Positions 1 to 64,000 of a DNA stretch of 64,000 nt are shown one piece after another (positions within the stretch are counted from its first letter, which is position 1; every line of letters begins with the position of its first letter). Below the pieces are notes generated by a model that saw only the letters and a program-made list of their open reading frames with translations, ran no database searches and was not told the DNA's origin. The stretch covers positions 1 to 64,000 of the forward strand of contig MEDY01000128.1 in assembly GCA_001724265.1 (NCBI GenBank), given 5' to 3'. Origin of the DNA: Rhizaria sp. SCN 62-66 (Eukaryota). A program made the translations under genes and the position numbers.

Positions 1-1
1 G

Positions 2-160
2 TCCGAGATTGAGTACTACGCCATGCTCTCCAAGGTCTCTGTTCACCAGTACTCTGGCTCGAACAACGCCCTCGGCACTGCGTGCGGTAAGTTCTTCCCC
101 GTTTCCGCCCTCTCCGTCACCGACCCCGGTGACTCCGACATCGGCTCCATGAAGGCGTAA
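2..160 (+). CDS. RPL30: 60S ribosomal protein L30 (eL30), 3' part; gene begins before the window
   Basis: The frame from nt 2 reads [69 protein letters not shown] and DPGDSDI are eL30 hallmarks. Confidence 0.97.
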
Positions 161-1325
161 GTTGTTGTTCCTCTTCCCAAGACAACTCAACAACAACGCA
201 CCACAAGATCCCCGGTGTGTTGGGGTGATGTACCTTGTCTGCTTTGACCCTCACCTGCTGGCTCGCCCGCATTGAGGACTGAAGCAAGCTTAGTATGCAC
301 TCCTCAGCACACTACTCTGCTTCAGATGAGCAGCTACCACTGCGAGGATGACACAGAGACGATGCAGCAGCGCGCGTGCACGCGTGCGCGCGCTGATGTG
401 TGGTAGGTGATTGCGTTTTATGTTACAATAATACATTAACACTTGCTGGACACTCTCATTGACTTCGTTTGCAGGATCTGACCGTTACATGCAGCCCGGT
501 ATGTTTCACGCGATGCGCAGTGCAATCACTATGAATTCAATGTCAAGCTTTGCTCAATGCTGTCTTGGTGCAGCAGCTGGTTGACTGCTGTGCTGCCGCA
601 CATATTAGATACGAAGTATCACGCTCTGAAATCCGATTGCAACTCGATCTATCACGCCGCTGTTGCACCGATATGAGTATCGGTTGGTTTGTTGTCAGTA
701 TCCTTGCGCAGCACTTCTGCGATGGGGCCACAGCGCCCGGCATTGCTAGTGCAAGATGTGACGTTATGCTGCAGTATTGTCGTGCTGTTTGCATGACACT
801 GTGATGTTTGTGAAGGTACAACTGCTTAAGCTCTGCGAGTGACATGCGTGATAATTTGATGCATCGAGGATCGCGGGTAGTCGTGTTAGATGCAATGTTA
901 TGTTGTTTATGTTTTTAAAAATGGCATGAAATAAGAACAACAAAAATGAGTAAGAAAAAGCTAGGGACAACAATATCGCGTAAAGGTTGGTCACCTGGTT
1001 ATGGCACTTGCAGTCGAACGAATTTGCACTGGAGAGCTGAAATGAGCAGAGTAGTATTAATATACACTGTACATGTACTAAACAAAAGTATACACTGTGA
1101 CCGTTGTTGGTCCATAACTACAACAGATCAAGATAAAATGACTAGTTAAGCAAGAGCTAAATGCACACACACAAGCATGTCGTAAAACAAAACTTGTGAA
1201 AACAAAACAAAATCACCAGGCAAACAATGAACGACGAAACAAACTTCGTAAGAGATGGGCGAAATTATGTCTGCACTTGAAGTTGTCGCTTTTCATCGAG
1301 CAAGCTGGACGTTTGTTCAAGTTGC

Positions 1326-4231
1326 TCAGAACGCCGACTCGACGGGCTTGTACCCGGCGAACCTGAGTGTGTACTGCTTCACCGACCCGTCCTTGTCCTG
1401 CACGCGCACCGCGACCTGCGAGGCCTGCGTCTCCCACAGCGTCACGCCCGAGGCCTCGCGGCCCTGGAACTGCGCCGGGACCTTGCCCAGATCGGTATTG
1501 TTAGAGAACTCCTCGATCACGCGCCGCACGCCGTGCAGGTCGCTGCGCAGCGAGCCCGGGAAGAGCGCCATCTTGCTGCTCTTGATGTCGCGCGCCCCCG
1601 CGAGCGCGAGCAGCATCATCGAGGCCTCCTGCGGGTGTCCGGCGGCGTCGCGGAAGTGCGCGGGGCGGCGCAGCACGGCCGTGCAGGGGTGCCACACCGT
1701 GGGCGTGAGCGAGAGCGAGAACTCGGCCGCGGTGCTCTTGGAGGCGTAGATGTAGAAGTCGAACGGGTTGCGCGCCGTCTCGCGGTCGAACGCGGCAGCG
1801 GGGTGTGCGCAGTCGCTCGCGTGCGCGTACTCGCATTCGCAGTCGCGGCCGCCGAACTCGTCGACGTCGGTGTCGTCGGCCTCCTCGCCGCAGTCGCCGT
1901 CCTTGTCGCCAGCCAGATCCGGAACGGCAGCGGCCTTGCTGTTGATGTTCTTGTCGTCCTTGTTGTCGCTGCTACGGTTGCTGTTGCTGTCATCCTTCGC
2001 GTCCTGGGGGGCAGCCTTGGCGGTCTCCTCGGCCGCAGCCTTCGCAGCGGCGTAGTCCTCGTCGTCCTCCTTGTCGCTCTCTGCGGCAGCAGCGTCAGCA
2101 GCATCAGCCTCAGGAACAGCGCTGTCAGCAGCAGCAACAGTCGTGTTCGTGTCAGCCTGCTTCCTCTCGTTCTCACTCGTCGCCTCAGCCTCGGCCTCGT
2201 TCGCCTTGCACGCCTCCTCGGCCTTAGACTTGACGGCCTCGCCCGTGCTCTTGTACATGGCGGCCGTGACGTCCCACTTCATCACGGGCGGCGCGTTGTA
2301 CTTGCTCTGCGTCGTCACGCTACCGAAGTACCATGTCGACGGCACCTGCACCCACATCGCAGTCGCCGTGGGCAGGATGCTGGCAACGAGCTCGTGATAA
2401 CCGACCGTGTGCGCGCTATCAGGGTCGGCCGCGTCCTTACCCGCAGCGCCCGAAGCAGCGCCACTCTTGTCGCCATTATCATTACCCTTGCCCTTGCCCT
2501 TGTTGTTGTTGTTATTGTAAGAGTCCCTGTCGGAGCTCTTACTATTGCTGCAAACACTGAACAAAGAGCCCTTAGACTTGGCCTTGGCCTTGCCGCCCTT
2601 AGACGCGTCAGACTCCCTCAACTTATCACTCGCATTGTTGCTGTCTGCAGGCGCAGCTGCCGCGCCGGGGCTCTGGCCCTGCTTGCCCTTCTCCTCGGCC
2701 TCCGCCTTCGCAGCAGCGTCAGCGGCAGCGTCGCTCGCGCGCAGCTCGGGCGTCTTGCGATCGCTCTCCCACTCCGCGATCGGCGCCAGCGGGGCCACCC
2801 AGGACGCCCAGCCGGCCTTGCTGACGTCAGCCACGGCGGCCACGCGCCGCGCCATCGCGCGCGTGAGCGCGAGCTTCTCGAACGCGCGCTCCGCCGACAC
2901 TACCTCGCCCGCGCTCGCGGCCGCCTGCGGGCGCTGGTACTGCAGCGGCGCGGTCATTAGCGCCAGCGAGCGCTTGATGACCTCGATGCTGTCGCCGTTG
3001 GCGAGGTGCGAGTACACCTGGCCAATCAGGTTGCTCGCGGGGAAGCACCAGCCAGGGGCGGCGGAGGCCACTGCCAGCCACAGCGCGCGGTTCGCAAACA
3101 CGGGGCACGTCGTGTTGTCGACGTTGTAAGCAGACTGCGGCCAGTGCGCAGTGGCGGCGACCATCGTCTTGTGCAGGAACGACGCCTGGAGTGAGTGTGA
3201 GTGGCGAAAGATAGTAGAAACGTGATTCAGTGAGTGTGGCTCATAATCTTAATCATAGTGCGGAAATGAAACACTAGGGCGTAGTAAACTTGTAATGTCA
3301 CTTTAAGGAACAAATCTGCCGATTGATAGTGCATACCTGAGGCAAGATCTTGATGCTGTCGCGGCCGAACTGCTTCGTCTCGGCGAGCGTCACCGCGCTC
3401 GTGAGCGTGTCTGCGTTGTAAGTCTGGTAAAGCGCGCGTTCGAGACCCTTGCGCGCCTCAGCAAGGTTGGCAACGAAACCCTCGCAAGAGACCAGTGTCT
3501 CCCTGTGAATGTCAAAAGAGCAAGACGATAGAGAAAAAATATCGACAGAGAACGATTAGCAATTCAGAGTACAGATTGAACGCAATACCAGCATACTAAA
3601 GCGCGCTAACTCGAAACTGGCATTAAACGCAAAAATTAACACACTTTCATTCATAGTTCCAATGCACACAGAACAGACAAGCAAGATATCTCTTTAATCT
3701 TGTTAAAGTGAACACATACCTCTCGTTGTAGCGTGCAGCAACAGGAGGATACATAGCCCAGTGCGGGTAGCCGTGCTTGCTCTTCGTCTGAGACCCCGTA
3801 GGGTTGGCGGGCCAGACAAAGGCCGAGGCGATGTCGGTGTCGGGCGACTCGACGGCGGCCTGGAGCGCGGCGACGAGTGGGCGGTAGGGGTTGCTCTCGG
3901 GGACCACGCTCGCGTCCCACAGCAGCGACGTCAGACTGAGGTCCTTGTTGATTATAACAACCGTGCCGTACGTGGAGTAAAAGCTGGCACAAGTAGAGCA
4001 GGTTGTCAGGTCGGGGCGGTCTGAGCAGAGCGCGTTGTAGAGCGTCACGAAAGACATCGAGTTGGGCAGCGAAGCGTGGAAGAAAGTCTTGACTAAGCCG
4101 CGCTTGTCGTGACAGAGGTCCTCTACACGCTTCTTGAGCAAATTCGCAACAACAATAAAAGAGGCATACCTCTCCTTGATGTCATCAATATGAGGGACGG
4201 GCGCGCAGACGCAGGCAGGCAGGGCTGACAT
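1326..4231 (-). CDS. Uncharacterised ~845-aa protein resembling a phage/bacterial/fungal family (CxxC ... YQRPQA ... RNP ... LFP..LRS.LHGVR.VIE); 3 exons
   Basis: Exons are 4231-3720, 3502-3337 and 3185-1326. The introns 3719-3503 and 3336-3186 both run GTATG...CAG and preserve frame. The stop is TGA. Motifs are TCSTCASF, LWLAVASAAPGWCFPASNLIG, APLQYQRPQAA, APPVMKWD, RNPFDFYIY and LFPGSLRSDLHGVRRVIEEFS. Two low-complexity inserts are present. Confidence 0.8.
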
Positions 4232-5097
4232 GTGTTCGCGAGCTAAGCGGAACGGGAGGTGAAGCAACGGTTGTGAATCAAGGCCTTTTGTAGCAAACTG
4301 AACGATTTTCGCGGGATAAAAAGAAAGAAATTTATAAATTAAGTCATTTATTCATCATAACATTGGACGATATTTGCATAACAACGACTATGTAACGAAC
4401 AATTCGACGCTGAACTTCGCTGTTCGCTCATTGGCTCACGCAACTAGTTTTCCAACCACAAACGGAATCGTACTTCTCGCTTGTGGTCGGATTGCAACAA
4501 TGCGTCAAAAGTGACATTAACAAGAACTACGCTCTGAATTTACAAAGTTTATTATAATTTTTAAGTTGTTTGTATTATTTTCTCGAGTCTCATCCTAAGA
4601 TAGTGTTTTTTTGCAAAGCGACCAACTCATGCTTGCGCCCTCCACACACCAAGTTGTATGCGTGCCATGTTGGCTTCTGTAAGCCTTACGTATCAAACCA
4701 AGACGGAAAGAACGCACCTTAGCAGTGCCAATAGCTGTGGCAGGTTGCAACTGGGACTGGAGCTTTAGAAACTATGATTCCCACCACATCTTCAACATTT
4801 GGAATTCTCCATATGCGACTAAGATCCCCCCGCTGCTACCGTAGCAACAACAACAATATGGAAATGCAAATGTAGCCTGAGAATAATTGTGATTTCGCCA
4901 AACGGTTGTCGTATTCGTGTTAATATTGTGTATTACATGTATATGTACTGCTATAGTAGTAAGTTACGTCGATTGTCAAGTTGTTTCTCCTAAATGCTTC
5001 ATGTTTGATTTGTTGTTTTGTCAGGTATATGTAGGATAGTTAGTAGTAAGGGGGTCTAATTCCGCTCGTCGCTTACGTCTGTTTTCTGCTCACAATT

Positions 5098-8000
5098 TTA
5101 ATTGGCGGGAAACTCGCAGAACTTCACCGAGGAGTAAGTGCTGCAGTTGGACGTCTCGCATGTCTTCAAGCTGTTATGCCTCTCAAAGCACCGCAACACA
5201 GTGGTGTCAAAAGGAACGGTACCGTTGTCGCGCGCCGCGGCCACGTAGCCTGGCACACACGACATTACGCGACCGACTGGCACAGCACCACGCAGCAGAC
5301 TCGCCTTGCATGACTTGAAGACGATGAACACAGGCGTATCACACGAGCCCTTGTTGTTCGACGGCTCAGAGGGAACAACGGAGCGTGGGTACATCAGCAC
5401 CGTACCGACAGGGTGCGTCGCCCATGCGGCAGGCGCGGAGTACTCGCCATAGACAATATCGGTGGCAGGTAGCGTCAAAGACGACGTGGCGCACGCAGTC
5501 TCGGGCTCGGGATGGAACAGCGTTACAAAGGGCAGCGACGCGGCAGTCTCCCCGTGAGGCACAAAGCAGTTGTGCAACAACGATCCGAGAGTGTTGCCAA
5601 CAGCAGCGGCACGGAAGTGTGCGGCATTGGCTGGAAACTTTACATCATTGAGCCGCACCACCAAGTGATAGTGGTCAATGCACCCTACCGCTGCGTTGTG
5701 AAACATTGCGTGCATGACAACGTTTGCCTTGGTATTTTTGTCTAACGTCTTTGCAATTGCAGCAAAATGCGCGGTTATAAACTCACGCGCTTTGGCTTGC
5801 AGCTCGCTTAAAGCCGGTAAAGTTGGTGCGCCGTTCACACGCTTAGGGGCCGGAAGCTGCACGTACGTGCTACACTGTTCACTCCACGCAACCCGCCGCG
5901 GGTAGCCGCTCTCTTCCAGACTGCACGCAATGTGTGCGTCAAACGCAGCGTCCCACTGCGCATCCGCCGTCGCATGTGCGGACGGATCCGGATTGCGCGT
6001 CACTAAACCCAGCCTTGTGCCAGTCGTTGCTGCGCAATTGAGAGCTTCAAGGTCACTCTTTGTCTGCTCAAGCGCTCTCTGGTCTTCCTCTCGCTTGAGT
6101 GCCGTCTGCCTCTCCTCCTCTCGCTTGAGTGCCGTCTGCCTCTTCTCCTCTCGCTTGAGTGCCGTCTGCCTCTCCTCCTCTTGTTTGAGTGCCGTCTGCC
6201 TCTCCTCCTCTCGCTTGAGTGCCGTCTGCCTCTCCTCCTCTTGTTTGAGTGCCGTCTGCCTCTCCTCCTCTCGCTTAAGTGCCGCCTGCCACTCTTCCTC
6301 TAGCTTGAGTGCCGTCTGCCTCTCTTCCTCTTGCTTGAGTGCTGCCTTCTTCTCTTCTTCTTGTTGCTTTAAGCACACCTCGAGCTCATGCTGGCGCTGC
6401 GCGCTTGCAGAAACCTGTGCTGCCGTAATCATCTGCTGATCAAGCGCCAGACGCTCAAGTTTTGCAGTCTCCCATGCGCTCTCATGTCGCTTGTCTGCGG
6501 ACACAGATGCGACATGTTGTGACAGCCTCAGATTCCGCTCTTGCTCGCAATTGCGCAACGCTAAAGCTGTCTTTGCTGAAGCCTCGTGCAGCTTGATAGT
6601 CCATTCGGCATTAAGATCACGCAGTTTGTCAGCATTTTGCTTCTCCCAATCGCGCTCGCGATGACGCATTGTAGCGGCAGATGCAGCTTCAGCCTGTAGT
6701 AGCTTTGCAGACCACTGCTACTCAAGAATGCGGTTACGCTCAAGCAGACGCTCGCTCTCAACCTGTGCAGCAATAGCATCAACTTTAGCGCGCGAGAGCG
6801 TTGTTGTCCACTGCATTTCAAGAGTGTTCTCACGGTCACCCTGTGCAACAGCAGCTGCAATGGCTGCGGCATCAAACTCTTCTTGTAGCTTTGCCCGCTT
6901 GGTCTCAAACTCGAGCTAAGCTGCAACGACTGCATCCTCAGCAATGCGAAGCTTCTCTGCCATAGCGGCCAGCTTAGCTGCCCCAGAATCTGTGCACGCC
7001 TGCGGAACATTTGCCCCCTCTGCATCCATTGCATCAGCGTACATTTGCAACGCGCGCGACTGCTGCATTACGTCCGGAAAAGACACAGCGCACCGCACGC
7101 GCACTGCAACGCCGGCGTTGCCAAGAGTTCCATTGTCGCGAGCGTTGCTTGCTTCATAGTCAACAATAATTTTGTTCAGCGCTGCTGGTAAACTCAACAC
7201 AACGGAGGCTTTACGCGGGTTTTCAACCTTAGTATTAACGGGTGTCTTTCCATTTGTGTTATGCTTGGGATCTTGAGTAAGCCACACCTTGCATTCAGCG
7301 CTGGCCTGATTGTTGTCTGCCGAATACAAAGTAAAATTCGCATTCACGTGGCCAAACGTGCTGGCTACTGTCGCGAACTGTTCCGATACATCACATAGAA
7401 CAAGTATGGGAGACGTCGCTGGTGAAACTAAGCCATTATTGTTGAGCAAAGAGCGAGAAACGCATGAGGAGAGCATGTTATCTGTGATGGGAGCGCTACG
7501 ACCATAATAACTTGTGTCATTGTCATCATCCTCGGTCGGCACCAAATCATCAACAACGCGCGCACGGGCACCACAAGTGTTGTAGAGTTCCCCAAGTGCT
7601 TTTTGCATTGGCTCTACTGTTGCTTCGCAGATAATCCCGCAGGAACACGCGTTACAGTGGCCAAATCCATTGATTTGGCTGCTACGCTGAAAAGACGCAC
7701 TACTTTTATGCGATTTAGTTGCACAGCTGCAGTCGCGACGCGCGCTAAAACTAAAACGCACACCACATAGCTTGGCAACGCCTAGCTCCACTGCCTTCAT
7801 ACCGCGCACAAGCGCAGCGAGCGGTACGATAGCCTCACAGACAACCTCACGAGGAGTCAAGGTTAAAGCGGCGTCAGCAAGCGCGGCCTCGAAGGCGTCG
7901 CGTGCAATTTGAAACTGTGTGAGGTCAGGATTGACATGCGCCGACCAGTCACGACTTGCAGTGACTAGGTTGGCCAGCGCCGAGATGTCGGGCACAACAA

Positions 8001-9451
8001 CGGAGTCAGCAATGTTTTTGAGGTCGCAGCGCGCACGTGAGAGCTTCTTATCCTCAGCATCATATGACTGTTGTGTGTAAAGCTTAAGCTGTGACATCAC
8101 TGCTTTGAAGGGCGCGATGGCCTGAGCAGTGTAACTCCTGGTGTGATCAAGCAGAATTGCGTGCTTGCTCTCAATCTCATCCTTGAACTTCATCATAACA
8201 TTTTTTTGCTCCTGTGTTGCAGATGTAATAAACAGTTTAGTGGAATTAGATTTTAGCATTAAGCTTTAAGATTAAAAAAATCACTTTGTTTGTCGTATTT
8301 TTAATTCATTCATGTGCGTTACAACAGTAACATGTCTTCAAATCCATCTTGAATACGCACCTTGACTTTGCGCCCAAACTCGACGAGCTGTTGCGGTAGC
8401 TTTTCCGCGCGGATCCTCAGGTCTGACTGCACCATGCTAATGAGACGGATAGTGTGACCCGCATGCGCACGATTTGCAGCGTTGCATGGCACGCAAACGG
8501 CAGTATTGCAGCTGTCGCACCAGTTGATGATCTCGATCGGTGGTGTGTGCGAACGGCAGTACTGTGCACAATGTTTTTGTAAGCATCAACGCAAAAACAC
8601 AGGAATAATATTGTGTGTTGTTTGTTGCGTAAAATCCCGTGAAGAAAATGTGAAAGCGACGATATTTTAAACAACAATAGTTCAAACAACAAAAAGACAC
8701 ATGTGAGATATTCATACAGGACGGACTAAAGCAACACATATCGTACTTTGCGTGGTACTAGAGTTATCATTTGTCAATACATTGTGATAGTGAAGCTCTC
8801 AAATAACAACGCCTCATTTTGTTATCGTTGTTTGTCACTTGTTACTCATACAAACGTACGAGTACTACAATGTAGTACGCTCACTTATATAAGATGGTGC
8901 TGACTGTTGACAATTCTGCAAAGAATAGTTGTTATGGCAGCAAACACGTACGTTGGGGTTGTTTAAATCCACGGAAGCTGCAAAGGCGCCTGCAGCTGCT
9001 GTTGTTGTTGCGGGCTCGCTCGGGTAGTAGCTGCTCCCGTGACGGCTGGCTGTGGAGACAGTGTCTTCAAGGAACTCACTCGCCTCATCCTAGCCATTGT
9101 GAAAAAGATACATTACAAAACAGCATAGTGATAGGCAATTAAGAATGTCTTATAATCATATCCATACAGTCTACAGTGTTCCTGCACTTTTATATTCTCA
9201 TAATCCGAGTCTTTTTTTCAAAGTCCAAGGAAAGCACTCATCTGTTTGGCTTACCTGCGAGCAGCTCGCACAATTTCTGCGAGGCCTGATATTTGCAGGC
9301 GTGATCATCGTTTTTCCGCAAACCTCACACCGTGAAAAGGTCTATGACATTATCTGTTCGACGACTTAGGTCTTTGCGATAAGATCACGTGTCGGAGAGA
9401 GAGAAGGTAGCAAAGAACAGAAACTGTGAGAGGTGAATCGTATCTTACCAT
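5098..9451 (-). CDS. B-box zinc finger + long coiled-coil protein (TRIM-like architecture, ~1,180 aa) with two in-frame TAG codons
   Basis: Proposed exons are 9451-9449 (ATG only), 9341-9255 (CEVC...CASC), 9089-8952, 8561-8361 and 8211-5098. Exon 8561-8361 encodes CRSH-x9-CDSC-x4-CVPC-x6-HAGH, a B-box type 2. All introns are phase 0 with GTAAG/GTACG/GTGCG...AG. The last exon is continuous except for TAG at 6918-6916 and 6720-6718, and ends in TAA. The 5' exons are less certain than the 3' ones. Confidence 0.72.
6081..6350 (-). repeat. Coding minisatellite, 9 x 30 nt, encoding (EEERQTALK[R/Q])n
   Basis: The unit TCTCCTCCTCTCGCTTGAGTGCCGTCTGCC (+ strand) repeats at 30-nt spacing from 6081 to 6350 with few substitutions. 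Confidence 0.95.
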
Positions 9452-9868
9452 GGTTAAGCTGTAAAGCTTGATAATAGCAACAACAAGAAAATGCAATCAT
9501 ATAAAAGTATTGTAATGACTACAACTCTGCTACTTCATGGTGACTGGCGATGGATTACTAGTACAGTATATGGTGAAATTGAAGACGAAGAACGGTCGGC
9601 AAGTGATGGCATTGTATGGATTCGCCATCTTCGTGCCCACGCACCATGGGCAGTCGGTAGTCTTGGCAACAAGATGGACTAGTACTTTGTAGATAGTCAG
9701 TGAAAAACGCTCTCGTTATGCGCATCAATGTAATCCTAGGAAAAAAACAGTGGTTGGACCGTCCGACATATTAATATCTCACGTAATGAAGTCCAACAGT
9801 ACGTTCAAACATCGACTGAAAGTCAACGGGCGCAATGCTGCCGCGCTTGAACACATGCGACTTGCCCC

Positions 9869-10100
9869 TTGAAAGCTCTTCTAGCTTCTCTTACAAGTCA
9901 GTTTTTGCCAGCACGATAGTACCAGCGTCTAGCTCGGCTTCTTATGTCACACGACTGAGCTGCTGAGGCTAGAGGGCTGGGTATGGAGGTCTTGCAGTTG
10001 ATGCACAAGGTGTTGCAGAGATGTGCGCGTCTGGAACTGCTGCCTACGGCGTCTAACAAAATTTAATCGCACTCCTTAGCTGTTGGAAAACAGTGGTGAT
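9869..10100 (+). pseudogene. Possible decayed fragment of a helical-repeat-like protein gene
   Basis: One frame reads LKALLASLTSQFLPAR*YQRLARLLMSHD*AAEARGLGMEVLQLMHKVLQRCARLELLPTASNKI*. It is protein-like but interrupted by TAG, TGA and TAA. Confidence 0.3.
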
Positions 10101-10932
10101 CTTCTAGCTCATGAGAAACTACTGTGTTGCTGAGTGCAATGCTCGGACTGTGCAGTAACATTACGAAAACTGTCAAAATTGCGAGGATGTTGAGTCATTT
10201 TGCTGGATAAGGGGAAAAAATTAAGCTGCGAGATACAAATAAAACATTTTGTTGTCATATCTAAAAATCAAACAGATATCTATTCATCTTGTACGTAAAT
10301 ATGCGGTAAATGTGTGCTCAAAAAGTGCTGGCGGCAGAAATTTTAAATATAAGAAGTTATTAAAAAGAGATTTGATAAAACTTCTTATTAGGGTGATTTG
10401 TTAGCATGAAAATTCATCTTTAAAATGTTGTTGAAAAAATAGTAAAAAGATGATTTCGATTAAATAGAGCAAATATTTAGAGAAAAAAGGAACTAAAAGA
10501 AACAAGTTTAAGCTCACAAAACGTGCCACACCCACCAGCATCCAAAGCAGTGTAGTTGGACATAACCATGGTCACAAGCTTGTCAAAAAGCTTTTGTGGT
10601 GAAAATGAAAGGGGTGTTGGGCGCAATTAAAGCAGGTTGTACTACTTTGATTTCTAACATTCAATTCAGAATATAATCACACTTTACAAGGCTTGATCTA
10701 GTCAAAATTGTATGAATTATTTACAAATTAGACAACATGTGAGCTTATATGGTGTACAACAAGTCGTTTGTCTGAAGAGCTACGCACTCACCACCAACCT
10801 TCCCGCACATTCACTTAAAAACGCACAGTTTTCTTGTATTTCGCGCCTTTTTGTAGCGTAAAACAACAACCAGCCTTAAACAGTATCTAATTGTATTATT
10901 ATTTGTCGATAGATACTGAAAGTTTCGGAAAA

Positions 10933-11844
10933 ATGGACTGGTTTTCAGACAACAACAACGACGACGACAACGTCAGCGAGCTCAAGCTAAAATGGGAGTT
11001 GGAGTCTAGGCACAGGCTTCGCAGGTTTTTGTCAGCAATTGGCCGTGTTACTGCTCTTTTATCAAGCCTCGCCGACCTACGCAGTTGTAGGAGACCAGCT
11101 TCTCAAAAATTGACATGATATAACTGCGGCGTTGAGCTGCGTTCGCCTCAGCATCAGCTGTCAGCGTAAGAGAGCGTAGCAGGACGCGGACGATATCAGT
11201 CCAGTGCGCGAGGTAAAGTTCGTACATGCCGCTGCCGCCGTAATCTGCTGTTGCGTCGTCAAGACGATGTCCGTGAAGTGCTTACAAACGAAAGCGCCGC
11301 GATTGAGACGCTCAGTGTCGGCCTCACACACTGGCGAAAGATCAGCCACAATGATGGCGGTAATCTCACCAGCAGTCACAGCAGCAGAAGCAGTAAAAAT
11401 GATGCTACTGAAGTCAATTTTGACTGGAGCACTGCAATCACTGTTCTTAACGTGTTATGGGAACTCCTGTCAAATCCGAATGAACTTCCTATTTCTTCCA
11501 GGCGATGTATTTTGCCTCACCTGCTTGTGTTTATGCGTGAGATCTATCCGAGCACTTCAAAGGCTCTTGAAAGGCTGAATACGCGTAAGCGTGACATGGG
11601 AGCTGAGGGGCATCACGACGCGGACGCTGTGACGGTGTCTGAGGATGAACACGTGTTGGAGACATTCCGTTTTTGCTGCAGCGTGTTGTCTGCGGCATAC
11701 TCACACGGAGAGTCTCTAGATAACGCCACAGCGGACATTGCTAAGTTTTAACCGATCTTGACAGACATTCTGCCACTGTGTTATGGCGTGTGGTTCAGTT
11801 TCATGCCTCGCTTGATCAATTCCCTCTTCAGAAAATCTAATTGA
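10933..11844 (+). pseudogene. Probable pseudogene (ARM/helical-like protein)
   Basis: ORFs 10891-11118 and 11251-11751 share a frame (ATG at 10933). Protein-like sequence continues past TGA 11116-11118, TAA 11167-11169 and TAA 11749-11751 (...DIAKF*PILTDILPLCYGVWF...). Confidence 0.4.
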
Positions 11845-12502
11845 GTCCAGACGACTACATTTAGTGAATCAGCGACACTCATTCCAAAAAGTTCAGTGAT
11901 CTTGCGGTGTTTTAGGCGGAAGGTTGTCAGGCACATCTGGGTTTAACGTGTCAGATGACTGCGCCAACGCCTTGCCTAACCATGGTAATGCAGTTTGATC
12001 TACTCGCTCTGGGATCCGATGTGTTCCTTTGACCACCAGGACAGTATATTATGTTATTATCAGCCGGTTTAATTACGACACCAAGCGACACACTTCTGAC
12101 AACAGAGAGTGTACAGAGATGATGCTCAAAAGTAATTGACCATGGTGAACAGTGGCAAACTGGTTTGTGGTGACCAACCGATCCAGTGAATTGTGTTTGC
12201 TTTTGGTTTTAAGTTCCTTCCATGCTTTTCATTTTATACAGACCAAATTAAGAAGATTCGATTTCCCACGTTTGTTATTCAAAACAAATAACTGATTTGA
12301 ATAAGAATTCATTTTTCAAAAATGCATGACAACAAGTTATTTTTGTTGGTTTGAGCTTTCTGAAACCTTGCAAGAATGGATGCTTCAGCAGTCTCTCTTC
12401 GGAGCATCCTACGAATTAATTTTGACCTTGGAATATTTGCCTGTGACTTGCAACACTCAAAACTCGTTCCATTTTACCCCCCAAACCGCCACAGTTCTTT
12501 GC

Positions 12503-12964
12503 ATGTCCTCCGCCAAGACTACGACACGCCACAGCAACATGGCCAAGCAGGGCTCAGTGAGCGCTGGTAAGGACGCCGCGCACAAAATGAGTCTGGAGGT
12601 CTACAACCACGTCTCCAGCAGTACACCCGGCCGTCCTCTGAGTTCGAACAACAAATCAGCGGTGTCTTTTGCATTAAACGACGGCGAGAACCTTCGCATT
12701 AAGACGTCCACTGGTAACCGCAGCACCGATCGCGTCAACGATGCGCGTATTATGGAGCACTACAGCAACGGCACCATGATCGACACCCAAGCTGCGGCTG
12801 CCCGTGCGCAGCAGTCGTACAAGGGCTGCCGCGCCGCGGCGGCTAGTGCGGACACACGGTCGGCTGCAAAGAACCTGACCAACGTCGCCGAGCAGATCGG
12901 TGACATGCCGATGCGCCGCCCTGACGGAAGTTGGTGCAAGGTCAAAAACGCAGACAAGTATTAA
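12503..12964 (+). CDS. Small (~153 aa) uncharacterised protein with a possible HNH/His-Me-like motif
   Basis: It is a GC-rich island with coding-type codon usage in AT-rich DNA, from ATG 12503 to TAA. The motif is KDAAH...ALNDGENLRIKTSTGNRSTDRVND. Confidence 0.7.
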   Translation: MSSAKTTTRHSNMAKQGSVSAGKDAAHKMSLEVYNHVSSSTPGRPLSSNNKSAVSFALNDGENLRIKTSTGNRSTDRVNDARIMEHYSNGTMIDTQAAAARAQQSYKGCRAAAASADTRSAAKNLTNVAEQIGDMPMRRPDGSWCKVKNADKY

Positions 12965-15083
12965 TAGGCGCGTGTAGTACGTAGCATGTGCGTGTTTGCA
13001 TAGCGGTGACAACGTGTAAGGCATGCTAGTTAATATAGCAGAAGTGCAAGAGAAAATGAAACACACCACAGAAAGGCTGTACGTACGGGACATCTCACTC
13101 AAAGGGTTTTCTGCCCGAAATATATTTCAGAGAATATGACATCATAAGTTGTACAGTTTGTTCGCCTAATCACTAAAGTTGAACTTACGTACAATATGTA
13201 CTGACGGTGAGATACGTATTACGTACGTGTATTCGAGTACAGGAAGTGATTAAAACAACCGCAGTCACATTGTATTGGGATTCAAGATGCAGTCAAATTT
13301 TAGAGGTGAGCTAGAGTATAGAAAAATATGAAAAAGAACAAGATAAAAGAGGAGAAGTCTAGATGTAATTCGTTCGTTATGCAACAAACACAGACGAATG
13401 GCAAAAAACACACTCACACATGTACGGTATTATTATCACATATAATCAGTCAAACAATGAGAGAACAAGAGGAGGAAAGACATATTACCCATACACTCAG
13501 TGAAAATAAAAATAAGTGTGAAGAAGAGACACATAAAAAAGAACGCAGATGATAAGAAAAGTCCTTAATCTTGTTCGAGTGATGCTGCTGCTATGAAACT
13601 TTAAGAACGGGGGGTTGAGGACGAGAGTGAGAGTAAATGTAATACACAGCGGAGGCACAGCAAATAAAGCAGCGACAAAAACGTCAGCGAAAAGAGCACA
13701 AGAGCATGCCACAGTTTGCGGTGCATGTCTTGTCACGAAAAAAAGACGAAGATCATGAACATCATTCAACAAGACTAAGAAACACAAAAGACGAAGTCTG
13801 ACACAAAAAGAGTAAGCAAGTCAGAAGCACAAGAATAGAAGAACATTATACCTGTAGGATGTAAGTGATTCACTTTCAACAACAGAGCAAGTATGTGTAC
13901 GTGTGCAGATGTGAATGCAACAATCAAGCGTGAGAGTTAATCAACTGTGGGTCGAAGCGTAAACATCGAGGTGAGCGAACATGGAGTGCATCAGTTTTAC
14001 GAACAAACGACATCTAATCGCAAGATCATTTGATTTTAGTTGAAAAGACACAATGACACAGTCAACATCAAAAGAGCGCGCACTTCCACACAAAGTATCA
14101 CAAACGTTGTAAGTCTTTGATCCAACATAAACAAAGTAATGAACTTCAATTCTCCAGCGTTGCGTCTTGTGTCGAATTCAAAGTAGGAGGGTCATTATAT
14201 GAAGGTATGAAGGAAAACAAAAACAACAACAACACACATGTACAAAGCAAAGACACAGATTAAACTCAAAAGATTGGACACGAAAAGCAAGAAAGAAAGG
14301 GAAACAAAAAATACATCAAAACAGACAAAGTAGCGGATCAACGAGCGAGTGAGCAGGACAATCGTTTTGTTTGTTTCTTTTGATTCCTTGATATTTTTTT
14401 GGGGCATGAGCAAGTGAGAAAAAAAATCAAAACGACAAACTAGTAGTTATAAAGACGAACAATGAAGTGACATTTTGCGACGAAAATAAAGAAAGAAAAA
14501 AATCGGTTTCGATTGAATAATGTGTAACAGCATATGAGAAATATACAATGAGTTACAGTAACTGGGTAAAACTCCAGCTGCACGTGCGTTCGTGCATGTG
14601 CGAAAGCGCGGAATAGTTCGTGAGAGGAGCAGCAGCGCTATTGGTATGCACAGAAGACGTAAGAACTCGACTTAAGTCGTTTCAGCAAGTGAGATATGTT
14701 CAGAGTTACAATTCCTTTTGTGAAATTCTTAATTTGTGTTATTCACGCGCAAGTACGTCAATTTTTAGTTTTCTTGCGTCGCATAAACATCAATTGCGCA
14801 CATGTTTCATTTGTGCACTATCTACCAGTTTCTGCCACGCAGAACAAACACGGAATTGAGCAAACAACATCAACAAACGATAGAGATTATTCATTCATTC
14901 TACAATACTATTGATCACAAATAGATATATTTGCAATGTAAAGTAGAACTCTCAAAAAGATCTTACTAACTCGACGGATCACGGGGTTAAGCAAAACAAA
15001 AGAGGCTTAACTCTCGCGACATCCCCCGAACAAGTGTTCGTCACAATGCACGCGTCTCGCGGGCAATTGGCGCCGCTTACAGC

Positions 15084-16523
15084 TTACATGACGCCGTTTG
15101 CGCTCTTGTGCCCGGTGAAGTTGTCCGCGACGCTGAAGCTCTTGGGCGCCCCGGTGGAGCCCGGGGAGGCGCAGCTACCGCCGCTGGCCGCCACGGCGCG
15201 GCCGCTGGTGCTGCCGTTGTTCCCACTGCCGCCGCCGCCGCCGCCAGTACAGTTGTTGCTGAGGGTGGGACTGTTCCCCGCGGCCGCTGCGGCGACGACA
15301 GCGGCCGCGGACACCGCTCCAGTTGCGCTGTAGCCGTTGCCGCCGCCACTGCTGCTGTTGTTGTTGCTGTTGCCGTTGCCGTGGCCGTGCGAGCCTGCCG
15401 ACACGCCCACGACGCACAAGTCCCCCCCGCCGCCGCCGCCGCCGCCGGTATTGAGCACGAGCGGCGTGGCACCGGACGAGGTGCGGACCACGCGCCCGCT
15501 CACGCTCACGGCCACTGCTGCCGGGGTGCCGCCGCCGCCGCCGCCGCTCCCCGGGCCCCCCGCCCCGCCGCCGCCGCTGTTGCCGGCAGCAGTGACGCCG
15601 CCGGCGGCGGCGGCCGCGGGGCCGTTTGCGTTGGTCGCGGGCAGCGTCTGCAGACGCAGCGTCAGCCGCTGCGGGGTGGACGTCCCGCGCGAGACCGGCG
15701 TGCCCATCACGGCGCCGCTATTCGCACTTGCACTCGTACTCGTATTTGAGCTCGTGGCAGTAGCAGCGGCGGCGGAAGCGGAAGCGGCGGCGGCCTGCTG
15801 GTGCAGCGCGACGACGCGCTGGACGGCGGCCGCGATGGTGGGCAGCACGTCGCAGGTGTCCTTGTTGCGGGCCGCGATGTCGAGAAGAAACACGCGCGCG
15901 CGGTTCAAGTCGCTAAGCTGGCGGCCGCGCACCGTGTCCGTGTCAATGACAAGCCCGTCGGGGACGTTCTCGACGCACAGCACCATGCGGCGCTTGCGCG
16001 TGATGAGCTCGACGGACTCGAGCATGCTGGCGATGGCACGCGTTTGCCCGTCGATGACGAACAGCAGCACCTCGGCGCCCTCTTTGGCCACGTTCTCCAG
16101 CGCCACAAAGTCGGTGGACCAGTTGTCCGTCTGCGGGTTGAAGAAGGATACGGCGTGCTGCGACAGGAGCGGGATCGCGGTGTCTTTGCGCCACGTCGTC
16201 GGGTTGCACGACCCGCCCAGAAAGACGAACGGCGCCGCGAAGGGCTCGTCCGCTGTCGCCATCGGCGCGCCGGAGCTAGAGCTTGAGGAGCTCGTGCTGG
16301 AGCTTGAGCTCGTGGCGGCGGCGGCGCTCGAAGCCGAGGGAAGCAAGGGCGCGGGGCGGGACGGCGCCGGCGGGGGCAGGCCGGGCCCGTTTTGACTCAC
16401 GACAGTAGTTGCGATGGGGTTCGGCGCGCTCGCGTTGTTGCTGTTATTGATAGAGGGGGACGAGGAGGAGGCCGAGAGAGTGCGCGCAAGGTTCGCCAGC
16501 GAGGCGGGGTGCGACGAGGCCAT
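15084..16523 (-). CDS. Raw-like protein with a nucleoside 2-deoxyribosyltransferase-like domain (Nuc_deoxyri_tr2) and low-complexity flanks
   Basis: VFLGGSCNPTTWRKDTAIPLL...FFNPQTDNW...LLFVIDGQTRAIASMLESVEL...DLNRARVFL matches the Raw/NDT-like signature (about 16230-15810). The terminal AT|GTAAGC could instead be a splice donor, so the 3' end is uncertain. Confidence 0.85.
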   Translation of the reverse strand: MASSHPASLANLARTLSASSSSPSINNSNNASAPNPIATTVVSQNGPGLPPPAPSRPAPLLPSASSAAAATSSSSSTSSSSSSSGAPMATADEPFAAPFVFLGGSCNPTTWRKDTAIPLLSQHAVSFFNPQTDNWSTDFVALENVAKEGAEVLLFVIDGQTRAIASMLESVELITRKRRMVLCVENVPDGLVIDTDTVRGRQLSDLNRARVFLLDIAARNKDTCDVLPTIAAAVQRVVALHQQAAAASASAAAATATSSNTSTSASANSGAVMGTPVSRGTSTPQRLTLRLQTLPATNANGPAAAAAGGVTAAGNSGGGGAGGPGSGGGGGGTPAAVAVSVSGRVVRTSSGATPLVLNTGGGGGGGGDLCVVGVSAGSHGHGNGNSNNNSSSGGGNGYSATGAVSAAAVVAAAAAGNSPTLSNNCTGGGGGGSGNNGSTSGRAVAASGGSCASPGSTGAPKSFSVADNFTGHKSANGVM

Positions 16524-17959
16524 GTTATGCAGTTACGTCCGATATCGATCCAGAGTTCAAGGTATACTGTGAGTGACAGTGCCCGTCAGTGCCGCAGAGG
16601 CGAGGAGCAAAGGGGAGCGCAGGCAGCGCAGTGGGGGCACGCCTGGGGTGCGTGTGTGCGTGTGCAGGGCGCGCGCAGGAGCTTGCACGAGCGAAGATGA
16701 GCGTGTGGGCTGGACACAGACAACGAACAGGGACAAAAACGACAGAACGAACTGACAGACACCAATAAGGAGTCGGAAGAGGAGGTAGCGGAGGCTATAA
16801 AGGACAAAAAAATAAGCCAAGAAAGATATCATAGGGGATACAGGAAGGTGGTAAGACTGGCAGAGAGAAAGCGGCAGATCCACCCGTTGAGGAAGCTCCG
16901 CGAGGTGATGGAGAGTGAGAGAGGGCGCGCGACTGTATGGCCACACGAGCAATCAGGGGCACAGTGGAAGGGAAGACAAGCGAAGAGAGGCAGAAAGCCC
17001 GCGCCATGGTACGAAATAGAACTTGATTCAGCAGAAAACAAGGCAGAGAGCACGGGTGTAGCGGTATATCCGGCGGGGGCGCCGCGTTTGTCACATTGAG
17101 ATAGTCTGCATCTGAGAGGGCTCGTGCCACGAGCGGGATTCTCAGCATATCCTGCGTCCAACCAGTCGCAATATAACCCGCAGAGATAATTGCCCAGCGC
17201 AGTCACCGTCCAAACCCATCGTCAATGCAGTCACACAAGCACGATTTTTTGAGTTATATCCTTCCCCAAAAGCAGCAAGATAACTCCCGCCCCCACTGGC
17301 CGACAAAGGCCGTTTTTACGAACCGAGAGCCCTCCCCCCGGCCAGCCGGCCCAGTCAAACCAATCCACCACGAGTGATTGGACGGCGGGTTTGTCGGTCT
17401 TTGGGTTCGCAATAGGCGTGAGAATGAGAGGGCGCGTCTCGTGCAAAAATATATAGAGTTAAAGAAGTTTGCTGCATCTTTTATCTTTCCCGCCGGTCTA
17501 TTCGCGTTTGTTTTCATGTGGTATCGCAAACTCTATTCCCGTCGAATGCTTGATGTTGCCCCTGCAACGCCCACCGTCGAGGCATTTTAGGGCTCGCTTG
17601 TGGAATGCCACGCAGCATTCGTCTTGTACTGACATGCATTTTGGATAATCCGATCTTGAAAAAAATCACCCCCGCACTCACATCCCTTCATTCACGTCTC
17701 TTTCACTCGCTTTCCCCTCTCCTAAGTGGGCTTCTACTTTTGCCCCCCACTTCCCCTCCTCAATTCGACTTTCTTAGCCGCAGTACTCCCACGCGCCCGT
17801 CTAATTGGTGCTTCTTTCTCACCTCGCCACCTTTCCGGCGCGTTCTACTCGCTTCCCGCGTTTCCCTGGTCCTTACCGCGACCATTAGCTTCCCCGAGAG
17901 TCTTTATCTAACTCTCTGTACGACTACTTTCGACAAGCGTTTGCTCTCCTCGCTTCCGC

Positions 17960-20900
17960 ATGAACCTCGCCCCGTTCCCGGCCGCGCCCCGCTCCCTCGC
18001 GTCGCGCCGCACGCGCACCGCGGGCAACGCCGCCGTGCTGCGCCGCGGCGTTGCCGCCTCGTCCTCGCTCAAGCTGGCCTCGCACCTCGAAGAGGAGCTT
18101 AATCAAGAGCCTGAGGCCGACCTCGACAATGAGAACGATGACAGTGACGGTGACTGTCCAGACGACGCAGATTGCTCTGAACACGACGTTACTAGCAATC
18201 ATAACGACAGCTGCAACGGCCGCGCGTGCGACGACGACTGCAGCTCTAGCTGCTGCGTGCACGCCATCAACGAGCCTCAGCCTCAGTCTCAGTCGCGCTC
18301 GACCGCTGTGAACGCTCACCCTGGCTCTTGCACTCGCCTGAGCGCTGACACTGCTGCTGCGGTGTATGGGCCTCTCAAGCACTGCTACAAGACCCACGGC
18401 CACCCTGCTGCCCCCGCTGCTGCGACCGCCGCCGCCGCCGCCACCGCCGCCGGTATCAACAACAGTTACCACACTGAGAATCCCGAGTCCGACAGCGACG
18501 TGTACGACTACAGCTACCGCAATGCCAGCAGCTGCAGCAATACCAGCAGCAACCTCAACAGCAACAGCTACAGCTACAGCGCTGCTCACAACAACAACAT
18601 CATTCGCATCACAGCGAATACTAATGATTGCGACAACAGTTGCTGCCGCACGCATATGCCTATGCACGACTACGACGACGACGACGATGGTGATGACGAC
18701 GAAGTGATTCATCTCGGCAACAACGACGTCTGTCTTGCAAAGCTTTTCAACTCACACTTAGACTCGCATTCGCACTCAGAGTCCCCCTTAGAACCGCAGT
18801 CACACTTACATACAACTCTGCCCCCCGGCAGTGTCACCACCTTCGGCGGCGCCCCCAAGAAGACCGCCGCCGGTGCCGCCGCGGGCGCTGGCGCCGGCGC
18901 CGGTGCTGGAGGCGCCGCCCGCGCCAACTCCAAAGCCACCAACACCAAGGCCCGCGCCGGCGGCAATGTCCCCAACAGCGGCGGCGGCGGCGGCGGCGGC
19001 GGGCCCCCGGCGTCGGCCCCTGCGGCGGGCGGCGGCGACGACGGCGCCTCTGCGGGCAACAGCTGCCACCAGTGCAAGAATAGCAAGCCTCAGTCGGGGA
19101 TTATCTTCTGCATGAACCCCGCCAACGACCCGCGCACGATGCGCAAGTGCCGCAAGAAGTTCTGCTTCCCGTGCCTTGCGCGCACCTACGACGTGTACCT
19201 GCAGTCACTGGGCGATCTCAACGCGTGGGTGTGCCCTGCCTGCTGCGGCCGCTGCAACTGCGCCGCCTGCAAGCGCGCGGGCCCGCTCGCCGCCGCCGCC
19301 GCCGCGGGCGCAACCGGTGACGGCGACGGCGACGCCGCTGGCGCGGGCACTCAGGGCCCCGCCGGTGCCGGCGGCAGCGCCGGGCACGGGCACGGGCACA
19401 GTCACCGCGCGTCCAAGAGCAAGCCAAAGGAGCACCTGAACGACCACCTGCACCCTGTTCAGAGCGAGATCGCGCGGACCGGCGCGGACATGCCGGGCGT
19501 GGGCGAAAATGTCAACAGCACGCAGACGATTCTCGCGCTCAACCTCAACGTGCCCGTCGTGGCCGAGGTCCGCCACGCCGCCGCGGGGCGCCTTGCGGCC
19601 GGCCGCGGCGGCGCCGGCGGCGGGGCCGCCGCGCTCGCAGCGCTGTCCCGCGCCGCGGCCGGCAGCAAGGGCGGCCACGGCCACGGGGCGCAGCCGCCGG
19701 GGCTGGGGCTCGCGGCGCTGTCGCCGGGCAGCCCCGCGTGGAGCCTCGCGACCGCGCACGCCGCTCACTCCACCGCGCACTCCGCCGCCGGCGCTGCCCA
19801 CGGCCACGGTCACTCGCCCGCCCATGGCCACCACGCGTCCAAGAGCTCCAAGCTCGCTGCCGCGGCCGCCGCCGCCGCGGGCGGGGTCAACAGCACGCCG
19901 CACCTCAGCGCCATGGGCATCGCGAGCGCGACGGCGGCGGCGGCGGCCGGGGCGGCGGGTGCCGGCGGCGCCCTCGGTCACCACCCGGGCACCTCGGCGG
20001 GCGCCGTGGCAGCCCACGGTCACTCGGTCGGCGGGGTCGGACCAGAGCACCAGCACCGACCCGGCCACGGCGCCGCCGGCCGCGCCGCCCCCTCCGGCGC
20101 GCGGCTTAATACACACGGAGCACATGGGGCGCACGGTCACGCGGTTACGCCGACGGCGGGAAGCACGTCTTTGTCCCGCACCGGCAGCCATGGCAGCCAC
20201 GGCACCGCTGGCAATGGTAACGGCAACGGCAACGGCAGCGCTGCGTTGCTGCCGATGATGCCGGGCGCCGGGGCCAGCGGGGGCGCCGGCGCCGGCGGCA
20301 GCAGCGGCGTTTTGTCCGGCGTCGGCGTCGGCATGGGCGGCGGTGGGAGTGCCCATGCGATGGCGGGGCTCGGCCTGGGGCTGTTGGGCGGCATGGGCAT
20401 GGGCTACTTCCCCTCCAACTATCACGCCGCCCACGGAGGTGCCCACGGTCACGGCCACGGCCATAGCCATGGCCACGGGCCAAAAGGGGCTGCCGGGAAG
20501 TTCACCCCCGGCTTAACTTCGGCGCGCGGCGGCCACGCTTTGCACAAGAGCAGCAGCAGCAGCGGCCACGGCGGCTTTGCCAGCGCCGCGAACATGACCG
20601 ACGCTGCTGCCGTCGGCGCGGGCGTGACCCCCAGTGTCGACTTCGTGTCCATCACCGCGCGCCGCTCCGCCACGCGCCCGCTGCACGGCAAGAGCGTCGG
20701 CGGCGGTCATGGCGCGGGCAGCGGCAGCGCGGGCGTTGCGGGCGGCAGCGACCGCGGGCAGAGCTCGCAGTCGCCCACCTACGGCAACAACGGCGGCGGC
20801 GGCCACGATGCTGCCAACGGCTACAACGCGAACACAGGGAATGTAAGTACCTCTGTCGGCGGCATTGTAAGTGGGTACGCGGGCTCCCTGGGGTACCGCG

Positions 20901-23900
20901 CCTCTCAGCTGCAGCTCGCGGCCTCAGTCCTCCGCATCCGCCAGCAGCAGCAGCCGTCTCAGCAGCCTCAGCAGCAGACCGCGGCCGGGGCGGCCGGCAG
21001 CGACAACGTGGTGGCCGTCGCGGCCGCGGCCGCCGCCGCCGAGCGCGGTGGCAGCCGCAGCGCCGTGCTGGCTGCGCGCACCTTGGGCGCCACCACGCCG
21101 CTCCTGGCCGCGGCCGCCGCAGCCAAGGCGAAGCACCACGGCACCAGCGGCAGCGCCAACGACGGCGGCTCTAGCTCTAGCTCTAGCTCCAGCTCTGCAC
21201 TGTACGACGGCGGCGTCTCTGCGAGCGCAGCCAACAGCAGCAGCTTCGGTCCCTACGTCATCGGCGGCGCCAACGGCGGCGGCGGCGGCAGCGCGACAGC
21301 GTCGGCCGCCGCGTCCCCCTCGGCCTCGGCGACTGCGCTCGCCAGTCAACACGTCAGCGCCGCCGCCGCTGCCGCGGCTGCGCGCATCCGGTCCTCTTCC
21401 GCGGTCCTCGCGGGCGGCCTAACTTCCACCATGGGCGGCCTGACTTCGAACGCCAACGCGGCTTCTAATGCGAACAACAACAACACCACTGGGAGCAATG
21501 CAGTGAACAATGTGAACAACAACCACAACCACCAGGCGGCGTCGCTTCTGTCCTCGCTGCCGCCCGGCTTCGACCCCAATGCGGTCATCACCGAGGCGCT
21601 GCAGTCGGCGTCGGCGCTCGTGTCGCGCCTCGTGCCGCGGCTCCCGCAGCTCCCGCCGCAGCAGCAGCTGCAGTCGCAGTTGCAGCTGGTGCAACAATCG
21701 CAGGCTATGAACGGTGCCTCTAGCTCTAGCTCTAGCTCGACTGTCCCTGTGTCGACATCAGCTGCGCCCGCGTCAGCGCCTGCACCGGGTCTGGCTCCGG
21801 CCACGGGCACGGCCTCGGCGCTGGCTCCGGGCTCGGCGCTGGCGTCCGCCCCGGCGCCCGCGGTGACGCTGATCGGGCCCGCGCGCACTGCGTGCCCGTC
21901 CTCGTCCTCGGCCGCGGCGGCCATGCTTACCGGGCTGAGCCCGCTTGCCGCCAGCGGGCAGCCCTCGGCCGCCGACTCTGCCTCCGTGGCCGCCTCGGCC
22001 GCTGCGCTGCTGCTCGTCGGCGACGGGCGCCCGCACACTCACGTGGGCCGCGACGGCAGTCTGCTGGGGGCCGTGCCCTCCCCGCTCTCTGCCGAAGGCG
22101 TCAAGGCCATGGTCGCGCGCGGCCGCAGTCGCCACAGCCATGGCCACGGCCACGGCCACGGCCACGGCCACGGTCACTCGGGTGCTCACGGTCACTCGGC
22201 CGCCCACGGTCATCTGAGCGGCGCGGTGAGCCGCAGCGACAGCCAGGTCTCGGTCTCGGCGGCGGCCTCGCGGGCGGCGTCGGCCTCGGTCTCGGCCTCG
22301 GGGTCCGGCTCCGGCTCCGGCTCAGGGTCCGGCGTCAGCGGCGACGACGAGGACGACTACCGGCAGACCATCACCAGCGGCAGCTTCAAGACGAGCCCCA
22401 AGCACAGCAACAGCAACAGCAGTCGGCTGAGCAACACCAGCTCGAGCATCGTGAACCGGGGCTGGCGGAGCAGCGCCGGCCGCAGCGGCAATGGCAACGG
22501 CAATACAGCGATCACAGTGAGCCCCAAATCCGGGTCTCAGACCACGCAAAGTCCTCCCCAGAGCCAGAGCCAGAGCCAGAGTCAGCAGGGCCCCGTGTCG
22601 ATGGCGGACACCGACAGCGGCGCGGGGAGCGAGTCCGACTCGAACGTGAGCGCCCACAGTCACCAGACTGCGCACAGTCAGCAGACTGCTCACAGTCACC
22701 AAAGCGCATACAGTCAGGGCAGTGCCAATACCAACAACGGCAACGGCACTACCGCGACGCACGGCGGCAGCGGCAGCAGCAGCAGTTCTCTGAAGCGCAC
22801 TCTGCTCCTGTCCAGCACTAACGGCGGCGCGACCGCGAACATCAGCCTTAGCGCCCGCGCGGGCGTGTCTATGAGCAGCATCGGCAGCAATAGCAACAGC
22901 AACACCAGCAACAGCAACAGCACCAGCAGCAGCAACGCCAGTAATAACTACAACAACAACAACATTCGCTCGGCGTCGTCGCTGCTGCTCGCGCCGACGC
23001 CCTTGTCGCACACGCACTCTCTGATGCTGCACGGCAACGGCGCCACGAGCGCGATCAACGCCGCAATCAACAACAACATCTTGCGCGGCGGCGCCGGCAA
23101 CGTTACGCCGAGTCTGCTGACGCACTCGCTCAACCTCAGCGGCCTTGGCGGCGCAGGCACCCCCTTAGTCGCTCTAAGTACCCTGTCCTCCCGCCCCAAG
23201 CGCGCGCTGTCGCCGTACATGGGTCCCTCCAGCCTCGCCGGCACTGCCATGCCCCCTGTGGCTTCTACGATTACTGGTACTCCTGGCCCCGGCTCTGCTC
23301 TGGGCTCGACCGCCCTCCCGACCTCCGCTGCCGCTGCCGTCATTGGCGGACCTGCTGGCGCTGGCGCTGGCACGGGCGCTGCTGGAGCGAGTGCGAATGC
23401 GAGCGCGCCCGCCAAGCGGTCCCGGTCCAGCACCGCTGCCACCACGGCGACTGGCGTCATTCTGAGCAGCAACGGCTACTATAGCGACGATAACGCCAGC
23501 GTCATCCTCCCTGCCCACAGTCACTTCTCTGCCACCGCCGCCGCCACCGCCACTGCCACCGCCACCGCCGCTCCGACTGCGCCCGCTGCGACTACCGCCA
23601 ACGGTCTCACTCGTCCCCCTACGACAGCGACAACGACAGCGGCGACTGGTGCCTCTACAGCCAGCAGCAGCCACTGCAATAGCGCCTCGGCGGCCCTGGC
23701 GTCTCCGCTGTCCCCGCTGGCGGCGCCCGCCCCCTCCGAGGCGCCGCCGACGCTTCCGTTCCTGCTGGGCGCGCCGGCGCTGGTGCCGTCTGCCGCGCCC
23801 GTGGGCCTCATCGCCCCCTCGATGGCGGCCGCCGTCGGCGAGGCCGTGAAGAAGCTCGCGGCGCAGCACGCCTCGGCGCTCGCTATCACGCACGCCGGCG

Positions 23901-24562
23901 GCGCCGCCGCCGCCCCTGCGGGCCACGCGGCGGGTGCCGCGGCGAGTGGCGGGGCGAATGGCGGCGCGGGCGCGTTGTCGTCGCCGTCGCCGTCGCCGTC
24001 GCCAGCAGCAGCGGCGAACGTGCCTGCCGGGGCGAGCGTCTCTGGGGACATGTCGATGGTGTATCGGTACCAGCTGCAGCAGCTGCAAAGCAGTATCCAG
24101 CAGCTCTCTGCCGCCGCCGCCGCTGCTGCTGCTGCCTCCGCTACCAACGCCAACTCCAACACTGCTGCTGCTGCTGACTCCGCTGCGTCCTCGCCCTTGA
24201 AGCTGCAGTCCCAGTCTCAGTCGGCGGCTGGGGCTGCGACTGCGAGCGCAGGCCCCAGCCCCACGGTCAGCCTCGCGGCCATCACGACCCTCTCGGGCTC
24301 CGGCTCGGGCCCGGCGCCAGCGTCGGGGGCCGTGCCCGCAGCGGCGGCGCTGCTGGGCTCCGCGCTCGCGCCGCCCCCGCTGTCGACCACCACCTCCCTC
24401 GCCACGGCCACCGCCTCCCTGCCCAGCTCGCTCTCGAGCTCTGGCCCTGGCGCTGGCGCTGGCCCTGTGATGGCGTTGATGCCGCTCACTGCGCCGTCCA
24501 CCGGCTCGTCGAGCCTGTCGTCCGCCGCCGTCGCCACAGCTACCGCCGCCATCTCAGCCGCC

Positions 24563-24594
<32 letters not shown>

Positions 24595-27500
24595 CAACAC
24601 AGCCGCTGCCGGTGCGAACACAGCTGCTGCGAACGGTCACCCGGCCGCCTCAGCAGTTCCAGTCGTGCCGGCAGGCGGGCTGACTTCCACCGCGGCGCCG
24701 TCGGTGCCGATCACGGCCGTGCTCGAGGCTTACCGCGCTCTCGACGACTTCTCGTCGATTTTCTCTGTGCTGGACGCAGGGCAGAAGCGCGCGCTGCTGG
24801 TGATGCAGCAAACGCTGCTCAAGGTCAGCGAGGCGCAGCTGGCGCAGCTGCCGCAGGGCAGCAGCAACGGCAACCACAACAACGCGGGCAACTACAGTGC
24901 CGCGAACAGCTACGGCGCGGGCACGGGCGCCGGCTACCCCTACAGCAGTCCCGGCAGGAGCACCGCCGCTAGCGCCTCCGCGAGCACCGCGAACACGAGC
25001 AGAACCAACAGCGGCTACAGCAATGGCGGCTACGACAGCGTCTCTGCCGGCAGCGCCAGCTCCAGCGCCAACGCCAGCGGCGGCGGCGGCAAGTGGCGTG
25101 CTCCGTCTCACTTACAGCATCAGCAGCAGCATCAGCAGCAGAGCAGTGCTGCTGGTGGCGGCGCCGGCTTAGCGACGACGCTGGCTGCGCCCACCGCTAT
25201 CTCGGCGGCCAACGCCGCCAGTCATGGCACTGGCGGCCAGCCGCGCGTCTCAGCCGTTCAGACCAGCAGCAGCGCGAGCGCGAGTCATACCGCCAGCAAC
25301 GGCTCGATGATGCTCGTCAGCGGTAGAGGCAGTAGCAACGGCACCACCAGCAGCGCCGCCGCGACCGGCACCGGCGCCGGCACCGTCGCCGTCGGCGTTG
25401 GAGGCAAGCTGATCGGCAGAGACGCGCTCGACGCCGACGCCGCGGCCGCAAACGGCGGGATGTTCAACGGCCTCCGTCTCAACGCTCCCATAGACGACGA
25501 ACAGGGAGACATCAGTGACCTCTTGGACCACTTGGACCTCAGCATGCTCATCGCGCTGGCCGAGTCGGACACGCCCCCCGACACCTCAGCCACCACTCCG
25601 GTCCCTGACAGCAGCGGCAGCGGCGGCAGCGGCAGCAGCGGCGGCAGCGGTGGTGCGAACGCGAGGCTCAGTGCCAAGGGCTCTAGCTCTAGCTCTAGCT
25701 CCAACTCTAGCTCTAGCTCTAGCTCTAGTGGCAGCGGCAGCGGCAACGGCAGCGGCAGCGGCGCGAGCTGCAGCGCTAGAGCGCGCAAGGCTCAGGTAGC
25801 CTTGCGCGACGCCGCCCGCAGTGTCCTCAACACCTACCAGCACACCCCCAGCAAGAGCACCGACGCGAACAGCTCCAGCCACACGAGCAATGGCAACGGC
25901 TCGAGCGCGCGGGTCGCCGGCTCCAGTCCCTTCGGCAGCAGCCGCTCTGTGTCCGGCGGCGGCAGCGGCGGTGGCTCCGGCGCCGCTGCGGGCGCGGCGG
26001 CGGCGCGGTACAACAACGCGGGCCACTTCAGCGCAACGAGTGTGGTCAACTTCAGCGCTGTGGCCACCTCGCTGGGGCTCGATGCCGGCAAGCTCAAGCA
26101 CTTCATCCGGGAGCTGGCCGCGCGCAACCTCGCCTCCAACAGCGTTGTCGTTGCTCCCTCGACCTCTCTCTCCAGCCCCAGAGCCAGCGGCGCCGGCAGC
26201 AACAGCAACAACAACAGTGCCGTCGGCCTCGGGAGCCGGAGTAGCACCGCGGTGACCGTGAGCACCCCGTCCCGTGGCGGCCTCATGGGCGACGGCGACG
26301 GCGACGACCTCGACCAGTTCGACGGCCAGAGAGGCGCGGGTGCGGGCGGCGGCGGCGGCGGCGGCGGCGGGCTCAAGGCGTTGGGCGCGGCCGGCGGTGG
26401 CGGCAACCCGGTGCTGGGGCGCGTCGGTGGCAACCGAGCCGTGTGCGCGCTCTCGGCTGCCGCGACGGCCGCGGCGCCGACGCGGACCGACTCGCTGCAG
26501 CAGCCGCCCAACGCGCTGGGCGTGACGGGGCAGGAGCTGCTGCTGATTCGCCGCGCCGTGGCCGCCAAGGTGGGCATGACGGTGGGGCCGGCCATCGGGA
26601 ACGACATTGACATCGTGTCGCTGGCCAAGGCGGGTATGATCGACCGCAAGAGCATCTGGGACACCGACGGCGGCAACAGCAGCAACAGCAACAGCAACAA
26701 CGGCAGCATTGCTAACGCCAACAGCATGAACAACGCGATCACGAACATCATCAACAACAGCACCGGCGGCGGCAACAGCGGCGTCGGCCTCGGCAGCGCT
26801 AGCACCAGCACCACGCCGCTGCACCTGCCCGTCCCCAACGGCGGCAACGGCGGCGGCAGCGGCGGCGGCGGCAATGGCGGGAGCATGCTCTCTCTGTTCG
26901 ACTTAGGTAGTTTTGGCGCCACTCCTTCCTCGTCGGCCCGTCTGGGGCCCATCCCGCACAGCGGCGGTCTCGGCGGCCTTAGCGGCCTCGGCGGCGCCAG
27001 CGGCGGCGGCGCGGTCAACGCGACGCCCAGGCACTCGAGCATCACGACCAGCAACGGCGTCAATAACGGCAGCACGGGCGACCTGCTCTCCAGCTCCAGC
27101 CCCGGGCCCGGCGCGGGCGCGCTGTCATTGGACCTCGTGGACCTCCGTCTGCCGCTGAGCACGCTCATGGCTGACGGCGACGACGGCGACTCCAGCGGCA
27201 GCCGCAGCAGTCGCGGCCGCAGCAGCAACAGCAGCGACGCGAACAAGGGCGGCTCGGGCGCCGGCGGGGGCTCTTACTCCACCGCCGCGCCTGTATCGGT
27301 CTTCGTCTCCGGCTCCAGCTCGAGCTCCAACTCCGGCTCCGGCAGTACACCTGCCAACGAGAGCGCCAGCTCCAGCTCTAACTCTAGCTCTAGCGTGAAC
27401 AGTGCTAGCGCCAGTGCCAGCGCCAGCGCCAGCGCCTCTAGCGCGCGCGCGGCGGCCCGGTCTGCCTCGGGGGCGGCCAACGCGGCGGCGCTGGGACTGC

Positions 27501-29041
27501 TGCCGCTGCCGCTGCCGCCCGTGTCTGTCTCGCTGCCGACGCCGCTGCCGACGCCCTTCACGACGACGGCGGGCCCGCTCTACGCGCCCTTCGCACCGTC
27601 GCCGCAGTCGGCGCTGGTGGCCGCCGCCGCAGGGACCCCTACCATTGACGGCGACGACGATACAGAGGCAGTCACAGGCGTCGGGCTGGGGATGGGCGCC
27701 GGCAGCGGCGACGGCGCCGGCGACGGCGGCGACGGTGGCGGCGACGGCAGCGACCGGGCTGGCAGCAGAGGCCGAGTCATCAGTGGTGGCAGCGGCAGCA
27801 GCGGCGGCAGCGGCCGTCCCATGAACATCAACAACAACAGCAACGGCAACAATTCGAACTCTAGTTCGAGCTTTAGCGCTGTCGTCATCGGCGGCGGCGG
27901 CGGCCGGGCGAGCGCGAGCGCGACGCCCAGCAAGCCGTTGGCCCTCGCGGCCATCGTGCCGTCCTCCGCGCTCGCCTCACTGGACGCCGGCGCCGCTTCG
28001 ACCTCCGCGACGACCACTGCCACTGCGGCTGCGGCCGCGGCTCTGCGCGTCCCGGCCGCCAGCACGGGCAACCCCGCGGGCACCCTCCGCTCCAACGCCC
28101 GCCTCAGCTCCGCATCCAGCGCCCACGCGGCCAATCCCGGCGCCGCTGCCCACAGCTCGAGCAGCAGCGGCAGCGGCAGCACTGACAAGCGGCTGCCCGG
28201 CGGGTTTGTGCTGCGGCCGTCAGCGCTGGCCGTGGCGGCCTCGGCCGAGCCCGGCGCGCGCGTGCTCATCGACACGCTCGACCCCACCGCCTTCGGCTAC
28301 GCACCCGTGCCTGTGCCCGTCTCCAGCAGCATCAACGCCCACGGCAACGCCACTGCTGCTACGAGCGCGAGTGCGGCTGCGGAGGGTCATGCTGGCTTCA
28401 GCGGCAGCAGCACGCTCGGTCTGTTGCGGGAGGCAAACACTTACACTAGCGCCAACAACTCGAGCTCCAGCTCCAGCTCCAGCTCGAGCTCTGGCTCTAG
28501 CAGCAGCAGCAACAGCAATCGCAGTAGCTTCGACGCGCAGCAACACATGCCCGTGCCAGTGCCGCTGCCGCTTCCTTCGGCCCTCGCGCGCCAGTTCTCC
28601 ACCGCGGTCAACGCCACCGGCGCTGGCGCGGAGGCCGTCTCGGTGCTGCCGCTGCCGCCGTCGATTGTGCGGTCGTCGACGGTGGTGGACTCGGCGACGG
28701 GCCGCGTCTCGCTCGCGGCCAGCGCGCACGACATGGGCCTCGACCTCGCCGCGCTGCTCGCGGTCTTCGTCGGCGAGAGCCCGTGGACGAGTCTCAACGC
28801 ATACGCGCAGCAACAGCGGCAGCAGCAGCTCCCGGAGACTGCGCAACAGCAGCGGCAGCAGCAACAGCAACAACAACAGCAGCAGCAGCGGCAACAGCTG
28901 CCGATTGTTGCTGCGAGCAGCAGCATCAGTTCGAATGCGGACGCTGATGCCGGTGCGAGCGCTGGTGCGAGTGCTGCTGTGGTCATTGACAAGGCTGGCA
29001 GCGGCGGCGCTGTGAAGCTCAGTATGAGCGATGATCTCTAA
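17960..29041 (+). CDS. Giant (3,693 aa) intronless low-complexity protein with one zf-4CXXC_R1 (CDCA7/JMJD1-type) zinc finger
   Basis: The ORF is 11,082 nt. SCHQCK...C..(KCRKKF)CFPCL...WVCPACCGRCNCAACKR lies at about 19061-19276. The remainder is Ala/Ser/Gly/His/Asn/Gln-rich. Confidence 0.9.
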
Positions 29042-30334
29042 TCAATGCACTTCTGTGATATTAACGATGACAACGATGAAATGAGCAGCAACAATACGAG
29101 GATAGCGATTAACAACATTAGCACAGACTCGAATCATTCTTTGACTCTTGTCTTTGTTTTAGCTTGTTGTTTTGTTGTTTGTGTTGTTCTTTCAGTTGTT
29201 TTCGCAATAATCGCGTTGTGTCTTCCTGTTTGTCATTGTTTGTTGCGTGATATGATTACGACAACAACTTCTCATACTGCTTATGCACAATACTCGTGCT
29301 ACTCGTGCAATGTTAAAATTACAAACTATTTGTTGACTATGTAACTGAGTTCTGTCTGTCTTAGGCCTTCACATTGCTTTGCATGTGTTTCAGTCAGTCT
29401 CAGTCTCAGTTTAAGTTTCGTTTTCATAAGTTTCCTTTTCAGTTCCGAGTCACTTTGCGCTTCCGTCTTAAGATTTCCTCTCCTCCCGTCACCATTCATC
29501 GCCTTCATCCTCCTCTTTCTTTTACCTCTAACTCTATTCTTTAACTCCAGACTCCTCCTTGGGCTGTGATGTACTGTGCCGTGCCTTGCTTTATTTGCAG
29601 CGGCACAGCATGCAGCGCAGCGCAACCAGTTAGATTTGTGTTCAATGAATCTCATTTTCGCTCCCATCCAGTATATCCCTTTCCTTCCTTACCCCGTTCT
29701 TCTGACTCCTGTCTCTTCCGTTTCAGCTTTCTTTGTGTTCATTTCCTGCACGCTGTCAAATGTTGTACATGTGATATGTTGTTTTTTTACGTGATATGTT
29801 TTGCGTTTTTGCGATTCCCTTTCCCCGTCCACCACCCACCTGTGTACCCTTGTACTTATCACTCTCGAGATATTTAGTTTTGGTTTTTCAGAAATACATT
29901 CTATTTATTAATCCACATAATAGTTTCACACGAAACACGAAAACAACGTATCCTATCCGAGATATCACTCCGAAACTATGTTTAGCCACGAGTCACTTTC
30001 TTGCACACTAGACGGTGTGTCCGTCTCGGTTGCTCGCTTCGCGAAGCAAGCAGGATGGGTGAGGCCGCGATACGCAAAGCACTTTTTCATCTGTCGTCCA
30101 TCGATAATTTCTTCTAAAACTCCACTAAAGAGCGAAAAATCGGGCTTTTATGCCAGTGAATTTTACTTGTTTGCGCTAATTATCTCTTGATTGCTTCTAT
30201 CCCGGCTCTTTCGCACGCAGCTTTTGCACTCTCCCAACCCACACCCCCGCACACTCGTTCGGCCCCGCTTTCCGCCGCGCCGTTTTCTTTTTTTGCAAGG
30301 CGTCTGCCTCCACGGCCTGTAACCCCTTTGCACG

Positions 30335-32038
30335 ATGGTCCTCCTCGACGTGAACATCCTCCGTTTCCTGAACAAGGAGCACTTCCGCGCGCTTACCGCG
30401 GTGGAGATGGGAATGCGCAACCACGATGTAGTGCCCACGCGCCTCATCGCCGCCCTGGCACGCATCACCAGCGCCAACATCCACTCGACGCTCGGTCAGC
30501 TCGCCAAGTTCCGCCTCGTGCGCCACACGTCGCAGCCCTACGACGGCTACCGCCTGACGTACATGGGGTACGACTACCTCGCGCTCAAGGCCTTGGTCAA
30601 CAAGGGCCTCATCAAGGGCCTGGGCCGCCAGATCGGCGTCGGCAAGGAGTCTGACATCTATGAGGTCATCAACAACAACGACGAAGTGCTCGTGCTCAAG
30701 ATCCACCGCCTCGGCCGCATCTGCTTCCGTAACATCAAGGAAAAGCGCGACTACCTGGGCAAGCGTAAACACTCGTCGTTCATGTACATGTCGCGCCTGG
30801 CTGCGACGCGCGAGTTCGCCTACCTCAAGGCTATCTACGACGAAGGTTTCCCTACGCCGACGCCGTACGAGATCAACCGGCACTGCATCCTGATGTCGAT
30901 GGCGGACGGCTACCCGATGGGCGCGGTGGGCAAGCTGCGCAACCCGGAAAAGGTGTACAACACGCTCATGAACCTCGTGACGCGCTTCGCCGAGCTGGGG
31001 CTCATCCACGGCGACTTCAACGAGTTCAACCTCCTCATCTCGCGCAACGAAGACGTAACCGTGATCGACTTCCCGCAGATGATCTCGACGAACCACCCGA
31101 ACGCGGAGGAGACGTTCAACCGCGACGTCGACGGCGTGCACAACTTCTTCAAGAAGAAGATGGGCTACGACTTCCCCACCAAGCCCCGCTTCGTGCGCGT
31201 CGCCGGCGGCGAGGGCGGCGGCGAGGGCAAGAAGGGCCAGCGCACGGGCGTGAACCTGGACGTCGCGCTCAAGGTCTCGGGTGCCCTGACGCGGGAGGAG
31301 GCGCGCGATCTGGACAAGGCCATGGCCAACGAGCGCGCGGCGCTGCTGGCGGGCGAGTACGACGACGTGGACAGCGACGGCGAGATCTGCAGCGATGAGG
31401 ACGGCGACGAGGGCGACGACGTTGAGGAGGAGGAGGAGGAGGCTGAGCTCGACGAGGAGGACGCCGACGCCGACGGCGACGAGGACGAAGACGAGGACGA
31501 GGATGAGGACGAGGACGACGAGGAAGAGGAGGAAGAGGCTGCAGTGGTCCGCTCTCGCAAGCAGCGCTCGACGACGCACGGGCACCACACGATGAACGCG
31601 AACCGGCGCCTGCGCGCGCACGGCATCGTGGACCCCGCGGCCCGCGACGACGACGAGGACGGCGTCGGCAAGCAGATCCTGCTCACCACGGCCCAGCTCG
31701 GCGGGCTTGAGCTCCAGGACGAGGACGGCGGCGACGGCGGCGGCGCCGTTGACCTGGACGGCATCCCCACGCTCACCGATGACGACGGCGACGACGCCGA
31801 AGACGAGGACGAGGACGAGGACGACGAGGAAACCGCCGCCGCCAAGGCCAGCCTGGTCGGCGCGGGCCGCCGCAAGCCGCGCAAGGTGGGGCCCATGGGG
31901 CAGGCTGCTGTGCGCGCGCGCGTGCGCGAGGCCCACTCCAAGAGCGTGTTCAAGACCAAGATCAAGATGAGCAAGAACAAGCACAAGGAGGCCAAGGCGC
32001 GGCGCGAGGTGCGCGAAATCAAGGCGATGTACAAGTAA
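30335..32038 (+). CDS. RIO2: Serine/threonine kinase RIO2 (40S biogenesis)
   Basis: Motifs are AVEMGMRNHDVVP, YDGYRLTYMGYDYLAL, IGVGKESDIY, KIHRLGR, GLIHGDFNEFN and IDFPQMIS, followed by an acidic C-terminal tail. The stop is TAA. Confidence 0.97.
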   Translation: MVLLDVNILRFLNKEHFRALTAVEMGMRNHDVVPTRLIAALARITSANIHSTLGQLAKFRLVRHTSQPYDGYRLTYMGYDYLALKALVNKGLIKGLGRQIGVGKESDIYEVINNNDEVLVLKIHRLGRICFRNIKEKRDYLGKRKHSSFMYMSRLAATREFAYLKAIYDEGFPTPTPYEINRHCILMSMADGYPMGAVGKLRNPEKVYNTLMNLVTRFAELGLIHGDFNEFNLLISRNEDVTVIDFPQMISTNHPNAEETFNRDVDGVHNFFKKKMGYDFPTKPRFVRVAGGEGGGEGKKGQRTGVNLDVALKVSGALTREEARDLDKAMANERAALLAGEYDDVDSDGEICSDEDGDEGDDVEEEEEEAELDEEDADADGDEDEDEDEDEDEDDEEEEEEAAVVRSRKQRSTTHGHHTMNANRRLRAHGIVDPAARDDDEDGVGKQILLTTAQLGGLELQDEDGGDGGGAVDLDGIPTLTDDDGDDAEDEDEDEDDEETAAAKASLVGAGRRKPRKVGPMGQAAVRARVREAHSKSVFKTKIKMSKNKHKEAKARREVREIKAMYK

Positions 32039-32688
32039 GCAGTTTGACCCAAAAGCGATGGCCAAGCTGGCTCGCTGTTTGCTTTAGCATGCGTGTTGCG
32101 TCTTACTTTGATATATTCTTCTCGTTGTTATTATTTAGTCGTTTTGAGTTTTGCCGCTCTTACGAGCGTCTTCATCGTCTTGGTGTTCATTTCATAGTCG
32201 AGGTTGAGCCTTCATTGCTGTAGTTTGAGACAAGATAAACAGTTCTATACTATTAGAATTCTGTCAAATACAAACATACAATATAAACAACATCTCTGTG
32301 CTAATTTTGTTTGAATCTGTTCTCAATCGGTCACGTGCTCCCACAACTGCATGAAACATAACTTCTCATGATAGAACTCGACCAGACAGTTGATTTTAGA
32401 AAAAATATTGATTTTTAAAGCAAAAACAGCTTTATTACATCTATTTTAAGAAATTTAAGGCAATATAAGAAAATTTCATCCATTAAATCTTCTGACAGTG
32501 ATTTTTCAAGTGTGACAAAAAAGAATGGTCGCATGATGTACGTATAAGCGTTCGGAACAGCATTTTATTAAATACAATCAAACAATAACCTAAACAAGAG
32601 AAGTGAAAATAAATTTCTGAATAAACATAGATATATCACTTATACTCGTTCTCACAATCAATCATATCAATCGTCAGCCCGTTGCCGC

Positions 32689-33887
32689 TTAGAGCGACGA
32701 GGGGACTTCGCAGCTGGAGGCGCGGCCGCCCCAAGTCATCGCGGCCTTGTTGTAGATGCGCACGGTCTTGTCCCAGGACGAGCTGGCGATGAGCCCGTCC
32801 TCGAAGTTGCTCACATCGACACCGTAGACGACCTCGGTGTGGCCATCGAACGCCGCCAGCAGCGGGCCGCTGCCGACGCGCGCCGCGGTGCTGGCGGTGT
32901 CCCAGAGCGCGACGGACATGTCGAACGAGGCCGAGACGAGCTCGCCGTCCTTGTGCGGCGAGGCCTTAAGCCAGCGCACGTTGCCGTCGTGGCCTGCCAG
33001 CACCTTGACCGGCGCGCGGTAGTTGCGCACGTCCCAAACCTTGATCACCTTGTCGCTGCCGGCCGTGTAGAGCTCGTGCTCGTTGTACTTGCTCCAGTCG
33101 ACCGCCATGACCTCCCCGCGTGGCACAGCGGCAATGGAGCACGCGGACCGCGCGTCCGAAGTGTCCCAGATCTTGACCAGCCCGTCGGCGGCACCCGTGG
33201 CGAACATGTCGCCGTAGCGCGGGTGCCACGCCTGGCAGTACACGTGCCCCGAGTGTTCCGCGAAGGTGCGCACGCTCGCGGCGCGCTGCACGGTCCACAG
33301 CTTTGTCGTCTGGTCCCACGACGAGGACAGCAGGCTCTGCGAGTCCGCAATGCCGTACTGTACGGCGAAGACCTCGCCGCGGTGCTCTTTGTACGTCTGC
33401 AGGACGGCGTTGGACTTGTAGTCCCAGATCGTGACATGGCCCTGGCCGTCGCCGATCGCGATCACCGACGCCGAGGACTGCGACCAGGAGCACGAGAAGA
33501 CCGGCTCGGGCGTAGTGAAAGAGGCGAGCAGGCGCGGCGTTGGCGAGGAGATGTCGTAGATGCACTGCGCGCCCTTGCCAACGACGAAGTAGTTGGACGC
33601 CGTCGCGACCGCCAGCAGCGACGGCTCGAACGGGGAGAACTCGACCTGGTTGCAGGGCAAAACAAAGCGGGGTTAACAAAAGATTTTGGAAACACAAATA
33701 ATATTGAAGCCATTCAGATGTCGGGAGAGTTTGATCAAAGCATAGCTGATTGATGTTGTGTTTGTACGAATGGTATGAGTGCGTGAAGTTCGATAGAACG
33801 CGGACAGAGCAAAGGCGAAGTGACTGATAGAAGACGTACGACACCGCCCTGGTTCTCAAGGTTAATGACCTTCACACCGAGAGACAT
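32689..33887 (-). CDS. PEX7: Peroxisomal targeting signal 2 receptor PEX7 (WD40); 2 exons
   Basis: Exon 33887-33840 reads MSLGVKVINLENQGGV and is joined to exon 33645-32689 across intron 33839-33646 (GTACGT...CAG). Motifs are VEFSPF...LAVATASNYFVVGKG, LSSSWDQTTKLW, DWSKYN, SASFDMSVALWD and IASSSWD. Confidence 0.92.
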
Positions 33888-34588
33888 GCTGTATGTGTTG
33901 TGGAAGTAGAATCAAGGCAACGGTGAGTCTAAAAGTGGATGTGTCGGAGTTCGGCTTGGGAGTCTGCAGAGACGAGTCTTTCTGGTGTGATAAAGCAGGG
34001 AGGATGGGCAAGTTAGCAAGAATAAGTCAAAAGTAGAATATAATAATTGTTAAAATGCAAGAATATAGCGCTGTGCGGGTTCACGCCAAAAGTGTGAGGC
34101 TGTGGCGAAGGCGGAGACAAGGCTTGGATCAGACCAAGCTCCTCCTCGGAGCCAGACATCAAAGCATCTGAGAGGTATCAAGATAGCACTAAGCGGAGCT
34201 CTAAAAAGCAAATAGATCAAAAGTGATAGATTGTATTATGAATTTGATGTCGATATGCGTATTGTCGGACTTTTCGCGGCAGGGCAACGAACATTTTCGA
34301 CGCTTTCACGGCCGCCCCCCCTCGCCCCACGCTCCACCACAAACGCGCAGCAAGCAGCCAACACAATAAGCGAGCAGACCCAACACAATCCCTTTTGCAC
34401 TGTGTCTATCGTTCGTTATTATTGTATTTCAAAACTTGAAACGTTAACAACGCGACTTAAAGTCTCTTTTATTAGATTAATATTGTCTCATTCACGATTC
34501 TTCTTTCTTGGCGCGCAGCCACACGTAGACTCGCCACTCGCCTCTTCCCTCCCCATTTGTGAGGCGCTATCCTCTCCCCGCAGCTTCC

Positions 34589-37500
34589 ATGTATGTTATG
34601 CGCCTTTTCTGTACAGTAGTAGTGCTATTAATAGTAGCGTTTAGCGCTCGGGCTGCGCCGGTTGCACCTGCAGCCGGGGTTGGCCGCGCCCGTAGTGCTA
34701 GACAGTCAGTCGTTACACCTGCGACTGCCACCTTGACGGACAGCACAGACAACACTGAGAAGGAGGCTGTCGGCACCAGTACACACAGATCAAGCATTAC
34801 CAACCGTGTTAAAGCTAATAATAATGTCGCTGATAGCGTCCAGCGTCGTCGCACCATGATCGGCTCCAACCGTAGCACATCCTGGCGCGACAGCAATCGC
34901 AAGAGTGAGAGCAAGCGGGACCGCGAGCCGACGGGCAGTGCGATCATGACAGCAGCTACACCTGCTCGCGGTACTAATAGCTTTCGCACCCATGACAATG
35001 CTGTGGTTATGAACGGAACGAACCACGGTAGTGACCGTGATCATGCCAAAGTCATTGGTGATAGCGCTGAAGCTGGCACGAGGGCTGAGATTGCAACGAC
35101 GCCAGAGGCACAGGTTGCTCGCAGCACAGAAGCTTCAAAAGCAAAAGTAGAGACAGCAGAGGCTGACGCCAAGACAATTGACAACAATGACCACGGAAGC
35201 AAAAACAGCAAAGCGGGCGAGGCAACAGCGGATGTTGCACATGAAGATCACAAGGCAACAGTTGGTTCTGAGATTGTGAATGTCACGATTCCATTGCAAT
35301 CACAATTACAACCACACATGCGCCCAGTTCGCGTCGCTATTATTGGCGCTGGACTTGCTGGTCTTGCAACCGCCCTTGCTATTAAAGATATCTTAACTCC
35401 ACGCAAATCGCCCAGAGCAACTTTTAGTGACCGTAGCTCTAGTGCAGAGGTTCAAACCGATGTGTTTGAACGATCAAGCCCACCATTTACAACGTCAACC
35501 TATCAGTCATTTGATTTAGACTCACAGCTACGCAGCGGCGCGAACGTTGATTCAAGCGACATACTGGTTTCCAAGAGAGACAGGAGGCTAAGTCGTTTTG
35601 GTCCATCCCATCGCCGATCCTTAGACTCTTTAAGCTCGAGAGCTAACATCAGCTCCATCGATCCAATAACTCTACTTTCTTCTGTCAACTTTGCTGAGAG
35701 TAGTCACACGTCATTTGCGCCGTTCATGACTGCGCTAGCAACGCGGTTACATGTGTGCTCACAAACTAAGATGACCACACATCATCATAGTCCTGATGAC
35801 CGCTATCAAGGTCCTTTGTCACAAACTGCACTGACTTCAGTTGCTTCATCATTGCTTATGCCTGACAGCGCGATGAAAACAGTTGTTCCAATTTCCACAG
35901 CAAATGCCATCATGAGTACAGCCAGTCTAAAGACAAACAAAGTTCTTGCGTTTTTATGCTTGCTGCGCGGTACTGCCACTGCGACAGCCCCACTAACTCA
36001 ACCAGCAAAAACGCAATTTGGGATGGCAAAGGGCACAGAAAGCAACAAGAAAAGCAATGACCTGAGCATCAGCAAGGAGAGTTTCGATAACAACAGTAGT
36101 TCTGCTGCCACGTTTGCACATGGCCTTCTTACCGCCTTTGATCTGTTATCAGCACCAGTTGGCTCATATGCAAACAACATTCCTCATCTAACTGCACTGC
36201 ATGGCGGTGGCGGCTTAGCATTAGGAGGAGGCTTACACGCCAGCGTTAACGAGGAACTTAATGATATTAATTCTCGTGTTCATGACGACATGAATGACGA
36301 TGATATGTTTGCGCATTCGCATTCCCTACTGCACTTGCAGCAGTCAAGCGTTGATAGTCGCGGCAGCAGTCGCAACGCCAATAACAATAATATTGATGCT
36401 GTGTATGCCAATGTGTGTTCACGGTACATTGCCACAGATCTCGGTAAGATGTCCTCATTTACAGATCCGGAGGCGTTATCGGCTATATCAGCGCTCTTCA
36501 CACCTTTACAGTGGTCAATGCTATCGTCGCCGTCTTCATATACTCGTGCAGCCGCCGTAGCTGCAGCAGCTGCAACAAGTACAACGCGTGATCGTTTCAG
36601 GACACGTGCTCAGGATGGCGTTGCGCGCGCATGGCAGGCATGGGGAACTGTAAGCTCAGCTCTTAGTCGCGTTGTCTGCCAGTTAGATAGCGCTGATGCT
36701 TCGGCATATGATGCAAGTGCAGGTCTAAGTACTCGGCTTGACTTATTACAACGTGTGGATTGGCCCACAGCTGTAACTGCTGTCTTGGATCCAAACGTCA
36801 TCGTAAGGGAACTAGCACGACAGAAGTCACATTGCACTCTAACATCCTTGGCACAGATTCATAAGAGCAGAAACAAAGAAAGTTCACAGAGTCTGCAGAT
36901 GTTAAGTGTCCGCGTCAGTAATTTCAGGCGCTTTGATACGCTTTCACAGCTTTGGCGAGCGTTACACGTACGCTCTCAGCAAAATAAGAACCAAGCTGCA
37001 GCTGCAACAACCAATCCCGCAACTGCCATCAGGAATTTAGTCAAAGCTAGTGCACCGCAAAAGCCAGCAGTGATCACAACCGCGGCAGGATTTAGCATTA
37101 ATCCGTTGTTGCTTTTGCACGAATGGATATCGCACATAGACTTGTTGCGCTCACTTGTTGGTTGCGAGAATAGCAGTGCTAGCAGCATCAGCCACACTGA
37201 TAGTAAAGCAACAAAGTATATTTTGCCTGTTGCTGCTCCTCGTGATAATGCCAATACTTTGACTAGCAGTAATGCCATTGCTTCGAGTTGGCTAATGCGA
37301 CACGCGCTGCTACCTTTACCCTCTTCCCTAAAGCATAGCTTCTTGACCACAAATACGAACACGTTAAGAAACGTTAGCATCGAGTCCAAGAGCAGGAGTA
37401 ACCAGTCTGGTACTATCAACAGCAATCGTGTTTCAAGTTCATTTAAGTGTGATAACTTCATTAGTAGTGACAGTGAAATGTTGGAGTTACTCGTCAAGGA

Positions 37501-39898
37501 AAGTGGCGCCTCGTTTCATTACAACACACAAGTTAGTAGCATTACCCTCGCTGCGAGCAGCAGACAAGTGGTTAGTTTAAGCACAGACACAAAAGACAAA
37601 ATGAATAGTTACAAGGATAACCTTCCACCTTTGTATTCTCTAATTACGAGTAACGCACTAAAAGGCACAACAAACAACGACAAAAGCAAAACCAAAAAAG
37701 AGATCGTGCAAAATCAGATCAATAATCGTGAGTATGATTACATCGTCATTGCAACACCTTTATCTTCGGCACTTACAGTGATTAAGACAACAGAGGTGGA
37801 TAGTAAACAAACGCAGGATGATGATCGTGGTGTTATTCACATTGATCCTCGTATTTTACGGAGTGACCGTGCTCTCGAGTATTACCATACTTCGTTAGTT
37901 CACATGCGTGCTCACAGCCGCAGCAACCCTCACAATCAAGTTGACACTCAAACTCCTAACTATAGCGATGGAAGGAGATTTGACTACAACATTGAGCGCT
38001 CGTTGTATTACGGCTACACAAAACCATCAGCTCGTGCTGATGACGGTGGTGAGCCAATGACCGTGTTTCATGACAGAGATCGCACGAGCTCTCTAATTGC
38101 AATGCTATCTGCTGCAATGTTTGGCGGTTCACATAAAACGTATGATGAGGAAAAGTCTAAGTACTTGACGTCTCCGTTGAAGTACCAACAGTCTCGAGCA
38201 TCACGCTTTGACAATAGCAAAAGCGTCTCTCAGTCACTTCGCAACAACCGCAATGGTGGCGTCCAACTTCCCGAGCTAGGGAGTGCACGTTCATTAACCC
38301 CTGTGTCCCCACCATCGATGCGCATTCACTCGCACAATATCTTCTACTTGCCTGCTGTGACCGCAACAGCAAGTCAAAGCGCGCTGCCTGAAGTGGCTGA
38401 GACGGTGTTGTTGGCGGCAAAGATAGCCGCTGTTGCTATTGCAGAGGATGCAGCGACAATGCGTGTTGTAACAACGCCAGCAGCAACACCGGGGAAGGAT
38501 GGGAATACGACTCAGATACAGAGCAGGACAACTACTATCAAGCGCCACCCGAAAGACTTGTTCAAGTTGATGGACGCTTACAAACAGAGTAAATCCAGGA
38601 GGAGTAGGACTACCAATAGTGCGCGTAATGTTGGGGAGCTTGACACTACAAGTACCCGTGCATCATCGCCTCTAGATAATGACCCAAATATAAGTGCTAC
38701 ATACGCAAATGGCACTAATACAAGTCCACGTCGCTCTCGCTTGCATACCATCAATGCTAGTGAAGTAAATTTGGATCTCCGTAGTAACAACACCAAAACT
38801 GATTTTGATGATGTCTCTCCGTTGCGTGAGGCAGCTTACATTTTTAGACAAGCTGCCTTTCCGACCTCTCCGGCGACACTTACACAGCCACAGTATCAGC
38901 GCGAACGGATCATCAGCACGGACTCCGACTCAGTTTCAGTCACACACCCTAGCTTTAGTTCTAAGAGCAAGAGCAAGAGCAGACACAATGGTCACAAGTT
39001 CTTCAGACGTAACAATAACACTCGTGCCATTCCAAAGGCTACTGCGAACAGGATTGCAAGTACTGCAGCCTTTCAGTACGCAAGTTCTGGTGGCGCAAGC
39101 GCTGGCGCGCGCGTGTCTTCAATCGTGTCTGTTTGTGGAGATAAAGATGGCACATCGCAACACAGAGTCACACGTCAGGATACTAGTGGCAATGATGGTC
39201 CATTGTCTGACAGTCCACACAGTGACAGTCAACGCAGCGACAATAAGCGACATGCCAACTGCTGTCTAGCTAGTAGCAACGCCAAGATCAATGCAAGTAT
39301 CTCGAAATCTCGGGCGCTCACGACCGCGAGTTCAAGTACTCGTGACAATAGCAGCTTGAATGTTGCAAAAAACACTCTTAACAATATGATTAGGAAAAGA
39401 GCGCACAGTAGCAAACCTAAGAAGCAGCACTTATGCGGCCCCGTCGGGGATTTCTGGTCTTTTCGACTTGGTTGGTCACTCGAAGTTGATCATACGCTTG
39501 CGCAACTTGAAAGAGATTAGCAACAGACAAGTCCTGACGCTGCTTCTTTGGCGACGACTGTAACTGCCTCTGTTTTAGTTTCGAGCCTTGACAGCGCCAG
39601 CAGCAGCGAGCCTGTGACTAAATCAAAGAGTCAAAACAAGACCAAGTCGGGAGCCAAGGCTACTCAGCATGAGACCGTGTCAGAACATCTGCAGCACCTG
39701 CTGCTGCGTCCGACCCCGCGCCACCGCCCGCGGCGCAACGCGCTGCACGAGTTCGACCTCACCGACACCAACGCCTCTATGCGGAGGCGCGAGAGAGCCG
39801 GGCTGGTAAACGTGGGCGTGACGGGGGATGGTAACGCAAGAGGATATGCGGATTTTGAGAATGGATTTGATAGTAGTATTCAATGCCGGTGCAATTGA
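34589..39898 (+). CDS. Secreted FAD-dependent oxidoreductase, prenylcysteine oxidase/lyase-like, heavily expanded by insertions (~1,770 aa if TAG 39518-39520 is read through)
   Basis: It has the signal peptide MYVMRLFCTVVVLLIVAFSARA and the Rossmann motif RVAIIGAGLAG. Further blocks are DVFERS, LLVKESGASFHYNTQVSSI, YDYIVIATPL and IFYLPAV...AETVLLAAKIAAVAI, the last resembling the PCYOX C-terminal motif. ORF 39548-39898 is in the same frame, directly after a single TAG. Confidence 0.7.
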
Positions 39899-40520
39899 GT
39901 GTAAGATATATCATGTTTCAAGTTTATTTTTATGACTTATCAAACGTTGGCGTAATTATAATAAAGTAGACCACGTGAAGGCAGAATTTACACCCAATTT
40001 TGGCGGACTCCGCGATCACGGACCTCCAACGGCCACACAAACGGCGGAGTCTCGGACAGGGACAGGTAAAGATGACGTTTGTTTCATATTCGCCGCTGAT
40101 AGATTTTAACTTCATTACTGAGACCTAATTTCATGCATTGTTTCAATAACTCTATTTTATTTGTGTATCAATTGAATGCGATTTAAGTTATCAAAATGCA
40201 TGCGGAAACTGTGAAGACACTCCTTTCCTATCTGCTCATCGAATCTAACTTTTCAGCGCCGCAACTCAACGCAAGATCAACCACTCCTGATATAACACAT
40301 CGATTTCTTAGAAAACACAGTGTGACACTGTTTGATGGACCCAAAAATATCTTAAACCGACTGTATCACTCACGATTCGCTCACTTCTCTGCCTTCCCCC
40401 TTCATTCTCTCGTGATGACCCAGCCTTCTTTTCTTTCCACACAAGCTCTCTCTGCGCGCACGACTCTTCCTCGTGGCCCTTGTTACCGTCAACGCTAAAC
40501 GCCTATCCCTCTAAGCCTCG

Positions 40521-41582
40521 ATGTCTCGCCGCAACCGCGCGCCCGCTCGCTCCGCCAACACGTCTGTCAACAACTCGGCCTCCGGCTCTGGCGCTGCTAA
40601 CGCCACTGACGTCGAGCTCTCCGACATCGGCACCAACAGCACCAACGCACTGAGCTACAACAACGGCGACGACCTCAACAGCATGAGCGTTACCAACGCG
40701 GGCATTCTGTCTTCTGACCCGGCCGACAACATCCCCTACGCGCCATACGCCGACACCGGCGCCGTCGACATCGACCTCGGCGGCAGCAGCGCCGCTCCCG
40801 TCCCGGCACAGTACCAGCCCGCCGCCACGGCCCCTGCCGCCGAGTCCACCATCTCTCCGACCGGCCGCGGCAAGTACACCTTCGGCCCCGCCTCGGCCGC
40901 GCCCTCGGCCGCGCCCTCGGCCGCCCCGTCCCCAGCGCGCTCCACCACCAGCAACAACAACGGCAGGGGCGGCCGCTACGAAGTCACTGCCGCGCCGGCC
41001 GGCGCCGCGTCCCCCGCCAAATCTAGGGGCCTCGTGTCCGACGGCAACGAGAACGACTCGGACCCCGACCTCCGCGTCGAGGGCGCCAACAACAACAACG
41101 CCGGCACCAGCGGGAGCAACAACACCAACAGCAGCGGCAGCAAGGCGACCTCCGGTCCCCACGCCATCGTCATCGACATGGCGCAGCTCCAGAACAACGG
41201 CGGCGCGCGCTCCCCCGGCCGTCTGGGTCCCGGCCGCGGTGGCAGCTCCTACGCGCCCAGCAGCGGCCGCGGCGGCAGCGGCGCGAGCATGACTGTGGGC
41301 GACAGCGACGACTGGGAGGACGTGCAGGAGCTGCCCACGCCGCGCGAGTCGCTGGGTGCGTTCAAAAAGGAGATTGCGACCGTGATCTTCCTCCTCATCG
41401 TCGGCATCGTCTGCTTCTCCGTCGGCCTCGCCCGGTTCACGGACGAGACGAACGACGGCGCGCTCGTGCTCTTCCTCGTCGGCGCCATCACGCTCATCCC
41501 CGGCGTGTACTACGGGTTCAAGTTTGTCCGCGCGTACCGCATGGGTACTCCGTTCACGCTGTTCATGATCAACGGGAACTGA
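40521..41582 (+). CDS. TMEM134/TMEM230 (DUF872)-like membrane protein with a long disordered N-terminus
   Basis: The C-terminal KEIATVIFLLIVGIVCFSVG...LVLFLVGAITLIPGVYYGFKFVRAYR gives two TM helices with the family's IPG.Y...AYR motif. The stop is TGA. Confidence 0.8.
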   Translation: MSRRNRAPARSANTSVNNSASGSGAANATDVELSDIGTNSTNALSYNNGDDLNSMSVTNAGILSSDPADNIPYAPYADTGAVDIDLGGSSAAPVPAQYQPAATAPAAESTISPTGRGKYTFGPASAAPSAAPSAAPSPARSTTSNNNGRGGRYEVTAAPAGAASPAKSRGLVSDGNENDSDPDLRVEGANNNNAGTSGSNNTNSSGSKATSGPHAIVIDMAQLQNNGGARSPGRLGPGRGGSSYAPSSGRGGSGASMTVGDSDDWEDVQELPTPRESLGAFKKEIATVIFLLIVGIVCFSVGLARFTDETNDGALVLFLVGAITLIPGVYYGFKFVRAYRMGTPFTLFMINGN

Positions 41583-42684
41583 GAACGCCGCACGTCCAAA
41601 CTTCAGTGCTCTGTGTCCAGGGGCACGTTAACGCTCTTTGTGGTCAGCGGAAGAAGATTTGTTGATTTGTTAATTTAGGAGTACAAATAAGTAAACAAAC
41701 AAGAACGCTCTTATGTTTTTGTTTCGGTTTGTCCTGCATGCGTTATTGTTTTTAAGAGATGCTTCTCTGGTGTATCTTAGTTTGACGAGGACACCCTTAA
41801 AGCATTCGTAGCACATGTAATCTACACACTTAGACATGTTGAAGGCCGTATTATATAGTATCATCTTATTAATATTTCCTACCTGTCTCTGTTCGTCTGT
41901 TGCTTATCTTAATATTCTTTGTCTCGTCTTTCCCTGTGTGCGTGCGCCATAGTCTGTGCATCAGTGCTTTCAATTCGTGTTATCATATCATATCTCGTTT
42001 AATTCCTGCTTACGTATGATGTAGCGTGGTTGCTGTTACTGCTGTTGCTGTGCTGTGGTTGTACTCCACTTCAATACACTTTGGTCTATTGTTTCACGTT
42101 AAGCTTATCGAATATTTGTTTTCTAGTCAGCTGAATTGCACTGCTGGCAATATGATCAGAAACAATGATGGCGGCGTTGAAGTTTTAAGACATTGGCAAC
42201 TCAACCTGAACAATCGTCATTTGCATATGCAAGATCGAGGCGTCACTATCAAGACAAAGTTCAATGCGTTTTAATCTTGGACTCATGTCGTCGGGAGCGG
42301 GTGGTTAGCATTTCAAGATGAGCAGTAGCAATGAGGTGATGTAAAAGGAAGATATGTGGAATGTTGTTTAAGTTTGAAAGACTATATTAAGCAGACAACG
42401 TTGCCTGTACACTCAAAAAGAAGTAAAGATACAACATGGATAAAGCATACAAACAACGACGACAACGACGACGAAGACAGCTGTAGCGCACGGAGCCCCG
42501 GAAGACGGGGGACACAGACACGACAGCAATCACCCCAGAGAGAAGAGAAAAGACGACGGCAGCACGAACGAGTCACATACACAACGCATTTGGTTGTTAA
42601 ATACGTTGGCACACTCAATCACGCACGCGCATCATCACCAGTGTGTGTGAAAGGTTAGCAACAGCAACGGTGGGTTGAGTTAAC

Positions 42685-43083
42685 TTACGCCTTGACGGAC
42701 TTGGTGACCTTCTTGACGATGGCGGCCTTCTGCTTCTTGAGGAGCATGACCTTGAAGCGGTCGAAGTCGGAGAGGTTGGCGCGGGTCTTCTGCGCAGCGA
42801 CGCGCTTGCCCCAGGCAGTAGCAGCAACCTTCTCAGCGACCTTGCTGATCTGGAAGTACTTGTTGATCTTGTCGACGCCGATGGTGCGGGGGACAGCGAT
42901 CTTGATGCTGGTGAGGGAGAGCCAGCGGGTGGGGATGGCCTGGCGCTTGACACCGTTGGCGGAGCCGTCGGCGAGGACGCGGGACTGGTCAATGATGTCC
43001 AGGACCACAACCCACTTGCCGTAGTCGGGGCCGTAGTTGATGAGAGCAACGCGGCCGGTCTCAACAAAGTTAGTCTTCGCCAT
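42685..43083 (-). CDS. RPL14: 60S ribosomal protein L14 (eL14)
   Basis: FVETGRVALINYGPDYGK.VVVLDIIDQSRVLADG...RANLSDFDRFKVM are eL14 motifs. The stop is TAA. The ATG is immediately preceded by a pyrimidine-rich tract ending in CAG, probably a 5'-UTR intron. Confidence 0.97.
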   Translation of the reverse strand: MAKTNFVETGRVALINYGPDYGKWVVVLDIIDQSRVLADGSANGVKRQAIPTRWLSLTSIKIAVPRTIGVDKINKYFQISKVAEKVAATAWGKRVAAQKTRANLSDFDRFKVMLLKKQKAAIVKKVTKSVKA

Positions 43084-44043
43084 CTGTGGTAGTAGGGAAA
43101 GATGTGGGGAATCGGAGCGAGAGCGCAGCAGCAGAGGGAACGAGAGCGGGGGTCAGCGAAGAGAGCGAAGTAGCGAGACCGAGAGGGGAAGCGAGCGGAG
43201 GCACGAGAAAGGCGGTCAAGGAAGGGAACGACAAGAGGGTGAGGAAATACGGACAAGAGTGGAAGATAGAATGGTAATGAAAGTACGACATAATACAAGG
43301 ATAAAGTGGTCAGCCAATAGTGTCGGGCGCGCGAGAAGGCGCTTTGTCGGCCAGGAGTTGTTGGGTGGGGGTCTTCTGCGGTGCACCTTCGCAGAGTTCT
43401 GTGCGTCGAGCCGACGCTCCAAGGCATATCGCAATAAAACATATAGATAGTCCAATGCATAGGCAATCCTGACACAAAATTACAAACTCTAATGCCTTCA
43501 CGGTCTGCCCCTGGAGATGCTTTTTCGTCAGCCTCGAATGGTTGCGAGAGCTGTACCAAAGCTAAGCCGCCTCTCTCACAGTCATCTGACGACTCGATCC
43601 AGACAGACCGACTGGCCAGTCCCACAGAAAATCAACTTTGCATAGAAACCTGACGATATTAATTGACGCAAGTGAGTATAGATTTTTGATATCATATAAA
43701 ATGCTGGAATTAAGAGCGTATACGCAGGGTTAGTTATCAAATTTCGTTTGTATTGTGCCACTAACGAGCACTTGTACAGAAAGGACGCGCAATACATCCA
43801 TCACCACAACCAGCTCTGTAACTCCCTTTCACAAGAGAGACAACGAGGAATATGGTGTGAGTGGGGTAGCGCGCCTGTCGTATGTGTTGCAAAATCTCCC
43901 ATCTTAGGTGACACACCACTGCGAGCTTGATGTCGTATCGAAGCGGCGTGAGCTAAGCCATAATCATATCAAATCAGTCACCAATCGACAACAATATACA
44001 CCATCTGAGCCAGAGTCACCGAAAGCCTTGTTAAGGGGCTCAC

Positions 44044-44806
44044 TTAGTTCTTGAACTCGACGTCGGTGGAGAGGCCGTGGAGCTGGCTGAGCTTCTTGTC
44101 GACCTGGTTGATCGAGTCCATGGCCTTGTAGAGGGTCTTCTTGTCGTGGACGGGCACGCCAGAGAGCGTGACAGTGTCGTAGACGGTGAAGTTCGTCTTG
44201 AGCTTCTCGGCGTAGGTCTCGCGGTTGCCGTAGTTGGTCACGGGCTTGGAGTCGTCCGCGGGGTCGGTGGGCTTGGCCTTGTAGTCGAGCGGGGGAGCCG
44301 GGGGCGGGGGCGCCACGGTGGGCGTCAGGGGGCCATCCAGCATCGCCTGCTGGGAAGCGATCGTCTGCCGGAGCTCGGTCATGGACTCGAGGACGGACGA
44401 GATGTCCGCGTCGAGCTCAGCCTCGGCATCAGCCTCGAGCAAGGACTCGACGTCTGAAGGAGGGGAGAGCAAGGAGCAAACAAGAGACAGAAGAGAGAGA
44501 GCAAGTGGGTCGGGAGCGATGAGAACGGTTCAAATAGAACGGAAAAAAGAGAGAGACATGAGATGAAACATTAAAATTCCGATACATCCGTGTAGTGACC
44601 GTTTTTGAAATGATTGGCAGGAGCAAATGACGTCGGCAAGGCGGTCAAATTAGGGATTGAGAAAGGAGCAATCGAGAGGGGAGGTGTAAAGGGGGGAAGA
44701 ATCAAAACGTACCATGCTGCATGCGCGCAAAACGCGTCTGGAGGTCCGCCGCCCAGGAAAGGGCGAGGTGGATCGCCAGGATCACCAGAATCACCGCACA
44801 ACGCAT
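44044..44806 (-). CDS. Small secreted coiled-coil protein of unknown function; 2 exons
   Basis: Exon 44806-44713 reads MRCAVILVILAIHLALSWAADLQTRFARMQH, which is signal-peptide-like. Intron 44712-44454 (GTACGT...CAG) joins it in frame to exon 44453-44044. Codon usage is strongly GC-biased. The stop is TAA. Confidence 0.8.
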
Positions 44807-45136
44807 CTTTGAGATACCAAAGTTGAGTTTGGATGTCAAAAAGGCCTGCTCTCGAGCCTCTCTGGTCACCAACCGAGCCCAGCTCCAAACTGACCGTGAG
44901 CGAAACTAAGCCGCGGCAGTTCCTAAAAAGTCATTCATGAGGATTTCTTAAAATCGCGTTAGCACCATCTGATAAGCATAAATAAATATAATTTTTTTTG
45001 TTTAGCAAATCGGCGTGTGTATTAAGTATCATGTTTCACTATTACACCACTGTGGCCCGACCATGACCCACATATCTCTTTAAGAAAGGCTGAGACTCGT
45101 TCGACCGAGTACTTGAACAAGAGACACTTGTTGCTT

Positions 45137-46749
45137 TCACTTAGAACCAAGGAGGATGGCCCAGCCGTTGGAGGGCAGCTCCCCGCGCGTGGGCAGCTCG
45201 GCCATCGCAGTCCCGGTGGCCTCTGCGTAGAGCTGCTGCTGGCGCGTCCCGGGCCGCGCGGTGTGGGCCGTAACGGGGAACTGAACCTGCTTCCCGCCAC
45301 CCGCCACGCCGCCCGTCTCGGCGTCGACCTCGCCCGAGCACAGCGCCTGGTTCGTCAGCGCGTGCGTGATCAGCACCTCGTCCTCGCTGCGCACGGCCTG
45401 TCCCTCGCGCTCGAACCGCTGCGTGACGTCTTTGGCCGCGATCTTGAAAGTCGTGTCGTGGCTCTCGGCGCCCGTGAGAGACACTTGCTGCTGCTTGACG
45501 CGCAGCGACGTGGCCAGCGCCACGGGCACTGACGACAGGTACACCGGTGCCGAGGACACGGACGGGTGCAGCTGCAGGCGGAACTCGCTGCCGTACCGCA
45601 GCGGCGCACCGTTGAGGTGGCTGGCGGGCGCCAGCGTCGAGCGCAGGGGCGCCGCGGCGGCGGGGCCCGCGGCCGGGAGCGCGCGCGTGGCGGCGAGCGT
45701 GGCGGCGCTGGTGTTGGGCGCGGCCAGGGGCGGCGCGATGATAAACGTGTTGGTGACTGTGGGCGACGACGCGGCGAGCGAGGTGATGACCTGCTTCGAG
45801 GCTGGGGAAACCGTGAGCAGGCCCTGGGTGAAGGTGGACAGCACCAGCACGGCGTCGCCGTAGCGCACCACGTTGTCGGCGTGGCAAGACAGGCCGGAGG
45901 CAGACACGGAGCCCTCCTCGTCGGCGTTCTAAGGTGAAGCAAGGCAAATTTGCAAGAGTAAAACAGGTGCGATTGCGAGTTGCGGAGGAGAAAGAAAAAC
46001 AAGACAGATGAATACAAAAAAGTTGGAGTGAGAGTGAGTATTTAGAGTGGCTTTGTTGTCATGCTGAATGTTGTTGTTTTGGTCATTGCTTGGTGTTCAG
46101 GTACATGTTTGTGTTGATGCGTGGTATTGTTGTTTGTTGTAAGGTGTAGGAATGTGTATGTGTGGCAACAATCGCGGGGGTTAAGCCGGATTGTAAAACA
46201 CACGGCTTACACACCAGCAACAAACGAAACAAAGTATCAATCACTCAAGCGAGACAGCACAACCAGCAATCAGACTTTGTGATCGTTAGAATCAAAAGCT
46301 AGGTAGATAACTCCAGAGATGGGACAGGCAAGCAAAAAACAGCAAGACAAGACGAGAAAAACAGAGCACAGCAGCAGCGCAAAGCAAGCCAAACTCCCCA
46401 CAAGAGAACCAGAAACGCAGTCAACCTGTCACAAGCTTAAGATGAGCGAGCGACGATAAATGCTGAGTTTCGTGTCGTCAAATCAGTAGAGAATCGTGGG
46501 CTTGCGCGCTGCCGCTGCGTTATTGTTCCCAGCCACGGAGGGTTTGATGAACGAAGAAGGTACCTGAGAGTCGGCCTCGCCGTTGTTGGCGTTGGGGTTG
46601 TTGCTGGGCGTGGAGTAGAGCAGGCCCTGGTCCTTGCGTTGGATGTACTCCTTGACCTTTTGTTCCTGCTGCACCTGGTCTTCGAACCAGTTGCCCACAA
46701 GCGTCCGGCGCCCGTACTGCTGCGCGACAGTCGTGCGGTGGAACTCCAT
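45137..46749 (-). CDS. CFAP161: Cilia- and flagella-associated protein 161 (C15orf26)-like; 2 exons
   Basis: Exon 46749-46564 contains YGRRTLVGNWFEDQ...KEYIQRKDQGLL. Intron 46563-45929 runs GTACC...TAG. Exon 45928-45137 contains VRYGDAVLV, RFEREGQAV...VLITHALTNQAL and NGWAILLG. The stop is TGA. Confidence 0.8.
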
Positions 46750-47210
46750 GCTATCGAGAGAGCGTGGCGAAAGTGGAGATAAGTGCAGGGGACGATGGGA
46801 AAGGCAGAGAGAAGATGATACAGTGAGCCGTTGTTGTGGGGCGAAAAGAGAAGGCTAATATCAGGCCTTCACGCGTTCATGCGCGGCTGTAAAATAGTGA
46901 TCATTGCAAAACCAGCCGGTTTTACAGATAAAAGATAGAATTATTCCATTTAACAGTCAAATAAAGGCCCATGAATGAGTAACGCCTCAGCCCCAGAGCA
47001 AGACGGTCGAGCGATCGACGAGCGAGAGTGACCGTGAGCAGCGGCTTGCCAGGCTCGACCGACCGAGCTCTCGCTCGACCGCGCCTTGCTGCGGCCTGCG
47101 GGGCGGCGGTGCAAGCGGGAGCGGTTCGAGGAGTCTCGAGACGACCGTCAACGAGAACAAAAATGTGGAAAACGCAAGAAGACGTTGTTATCGGCACTAT
47201 CTAGTAACCA
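46750..47210. promoter_or_regulatory. Probable bidirectional promoter region between divergent CFAP161 and EIF3D
   Basis: The 461-nt spacer between two divergent start codons has a GC-rich, TCGA-rich core (about 47000-47150) with short inverted repeats. Confidence 0.45.
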
Positions 47211-49312
47211 ATGACGAGTGAGCTTGCTTCTTTTGAGCTGCCGAAGATCTTCGACAACCCTGCTGGCTGGGGTCCCGGTCAGTCCGTGGGCTCTTTCGAC
47301 GACCCTCTGTTCCAGCCCTACAACAAGTCAGAGCGTCTTACCAAGATCTCCGACTGGACCATCATCAACCGTTCTAAGGGTACGTCTCTTTCCCACCCTA
47401 TTCCAACCACGCTTTCCCTACGTAATATCCTCTCTCCTCTTCTTGAGTCCATTGCCCACTCTCTGGGTCTTTGCCGACCTTTCTCGTACCATCTCTCTTC
47501 GATCTCTCGTTTTAACGTTCTTATTACTGTTCGCTAACATATATCCTTACGTTTGATCACGTTTCGCACTCTTTGCACCTCAATTCACCCTCGTACATAG
47601 GCCGCGCTGGCGCCACGGGCTCCGGCTTCGCCTTCAAGGCCGAGGAGGACGACTCCAACTTCTCCTTCGCCAGCAAGCCCACCTTCAAGACCCAGCTCAA
47701 GCGCCTCACCACGCGCGGCGGCGCCGGCGGCAGCGCGCCCCGCTCTTCCGCCATGGGCGCCGCTGGCGCTCGCGGCGGCGCCCAGCGCGGCCCCGCCGGC
47801 CCCGCGTCCGCTGCAGCCGGCGCCCGCGCGGGCAACAGCGCGCGCGCCAACCGCATCCAGGCCAACAACGGCCGCGCGCAGGCCGGCCGCGGCGGCCGCG
47901 GCGCGCAGTCGGGCCGCGGCGGCCGCGGCGGCTACGCGCGCAACAACTACTTCCGCGAAGAGGCGTCGCGCGACCCGTCCGTGCCGATCGACGGTGCGTG
48001 GGAGGAGCTCGATGAGTTCAGCTTCGACGAGCTGCAGAAGGCCACCGTGTCCACGGTCGAGGCCGAGACGATCCTGTCGGCGGGCAAGCTGTACCGCTAC
48101 ACTGACACCACGGACGCCATCCAGCCCAAGTTCGCCAAGGGCCTGCCTAAGGCGCCCACGGAGCCGTACGTGGCCTCGGCGTCGTCCGACCCCTACATCC
48201 GCGAGCTCGCTGAGAAGCAGACGGCGGACGTGTACATCACCGAGGCGGCCATGTCGCTGCTCATGTGCGCGCACAAGACCGCGCAGGCGTGGGACCTGCT
48301 GATCCGCTGCACCGACGACGCCGTCTTCATCGACTACCGCCCCGACTCGCGCGTGCATCTGCTGCCTATCAACGAGACGGCCGGCGACCACCTCAACGTG
48401 CCCGACGCCGACGGCATCAACTCGCCCGATAACCTCGCCAGCGAGTCGGCCGCCATCGCGCGCTCCTTCGCGCACTTCGCCGTGTCCGTCCCCGCCGCCG
48501 CGCCCTCGGCCGCGGGCGGCGCGGGGCTGTCGTTCGCCGCGCTCGCCGCGCGCGGGCCCTCTGCGTCGCAGCTGTCGACCGAGTTTAAGGAGCAGGACCG
48601 CCCCGCGCCGCACGCGGCCGACCTGCCCGCCGAGAAGCAGCCCGCGTCGACGGTGTTCCGCTACCGCCGCTTCACGGTGAACCCCGACGCGGACGCGGGC
48701 GAGGACGCGACGCCGATCACCGTGCTCGTGCGTACCACGCTGCACGCCTACAAGCCCGCCAAGGACGCCAAGGAGGCGACGCCCGAGGACGACGCCGACG
48801 CCGCGGCCGCCGCGGCCGCCGCCGCCGCCGAGGACGAGATCGTGGTCAAGACGCTCAACGAGGTCGACTCGCGCATCACGAGCGGCATGGACTGGCGCGA
48901 CGGACTCGAGTCCCGCGCTGGCGCTGTGCTGGCTGGCGAGAACAAGAACAACGCCGCCCGCGTGGCGCGCCTTGCCGCCGAGGCGCTCATGTCGGGCGCC
49001 AGCCAGCTCAAGCTGGGCTTCCTGTCGCGTCTCACCCCCAAGGACGCGGCGCGTCACAGCGTGCTCAAGGTCGAGACGCATGACCCGTCCAAGTTCGCGT
49101 CGACGATGCGCATGACTGCGCGCTCCTTCTGGGCGGGCGCGATGCCGCTGCTGCAGGCCGCCGTCGGGCTCGACAACGGCAAGTACATCATGATGCGCGA
49201 CCCTAACCGCACCATCGTGCGCCTGTACAAGGTGCTCGACACGACGTTCGACGACGAGACGTGCGTGCTTAAGATCGACTCCGAGGCCCCCATGGCCATG
49301 AAGAGCAAGTAA
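47211..49312 (+). CDS. EIF3D: Eukaryotic translation initiation factor 3 subunit D; 2 exons
   Basis: Exon 47211-47379 contains DNPAGWGP...FQPYNKSERLTKISDWT. Intron 47380-47600 runs GTACGT...TAG. Exon 47601-49312 contains SSDPYIREL, DWRDGLESRAGAVLAGENKNN, KLGFLSR and GKYIMMRDPNRTIVRLY. Confidence 0.95.
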
Positions 49313-49763
49313 GACAGTGAAGCTTGAGACGGCGAGAGTGAAACAAACGCCACTGCAAATGCAAAGTAAAACACACATAGTATGTGTTTTACTATGACCG
49401 GAGGCGGGGTTGGTTGTTGCGTAGGGACAAAAGCATGTGACAACAAAAAGAAACACAAATATATTAATGAACAGTGTGCTTTGTCATTGATGATAATAAT
49501 AATACACAGTTTTAGTTTTATCAGAATACTCGCTTCTAGTTCTTATATACACTACGTCGCTTTGTTTCAGTGCCATTCAACTGTTAGATCAATGTCATTA
49601 TTATTCACATACTCTGGTTGTTTCAACACATAGTTTGTATTTGTCGTAAATTCTGTTGTGTGCTTGACATAAATGGCCCTTGTTAAGTCCGACGCAGCCA
49701 TGCACAGCATCAACAATGACCTTGCGCTCACAGTAAACAAAGCTAACGTGGTTATTTTTCACT

Positions 49764-51701
49764 TCATGTCATGACAGCGTTGTTGTTGCCGCTCCCCGCG
49801 TCACTCATCGGGACACCCCCGCTCGCGCCCGCATCCGCCCCCGCGCCGGCAGCAGCAGCGGCGGCGGCACCGGCGGCGGCGCCGGCCTGGTTGACGCACA
49901 CGTTGTAATGCGCGGCTGCTGGCCTGCCGCAGCAGCCGCAGCAGCCGCAGCGGGGCGCGCCCGCCTCGGCGACCATGGGAGGCACACGCACGGTGTCGAC
50001 GTGGCGCACGCCGCCGCGCACGTTGCGCCGGAAGCGGTCGCGCCCGGTCGCGCTGGACTGGAAGTGCGCGGCCAGCGCCGCCGCGAGCGCCAGACGCCGC
50101 CCGGGCCCCGCGGCGGGCGTCTCCAGCAGCAGGCGCAGCAGCGCGAGCGCAGTGGCCAGCGGCATGCCCGCGACGTTGACCAGATACGTCTTGAGCGACT
50201 TAACGGCGTACGAGGAGCGCACGACGACGGCGTTGCCGAAGTCGGAGCGCAGCAGCGTGGGCGCCGCGCTCTGCCCGTCGAGCAGCGGCAGGCTCGCAGC
50301 CGTCGCGAGGGCACGAGGCCCGCTGCCCGCAACGCCTGAGGCCGCGGTGCCGACTGTGGTCGAGGCGCCGGTGCGCGCGGCCATGGCCAGCTCGGCCTCG
50401 CTGACGGGCGGGAAGTCGATGCTCGCGCCCAGCTCGAGCGCGTCCTTGCGGTGCTCGTAATAGTACTTGATGTCGCCAAGCATCTGGGCCGAGACGGCCG
50501 CGCGCTGCTGCGGCGTCTCACGGTCCTCCGGCTTGGTTTTGAGCTGCTGGTAGCGCCACACGGGGTCGTGCTCGCGGTCATCGAGGCACAAGTCCCGCAG
50601 CGCGCCCATGCGCTCCGCGGCCGCCTCGTCGTCCTCGACCTCGGTGTCCGAGTCGCAGCAGCCCACGTCGGGCCCGTACATGGGCGGGATCAGCGGGATC
50701 GCGGGCGTCAGCGGCGCGTCGAAAGGCAGCAGCCGCGCGCGGTCGCCTGCCGCGAGCTTAGGGATGATGCACGGCCCGAAGACCTGCGGCCCCGCCAGCG
50801 CGTCGAGCTCGTTCGTCTCGCACATGTTGCCCCACTTGGAGCGCAGGTCCATCACCGAGAACCCACCCAGCCAGGGCGCGAACCGCGCGTCGCGCTTGAC
50901 GCGGCTGAAAAGCGTGTTGCCGCATTGCGCCACGGTCAGCGCGGCCGTCAGCCCGCGGTCCGCCATGTCCGTCCCGATCACCGTCACGGCGTCCGTCAGC
51001 ACGGCCTCATGGTGCGGCGTCCAGTCGCTGCCCTTGAGCGCGGCCGCGCGCTTCCCGCGCAGCGACGTGAGGAACTTGCCGTGCGCCGTCTCGTCCGCGG
51101 TGAGCCGCACAGAGGACGAGCCGAGGCGGCTGTCGCCGATGACGGCCCCCGCAAGCACCGGGGCCGCCGTCGACAGGCCGCCTACAAGGGGCGCAGCGGC
51201 GGCCGCCCCAGCAGGGGTCGCGGGCGCAGCGGCCGCGGGGGCGGCGGTGGGAGCGCTGGGGGCGGCGGCGGCAGCGGCGGGACTAGAGCTGGAGTTGAGG
51301 AGGCGGGCGAGTGCCTCCGCCTCCTGCTCGGCCTCGGCACTAGACGCGGCAGCAGCTGTGGGCTCGGGCTTCGCGGCGGCGGACTCGAGCTTGACCAGGG
51401 CAGCGTCGGCCGTCGCGGTGACCGCGTCCGCGTCGTCGGTCATTGCTGCAGCAGCGGCGCTATCATTCGCAGCAGCGGAGCCGGGCGCCTAAAACTTGAC
51501 AGTGACGTCGCCGTCGGCGGCGGCAGCGGGCTGAGAGGCAAGGGCGGCCTTGCGGAGGGCAAGGCGCTCCTTGAGGGAGAGCATAGCCGACGGCGCGGCA
51601 GCAGTCGCCGCGTCGGCAGTGGCAGCGGAGGTGTTGGTGTCGTCGTCGTTCATGGTGTTGTCGGCAACGGGGGAATCCGCCTTCTCGGTAGGGGGCTGCA
51701 T
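49764..51701 (-). CDS. Uncharacterised ~645-aa protein with a telobox-type Myb/SANT-like domain and one in-frame TAG (51491-51489)
   Basis: ATG 51701 opens a GC-rich coding-like frame, MQPPTEK...DVTVKF*APGSAAANDS...MTDDADAV, that is continuous with ORF 49764-51443. WTPHHEAVL...VKRDARFAPWLGGFSVMDLRSKWGNM (about 51023-50823) resembles the TRF/TRB Myb motif DLKDKWRNM. Confidence 0.7.
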
Positions 51702-52307
51702 GCGAGGAGAAAAGCACCAAGAAAAAAGTGCGATGCAAGACGATGTGTTGTTGTGTTGTGGGTTGGCTCTGAGAGAGACAATTAGAGAGGTACGCGAACG
51801 GAGAGAAATTGATAGGAAAAGTGGTGAGTCTAGGGATGTCTGGGTAGAGCCACACAGATGAGTTGAACACATGTTGTTTCAGGCACACGCGAAAAATTAG
51901 ATGGAAAACCAGGAAAAACATAAATTTGTAAGATCAACGACGGAATCAGGCCACACGTGATGGATGTAATCGAGAAGTCGAAGGCTGGGCGCGAAGACGA
52001 ACTCGATCGCGAGCGACCGGAGATTTTTTGCGAACTCGACTGACCAACGTCTCACGACTGGGAGTTGATCTTTGAGCCGATCTACCTCTGCATTATATCT
52101 GTAAACTAGAATTAAACCTCCGCAGTCTAGCACTTAATTGCGGTTTTGTATAGTTATATTTAATTGTTTTTTCAAAATCTGCCGTCTTACCTGCCCCCGC
52201 TCCCCTCGAATCTTTCCATTCGACTCCCCAACTTGAAATGCCTCGTGCCACCTCCACGCCGCTCCTTCGTCCCCCGTTCCTTCCACAACGCAGCCCCGCC
52301 TGCCACC

Positions 52308-55300
52308 ATGCGTCTCACTGACGTCATTGGCTGCTCCCCGCCGACCCGCGAGGGCTTAGCTTATTATACCCCGCCCACAGCCACCACTTCCTCGTCCTCG
52401 TCTTCAGAGGCATCTTCAAACTACTCAAGCAACTCCCCGAGTGCCAGCTTCCCCTCACCCGCAGCCTCGAGCGCCGGCCCCCACGGCTCCTACGCCGCTG
52501 AGCTTGCCGCGTTTGCCGCCGCCCCGCTGCACTCGTTCCCGTGCAGCGCGCCCCGCCACGCCGGCGCGACCACGGTCACGCTGCCGGCCCTGCTGTGCAG
52601 GCCGCTCGTGGCCGTGCCCGCGGGTGCCTCCGTGCTGTTGCTGTGCGCGACCACGCTCGACACGCTCGCCGTGCTGCCGGGCCGCAGCGGGCACCAGATT
52701 GTCTCGCTCGCCTTCTCGCCCCTTACGCCGCTCCCCCCGCCTCAAACTATGGCCGACACTGCTGCGGCTGCAACGGCGACAAAGCCTGAGGCAGCGGATA
52801 ACGCTGCTCCCCAGCAGCAGACGCACGACGTGCTGCTGTATGCGGGCGAGTCTGGCGTTGACGCCGGCGTTCTCGTCTTCAGCCTGTCCCTGCTGGGCCC
52901 CGCCGTGGCGCTCTACGCGATGCGCCCTCCCTCGCCACAGTCCTTCGTCGCGGCGGCGGCGGCCGCGGCGGCCAGAGTCGCGCTCTCCCAGCGCGCCAGC
53001 TCCAGCAACAGCAGCACTACGACCGCCTCTGCAACTCCTGCGGGAGCGACCCTGGCCGGCGCAGTCGCCGCCGCCGTGACCGCCGTGGCACACCTAGTGG
53101 GCGACGCCGAGGCCGAGTCCGCGGCCGAGTCCGTGGCCGTGGCGGTGCTGCAGCCCGCGACCGTGGGCACCGTCGCGCCCTCGCCCTGCGGCCGCTGGTT
53201 GCTTGCCGCCAGCAACACCGGCACGGCGCTGTGGGCCCTCGCCACCCCCACCACCACAAGCACCGCTAACGCGGGCCTGAGCACTGTGATGGAGAGCTCG
53301 AGCTCGGGCGCAAGTGTGAGCGCGAATGACGTCGATGCCGGTGCAGTTGCTGTTGCTGGGGATATGGTGACTGTGAGCAGCGCTGTTGCGTCGATGATTC
53401 ACTACAATAACAACATCGCCCTCTCGCAGCCACATCATCAGCAGAGGATCAACTCAGAACATTGCGAGAGTGAGCGAGCGTGCAAGCGCGAGCGCAAGCG
53501 GCGGCAGCGGCAGCGCCGGCGGCAGCAGCGGCAGCGGCTGCGGCAGCTTGTCTGGGACTGGGCCTCGGCCTCAGTCCTTACTCTGACCCGCCACCCCACG
53601 CTGCCGGACGCCGACACCACGCTCGCGCTCGCCGCGGCGGCCGCGCCGGCGGCTGCGGAGGCTGTCGCGGCATATCTTTCGAGCCCTGGTGATTACGCCG
53701 TGAGAAGTGTCAATACCGGTGCGAACACTGACGCCGACGGCAGTGCGCCGTGTTTGCTGCTAGCCTCGGCGGCGGCGGGGGTCGTGGCCGTGGCGGCCCG
53801 CCCGCCGCCGCCGCTGGCGCTGGCATGGTCTCAGTGCGGCAGCTATTACGCTCACAGCCACTTGACTGGCGGGGCGAGCGTGGTATCGGTTGCCGAGGTC
53901 TCGCCGCGGGCGCTGCTGCTGGCATCCGCTGTACACGGTGACACTGAGGGCAAGAGCACAGCAGCTTGTCAGAGCGACGATGATGTGTTAGTGGCGGTTC
54001 CCGTTGCTGTCGAGCTACTTACAAGTCTAAGTACCCTCTGGCAGAAGGCGAACCCATACGCCCCTGGCTGCTCACAGTCACCCTTAGAGCTTCAGAAGAC
54101 CCTTACAGAGGCGATCACGCGTGCCGCCGCACTTACATCTGCTGACAACGACAATAAGAACAGGAGCAAGAGTAAGGGTGCTAAACGCCAAGATGGTGAC
54201 GACGATGAGAATGAGAGCGGCACTGTGCTGTCCGCGTCGCTGCTGCTGACTCTGTCTCACCCGAACCCCGCAAACCCGATGCCTCTCCTGCATCCTGGCA
54301 CGAACAGGGCCAAAGCTCAGAGCGACAGTGGCAGTGCTAGAGCCAGTGCGAGTGCGTGTGCGAGGACGTATGACGAGGTGTCGTTGTCGCTACTGCTGTC
54401 TCTCTTGCCAGCCCTACTTCTGCCCCTGACTACTTCATACAGCAATGACCGCAATATCAGTGGTTGCGGCAGTGGTGGGCTGGCTGTGACCGTGAGCACC
54501 CCAGTCAGGCTTGGCTTGCACAAGAACATCTTGATCCCCTCTATCGCTTGGTTGCCGACTGCAAACGCACACTCTCCCAGCAACACGGCCACTGACGTGA
54601 ACAATACCAATGCGAGTGCGTGTGCGAGTGGTAAAGAGCTATGGGCGGGCCCCGAGTGCTACTTTCTCACCGCCACGGGCGTCATTCTGCTGCTGCGGCC
54701 GAAGCTTTTCCCCCCGCTGCACACCATCATCGCCGCAAGCTCGAGCCCAAGCAGCATCACGCGCTCAGCCACCGCCCCAGCCACGGCGACCGACGCTGAC
54801 ACGGCGAGGGCGGCTGCGGCAGCGTTCGCCCGCGTGTTTGCAGCAGACCAGGCTGACGTGCTGTTGCCAACCATGGCGACAGGCTTTGCCGCTGCGTTCA
54901 ATTCGACGGTACGTCATTGTAGTCATTCTCTCAGAAATACTAGGATTATTTGACTATAATTCATTGAAACGTGCGTTTTATAATTTTGTTTGCATTATTG
55001 TTTCATCTTACTCACATCATACCTTGTATCTCCATTGCATTTTAAATCATATGCGTAGATTCTTCCCACTCTCGGTCTGCCTGCAATCACAGCCTCCACT
55101 GCTGCCGGCCTCAACTCCACCACAAACGGGCTTGCGTCAGCGACTACCACCAGCGGCAGCGTCACTTTGCGGCTGACTTGGGAGGTCGAGAAGTGGGTCA
55201 GTGCCAAGATCGACCACGGTCTCTACTTACACGCCTCGCAGCTCCCTTACACCTCATACCCGCCCCCCTTAGTGCAGTCCCCAGCCCCCGCCGGCGGCCC

Positions 55301-58300
55301 GCCCCAGTCAAACGCGAGCGCGAGTGCAGGCACGGGGCCCGCGAGTGCGAGCCCTGCTGGCGCGGCGACCCCTCTGTGTCTACTCACGGTCACGGGCCGC
55401 GGCGGCCGCGTGCGCCTCTTCCATACACACACGCTGCGCCACGTCACGGCCATCACCGCGCTCCCGCCCACGGGCGCCGCCGCGGGCACCGCCGCCGCGG
55501 CCGCGGACCTGGCCGGCGCGGCGGCCGCGATCGGCGCCATCGCCACGCGCACCGCGGGCGCCGACGTGCGCTACTACGACGCCGTCGACAACACGGACCC
55601 GAGGTTCCGCCGGCTGCTGCGCAAGCACGCGCAGGAGCAGCAGGAGCTCCTGAACGGCGCGAGCGGCGGCGGCGGCGCTGCTGCTGGCGACGGTGCGGAC
55701 TCGCGCGGCGCCATTGGGGGCGTGGCCCCCGTCCGCGGCGGGATCGACTACCGCAGCAGCGGCCGCTATGTGCGCCGCATGGAGCGCTACGAGGCCAAGA
55801 TGCGCGCCGCCGGGTTCCCGCACGGCCCGCCGACCCGGGCCAGCTTCGTCACGCTCACGGTCCCTGCGCCAAAGCTGCCCGTGTGCGTCACACTGCGCCT
55901 GTCGGCGGACGGCAGGAGCCTGGCGATGCACTTCGCGGACCGGTCGCTGCTCACGGTTGCTTTGACGTTTCCGGACGCGGCCTACGCAAACGGCGCGAGT
56001 TCCAGCGCGACCGCAAGCGCGAATGCGAGCGGCGCGAGTCTGGGTCACCTGAGTAGTCGCGTCGGCAGCGGCAGCACGCCACGGGACGCCAAGGGCGCGG
56101 CCACCGCCAAGCCCTTTGTCCCCAGCGTCGCCTTCACCGGGTACCGGCCTGCGGTGCGCGGATCCGTGTCGGCGCTCAGGGTATCGACCGTGTACCCGCA
56201 CAACCCGGCCGCGGAGTCGATGGCGGGGTTCAACTACACCGCACGGCTGCAGCAGCGCGCGGCCGCGGCGGACCACCCGCGAGCCCACGCGTACGCGGCC
56301 GAGCTGGCGGCCAAGCTCGCCGCGCAGGGCGAGCCGCTGGCGGCGCAGTGCGCGCGCGAGCAGCGCGGCACGCTGGCGGTGACCGTGGTCGGTACCGAGG
56401 GTGTGGTGCGCGTGTTCGCGCTCAGGCCCAGTGGGGCGGGGCACGCCAGCGACTGTGAGCGCAACTACTTCCCGCGCAGTAAGGAGGAGCGGGACAGCGG
56501 GACGTACGACCCGTTTCCGCTCACTAACAAGAGCAAAGCTCGCACTGGCGGTGCTGGCGGCGCGAAGCCTGAGAGCGACTGTGAGCGCAAGGTGAGCGAC
56601 TGTGAGCAACTCTCACCATCACTGTTGCAGTCGCAGTCTGAGGCGCGGTTCCGCCGCAGTGTTGCGCTGGGGGACCGTGAGCAGGCCGAGCTGCGGGACC
56701 AGCAGTGGCAGCAGGTCTCGTGGGGGCCCATTGACCCGGTGCCTGTGGACCGCGTGCACGCGCTCTTCGCGGTCCGCACCGGCATGCTCAACCAGTACTC
56801 GACGCCAGGTACTTAGACGCGAACACCATTTTCACACTGACACTTCTCATTCTCGATGGCTTTTTGATTTATGATGATATTTTTGTTCTGGATTATCAAT
56901 GTCTTTATCTAACATTATCCCTGTGTTTTTGTTCTTTTATTTGATTTGTTATCGTTTTAGGTCCCGCTGCCGTCAAGGGCACTCAGGTTATCACGGCTGC
57001 CTCTGCCTCTGCATACGCCGCTGCCACGACCGATGGCAGCAAAGCAGGTGTTTCTAGTTTTCCCGTCCACGGCGCTCAACATTCAGCCGTTGCCGCTATC
57101 GACGGAAGCACTAATGTGCAGCAACTGCAGTCTGCGCCGAAGACGACGTGTCTCGTCGGCGCTGCGACGCCCGCAGTCTCGTTCTGGCAAAACAGCACTA
57201 ACGCCGACGACAACGACAGTATTAGCGACATCAGTGACACCGATAGCGGCACCGATTATGACGACGAAGACGAAGCTGACAACGCTGGCGGCGTCAGTCT
57301 TAAGCGCGAGCGCAAGTTGCTGCAGCAGCAACACAACGACAGGCAAGAGGGCAAGAGCAACAGCAATATGAGCTTTAACTGGGACGACGAAGCGACGTAC
57401 ACTGACAATAACGATGAGTCAAAGAGCAACATCTCTCACAAGAATCTCACCAACAGCGCCAGCAACGCTAGTTTTGTTGGCAATGTTTTGAACTCGATGA
57501 CCGCGAGCCTCGTCATGCGCGGCGTTGTCACCGGCGGCGCCCGCAGTGCCGTTGACTCCTCTACCGTGACTGCAGCGAAGCCGGCCGCTGATCACAGCGA
57601 CATTGTGACGGCGATCGCCGACGGCGACATCGCCAGCGTCCACGGCGGCGTGGCGGCCGACGCGGCGTACAACAGCTGGGACGCGCTGCAGCAAGAGGGC
57701 GCGCTGGCATGGGCGCTGTGGGGGACCGACGTCGACGCCGTGAGCACCATCACCACGACGGTCACCACGCGCACCAACTGCACCGCCATCTCGACGTCGT
57801 CGTCCTCACACGCCACCAGCAGCAACAACACCGGTGACAGCACCCAGAAGAGCGACTCTAGCGGTGGCGGCGCGAGCGGTGCGGGCAGCCAGGTGACCGT
57901 GAGCACGCCGACGGCGACGACGACCGTGAGCGAGCGCGACGGGCTCCACGTGCGCACCAAGGTCGTCACAGGCAACGCCGCGATCGAGAACGACTGGACC
58001 ACCGCGAACCTGCCCCCCATCACGGACGCGGCCGCTCCGACTCCCAACCCGGCGAGTCACACTGGTGCCGGCCGTGGCGGTGCTGCTGCGGCGGCCACGC
58101 CCCAGCCTGGGTTTGCGCTGCCGCCGACAGCGCTCACCGCATTAGTGCCTCCCAAAGCTAAGTCGCAAAGCACCTGCAAGAACAGCAGCGCGAGTGCGAA
58201 TGCGAAGGGCAGTGATGGCGTCGGCGGGTACGGTGCGGCCGCGCACTGCGTCGCCATGATCCAGGCCCTCAGCGACGGCGGGGTCGCGGACCCTTACTCG

Positions 58301-61300
58301 GCGCCCACTTACTCCGGCACGGCGCCGCACGCGAAGGGCCGCGGCGCGCGCGCGCTGGCTCCGTTAACCACGCTGCCTGCGGGCGCGAGCGTGCCGCTCG
58401 ACGGCTCCCGCCATAACAGCATCGCGTTTGCCCACGGCAGCGACTCTAACGCCGGCACCAGCGACACCGCGTCTGGGTTCAACAGCGGCGCGCAGAGCGT
58501 GGGCGTGACCGTGGGCAGCACGCTGGCCGGCGTCGCGGTGGGCGACACCAAGGGCGACGTGCTGGTCATGGCGGCCGTTGCGCAGAGCCTGTTGCCGGCG
58601 GCCGTGTCGGCGCCCGCGGCCGAGCACGCGGTGACCACGACCGCTGGCGCCAGGGCCGCGGCCGAGGCCGAGGCGCGCACCGCGATTGCCGTCGCTCTCG
58701 CGTATGCCCGCGACTTACTCAACAAGAACAAGAACACCAGTGCAGGCAGTACCCGTGACACTCACAGTCTCAACATGGCCGTGCTGGAGCTGCTCGAGCG
58801 CGAACCGATGCTGCTGACGACCGGAGTAACTGTGAGCGCCAGCGCCCGCACCGGTGTGCTCACGGTCACCTCGCCCCACTCCGGCGGCTCCACTATGACT
58901 GTGAGCCACCTGTTCTCCGGGGTAACCGTGAGCACCGCGCACGGTGCCACCAAGGCGGCCCCCATCTGCCCGTACTACAGCTATTATCGGCCGACGCTGG
59001 CTCCGACGGCGCCCGCCGCGGTACGGTTGGCGTGCCACGCGCTCGCGCACACGCTTCTGTTCCCGGTCAAGACGCTGGGCGCGCACGAGGGCGCGGTGAC
59101 CGCGCTGTCGTTCTTGCCGCCGCCCCCGGCCCCGCTGCCCACGGTCACAACCACAACGACGACGACGACTACAACGACGACGACTACAACGACGACGACG
59201 ACGACGACGACGTCTGGGACGCCAGCCGGCAACCACAGCGTTAGCGGCGTCAGCGGCGTCAACGAGGGCGGGCTCGTGCCACTGCCTTTCAGCCTCGGCC
59301 GCCGCCCCTGCCCCGGGCACTTGCTGACAGCCTCGCAGGACTCGCTGGTGCACGTCATCGACACGGGCGACCTGTACGGCCCTCCGCTGACCACGCTGCA
59401 GCCCGTCGGGCCCCTCGCCACCGTCACCGCGCTGGCCCCGCTCCTACCGCCCTCGAGCGCGCCGGCCGCGCTACTCAACGCCGGCCCCCGCGTCGTGGCC
59501 ACGGGGCTGGACGGCAGCGTCACTCTGTGCCACCTGCCGCCCTTCACTGCGCTGCCGCCGCCCAACAGCGGAATGGCCTACGGTGGCGCGCCCTCTGGGG
59601 CGTTCTGCCCCCCGTTCCCGCCCGCCCTGTCGCTCCACACCGCCTCCGCCTCTGCTTCTGGCACTGGCTCTGGCGCCGGCGCCGGCGCGGGTCCGGGTGT
59701 TAGTGACCGCGTGTTCGCAGTGGCGGCACATCCTCTGGGCCGACTCGCGGTCACCGCGGGCGGCGTCGCGGCGGCCGACACGTGGCAGCTGCCCACGGCC
59801 ACGGCCTCGGCCGCCGCGGCGAGCACCGGCATGCCCGCCGCGGTGGTCGGCGGCAAACCCGGCCCGCGCCTGTGGCTGCCGCTGGTCTCGGTCGTTGCCC
59901 GGCACGTCCGACGCGAGAACAGGCGCGAGGCGGCTAAGGGGCTGGCGAATAAGGGGTGCTTAGAGACGTCGAAGGGCGGGGTTAGGAAGAGCGTTACCAG
60001 TGGCCCCGGGACTGCTGCTGGTGACGCTGAGGTCATCACTCTTGACAGCACCGATGACAGCGACTCTGGCGCTGAGTTCGAGTCTGACGATGACTCTGCT
60101 TCCGACACTGATCGTGACAGTGACGACGACGACGGCGACGATGACGACGACGACGACGATGACGACGATGATGAGGTCGAGTGGCGCCACGACTACCACA
60201 CTGCCATTATCGCGCTCAAGCTTGCGCGGGACAACGACCAGCACAATCATCAAGTCAAGCTCGACAAACTCAACAAAACTAAGGCGAGCGCGACTGAGAA
60301 GACGGCCAAGAAGACTCGCATCGGTGACGACGATTACGACGAGTTTGCGTTCGACACAAGCACTCCGAGAGTCAACGACGCCGTTGCTGAGGCCGATACG
60401 GGCGGCAGCTTGACCGTGGTCGAGAGCGAGGCCACCAAGGCCGCCGTCGCCGCGCTGGCCGCGGTGGTGGCGCAGCGGCCAGCCCGCGCCCGCCCGCAGC
60501 CGCTGCTCTGCACGCACGCGCCGTCGCCGCTACACCGTTCGCGGCCGCCGCCCAACCTCGCCTCGCTCTCACTCCTCGCCAGCGGCGCGGCAGCAGGTGG
60601 CGGCGCGGTGACGGCCGCGGCCCGCGCCGCCGCCGCTGTGGCCGTGCCGTGCTGCGCGCTCACGGTAGCGCTCGACCCGTCGGGCTCGTGCCTGGCCGCG
60701 GCGCTCAGCGACGGCCGCGTCCGCCTGCTCGACACGACGACGGGCGCGACGCTCAGCGAGGCGCCCGCCGTGCACGGGTCACACGTGTCCGCGCTCGAGT
60801 TTGCGCCCGACTGCGCCGCGCTGCTCGCGGCGGGCGCGGACGGCGTCGTGGCGCAGTGGGCCCTCCCGCGCTGGCTGCGGCTGCGGCTGCGCGCCCGGCT
60901 CGGCCCGCTGCTGCGCGACGTGCGCGCGCAGGACGGCGCCGCGCTCGTCGCGCGCGTCGCGGCCGCCGCCGGGGTCTCCACGGCCGCGCTCACGCCTGCG
61001 CCGCACGCGAACACCAGCGCTCTCACCAGCCAGTCGGGCAGTAAGTGCGCTAGCGCGAAGAACGACGAGGATGATAACGACGATTTGATCACTGTTACGC
61101 CCGCGATGGCTCGCGCTCTCTGTCTTCCTGCTCACAGCAGCAGCGGGAGCAATGCGACGATCACCGCGACCGCGCTGCGGTCTCGCCTGCGCTCTCTGAG
61201 CGTAGCCGCGACCGACGCCGACCTGATAGCGCTGCTGCTGCGGCCGGCCAAGGCGCCGCCGATGCTGTTGGTGCCGCCGCCGCGTGAGCAGCGACTGCCG

Positions 61301-61551
61301 GCGATGTCGCGGTACTACAAGCAGTGCCTCGACGAGCTGATGCAGATGCAGCGGCAGCACCAGCAGCACATGCTTGAGCTAGAGCGGGAGCAGGAGCAGG
61401 AGCAGCAGGGGCTAGAGCTGGAGCACAAACAGTCGCAGCTGGTGCTCGAGCCCGAGACTGAGCCGGACGCTGACGCTGACGCTGACGCTGAGGCAGGTGA
61501 TGACGCCGAGGCTGAAGCTGCTGACGCTGTTGAAATCGACGTCGATATTGG

Positions 61552-61583
<32 letters not shown>

Positions 61584-64000
61584 AAGCGAGCGACGACAGT
61601 CTCGACGGTGCTGACGGCGAAGACAACGATAACGAAGACAAGACCAACACTGGTACCAACGGCGTCGCAGTCGACGATGATGATGTCGATATCGACATCT
61701 CTTTGTCTGACACTGGCAACGCCAGCAAGGACAGTGTCGCCGTCGATAACAGCAAGGCAACTGGCTTCGTTCTTCGTCTCGCTGGTGTCAGCGCTCATGA
61801 CCAGAGTGTAAGTACTCCGAGCAGGAATCTAAGTACCCCCGGCTCTGCCGTGAGCGGCCGCAAACCCTCCAGGTGGGCTGCCAACGCGGCGGGACAAGGC
61901 GGCGTCCCACTGTTTATTCCGCGCATCAACAACGCCGCTCTGTCCAGCACTTTCACGAACAACGACACTGACAACGACAACGATGACAACGGGGTTAGTG
62001 GCAGCACGAGCCTGAAGTCTGACGTTGTCGTTAACGCGAAGAAGGCTGACGATAAGAGTGCGGTTTACAGCGTGAAGTCTGGTAAGACTGCACTGACTGC
62101 TGATGCTGATGCGAAGGACGACGCTGTTGTCAGCGGTGACAACGATCTTGGCTACGGAGACCCGACGCAGCAGTACAACAACAAGTACACCAACAAGTTT
62201 GCGAACATCAAGCTGCACAATAACACCAGCAGCAAGAATAGCACGATCGATAAACACGCCGACGCCGACGCCGCCGATGACGACGATGATGGCGCGAGCT
62301 CGAGCACGAGCGCGTCCTTCCACCTCCGCATCGCTGACGCTGACGACGACGACGATGACGGCGACTACGACAACGACGGCGACGATGACGCCCGCGGTCA
62401 CTTGCGCAGCGGCGGCGTGGCGCGGGTTGGCACGGGCAGGCGCAGAGTCACCAGCGCGTCGCGACTGCAACGGGCCCCCGTCACCACCACGGCGTCCGCC
62501 GCGACCGCAGCCGCAGCCAGTGCGAGTGCGCTGAACAGCAACGCCAGTAGCGTGGACTCCAGTGGCGCCAGTGCCCGCGTCGTCAACAGCGCCGGCTCTG
62601 CTTCGACGACGAGCTCTCGCGACGCCTCCGCCGACGGCGGTGTCAAGCAGAGCGGCCTGACTGCGCGGCGGCAGAAGCCCGTGTTGTTCCGCATGGAGTC
62701 GCCACTGGCCTCGGCCGCGACGCTGCGCCGCGCGGACCTGGGGCTGCAGCAGGCGCTGGCCGAGTACAACACCGCCATCACGACCGGCGCTGCGGCGGGC
62801 GGGAAATCGGGCCATATCCCCGCCGCGCCTACCGCTGCTGTCGGCGCCGCCCAGCCCGACCCTCAGACTCAGCCCGCGCTTGGTAGCGCCGCTGCCGCTA
62901 ACGCCGCTACCGCTAACGCCGCCGCTGCCGTGAGCGCCTTCGGCAGCGTCGTCAGCGTGGGCGGCGCCGCCGTGGTGCTGGCGCGGCAGCCGTCTCGTCG
63001 CAGCGCGCTGCGCCGCATTGGCTCCAGCCGCGCCGCCACGGGGCCGGTCGTCGCGACTGCGGCCGATAGCACGGCTGCGACTCAAGCGTTGGCCGCTGCG
63101 GCCACCGCGACTGAGGCGCCCAGTAGGACTGAGCCAGCGGCTGCGGCTGCGGCCGCGGCTGAGGCGGCTCCTGTGGCTCCTGTGGCTGCGGCTGCAGGCA
63201 TGCCTGGGCTCAAGCGGCAGCCGTCGTTGCGCTCGTCATTCAGTGCTAGTTTCTACAACAATCATAACGGCAGTAGTGCACTGAGCAGTTTCAACGCAAA
63301 CGGAAGCAGCTAGAGCAGCTTTAACACACATAACAACAGCAGCAACACTGCTAGCGATACTACGGATTCTTCTGCTACTACGACGGACTCCGCCACTGCA
63401 GCCGATGTCGCTGCTGTTGACGATGCTGCTGCGGGTGCTACCCCCGCTGTCGCGCTTGATAGCGCTGGCACTGAGTCGAACACTGAGACAAAGGATGCTG
63501 ATACTGCTGCTGCGACCACAGCGGCTGCGGACGAGATCGAGACGGAGACGAAGACTGATGCCCAGACCACTCCCGCGCCCGCGACGGTGACTGCCCCCAC
63601 GCGCACTGTGCTCAACAGCGCGATCGGTGGCGACAGCAGTGACAGCGACAGCGAACCCACCGGCGTCGACCTCAGCAGTCTCATGGCTGCTCGCAACACG
63701 GGAGAGAGGAGCGATGCTGAGGCCGGCAGCAGCGACAGCGTTGGCGCCACAGATAAACCCGAGCCGACGACTGTTGTCATTGACGAAATCAACGACTACA
63801 AGAACGCCAACAACGTTCCCACCGGCGACGACATGGACGTCGAGGACGACTACAGCGAGTTCGAAGAGGAGGCCCTCGAGGGTCCTACGCCGGCCATCAC
63901 TCCCTCGGCCTCCAACGCCAGCGGTCACCCTCATGGTGCGGTGACACCGCGGAAGCAGCAGAAACACGCTGCGACGCCCACCGCCGCGCACGGCCGCGGG
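52308..64000 (+). CDS. WDR62: WDR62/MAPKBP1-like WD40 protein, >3,790 aa, running off the window; 3 exons seen, one in-frame TAG (63311-63313)
   Basis: Exons are 52308-54908, 55059-56808 and 56961->64000. Introns 54909-55058 (GTACGT...TAG, phase 0) and 56809-56960 (GTACTT...TAG, phase 1) keep frame. Ordered motifs matching MAPKBP1/WDR62 are LVAVPAGASV, IVSLAFSP, AGESG, EKWVSAK, HEGAVTALSF, LLTASQDSLVHVID and LDPSGSCLAAALSDGRVRLLD...HVSALEFAPDC...GADGVVAQWALP. Confidence 0.85.

What the first reader, a model, noticed from the sequence alone, without database searches (positions are those of the whole stretch)
6718..63313. Candidate variant nuclear genetic code: UAG alone read as a sense codon (probably Gln) while UAA and UGA remain stops
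Seen in the sequence: five in-frame TAGs interrupt otherwise seamless coding frames in four unrelated genes (6918-6916, 6720-6718, 39518-39520, 51491-51489, 63311-63313). No TAA or TGA interrupts any intact gene. Of 15 modelled gene ends, 10 are TAA, 5 are TGA and none is TAG, including the conserved C-termini of RPL30 and RPL14, which end in TAA. None of the five TAGs has an in-phase consensus donor (GTACG/GTAAG/GTATG/GTGCG) nearby, so they are not easily explained as 3' splice sites. Established knowledge: UAA and UAG almost always change meaning together. Uncoupled UAG is known from only a few eukaryotes, such as UAG=Leu in the rhizarian 'exLh', UAG=Gln in Iotanema, and some ciliates. Inference: the contexts D*QQ, LE*QW and SS*SS (AGC-TAG-AGC, compare the AGC-CAG-AGC runs near 22560) favour Gln. 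TAG appears to be a rare codon, found only in AT-richer genes or disordered regions and absent from highly biased genes, which could indicate an early-stage or low-usage reassignment. No TAG falls at a conserved residue here, so the amino acid is not proven.
Basis: partly seen in the sequence, partly recalled or inferred. Interest (0 to 1): 0.93.

Follow-up and report, generated by a model that had tools for sequence, protein, structure and literature searches.

The report
In-frame UAG codons, probably translated
An uncultured, GC-rich flagellate found in wastewater reactors has UAG "stop" codons inside at least three otherwise intact genes, so it probably reads UAG as an amino acid, a rare kind of genetic-code change that this 64 kb alone cannot prove.

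Summary
All five TAGs are at the stated coordinates. Four lie inside coding sequence.

- **6916-6918 and 6718-6720:** they sit in a helical linker between two conserved domains that homologues carry in one protein.
- **51489-51491:** it follows 70 coding-like codons whose motif is kept at the N-terminus of a 46%-identical orthologue.
- **63311-63313:** it is followed by at least 228 strongly coding-like codons.
- **39518-39520:** this one is weak. The 125 open codons after it are not clearly coding, and one poor intron candidate exists.

Independent assemblies carry the first two TAGs unchanged, so they are not assembly errors. Introns are unlikely. No frameshift is seen.

UAG decoded as an amino acid is the best explanation (about 0.6).

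- Gln has no support.
- "0 TAG gene ends" partly assumes the conclusion.
- TAG-only is only weakly diagnostic, because 55-66% of random nonsense hits would be TAG.
- One TAA (29039-29041) is also followed by coding-like sequence.
- No tRNA, eRF1 or RNA evidence at the TAGs could be obtained.

If real, this is a new member of a known but rare kind of code.

The parts
6916..6918 (-). In-frame TAG 1 of the B-box/coiled-coil gene (residue 450 of P0001).
   Evidence: Seen. It lies in predicted helix 428-477. It is unchanged in the X2 contig 6242-7946 and the X4 contig 6743-7939. Predicted fragments P0167 and P0007 from other assemblies end here.
6718..6720 (-). In-frame TAG 2 of the same gene (residue 516).
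   Evidence: Seen. It lies in predicted helix 486-588, where 10-residue block means of pLDDT are about 77-83. It is unchanged in the X2 contig. Five length variants from ENA assemblies all start at the same Met after it. The 65 codons between the two TAGs score +0.19 to +0.35 per codon, with frame 0 best.
5098..8265 (-). Main exon of the gene (P0001): an N-domain, a helical linker holding both TAGs and a 30-nt tandem repeat, and a C-domain. It ends in TAA at 5098-5100.
   Evidence: Homologues P0008, P0009, P0026, P0037 and P0086 carry both domains in one protein.
8319..8585 (-). Upstream B-box zinc-finger exon of the same gene.
   Evidence: Pfam zf-B_box, E 1.8e-4, below the curated cut-off. 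It aligns with the N-termini of P0009 and P0065.
51489..51491 (-). In-frame TAG in the N-terminal region of P0002.
   Evidence: The 70 codons from the ATG at 51701 score +0.50 per codon in the frame of the main ORF. The pre-TAG motif LSLKERLALRKAALA aligns with the N-terminus of orthologue P0162.
49764..51701 (-). Coding sequence of P0002 (no Pfam family). It ends in TGA.
63311..63313 (+). In-frame TAG in the long WD40-containing gene (P0004).
   Evidence: The next 228 codons score +0.385 per codon in frame 0 and at most +0.044 in the other frames. Fourteen post-stop controls range from -0.39 to +0.03.
55059..64000 (+). P0004 gene: exon 55059-56808, intron 56809-56960, and an exon from 56961 that runs off the window.
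   Evidence: and WD40 hits. The intron is inferred from GTACTT..CTAAC..TTTTAG and frame continuity.
39518..39520 (+). TAG at the end of the 1663-codon ORF of P0003. This is the weakest case.
   Evidence: 125 open codons follow (chance about 0.007), but their coding score falls within the control range. One weak intron candidate spans 39336-39578. Only the window's own protein was found for the tail.
34589..39898 (+). P0003 ORF, which ends in TGA at 39896-39898 if the TAG is read through.
   Evidence: no Pfam family.
29039..29041 (+). TAA ending the 3709-codon ORF, followed by coding-like sequence. This is an unexplained counter-observation.
   Evidence: The first 33 codons after it score +0.35 per codon, and the frame stays open for 100 codons to a second TAA.
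3502..3718 (-). Intron shown by polyA RNA (GTATGT..CTAAT..CACAG). It serves as the reference for real introns here.
   Evidence: Spliced joint 3501->3719 in RNA run X13, with the sequence.
47381..47599 (+). Intron of eIF3d (GTACGT..CTAAC..ATAG).
   Evidence: and the Pfam eIF-3_zeta hit on the joined exons. It is inferred from the sequence, not from RNA.
42685..43083 (-). RPL14 coding sequence, ending in TAA at a conserved C-terminus. It is a control showing that UAA is a terminator.
   Evidence: The PDB search aligns residues 4-131 of 132 to 5-133 of 134 in the best chain.

Best explanation
The organism translates UAG instead of terminating at it, while UAA and UGA remain its terminators. UAG is a rare sense codon here: 5 in about 14,500 codons, about 0.03%. 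So far it is seen only in variable, helical or disordered parts of proteins.

Shown: four TAGs lie within sequence that is, or looks, translated, and those that could be checked are fixed in independent assemblies.

Inferred, from established knowledge of other UAG-only codes: decoding is by a tRNA with anticodon CUA, most simply a mutated copy of tRNA-Gln(CUG) or tRNA-Leu(CAA), together with an eRF1 that has lost or weakened recognition of UAG.

The amino acid is not determined. My guess is Gln about 0.4, Leu about 0.25, and other residues for the rest.
For: 1. One gene needs both TAGs read. A phmmer search of 1.84 billion representatives gave 157 hits at E<=0.001. In the 11-sequence alignment, P0008, P0009, P0026, P0037 and P0086 carry the N-domain and the C-domain in one chain. 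In P0001 the two TAGs lie between these domains, inside helices 428-477 and 486-588 of the model. The 65 codons between the TAGs have the best coding score in frame 0.

2. In P0002, 70 GC3-rich codons run from the ATG at 51701 to the TAG and score +0.50 per codon. Their motif aligns with the N-terminus of orthologue P0162, which is 46% identical.

3. In P0004, the 228 codons after the TAG score +0.385 per codon. Fourteen post-stop controls score at most +0.033.

4. Stop-free extension after TAG-ended frames against 15 TAA/TGA-ended frames gives an exact rank test of 2/816.

5. The TAGs are neither assembly errors nor heterozygous sites. X2 and X4 contigs carry them unchanged, and no alternative letter is listed there. 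Protein fragments from at least 5 ENA assemblies break at the same places.

6. Introns do not explain them. Real introns begin GTATGT, GTACGT or GTACTT and are pyrimidine/AT-rich with a CTAAC or CTAAT branch 51-66 nt from the 3' end. For P0001, the only in-frame candidates with a consensus-like donor would delete the near-invariant motif AVRVRCAVSFPDV. P0002 and P0004 have no candidate.

7. No frameshift is seen. The 13,956 modelled codons are continuous, and the +1 and +2 frames after 14 gene ends score at most +0.055.

8. None of the 14 unambiguous gene ends is TAG (9 TAA, 5 TGA). UAA closes RPL14 at a conserved C-terminus and closes eIF3d 26 residues after its Pfam profile ends.
Against: No TAG falls on a conserved, aligned residue, so translation is inferred, not shown.

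The window holds no tRNA gene (0 found) and no eRF1 gene, and no whole genome is held.

With this codon usage, 55-66% of random nonsense mutations would be TAG, so 5 of 5 has p of about 0.05-0.12.

One TAA (29039) also has coding-like sequence behind it. The tally of 5 TAG: 1 TAA: 0 TGA fits random nonsense hits, and it equally fits a UAR code, since CAG:CAA is 345:77.

Each TAG can be explained away singly:
- P0001 belongs to a large family in which a dead copy is plausible.
- P0002 has an in-frame ATG 16 codons after its TAG.
- The TAGs of P0003 and P0004 precede tails that might be dispensable.

Under the standard code the TAGs of P0003 and P0004 would simply be gene ends, so the stop tally is partly circular.
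Confidence: 0.6

Rival explanations
1. The code is standard, and the TAGs (and the TAA at 29039) are fixed truncating mutations or ordinary stops. On this view P0001 is a dead member of an expanded family, P0002 restarts at the ATG 16 codons after its TAG, and P0003, P0004 and the 3709-codon gene end where the stop is. Their tails would be recently lost or only look coding.
For: The tally of 5 TAG: 1 TAA: 0 TGA matches the expected shares of random nonsense hits, 0.55-0.66: 0.17-0.25: 0.16-0.20. P0001 has 157 relatives. All TAGs sit in variable regions. The tail of P0003 is not clearly coding.
Against: It would need disabling hits in 4-5 of about 16 genes that sit next to intact housekeeping genes. 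It would also need them without a single frameshift, although indels are usually at least as frequent as nonsense changes (general knowledge). P0001 has two nonsense codons but both of its domains are intact. P0004 keeps 228 coding-like codons after its TAG. The same letters appear in assemblies from several studies.
Confidence: 0.12
2. The code is ambiguous or context-dependent. UAG, and sometimes UAA, is translated inside genes, while UAA still terminates near gene ends. This would resemble UAA in Blastocrithidia nonstop, or the ciliate codes that have no dedicated stop codon.
For: The TAA at 29039 is followed by 33 coding-like codons in frame, and only 0.14% of non-coding windows score as high. 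The 5:1 ratio of TAG to TAA mirrors CAG:CAA = 345:77. Precedents: the abstracts of PMC12153298 and PMC4967479, seen in the listing.
Against: It rests on one TAA. Codons 34-73 after it are T-rich and score as non-coding, and their lack of A could by itself keep the frame free of stops. An ATG lies two codons after the TAA, so a separate small ORF is possible. UAA closes 9 of the 14 unambiguous gene ends, for RPL14 at a conserved C-terminus.
Confidence: 0.1
3. UAG is still a stop codon, but these sites are read through by programmed or leaky readthrough using near-cognate tRNAs, which would give both short and long products.
For: Three of the five TAGs are followed by C, and two by CAA or CAG. 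From recall, that resembles leaky contexts known from viruses and yeast.
Against: P0001 would need two successive readthrough events to make its C-domain. A quarter of the genes in one window needing readthrough has no precedent. No TAG is used at any of the 14 unambiguous gene ends.
Confidence: 0.07
4. The correction happens at the RNA level. A-to-I editing turns UAG into UGG (Trp) in the transcript, as in filamentous ascomycetes.
For: In those fungi editing favours U at -1 and often hits UAG and UAA (abstract of PMC11156358). In Fusarium graminearum, 71 pseudogenes with premature stops are restored by editing (abstract of PMC10776026). Both abstracts were seen in the listing.
Against: It is known only from a fungal group that this organism shows no sign of belonging to. 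Here about a quarter of the genes in the window would need it, far more than the 71 genes reported in that fungus. No A>G (T>C on the plus strand) is listed at the TAGs in the RNA run, but coverage of the TAGs is not shown.
Confidence: 0.05
5. The TAGs lie in introns that happen to keep the frame.
For: A TAG at 56814 does lie in an intron. P0003 has one in-frame candidate at 39336-39578: GTACTC, CTGAC, TTTTAG, 243 nt.
Against: For P0001, consensus-like donors would remove a near-invariant motif. P0002 and P0004 have no candidate. The P0003 candidate has A at -1 and lacks a CTAAC. It is also purine-rich, unlike the three real introns, and has only one stop in 81 codons.
Confidence: 0.03

Closest known systems
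Iotanema spirale (Fornicata) nuclear code: UAG = Gln, UAA and UGA stops (PMC5304391, passages read)
   Same: In-frame UAG occurs but no in-frame UAA or UGA in modelled genes. UAG is not used as a terminator, and UAA is the dominant stop: 104 UAA and 15 UGA there, 9 TAA and 5 TGA here.
   Different: There, 204 in-frame UAGs in 126 genes were tied to Gln through conserved alignments, and UAG is about 8% of Gln codons. Here only 5 UAGs are seen (about 1.2% of Gln codons if it is Gln), none at a conserved residue. This organism is a GC-rich flagellate from wastewater with a peroxisomal gene (PEX7), not an anaerobic fornicate. The paper's additional files were not seen.
Uncultured rhizarian exLh: UAG = Leu (PMC5304391)
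   Same: Only UAG is reassigned, the organism is uncultured, and the case was found from sequence alone.
   Different: There Leu was shown from alignments. Here the residue is unknown, and the one informative internal repeat puts Ala or Met opposite a TAG.
Other UAG-only cases: phyllopharyngean ciliates, Protocruzia tuzeti (Gln), Scotinosphaera (Ser) (PMC11687900, discussion passages)
   Same: The meanings of UAG and UAA are uncoupled.
   Different: Nothing in the window shows a ciliate or an alga, but the organism could not be placed: the nearest Atlas clusters and PDB chains point to no single group. From recall, phyllopharyngean ciliates carry genes on small, AT-rich chromosomes. This organism's genes lie on contigs of up to 203 kb, with GC3 of 0.44-0.95 and introns of about 150-220 nt.
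Blastocrithidia nonstop: UAR = Glu, UGA = Trp, with UAA also a terminator (abstract of PMC12153298 in the listing)
   Same: It would match only if the TAA at 29039 is really translated. UAA would then have two meanings.
   Different: No in-frame TGA is seen here, and TGA closes 5 of the 14 unambiguous gene ends.
Restorative A-to-I editing of UAG in filamentous ascomycetes (abstracts of PMC11156358 and PMC10776026)
   Same: Genomic TAGs occur inside genes that nevertheless encode full-length proteins.
   Different: That is an RNA-level mechanism restricted to a fungal group. It affects a small share of genes, and no editing could be observed here.

Membership tests
Nuclear code with UAG as sense and UAA/UGA as stops (Iotanema/exLh type) | In-frame UAG inside genes that are otherwise intact and must be read through. 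| tested here: met
   Met for P0001 (two TAGs between conserved domains). Met for P0002 (conserved N-terminal motif before the TAG). Met for P0004 (228 coding-like codons after the TAG). The TAG of P0003 is inconclusive.
Nuclear code with UAG as sense and UAA/UGA as stops (Iotanema/exLh type) | UAG aligns with one particular amino acid at conserved positions of homologues. | tested here: inconclusive
   All TAGs fall in gaps or in linker regions that do not align. The internal repeat gives Ala or Met at one TAG. Only the window's own protein was found for the tail of P0003.
Nuclear code with UAG as sense and UAA/UGA as stops (Iotanema/exLh type) | UAG is not used as a genuine terminator. | tested here: inconclusive
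   None of the 14 unambiguous gene ends is TAG. The sample is small, and the ends of P0003 and P0004 depend on the hypothesis itself.
Nuclear code with UAG as sense and UAA/UGA as stops (Iotanema/exLh type) | UAA and UGA terminate at conserved C-termini. | tested here: met
   RPL14 ends in TAA level with the end of solved homologues. In eIF3d the Pfam profile is matched to its last position 26 residues before the TAA. The CFAP161-like and TMEM230-like genes end in TGA near the ends of their profiles. One odd TAA at 29039 remains unexplained.
Nuclear code with UAG as sense and UAA/UGA as stops (Iotanema/exLh type) | A tRNA with anticodon CUA is present. | not testable with these tools
   The window has 0 tRNA genes and 0 Rfam matches. 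No whole genome is held.
Nuclear code with UAG as sense and UAA/UGA as stops (Iotanema/exLh type) | eRF1 domain 1 is altered (GTS, NIKS, YxCxxxF and nearby positions, as listed in PMC5304391). | not testable with these tools
   I found no eRF1 among the window's ORFs, though not every ORF was scanned. No other contig of the organism could be reached.
Nuclear code with UAG as sense and UAA/UGA as stops (Iotanema/exLh type) | Mature mRNA carries the UAG, neither spliced out nor edited. | tested here: inconclusive
   The polyA RNA run X13 is truly spliced RNA of this organism (joint 3501->3719). It has only depth 0.91 in the bin 6568-7164, and no listed piece lies on a TAG.
Pseudogenes / nonsense alleles | A mixture of lesions (frameshifts, all three stops) and variation between samples. 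| tested here: not met
   No frameshift is seen, and no in-frame TGA. The letters are identical in X2 and X4 and in the ENA variants. The ratio of stop types alone does not exclude this reading.

The most novel reading that the evidence does not exclude
This could be an early or ambiguous stage of stop-codon reassignment in an unplaced, uncultured flagellate that is common in wastewater reactors. UAG, and perhaps occasionally UAA, would be translated inside genes at very low usage (about 0.03% of codons), while UAA stays the main terminator. That would be a code caught while a stop codon is being captured. UAG-only changes outside ciliates are known from only a few lineages.
Probability: 0.12. 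Interest if true: 0.85.

Novelty: new member of a known kind. Interest (0 to 1): 0.66.

Why it matters
The papers read here list only a few lineages in which UAG changes meaning without UAA. Each new case tests how eRF1 and a single tRNA(CUA) can uncouple the two codons.

This one would be in a GC-rich organism with very low UAG usage. That is the state expected soon after codon capture, so it bears on how reassignments begin.

It is also practical. Gene callers already split this organism's proteins at TAG. The public collections hold P0001 as fragments (P0006, P0007/P0167, P0107), P0002 from the Met after its TAG (P0161), and P0003 cut at its TAG (P0168).

The claim can be tested directly. 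Assemblies with contigs of about 200 kb and polyA metatranscriptomes from the same study already exist.

Tried and rejected

**More DNA of the organism or its relatives.** The one metagenome scan with P0001 returned only a 2434-nt contig identical to the window's 3' part of the gene. Scans of viral contigs and genome contigs with the C-domain alignment found no relative.

**RNA.**
- No RNA holder was listed for 5098-8265.
- In run X13, no listed piece covers a TAG, and the bin around them has depth 0.91.
- Nothing can therefore be said about splicing, editing or expression at the TAGs.

**Selection test across strains.**
- The laid contigs are almost identical to the window. X4 and X5 pieces have 0 other letters, and X2 pieces have 0 to 3 each.
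- The low word shares therefore reflect patchy coverage, not divergence.
- No dN/dS or TAG<->CAG exchange could be scored.

**Residue identity.**
- Homologue alignments put the TAGs in gaps.
- Self-alignment was significant only for TAG 2 (p 0.005 from 200 shuffles) and gave Ala.
- By eye, LSSFN / *SSFN in P0004 and TLEMQW / ILE*QW in P0001 hint at a hydrophobic residue, but neither is significant.

**Tail of P0003.** The search found only the window's own protein, P0168.

**Taxonomic placement.**
- eIF3d found only one relative, at 35% identity. That search scored only the 8000 candidates sharing the most words.
- The Atlas gave mixed phyla.
- The best PDB chain for RPL14 is 5xxb_L, which I recall as Toxoplasma, closely followed by other eukaryote chains.
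- All 10 family members looked up come from metagenomes.
- The organism remains unplaced.

**Literature.** One search for a wastewater protist with a UAG change found nothing relevant. It used the terms genetic code, UAG, eukaryotic and activated sludge, and returned 4 papers, all unrelated.

**Structure model.** The P0001 model has mean pLDDT 64 and pTM 0.37. I used it only for the helices around the TAGs and ran no fold search.

**Other steps.** One Pfam call exceeded the residue limit and was resent with fewer proteins.

Full report
**What the window is**

It is a eukaryotic nuclear contig.
- GC varies strongly along it, from 0.44 to 0.71 per 4 kb.
- It has long ORFs without introns and a few introns of about 150-220 nt.
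- Housekeeping genes are present: RPL30, RPL14, eIF3d, RIO2 and PEX7.
- A CFAP161-like gene is present, so the organism probably has a flagellated stage.

No whole genome is held. The stretch 5098-8265 is found in bioreactor, wastewater and fuel-cell metagenomes; 11 listed runs from 7 studies hold at least part of it. All 10 family members that I looked up are known only from metagenomes. I could not place the organism taxonomically.

**The observation**

If only TAG is read through:
- 5098-8265 (minus strand) becomes one frame of 449 + 65 + 539 codons.
- 34529-39520 gains 125 codons.
- 56945-63313 gains at least 229 codons, up to the end of the window.
- 49764-51488 gains 129 codons upstream.

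As a control, I took the real coding frames that end in TAA or TGA and measured the distance to the next in-frame stop. For 15 such ends it is 0-34 codons, with one of 100. For the three TAG-ended frames it is 65, 125 and at least 229. The exact rank test gives 2 of 816.

A sixth TAG (56814-56816) closes the ORF 55059-56816. It lies just inside an intron, GTACTT..CTAAC..TTTTAG at 56809-56960, which joins that ORF in phase to the frame starting at 56961.

**TAGs 1 and 2 (gene P0001)**

An exhaustive phmmer search of 1.84 billion cluster representatives gave 157 hits at E<=0.001.
- In an alignment of 11 of them, P0008, P0009, P0026, P0037 and P0086 carry the N-terminal domain and the C-terminal domain in a single protein.
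- A B-box exon lies upstream at 8319-8585 (below the Pfam cut-off) and aligns with P0009 and P0065.
- P0001 is therefore one gene, and both TAGs lie in its linker.
- That linker is longer than in the homologues, so neither TAG has an aligned residue.

The 65 codons between the TAGs have typical coding composition, with GC1/2/3 of 0.71/0.42/0.46. Their best codon score is in frame 0: +0.19 with a model trained on a different gene and +0.35 with one trained on the rest of P0001. In an AlphaFold model (mean pLDDT 64, pTM 0.37) residues 450 and 516 lie inside long helices, 428-477 and 486-588.

The public collections hold this gene as fragments cut at the TAGs:
- P0167 and P0007 end at TAG 1.
- P0107 lies between the two TAGs.
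- P0006 and four length variants start at the Met after TAG 2.

**TAG in P0002**

The sequence upstream of 51701 is pyrimidine-rich and looks non-coding. From the ATG at 51701, 70 GC3-rich codons run to the TAG in the frame of the main ORF. They score +0.50 per codon.

The only relative found, P0162 (NCBI source, 500 aa, 46% identity), starts MSDVPGEKALSLQEKLAARKAALA. This aligns with EKA...LSLKERLALRKAALA before the TAG. The coding sequence therefore starts upstream of the TAG. The TAG itself falls in an alignment gap.

**TAG in P0004**

The 228 codons after the TAG score +0.385 per codon in frame 0 and at most +0.044 in the other five frames. Fourteen 60-codon stretches after genuine stops score from -0.39 to +0.03.

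**TAG in P0003**

This is the weakest case.
- The 125 open codons have a chance of about 0.007.
- Their coding score (+0.05 to +0.08) is within the range of the controls.
- Only the window's own protein was found for the tail.
- One in-frame intron candidate exists at 39336-39578. Its signals are poor: A at -1, GTACTC, no CTAAC, purine-rich.

**Artefact, allele, intron**

*Assembly error or heterozygosity.* Contigs of run X2 (6242-7946, one other letter, at 6272) cover both P0001 TAGs unchanged. Contigs of run X4 (6743-7939, no other letter) cover TAG 1. No alternative letter is listed at either place. The other three TAGs lie outside the stretch laid. Fragments from at least five ENA assemblies break at the same points. 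P0161, P0006 and P0167 each list a longest contig of exactly 203,014 nt, so the P0001 and P0002 genes probably share one contig in an independent assembly, which argues against a chimeric window.

*Introns.* Three real introns serve as reference. One is shown by a spliced joint in polyA RNA (3501->3719). Two are inferred from sequence. They begin GTATGT, GTACGT or GTACTT, carry CTAAC or CTAAT 51-66 nt from the 3' end, and are AT- and pyrimidine-rich.
- For P0001, the only in-frame candidates with a consensus-like donor start inside AVRVRCAVSFPDV, which holds near-invariant residues of the family.
- P0002 and P0004 have no candidate.

*Frameshifts.* None is seen. The 17 modelled coding segments (13,956 codons) are continuous. 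The +1 and +2 frames after 14 gene ends score at most +0.055.

**What weakens the case**

1. With this codon usage, 55-66% of random nonsense mutations would give TAG. Five of five therefore has p of only about 0.05-0.12.

2. An unbiased scan looked for stops with coding-like sequence on both sides.
   - Apart from hits that are antisense to confident genes, it finds TAG 6918, 6720, 51491 and 63311.
   - It also finds the TAA at 29039-29041.
   - The 33 codons after that TAA score +0.35, and only 0.14% of 1382 non-coding windows reach 0.3.
   - The next 40 codons are T-rich and score as non-coding.
   - The frame stays open for 100 codons, and an ATG lies two codons after the TAA.
   - I cannot explain this. 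It fits chance, a small separate ORF, a recent truncation, or occasional decoding of UAA.

3. The tally '0 TAG ends' is partly circular. Under the standard code, the TAGs of P0003 and P0004 would be ordinary ends. The unambiguous ends are 9 TAA and 5 TGA.

4. No TAG sits on a conserved residue. The window holds no tRNA gene and I found no eRF1. RNA across the TAGs could not be seen.

**Weighing**

Each TAG can be explained away on its own. P0001 could be a dead paralogue, P0002 could use a downstream start, and the tails of P0003 and P0004 could be dispensable.

Together, though, that would mean fixed disabling hits in a quarter of the genes of a region that also holds intact housekeeping genes. 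It would also mean no frameshift anywhere, and identical letters in samples from several studies.

- Iotanema spirale (Gln) and the rhizarian exLh (Leu) (PMC5304391, passages).
- Protocruzia, phyllopharyngean ciliates and Scotinosphaera (PMC11687900, passages).

I put it at about 0.6. The rivals are:

| Rival | Probability |
|---|---|
| Standard code with truncations | 0.12 |
| Ambiguous UAR decoding | 0.10 |
| Readthrough | 0.07 |
| A-to-I editing, as in ascomycetes (abstracts) | 0.05 |
| Introns | 0.03 |

**Which amino acid**

It is undetermined. Gln is the commonest outcome in other lineages, which is prior knowledge and not a result here. The only significant internal repeat aligns TAG 2 with Ala, and by eye with Met in another unit.

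If UAG were Gln, it would make up about 1.2% of Gln codons here: 5 against 345 CAG and 77 CAA. In Iotanema the figure is about 8%.

**Verdict**

The reassignment reading is the best one, but this window does not prove it.

If true, it is a new member of a rare, known kind of code, in an uncultured flagellate that is widespread in wastewater. It can be settled with data that are already public.

Noticed in passing
29039-29344 (+): The TAA closing the 3709-codon ORF is followed in frame by 100 open codons that end in a second TAA. The first 33 look coding (N/D/S-rich). Codons 34-73 are T-rich and would encode a hydrophobic stretch. An ATG lies two codons after the TAA.
   Followed up: partly
5098-8585 (-); proteins P0008-P0160: The gene combines a B-box, an N-domain, a long coiled coil and a C-domain (motifs NAAHFR, TDIVYGEY, GAVPVGRVMSC). 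The main ORF (P0001) matched no Pfam family. It has 157 relatives at E<=0.001, and the 10 that I looked up come only from metagenomes. The layout resembles TRIM proteins. This looks like an expanded, undescribed family.
   Followed up: partly
6086-6342: A 30-nt tandem repeat (8.6 copies, encoding EEERQTALK-like units) varies in copy number between assemblies. The C-terminal fragments are 453, 473, 503, 523 and 543 aa long and have one amino-acid difference.
   Followed up: yes
whole window: Neighbouring genes differ greatly in third-position GC, from 0.44 (P0003) and 0.51-0.63 (P0001) to 0.92-0.95 (RIO2, PEX7, eIF3d). Three of the five TAGs are in the two low-GC3 genes.
   Followed up: partly
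1-17900: Contigs from runs of different studies and years (2015-2025 in the run list) are almost letter-identical to the window. This suggests a very uniform, widespread population.
   Followed up: partly
1326-1328, 49764-49766, 54951-54953: Three of the five genes that end in TGA have a second in-frame stop 1-3 codons later. This may be a back-up for a leaky TGA, or chance.
   Followed up: no
17912-29041 (+): A 3709-codon ORF without introns is almost entirely low-complexity (Ala/Ser/Gly/His-Gly repeats). It has one Cys-rich, zinc-finger-like block near its N-terminus.
   Followed up: no
45137-45928 and 46483-46854 (-): A CFAP161-like domain lies here, with a probable upstream exon. It indicates that the organism builds cilia or flagella.
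   Followed up: partly
10891-12964 (+): ORFs at 11170-11751 and 12305-12964 have no Pfam family. A polyA-RNA contig lies on 12697-12917. This is probably an unmodelled multi-exon gene.
   Followed up: no

Follow-up and report, generated by a model that had tools for sequence, protein, structure and literature searches.

Nuclear genetic codes in which UAG alone has been reassigned are described for the rhizarian exLh (UAG=Leu) and for Iotanema spirale (UAG=Gln), and Amoeboaphelidium is listed among the non-canonical nuclear codes in the same report (PMC5304391). The in-frame stops of exLh are UAG in 384 out of 384 cases across 71 genes, its bona fide gene ends are UAA (56) or UGA (15), and UAG is least used in genes with high expression (PMC5304391). 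In phyllopharyngean ciliates, a second report describes UAG as reassigned to Leu or Gln, which was found by metagenome mining (PMC11687900). Here we analyze a split gene within a stretch of 64,000 nucleotides (hereafter, the window) from an uncultured eukaryote that is widespread in wastewater or bioreactors and has no sequenced close relative; the best named matches of its eIF3d, which are fungal, reach only about 31% identity. Our analysis indicates that UAG is probably no terminator in this unplaced eukaryote but a rare sense codon, perhaps for Gln or Glu.

Two ORFs on the minus strand, 6916..8259 (447 aa) and 5098..6669 (523 aa), had been assigned to a common frame from the sequence alone, and this is borne out: 5098..8259 (minus strand) forms one frame of 1053 codons when TAG is read through, with the final TAA at 5098-5100. 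Translation reveals exactly two internal stops, both TAG; up to the final TAA the frame is free of TAA and TGA. TAG1 (6916..6918, minus strand) is codon 448 and the standard-code end of the 447-aa ORF, and TAG2 (6718..6720, minus strand) is codon 514, 66 codons from TAG1 and within the motif LE*QW (the asterisk marks TAG). Met22 (8196) aligns with the start residue of relatives. The linker peptides quoted in the sequence-only reading are all found in the translation, namely VVAA*LEFETKRAKLQEEF, LEMQWTTTL, LE*QWSAKL and LNAEWTIKL, and the 246-nt spacer between the two ORFs keeps the W-containing quasi-repeat of the linker and has neither TAA nor TGA. The description of this region as exon-like rather than intron-like also holds: GC of the TAG1-TAG2 stretch is 0.52, compared with 0.51 and 0.57 in the flanking ORFs and 0.39 in the 3' flank, and is unlike that of the AT-rich ERO1 intron in locus L033, a real intron from the same kind of organism. 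The next in-frame TAA or TGA after TAG1 lies 605 codons on; for comparison, beyond the ends of the 15 window ORFs that close with TAA or TGA the next such triplet is reached at a median of 9 codons and a maximum of 100. The frameshifts and mixed stops that mark a pseudogene are absent from the target, which shows no frameshift relative to its relative P0006 and no TAA or TGA in 1053 codons, in agreement with the earlier claim of two TAGs with no other lesion.

Both TAGs are real in the DNA. A DNA contig of sequencing run X2 spans positions 6242-7946, including both TAGs, with a single differing letter at 6272, and a contig of run X4 spans 6743-7939, including TAG1, with 0 differing letters; the X4 cover has a gap at TAG2, where one contig ends at 6710 and the next begins at 6743. 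Sequence variants are listed at neither TAG1 nor TAG2. Moreover, the 447-aa product is on record from four contigs belonging to several assemblies, and the 523-aa product is on record together with four variants whose lengths differ by whole 10-aa repeats, one of them also with an N-to-S replacement. An artefact of a single assembly does not account for the TAGs. Public protein collections, relying on standard-code gene callers, list the gene split into P0175 and P0004. TAG1 is also present in poly(A) RNA: a 195-nt contig of run X14 crosses it (6845-7039) with 0 differing letters, and since this contig retains the TAG and is colinear with the genomic sequence, it argues against splicing and editing at TAG1, with the reservation that DNA carry-over is possible in this library. 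The proposed check by RNA across the TAG sites is thereby addressed, with that reservation, for TAG1, and TAG2 lies outside the RNA contigs. A search of sequencing runs names no RNA run as containing the locus; RNA runs with a small share of it yield this contig over TAG1, leave TAG2 and most of the gene uncovered, and are uninformative on expression.

The product of the whole frame is predicted to combine two end domains with a long helical linker. The N-terminal domain (7000..8196, minus strand; aa 22-420) shares 38-47% identity with the N-terminal portions of P0006, P0011, P0012, P0016 and P0180. It has no Pfam match, its predicted structure is mixed alpha/beta with a mean pLDDT of 70, and comparison with the ESM Atlas gives 0.85 to trypanosome VSG clusters, which we treat as a lead only. 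The helical linker (6025..6984, minus strand; aa 426-745) contains both TAGs. Its composition over aa 431-760 (P and G, 1.5%; A, E, L, K, Q and R, 70%) is accompanied, in the structure model with TAG read as Gln, by a single helix that runs without interruption from aa 426 to aa 552 and has pLDDT of 87 and 93 in the blocks containing the TAG positions. A tandem 30-nt repeat within the linker (6086..6342, minus strand; 8.6 copies of ALKREEERQT units) varies in copy number between assemblies, always by whole units. The C-terminal domain (5110..5970, minus strand; aa 764-1050) is a conserved module of a large family, 47-55% identical to many proteins, and its model has a pLDDT of 94.8. Residues 76-287 of this model match the 31 best-scoring solved chains at Z 7.2-8.7 (rmsd 3.1-4.4 A over 127-156 residues), and nearly all named chains among these 31 are cyclophilins or cyclophilin-like. 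Such Z scores are rated middling by the structure search, and it is the uniformity of the list that carries the argument for a predicted cyclophilin-like fold. No Pfam match, the cyclophilin model included, is found in the C-terminal region of the target or of 48 relatives, a profile search of PDB sequences with this domain returned no relatives, and its best ESM Atlas score, 0.78, gives no lead.

The relatives bear directly on whether the two ORFs form one gene. P0006 (808 aa) matches both aa 22-420 and aa 764-1050 within a single ORF, and both end domains likewise lie in a single ORF in P0007, P0022 and P0082, as well as at loci L004 and L006. Because these relatives carry the two domains together, the target is one gene and not two, and the homology thus shows both ORFs to belong to a single gene architecture. 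With the predicted C-terminal fold, this architecture resembles that of TRIMCyp, the TRIM5-cyclophilin A fusions of primates. Like TRIMCyp, the proteins have a long segment that is helical or coiled-coil, followed at the C-terminus by a domain of predicted cyclophilin fold, and some members of this large and fast-evolving family also possess a B-box. The B-box scores 24.2 bits in P0061, against a cut-off of 24.1, and is below the cut-off in P0076, P0079 and L004. Unlike in TRIMCyp, no RING was found among 48 proteins of the family, the target has no B-box match and possesses an extra N-terminal domain without a Pfam family, and the Pfam cyclophilin model misses the C-terminal domain. Relatives of the family are not found in viral contigs.

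Three unrelated genes of the window also run on as coding-like sequence beyond a TAG. In a GC3-rich gene encoding a WD40 protein, the TAG at 63311..63313 (plus strand; context ...SSFNANGSS*SSFNTHNNSS...) is followed by at least 229 open codons, up to the window end, with a coding score of 0.58 after the TAG and 0.50 before it. The gene at 49764-51872 has a TAG near its 5' end (51489..51491, minus strand) with coding-like sequence on both sides (scores 0.75 and 0.54), and in the gene at 34589-39898 the TAG at 39518..39520 (plus strand) is followed by another 125 open codons before a TGA is met. After the TAGs at 39520, 63313, 6918 and 6720, GC is 0.52-0.55 and the following 60 codons are free of in-frame TAA and TGA; beyond the 15 ends with TAA or TGA, GC drops to 0.34-0.50 and, with one exception, 1-7 such stops follow. 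Open extensions of >100 codons distinguish TAG from TAA/TGA ends (Fisher p 0.004). Altogether, the target and the 12,773 other codons of the window contain five TAGs in frame and neither TAA nor TGA; the three TAGs among the 12,773 codons of the neighbouring genes are all in low-complexity stretches. TAG is absent from the recognisable housekeeping domains (RIO2, eIF3d, RPL14e, P-type ATPase and ERO1). Outside the family, genes end with TAA or TGA in 14 out of 14 window ORFs and in five out of five genes of the paralogous loci (TAG, 0/19). The sole apparent TAG gene end in the window likely lies in an intron: the apparent terminator (56814) of ORF 55779-56816 is contained in a probable intron at 56809..56960 (plus strand; 152 nt, AT-rich, GT...AG), predicted from sequence only and comparable to the ERO1 intron in L033, the removal of which would join this ORF in phase to ORF 57368-63313. 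Reading TAA or TGA as sense produces no comparable joining of large ORFs, a test that the high GC makes noisy, and a codon-score scan of all TAGs is confounded by antisense frames of GC3-rich genes.

The same bias is seen in the paralogous family. Within the matched parts of 33 loci, 9,626 codons in all, the frame is interrupted by 15 TAG, 4 TGA and 1 TAA; in the 29 unframeshifted loci there are 14 TAG, 1 TAA and 2 TGA, and in the four frameshifted ones 1 TAG and 2 TGA. The share of TAG expected from single-base nonsense mutation under the codon usage of the family is 0.45-0.48, so that 14 out of 17 stops in unframeshifted loci represent an excess (binomial p 0.003), and among out-of-frame stop triplets TAG is the least common (102, versus 159 TAA and 465 TGA). 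In ten paralogous loci TAG is the sole lesion, and a TAG of L002 coincides with one of L021 in the DNA alignment. Gene ends, taken as the first TAA or TGA past a conserved motif in 26 loci, are TGA in 18 and TAA in 8, with no demonstrable TAG end; these ends are not independent, because paralogues have inherited some of their terminators from common ancestors. In six loci TAG precedes the first TAA or TGA, and in five of these homology runs past it. In L032, the TAG lies within a ubiquitin domain (Pfam E 8e-26) with another domain downstream in frame, and aligns with Ala28 of ubiquitin and with CAG (Gln) of paralogue L014. Overall, in-frame interruptions in the genes of this organism are overwhelmingly TAG and its genes end with TAA or TGA, and this TAG-only pattern in relatives and neighbours suggests that the organism does not end proteins at TAG.

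Under the standard code, the target could be a recently inactivated copy in this fast-evolving family, with its TAGs as nonsense mutations and at most a 447-aa N-terminal product, which we consider unlikely. The family does contain true pseudogenes, i.e. decayed copies: 4 of the 33 loci are frameshifted (L019, L021, L025 and L026), and TGA or TAA interruptions, four and one in number, are found in L013, L025, L026 and L028. Paralogue dN/dS values are 0.39-0.92 (0.92 for L002 versus L007) and rise downstream of some TAGs, as in L006 (0.72-0.79 downstream versus 0.44-0.54 upstream). Given real pseudogenes and dN/dS of 0.4-0.9, the target locus taken alone could still be a young pseudogene. Inactivation would also accommodate the TAG of L022, which falls in an ATPase copy that is truncated and has an internal deletion, the heterogeneity of the TAG-aligned residues and the single mutational step separating the aligned codons from TAG, the lack of TAG in conserved housekeeping genes, and the fact that mutation reaches TAG more readily than the other stops (expected share, about 47%). 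However, it leaves unexplained why TAG ends none of the 26 family genes and none of the 19 others, why TAG accounts for so many of the stops in unframeshifted copies, and why three unrelated genes in the same 64 kb, one of them the GC3-rich WD40 gene, continue beyond a TAG for 125 to >229 open, coding-like codons; nor does it account for the 1053 codons of the target, free of frameshifts and of TAA and TGA. The single-ORF relatives, the TAG-only pattern of the paralogues, the TAA/TGA ends and the three other genes together support the preference for UAG reassignment over decay that had been voiced from the sequence.

It is also conceivable that UAG is still a stop and is bypassed locally, by programmed readthrough dependent on context or RNA structure, by RNA editing or by splicing out, a scenario that we find very improbable. 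The organism has introns, and 21 frame-preserving GT...AG pairs spanning both TAGs occur by chance within 6600-7050; yet the poly(A) RNA contig, with the above reservation about DNA carry-over, is colinear and keeps TAG1, and the stretch between the TAGs is exon-like in GC and part of the predicted continuous helix. As for signals of readthrough, one out of five stretches downstream of TAGs folds unusually well (63311, z -3.75), whereas z at the other four sites is 0.01, 0.77, 1.19 and 0.20, which reveals no common downstream structure, and the 31 TAG sites examined have no nucleotide context in common. Local bypass would, moreover, leave the lack of TAG terminators unexplained. Finally, two independent neighbours could have fallen by chance into the same frame, as adjacent genes do one third of the time, with the stretch between them untranslated. 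Gene callers list separate proteins, and ORF 5098-6669 begins with ATG at 6669; against this, four relatives and two further loci join both domains in a single ORF, and the exon-like spacer without TAA or TGA, which preserves its quasi-repeat and is modeled within one helix, differs from the spacers after real ends in this window, which drop in GC and carry stops. The chance of two genes is close to negligible.

Returning to UAG as a sense codon, its meaning can be approached through the aligned paralogues. TAG is a rare codon, at about 0.02% in the neighbouring genes and 0.14% in the family. Paralogues can be aligned at 22 TAG sites, where they display a mixture of residues (Q, E, K, L, S, Y, R and A), and a crude BLOSUM tally over these is highest for Q (10.6), followed by E (8.4) and K (7.1). 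Hyperconserved columns of housekeeping proteins contain no TAG. The paralogue codons aligned to TAG are mostly its single-base neighbours, a pattern that fresh nonsense mutations would give as well. The comparison with relatives that had been suggested for the residues at the TAGs thus yields mixed residues for the family; for the target itself, the nearest relatives are 43-50% identical, and no orthologue showing the residue at TAG1 or TAG2 was found. Neither tRNA genes of any kind nor Rfam families were detected in the window and the 33 loci (157 kb in all). Under reassignment, one gene would encode the N-terminal domain, a helical linker of ~320 residues and the cyclophilin-like C-terminal domain, and the ribosome would pass both UAGs to produce a protein of about 1030-1050 residues. 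UAG might be decoded by a tRNA with a dedicated CUA anticodon or by a near-cognate one, inserting perhaps Gln or Glu, and eRF1 may have lost or weakened its recognition of UAG. The rarity of TAG and its alignment mostly with codons one base away would fit a recent or inefficiently decoded reassignment. More tentatively, and as a possibility to which we attach limited credence, this could be stop-codon capture at a point that is still early or ambiguous, in which UAG has gone from gene ends, no longer terminates and has returned to coding sequences as rare, young, mostly lineage-specific codons (0.02-0.14%) at tolerant fast-evolving or disordered sites, possibly with near-cognate decoding and no fixed meaning yet. 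If true, early capture would provide a natural nuclear example of the path of 'codon disappearance then capture' in a previously unsampled eukaryotic lineage, the largest visible gene family of which has a TRIMCyp-like B-box/helix/cyclophilin-fold architecture. In practical terms, standard-code gene callers split or truncate the genes of this organism, and annotation of metagenome bins would need a different table.

Compared with the described systems, the pattern is closest in kind to the UAG-only codes. In exLh, likewise, UAG is the in-frame stop, UAA or UGA stand at gene ends and UAGs are fewest in highly expressed genes (PMC5304391). In exLh and Iotanema spirale, however, genes contain UAG often, about five times each, and at hyperconserved Leu or Gln positions (PMC5304391), whereas here it makes up 0.02-0.14% of codons, lies outside conserved domains and aligns with mixed residues, in an organism known from metagenome contigs alone. 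The phyllopharyngean ciliates share with the reading proposed here the reassignment of UAG alone, the retention of the other stops and environmental assemblies as the source; in contrast, suppressor tRNA genes have been found in them and sense UAG is widespread (PMC11687900). Nor is the present organism ciliate-like, its genes being long and GC-rich (GC3 0.8-0.95). In the context-dependent codes of Condylostoma and Blastocrithidia, a stop triplet can be translated inside genes, as proposed here, but that triplet also keeps its role as a terminator close to the 3' end of genes; in the present case TAG ends were not found and, unlike in those codes, TAA and TGA are never inside intact window genes. 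Within the library of papers searched, there was no description of a eukaryote from wastewater or activated sludge in which UAG is reassigned. If true, our reading would thus represent one more UAG-only nuclear reassignment of a known kind, so far reported for only a handful of eukaryotic lineages (PMC5304391, PMC11687900), and as another independent case it would add a data point on the frequency and route of stop-codon reassignment. Its very low TAG use, unusual among the described cases, would open an 'early stage' of reassignment to study.

The minus-strand ORFs 6916–8259 (447 aa) and 5098–6669 (523 aa) share a common frame, and translation of 5098–8259 yields a 1053-codon frame interrupted twice, each time by TAG, at codon 448 (TAG1, 6916–6918) and codon 514 (TAG2, 6718–6720); no TAA, TGA or frameshift precedes the terminal stop, which is TAA. 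This bears out the sequence-only reading, which had described two ORFs in one frame with two TAGs and no other lesion, and the peptide strings that it quoted, including a tryptophan-containing quasi-repeat (LEMQW, LE-stop-QW, LNAEW), were all found. The TAG letters are real. A contig from DNA run X2 spans 6242–7946 with a single mismatch, at 6272, and one from DNA run X4 spans 6743–7939 with none, TAG2 falling in a gap of X4 coverage; the public-run comparison reported no variants at either TAG. Transcripts had been proposed as a check for splicing. A 195-nt contig from the poly(A) metatranscriptome X14 (6845–7039, zero mismatches) is colinear with the DNA through TAG1 and keeps the TAG, although DNA carry-over in the library is possible; TAG1 is thus unspliced in this contig, and the RNA cover includes TAG1 and not TAG2. 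In public protein collections the two halves appear as separate entries from several assemblies, and five lengths of the C-terminal half are recorded (453, 473, 503, 523 and 543 aa), differing by whole 10-residue repeats and, bar one N/S change, otherwise identical. A 30-nt tandem repeat encoding ALKREEERQT units (6086–6342) has five copy-number states among public assemblies, representing either true length polymorphism or assembly collapse.

By sequence comparison and structural modeling, the two ORFs are one gene. Among the 159 related proteins retrieved by an exhaustive HMMER search, P0006 (808 aa), a single ORF, aligns to residues 22–420 and 764–1050 of the read-through product, and both regions are also found within a single ORF in three further relatives (P0007, P0022 and P0082) and two paralogous metagenome loci (L004 and L006). 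The linker (residues 431–760) is 1.5% Pro+Gly and 70% A/E/L/K/Q/R, and in the AlphaFold model with TAG as Gln, residues 426–552 form one unbroken helix spanning both TAG positions, with pLDDT of 87 and 93 in the blocks containing them. GC content between TAG1 and TAG2 is 0.52, as in exons and different from both a real intron and the 3′ flank, in agreement with the exon-like composition claimed earlier. The C-terminal domain, 3′ of both TAGs, has a predicted fold with pLDDT 94.8. The single-ORF relatives and the nature of the spacer contradict the alternative of two genes sharing a frame by chance.

The fold of the C-terminal module (5110–5970, minus strand) is predicted to be cyclophilin-like: its 31 best solved chains score Z 7.2–8.7, a middling range in which the weight lies in the uniformity of the match list, nearly all named chains being cyclophilins or cyclophilin-like. 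The Pfam cyclophilin model did not match the module in the target or in 48 relatives. N-terminal partners of the module vary among relatives and include the target-type domain, preceded by a B-box in some family members, a helical-repeat region with weak armadillo-like matches, and a kinase lobe (P0014). In loci L014 (2–958, plus strand) and L032 (1–810, plus strand), a ubiquitin domain follows the module in frame (Pfam E of 1.5e-24 and 8e-26, respectively); in L032 it is followed by a Peptidase_S74 (intramolecular chaperone) domain, an unusual fusion. With 159 matches, and 33 loci in a single metagenome, the family is large, and it evolves fast (dN/dS 0.39–0.92). Its B-box in some members, long helix and predicted cyclophilin-like fold resemble the layout of TRIMCyp. 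The language-model features of the N-terminal domain (6919–8196, minus strand) are closest to trypanosome variant surface glycoprotein clusters, with a score of 0.85 that is lead level only by the tool's scale.

The window is nuclear DNA of a eukaryote. Among its genes are those for RIO2 kinase, eIF3 subunit d, ribosomal protein L14e and WD40 proteins, and its ORFs are long, mostly intronless and of GC3 0.8–0.95, with AT-richer spacers. The stretch occurs in public metagenome runs of seven studies, sampled from bioreactors, wastewater, fuel cells and biofilms. For eIF3d, even the best named relatives are only ~31% identical, and the lineage is therefore one without a sequenced close relative. 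In L033 (about 1836–2066, minus strand), a canonical low-GC intron (GTACGC...CGCAG, ~165 nt) interrupts the ERO1 gene, so this largely intronless-looking genome does splice. The window also contains a 3693-aa ORF (17960–29041, plus strand; 71% GC) whose sole recognisable domain is zf-4CXXC_R1 (residues 364–444).

The 14 non-family window ORFs end in TAA (8) or TGA (6); beyond these ends GC drops to 0.34–0.50 and, with one exception, 1–7 in-frame TAA/TGA follow within 60 codons. Three other window ORFs apparently end in TAG, at 39518–39520, 63311–63313 and 56814. Beyond the first (plus strand) lie 125 open codons of coding-like usage; beyond the second (plus strand; …SSFNANGSS-stop-SSFNTHNNSS…) at least 229 codons are open, as far as the window end, and score 0.58 for coding versus 0.50 in the ORF itself. 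The third is located 5 nt into a probable 152-nt AT-rich intron (56809–56960, plus strand; CCAG/GTACTT…TTTTAG/), and ORFs 55779–56816 and 57368–63313 (plus strand) are probably one gene, joined in phase across a GT...AG phase-1 intron. Another in-frame TAG (51489–51491, minus strand) is coding-like on both flanks. None of the window's genes demonstrably ends in TAG, nor does any of five non-family genes in the loci, all of which end in TAA or TGA. Open extensions of >100 codons follow 3/4 TAGs versus 0/15 TAA/TGA ends (Fisher p = 0.004). Two large genes, 34589–39898 (plus strand; GC3 0.44, without a Pfam domain) and 5098–8259 (minus strand; 0.50–0.63), are far lower in GC3 than their neighbours (0.8–0.95), and both contain in-frame TAG.

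A scan of metagenome contigs in one data set yielded 33 loci (93 kb), of which L001 corresponds to the 3′ end of the target itself. Within their tblastn matches (9,626 codons), in-frame stops comprise 15 TAG, 4 TGA and 1 TAA: 14, 2 and 1, respectively, in the 29 loci without frameshift, and one TAG and two TGA in the four frameshifted loci. TAG is the sole lesion in ten loci. Under family codon usage and several mutation spectra, single-base nonsense mutations are expected to give a TAG share of 45–48%, from which 14/17 in the unframeshifted loci departs with p = 0.003; out of frame in the same ORFs, TAG is the rarest triplet (102, versus 159 TAA and 465 TGA). Counting the first TAA/TGA 3′ of the conserved AVPVG motif, 18 loci have TGA and 8 have TAA, these 26 family ends not being independent because paralogues share terminators by descent. 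TAG precedes this first TAA/TGA in six loci, five of which still align to relatives beyond the TAG: L004 reads FRPV before a TGA, L012 retains the Cys motif with its end 22 codons on, L014 continues to the ubiquitin domain, the core motif goes on in L027, and in L032 the TAG is inside the ubiquitin domain, corresponding to Ala28 of ubiquitin and to CAG (Gln) in L014. A TAG of L002 coincides with one of L021 when their DNA is aligned, and elsewhere in this alignment TAG faces CAG and TTG.

The absence of TAG terminators, the TAGs in unrelated genes and the TAG excess support UAG reassignment as put forward in the sequence-only reading, which we consider likely. Several observations weigh against it. 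TAG is very rare, accounting for 3/12,773 codons in neighbouring genes and 12/8,326 in the family, and is absent from all housekeeping domains examined. It faces a mixture of residues (Q, E, K, L, S, Y, R and A; tallies of 10.6 for Q, 8.4 for E and 7.1 for K), and most codons aligned to it differ from TAG by a single base, which fresh nonsense mutations would match likewise. Decayed copies exist in the family, and dN/dS is raised 3′ of TAG in L006 and for L002 versus L007. The L022 TAG sits in a shortened copy of the L020 P-type ATPase gene (L022 2665–3530 versus L020 2627–6859), which lacks the first 403 codons, carries a frame-shifting internal deletion of ~840 nt and lies directly 3′ of a family gene; the order family gene, then ATPase, is common to both loci. 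No tRNA genes were found in the window and 33 loci (157 kb), and none of the 159 relatives is close enough to give the residue at the target TAGs or a target dN/dS.

For the target locus alone, a young pseudogene with the standard code in force is possible, but it leaves unexplained the lack of genes ending in TAG, the presence of TAG in unrelated genes of high GC3 and the excess of TAG among unframeshifted copies. Explanations by local readthrough signals, editing or splicing at the TAGs are disfavoured: the sites share no common sequence context, 4/5 stretches 3′ of TAGs are without unusual RNA structure, and the X14 RNA is colinear and unedited at TAG1.

In its account of phyllopharyngean ciliates, PMC11687900 describes UAG-only code changes. 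The literature searched gave no description of a wastewater organism of such kind. If UAG is indeed a sense codon here, this would be a new lineage showing a code change of a known kind, with codon use that looks unusually early. Compared with the known UAG-only cases, TAG is far rarer and does not point to a single residue, which would fit either recent capture or inefficient decoding.

Follow-up and report, generated by a model that had tools for sequence, protein, structure and literature searches.

In-frame UAG codons in a GC-rich eukaryotic contig from wastewater metagenomes suggest a further UAG-only nuclear code

Background

Nuclear codes in which UAG alone among the stop codons has become a sense codon are, to our knowledge, the outcome of a rare change that is confined to a few lineages, namely, Rhizaria sp. 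exLh, Iotanema, and some phyllopharyngean ciliates. In the exLh study, UAG specifies Leu, whereas UAA and UGA are stops; the in-frame stop codons are exclusively UAG, with 384 of them in 71 genes, located at conserved Leu columns, and the terminators are UAA (56) and UGA (15) (Panek et al. 2017, PMC5304391). The same study assigns UAG to Gln in Iotanema spirale (Fornicata), where UAA and UGA are likewise kept as stops, and a tRNA(CUA) together with changes in eRF1 is proposed there as the mechanism behind the known UAG-only codes (PMC5304391). In phyllopharyngean ciliates, UAG stands for Leu or Gln and UAA is the preferred stop; these codes came to light when metagenome-derived eukaryote genomes were mined, suppressor tRNA genes being present in two of them (McGowan et al. 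2024, PMC11687900).

Here we analyze a 64-kb stretch of DNA (hereafter, the window), a GC-rich eukaryotic contig in which exons have a GC content of 65-73%, as opposed to 31-49% in introns and intergenic DNA, and in which the genes are long and intron-poor, with introns of about 150 nt. The public sequencing runs that contain this stretch are bioreactor and wastewater metagenomes, and the organism recurs among them across ten years. The genome style of ciliates differs from this GC-rich, long-gene, intron-poor style, and judging by exon composition, gene length, and intron size and scarcity, the contig is probably not of ciliate origin. Our search of the literature found no report of a UAG-only code in a wastewater eukaryote.

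Much of the pattern that defines the known UAG-only codes recurs in the window. As in exLh, only UAG appears to behave as a sense codon and UAA is the preferred stop: the 14 gene ends of the window, a set chosen by judgement as detailed below, comprise 8 TAA, 6 TGA, and no TAG. Unlike in exLh, UAG is rare here (5 in 13,972 codons) and is always found in non-conserved sequence, and the genome is GC-rich. The probable reassignment of UAG only, with UAA and UGA remaining stops, is also shared with Iotanema, for which the evidence comes from a transcriptome with UAG at conserved Gln positions, whereas the present lineage is a different one and offers no such positions. With the phyllopharyngeans, this case shares both the probable UAG-only reassignment and the favored UAA stop, but the contig is probably not that of a ciliate and the window contains no tRNA genes of any kind according to ARAGORN; an eRF1 gene is likewise absent from these 64 kb.

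The other known phenomenon that has to be considered is programmed readthrough, which is site-specific and dependent on context or structure, the same stop codon terminating other genes. The resemblance consists in an extension beyond an in-frame stop that is long, open, and coding-like; the difference is that no common signal is apparent here and that TAG terminates none of the 14 genes.

Results

The starting point is the open reading frame at 56945..63313 of the forward strand, 2122 codons with TAG 63311-63313 at its end (hereafter, TAG 63311). Two introns precede this TAG, with phases that connect three exons in a single frame (Table 1). In the first-pass annotation, the gene was labeled WDR62/MAPKBP1-like, an identity that we do not consider established: the match to PF24782 (MABP1/WDR62 second propeller) scores 27.9-29 bits, far under the Pfam gathering score of 290, and is limited to model positions 273-341, the last ~70, and the generic WD40, EML, WDR90, WDR3, and WDR75 models match the same ~70 residues about equally well. 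Exon 2 has no Pfam match, and in exon 1, there is only a generic WD40 match below the threshold (E 0.064, 14.3 bits). The label that we use is that of a giant WD40-repeat protein, interspersed with long inserts of low complexity. WDR62 and MAPKBP1 are characterized by a C-terminal coiled-coil or dimerization region. The gene here extends beyond the window end; for the visible 229-aa tail encoded after TAG 63311, no Pfam match was obtained, and no homologue was detected in metagenome_contigs or, in the size ranges of 125-401 aa and 402-2000 aa, among proteins.

Table 1. Coordinates of the genes, exons, introns, stop codons, and in-frame TAG codons discussed in the text
Feature	Position	Strand	Remarks
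Exon 1 or earlier part of WD40 gene	52164..54908	+	
Intron of WD40 gene	54909..55058	+	150 nt, GC 0.31, GTACGT...GCGTAG, phase 0
Exon 2 of WD40 gene	55059..56808	+	
Intron of WD40 gene	56809..56960	+	152 nt, GC 0.32, GTACTT...TTTTAG, phase 1
Exon 3 of WD40 gene up to the TAG	56961..63310	+	WD40 blades around P0001 residues 1238-1307 (56945-based numbering)
In-frame TAG (63311)	63311..63313	+	last visible exon of the giant WD40-repeat gene
Coding continuation after TAG 63311	63314..64000	+	229 codons, no stop up to the window end
In-frame TAG (51491)	51489..51491	-	70 codons past the first ATG of gene 51701..49767
Stop TGA of gene 51701..49767	49766-49764	-	
In-frame TAG (39518)	39518..39520	+	secreted FAD/amine-oxidase-like gene (34589-39895)
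Continuation after TAG 39518	39521..39898	+	125 codons, then TGA 39896
Gene A	5101..8196	-	1032 codons; N-terminal domain, coiled-coil linker, cyclophilin-like C-terminal domain (a lead only)
In-frame TAG 1 of gene A	6916..6918	-	residue 427
In-frame TAG 2 of gene A	6718..6720	-	residue 493
Stop TAA of gene A	5098-5100	-	

Beyond TAG 63311, the frame is stop-free to base 64000, in agreement with the first-pass annotation, and over these 687 bases, it stayed open in only 2 of 5000 dinucleotide-preserving shuffles. The further claim that codon usage downstream is like that of the upstream exon, and unlike the T-rich 3' UTRs of the window, was borne out as well: A at codon position 3 (A3), T at position 1 (T1), and G at position 1 (G1) account for 5.2%, 4.4%, and 47% after the TAG and for 4.7%, 8.9%, and 44% in the exon before it, and the true gene ends lead into sequence with GC of 0.31-0.49. 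Under a codon model trained on the other genes of the window, four successive segments after the TAG score 0.31-0.74 bits per codon, with the in-frame reading at the top of the six each time; at the strict setting of the scan, the upstream side of TAG 63311 narrowly misses the threshold. The coding signal resumes at the first codon past the TAG, without a UTR or an AT-rich spacer, and the codons on either side retain both the bias of coding sequence and the protein's Ser/Asn-rich style. The frame after TAG 63311 is thus supported as a genuine coding part of this gene.

If TAG 63311 were a true stop, the downstream frame would have to belong to a separate gene, or an exon, that happens to be in frame. 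The chance of a coincidence in frame is one in three, and Met codons do occur downstream, but there is no promoter to go with such a gene, any more than there is a UTR or spacer, whereas AT-rich or T-rich sequence comes after each of the window's real gene ends; moreover, the coincidence would be required at all five sites described below. We regard this explanation as extremely unlikely.

It is also conceivable that the TAG is taken out of the mRNA as part of an unrecognised in-frame intron or exitron. There are, in fact, 591 frame-preserving GT/GC..AG pairs across TAG 63311 among spans of 20 to ~500 nt, including one of 105 nt (GTCATT...AACAG) with GC of 0.44, so that the earlier argument from nearby GT dinucleotides, which would give frameshifting introns, was incomplete, although its conclusion that splicing does not rescue the frame stands. 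The verified introns are 150-152 nt long, with GC of 0.31-0.32, a GTAC donor, and a T-rich acceptor, whereas neither a GTA donor nor a T-rich acceptor occurs in any of the 591 pairs; the lowest GC values of the intron candidates at the five TAGs are 0.44, 0.40, 0.57, 0.50, and 0.49, and no intron-like candidate near the verified type spans any of them. Furthermore, the coding bias and the Ser/Asn-rich style run unbroken around TAG 63311, and there is no joint at this position among the joints listed. Removal of the TAG by splicing accordingly strikes us as very unlikely indeed.

The TAG itself was compared across Logan contigs of four runs that were aligned with 52000-64000. It is present, with 0 differences from the window, in an X3 contig covering 63056-64000, which extends 442 nt past the window end, in an X4 contig covering 63230-63732, which comes from a different study (2025, ten years later), and in an X6 contig covering 63308-63447. 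Since X1-X3, which contain 99-100% of the stretch, may be source samples, it is X4 that serves as the independent witness. From the contigs of these three other runs, TAG 63311 is real DNA and not an assembly error. Two observations that the first-pass annotation had named as decisive against a coding continuation, a CAG at the site and polyadenylation soon after 63313, were not made: the DNA contigs of all three runs read TAG, and an X11 contig, from a poly(A) metatranscriptome, covers 63705-63909, ~400-600 nt beyond the TAG, with the proviso that such contigs carry no information on transcript ends and that DNA carry-over in an RNA library is possible. The X11 contig has one difference, G>A at 63871, which is synonymous in frame (GAG>GAA). 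Among the RNA contigs listed for 52000-64000, none bridges TAG 63311.

The view of this TAG as a feature of one gene turned out to be too narrow. Three other genes contain a further four in-frame TAGs, for a total of five in four genes of the window (63311 on the forward strand, 51491 on the reverse, 39518 on the forward, and 6918 and 6720 on the reverse), and coding composition persists after each of the five, for 65 to 574 codons. On the two sides of TAG 51491, the coding signal is 0.80 and 0.51, the best of six frames, and the 574 codons that follow, up to the TGA, comprise 89% of the protein. TAG 39518 is preceded by 1663 codons; in the 125 codons downstream, T1 is 12% and A3 14%, the frame was open in 38 of 5000 shuffles, and AT-rich, UTR-like sequence begins only after TGA 39896. 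The codon-model scans of the window revealed no comparable in-frame TAA or TGA. Of the other codons flagged by the scan, TAA 29039 is a true stop, with GC of 0.37 and T-rich DNA within ~40 codons, TGA 16829 lies in a T-rich stretch that scored as non-coding, and TAG 27580 is antisense to a 3709-codon gene. Each of the five in-frame TAGs lies in low-complexity sequence or in a linker or tail with little conservation, and none occupies a conserved alignment column.

Gene A combines two in-frame TAGs with a family of homologues. A HMMER search of 1.84 billion representatives recovered 157 relatives with which it has the N- and C-terminal domains in common; the homologues that were looked up (10 clusters, 18 members listed) are all metagenome records, and the alignments of the C-terminal domain gave no match in genome_contigs or viral_contigs. 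The description of the C-terminal domain as cyclophilin-like comes from Atlas leads. An uninterrupted relative of 808 aa, P0004, is colinear with gene A over residues 1-399 (E 5e-66) and 743-1029 (E 2e-79), and both TAGs lie in the linker between these two regions, for which there is no alignment with homologues. As this colinearity shows for this one gene, gene A would yield the two-domain protein of its family only if both TAGs were translated.

The protein records that correspond to gene A, which are ORF fragments from different assemblies of this organism, break off or begin anew precisely at the TAGs. P0003 ends one residue before TAG 1, P0103 ends just before TAG 2, and P0002 starts at the first Met past TAG 2. 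The P0002 cluster has 4 other members, with varying numbers of 10-residue repeats, and the same start Met is seen in 5 of the 5 repeat-number variants, which implies that TAG 2 persists in copies with otherwise intact frames. The ends of relatives' ORF fragments inside the conserved C-terminal domain, 14 in all, were taken to stand in for TAG positions and proved to be scattered, with no dominant next residue.

These data bear on the possibility that the TAGs are recent nonsense mutations, or assembly errors, that truncate the protein while the downstream frame has not yet decayed. A change of CAG to TAG is a single transition, CAG is common in the genes of the window (334 codons), and the tail after TAG 63311 is without detectable homologues. 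In a GC3-rich genome, moreover, most random nonsense mutations would produce TAG, so that the observation that all five codons are TAG has less weight in the GC-rich genes. It has more weight in the two genes with GC3 of 0.45-0.56, which together hold three of the five: there, mutations to TAA or TGA would be equally likely, and yet, the codons are TAG. In all three further genes, the sites are TAG, never TAA or TGA; TAG 63311 recurs in contigs that were separately assembled, in different studies and years; and TAG 2 of gene A has been kept in all of the repeat-number variants. A mutational or artifactual origin thus seems very unlikely.

The comparison with the true gene ends is the counterpart of these observations. 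The 14 ends were chosen by judgement and consist of 12 of 20 candidate ends, along with the ends of gene A and the gene that terminates at 39896; left out were 7 candidates that are antisense or off-frame inside longer, better-scoring ORFs, 3 of these 7 being TAG, and the last of the 20 is TAG 51491 itself. Over the next 90 codons, GC is 0.53-0.76 after the five TAGs vs 0.31-0.49 after the 14 TAA or TGA ends, and T occupies codon position 1 at frequencies of 0.06-0.14 vs 0.17-0.40; the next in-frame stop is reached after 65, 125, 229+, 539, and 574 codons in the case of the TAGs vs 1-34 codons, and once 100, in the case of the TAA and TGA ends. The resulting split, 5 of 5 vs 0 of 14, is unlikely to arise by chance (Fisher exact p = 8.6e-5). 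The lack of TAG among the terminators is only modestly significant as evidence, the chance of finding none in 14 being 0.044 if 20% of the stops were TAG. Four of the TAA ends are in a G-TAA-G context, a potential splice donor. For eL14 and eIF3d, the alignment with solved homologues extends close to the end of the protein, which supports these as true gene ends; 5xxb_L, the solved structure that matches eL14 best, is scarcely ahead of many others, and the single eIF3d match has 35% identity. A scan with eIF3d retrieved from metagenome_contigs only L001, which is 100% identical to 43232-47884 of the window and does not include any TAG site, and gave no match in genome_contigs or viral_contigs.

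Discussion

In principle, the coding extensions could be accommodated within the standard code by programmed, site-specific readthrough, with each gene giving rise to a short product and, in lesser quantity, to a long one. Long readthrough extensions occur in some eukaryotes, the RNA after TAG 63311 folds somewhat better than its shuffled versions (z of -2.09, with 5 of 200 as good), and TAG 39518 is followed by CAA, in partial resemblance to CARYYA, the readthrough context of tobamoviruses. The five sites have, nevertheless, no stimulatory context or downstream RNA structure in common: the base after the TAG varies (A, C, G, C, C), as does the codon context, and the fold z values at the other four TAGs are 0.53, 1.12, -0.35, and 0.33. 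Five such sites in 4 of ~15 genes would, furthermore, represent an unusually high rate of readthrough, two events in succession would be required to link the conserved domains of gene A, and in the gene at 51701..49767, the greater part of the protein would depend on readthrough of a TAG close to its start. Finally, if TAG were a normal stop, it should end some genes, and it ends 0 of 14. Readthrough under the standard code, hence, appears unlikely.

In the absence of a common context or structure, a general property of translation fits the data better than readthrough at individual sites, and the TAGs in three other genes, together with the lack of genes that end in TAG, indicate that the cause lies in the general reading of UAG in this organism. 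We consider it quite probable, on the basis of one 64-kb window with ~14,000 codons, that translation does not terminate at UAG here and that this codon specifies an amino acid. The case for translation through UAG is built on gene architecture and composition. Under such a code, UAG would be a sense codon, with termination at UAA and UGA only, and TAG 63311 would be an ordinary, if rare, sense codon inside the giant WD40-repeat gene, the reading frame of which would extend past base 64000. By implication, a tRNA whose anticodon is CUA would read UAG, and eRF1 would have lost the recognition of this codon.

By analogy with the codes described so far, the amino acid would most likely be Gln or Leu. 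Local repeats around the TAGs provide weak pointers in this respect: with X standing for the residue encoded by UAG, L or X precedes SSFN at 63311, LEMQW alternates with LEXQW in gene A, and X-Q-Q is found at 39518, which weakly suggests a hydrophobic residue at two TAGs and Gln at one. TRF detected no tandem repeat at TAG 63311.

There is a further possibility, one that we find doubtful but not far-fetched, namely, that the window belongs to an undescribed deep-branching eukaryote in which the capture of UAG is still at an early stage or an unusual one, where decoding might be ambiguous or the residue might be other than Gln or Leu. In an early capture of this kind, UAG is no longer a terminator but accounts for just ~0.04% of codons, and it may be concentrated in fast-evolving genes with lower GC.

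Conclusions

The defining pattern that the present case has in common with the known UAG-only codes suggests that it is a further nuclear code of this type. If this is indeed so, an uncultured eukaryote with a GC-rich and intron-poor genome adds a new, independent data point on the uncoupling of UAG from UAA. Such a code has a practical side, too: standard gene callers truncate proteins at every TAG, as they did in the case of P0002, P0003, and P0103, with mis-annotation in public catalogues as the consequence. Should the alternative of an early capture of UAG turn out to be true, the window would present a rare natural snapshot of a stop codon in the course of changing its meaning, in a GC-rich nuclear genome where UAA is still the preferred stop.

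Codon usage across the contig

The codon usage of adjacent genes on this single contig presents a sharp contrast. Gene A, which carries two in-frame TAGs in its linker, has a GC3 of 0.56, and the secreted FAD/amine-oxidase-like gene, 0.45, versus 0.74-0.93 in the remaining genes of the window. This low-GC3 pair contains three of the five in-frame TAG codons. The low-GC stretch that separates gene A from its neighbor holds no long open frame, whether UAG is read as stop or as sense.

Features of the window discussed in this part
Feature	Position	Strand	Description
Gene A	5101-8196	-	two in-frame TAGs
Low-GC stretch	8300-14800		~6.5 kb, 43% GC; between gene A and nucleoside deoxyribosyltransferase-like gene
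Long open frame	17912-29041	+	3709 codons, single frame, no introns, TAA end
Oxidase-like gene	34589-39895	+	FAD/amine-oxidase-like
Near-tandem stop	39896-39904	+	TGA GTG TAA
Threonine run	59100-59230	+	24 threonine codons, within WD40 gene

Domain architecture and repeats

Gene A belongs to an unnamed family with 157 relatives and carries two domains, one N-terminal (~400 aa) and one C-terminal (~290 aa), the latter of which looks cyclophilin-like, by Atlas leads only (TM ~0.4). Its 10-residue repeat (EEERQTALKR-like) differs in copy number among assemblies, resulting in fragments of 453-543 aa. The giant WD40-repeat gene that runs past the window end contains, along with the threonine run, long Asp runs and Asn/Asp runs; contigs assembled from other sequencing runs are interrupted at these tracts. 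The sole Pfam match in the long intronless frame is a zf-4CXXC_R1 zinc finger (residues 380-460).

Stop codons at gene ends

TAA is the most frequent terminator in the window, at 8 of 14 gene ends (TAA or TGA ends, chosen by judgement), despite a coding GC3 of 0.85-0.93 in most genes. At the proposed true end of the oxidase-like gene, the stop is near-tandem. A preference for UAA is likewise described for the known lineages with reassigned UAG (PMC11687900; PMC5304391).
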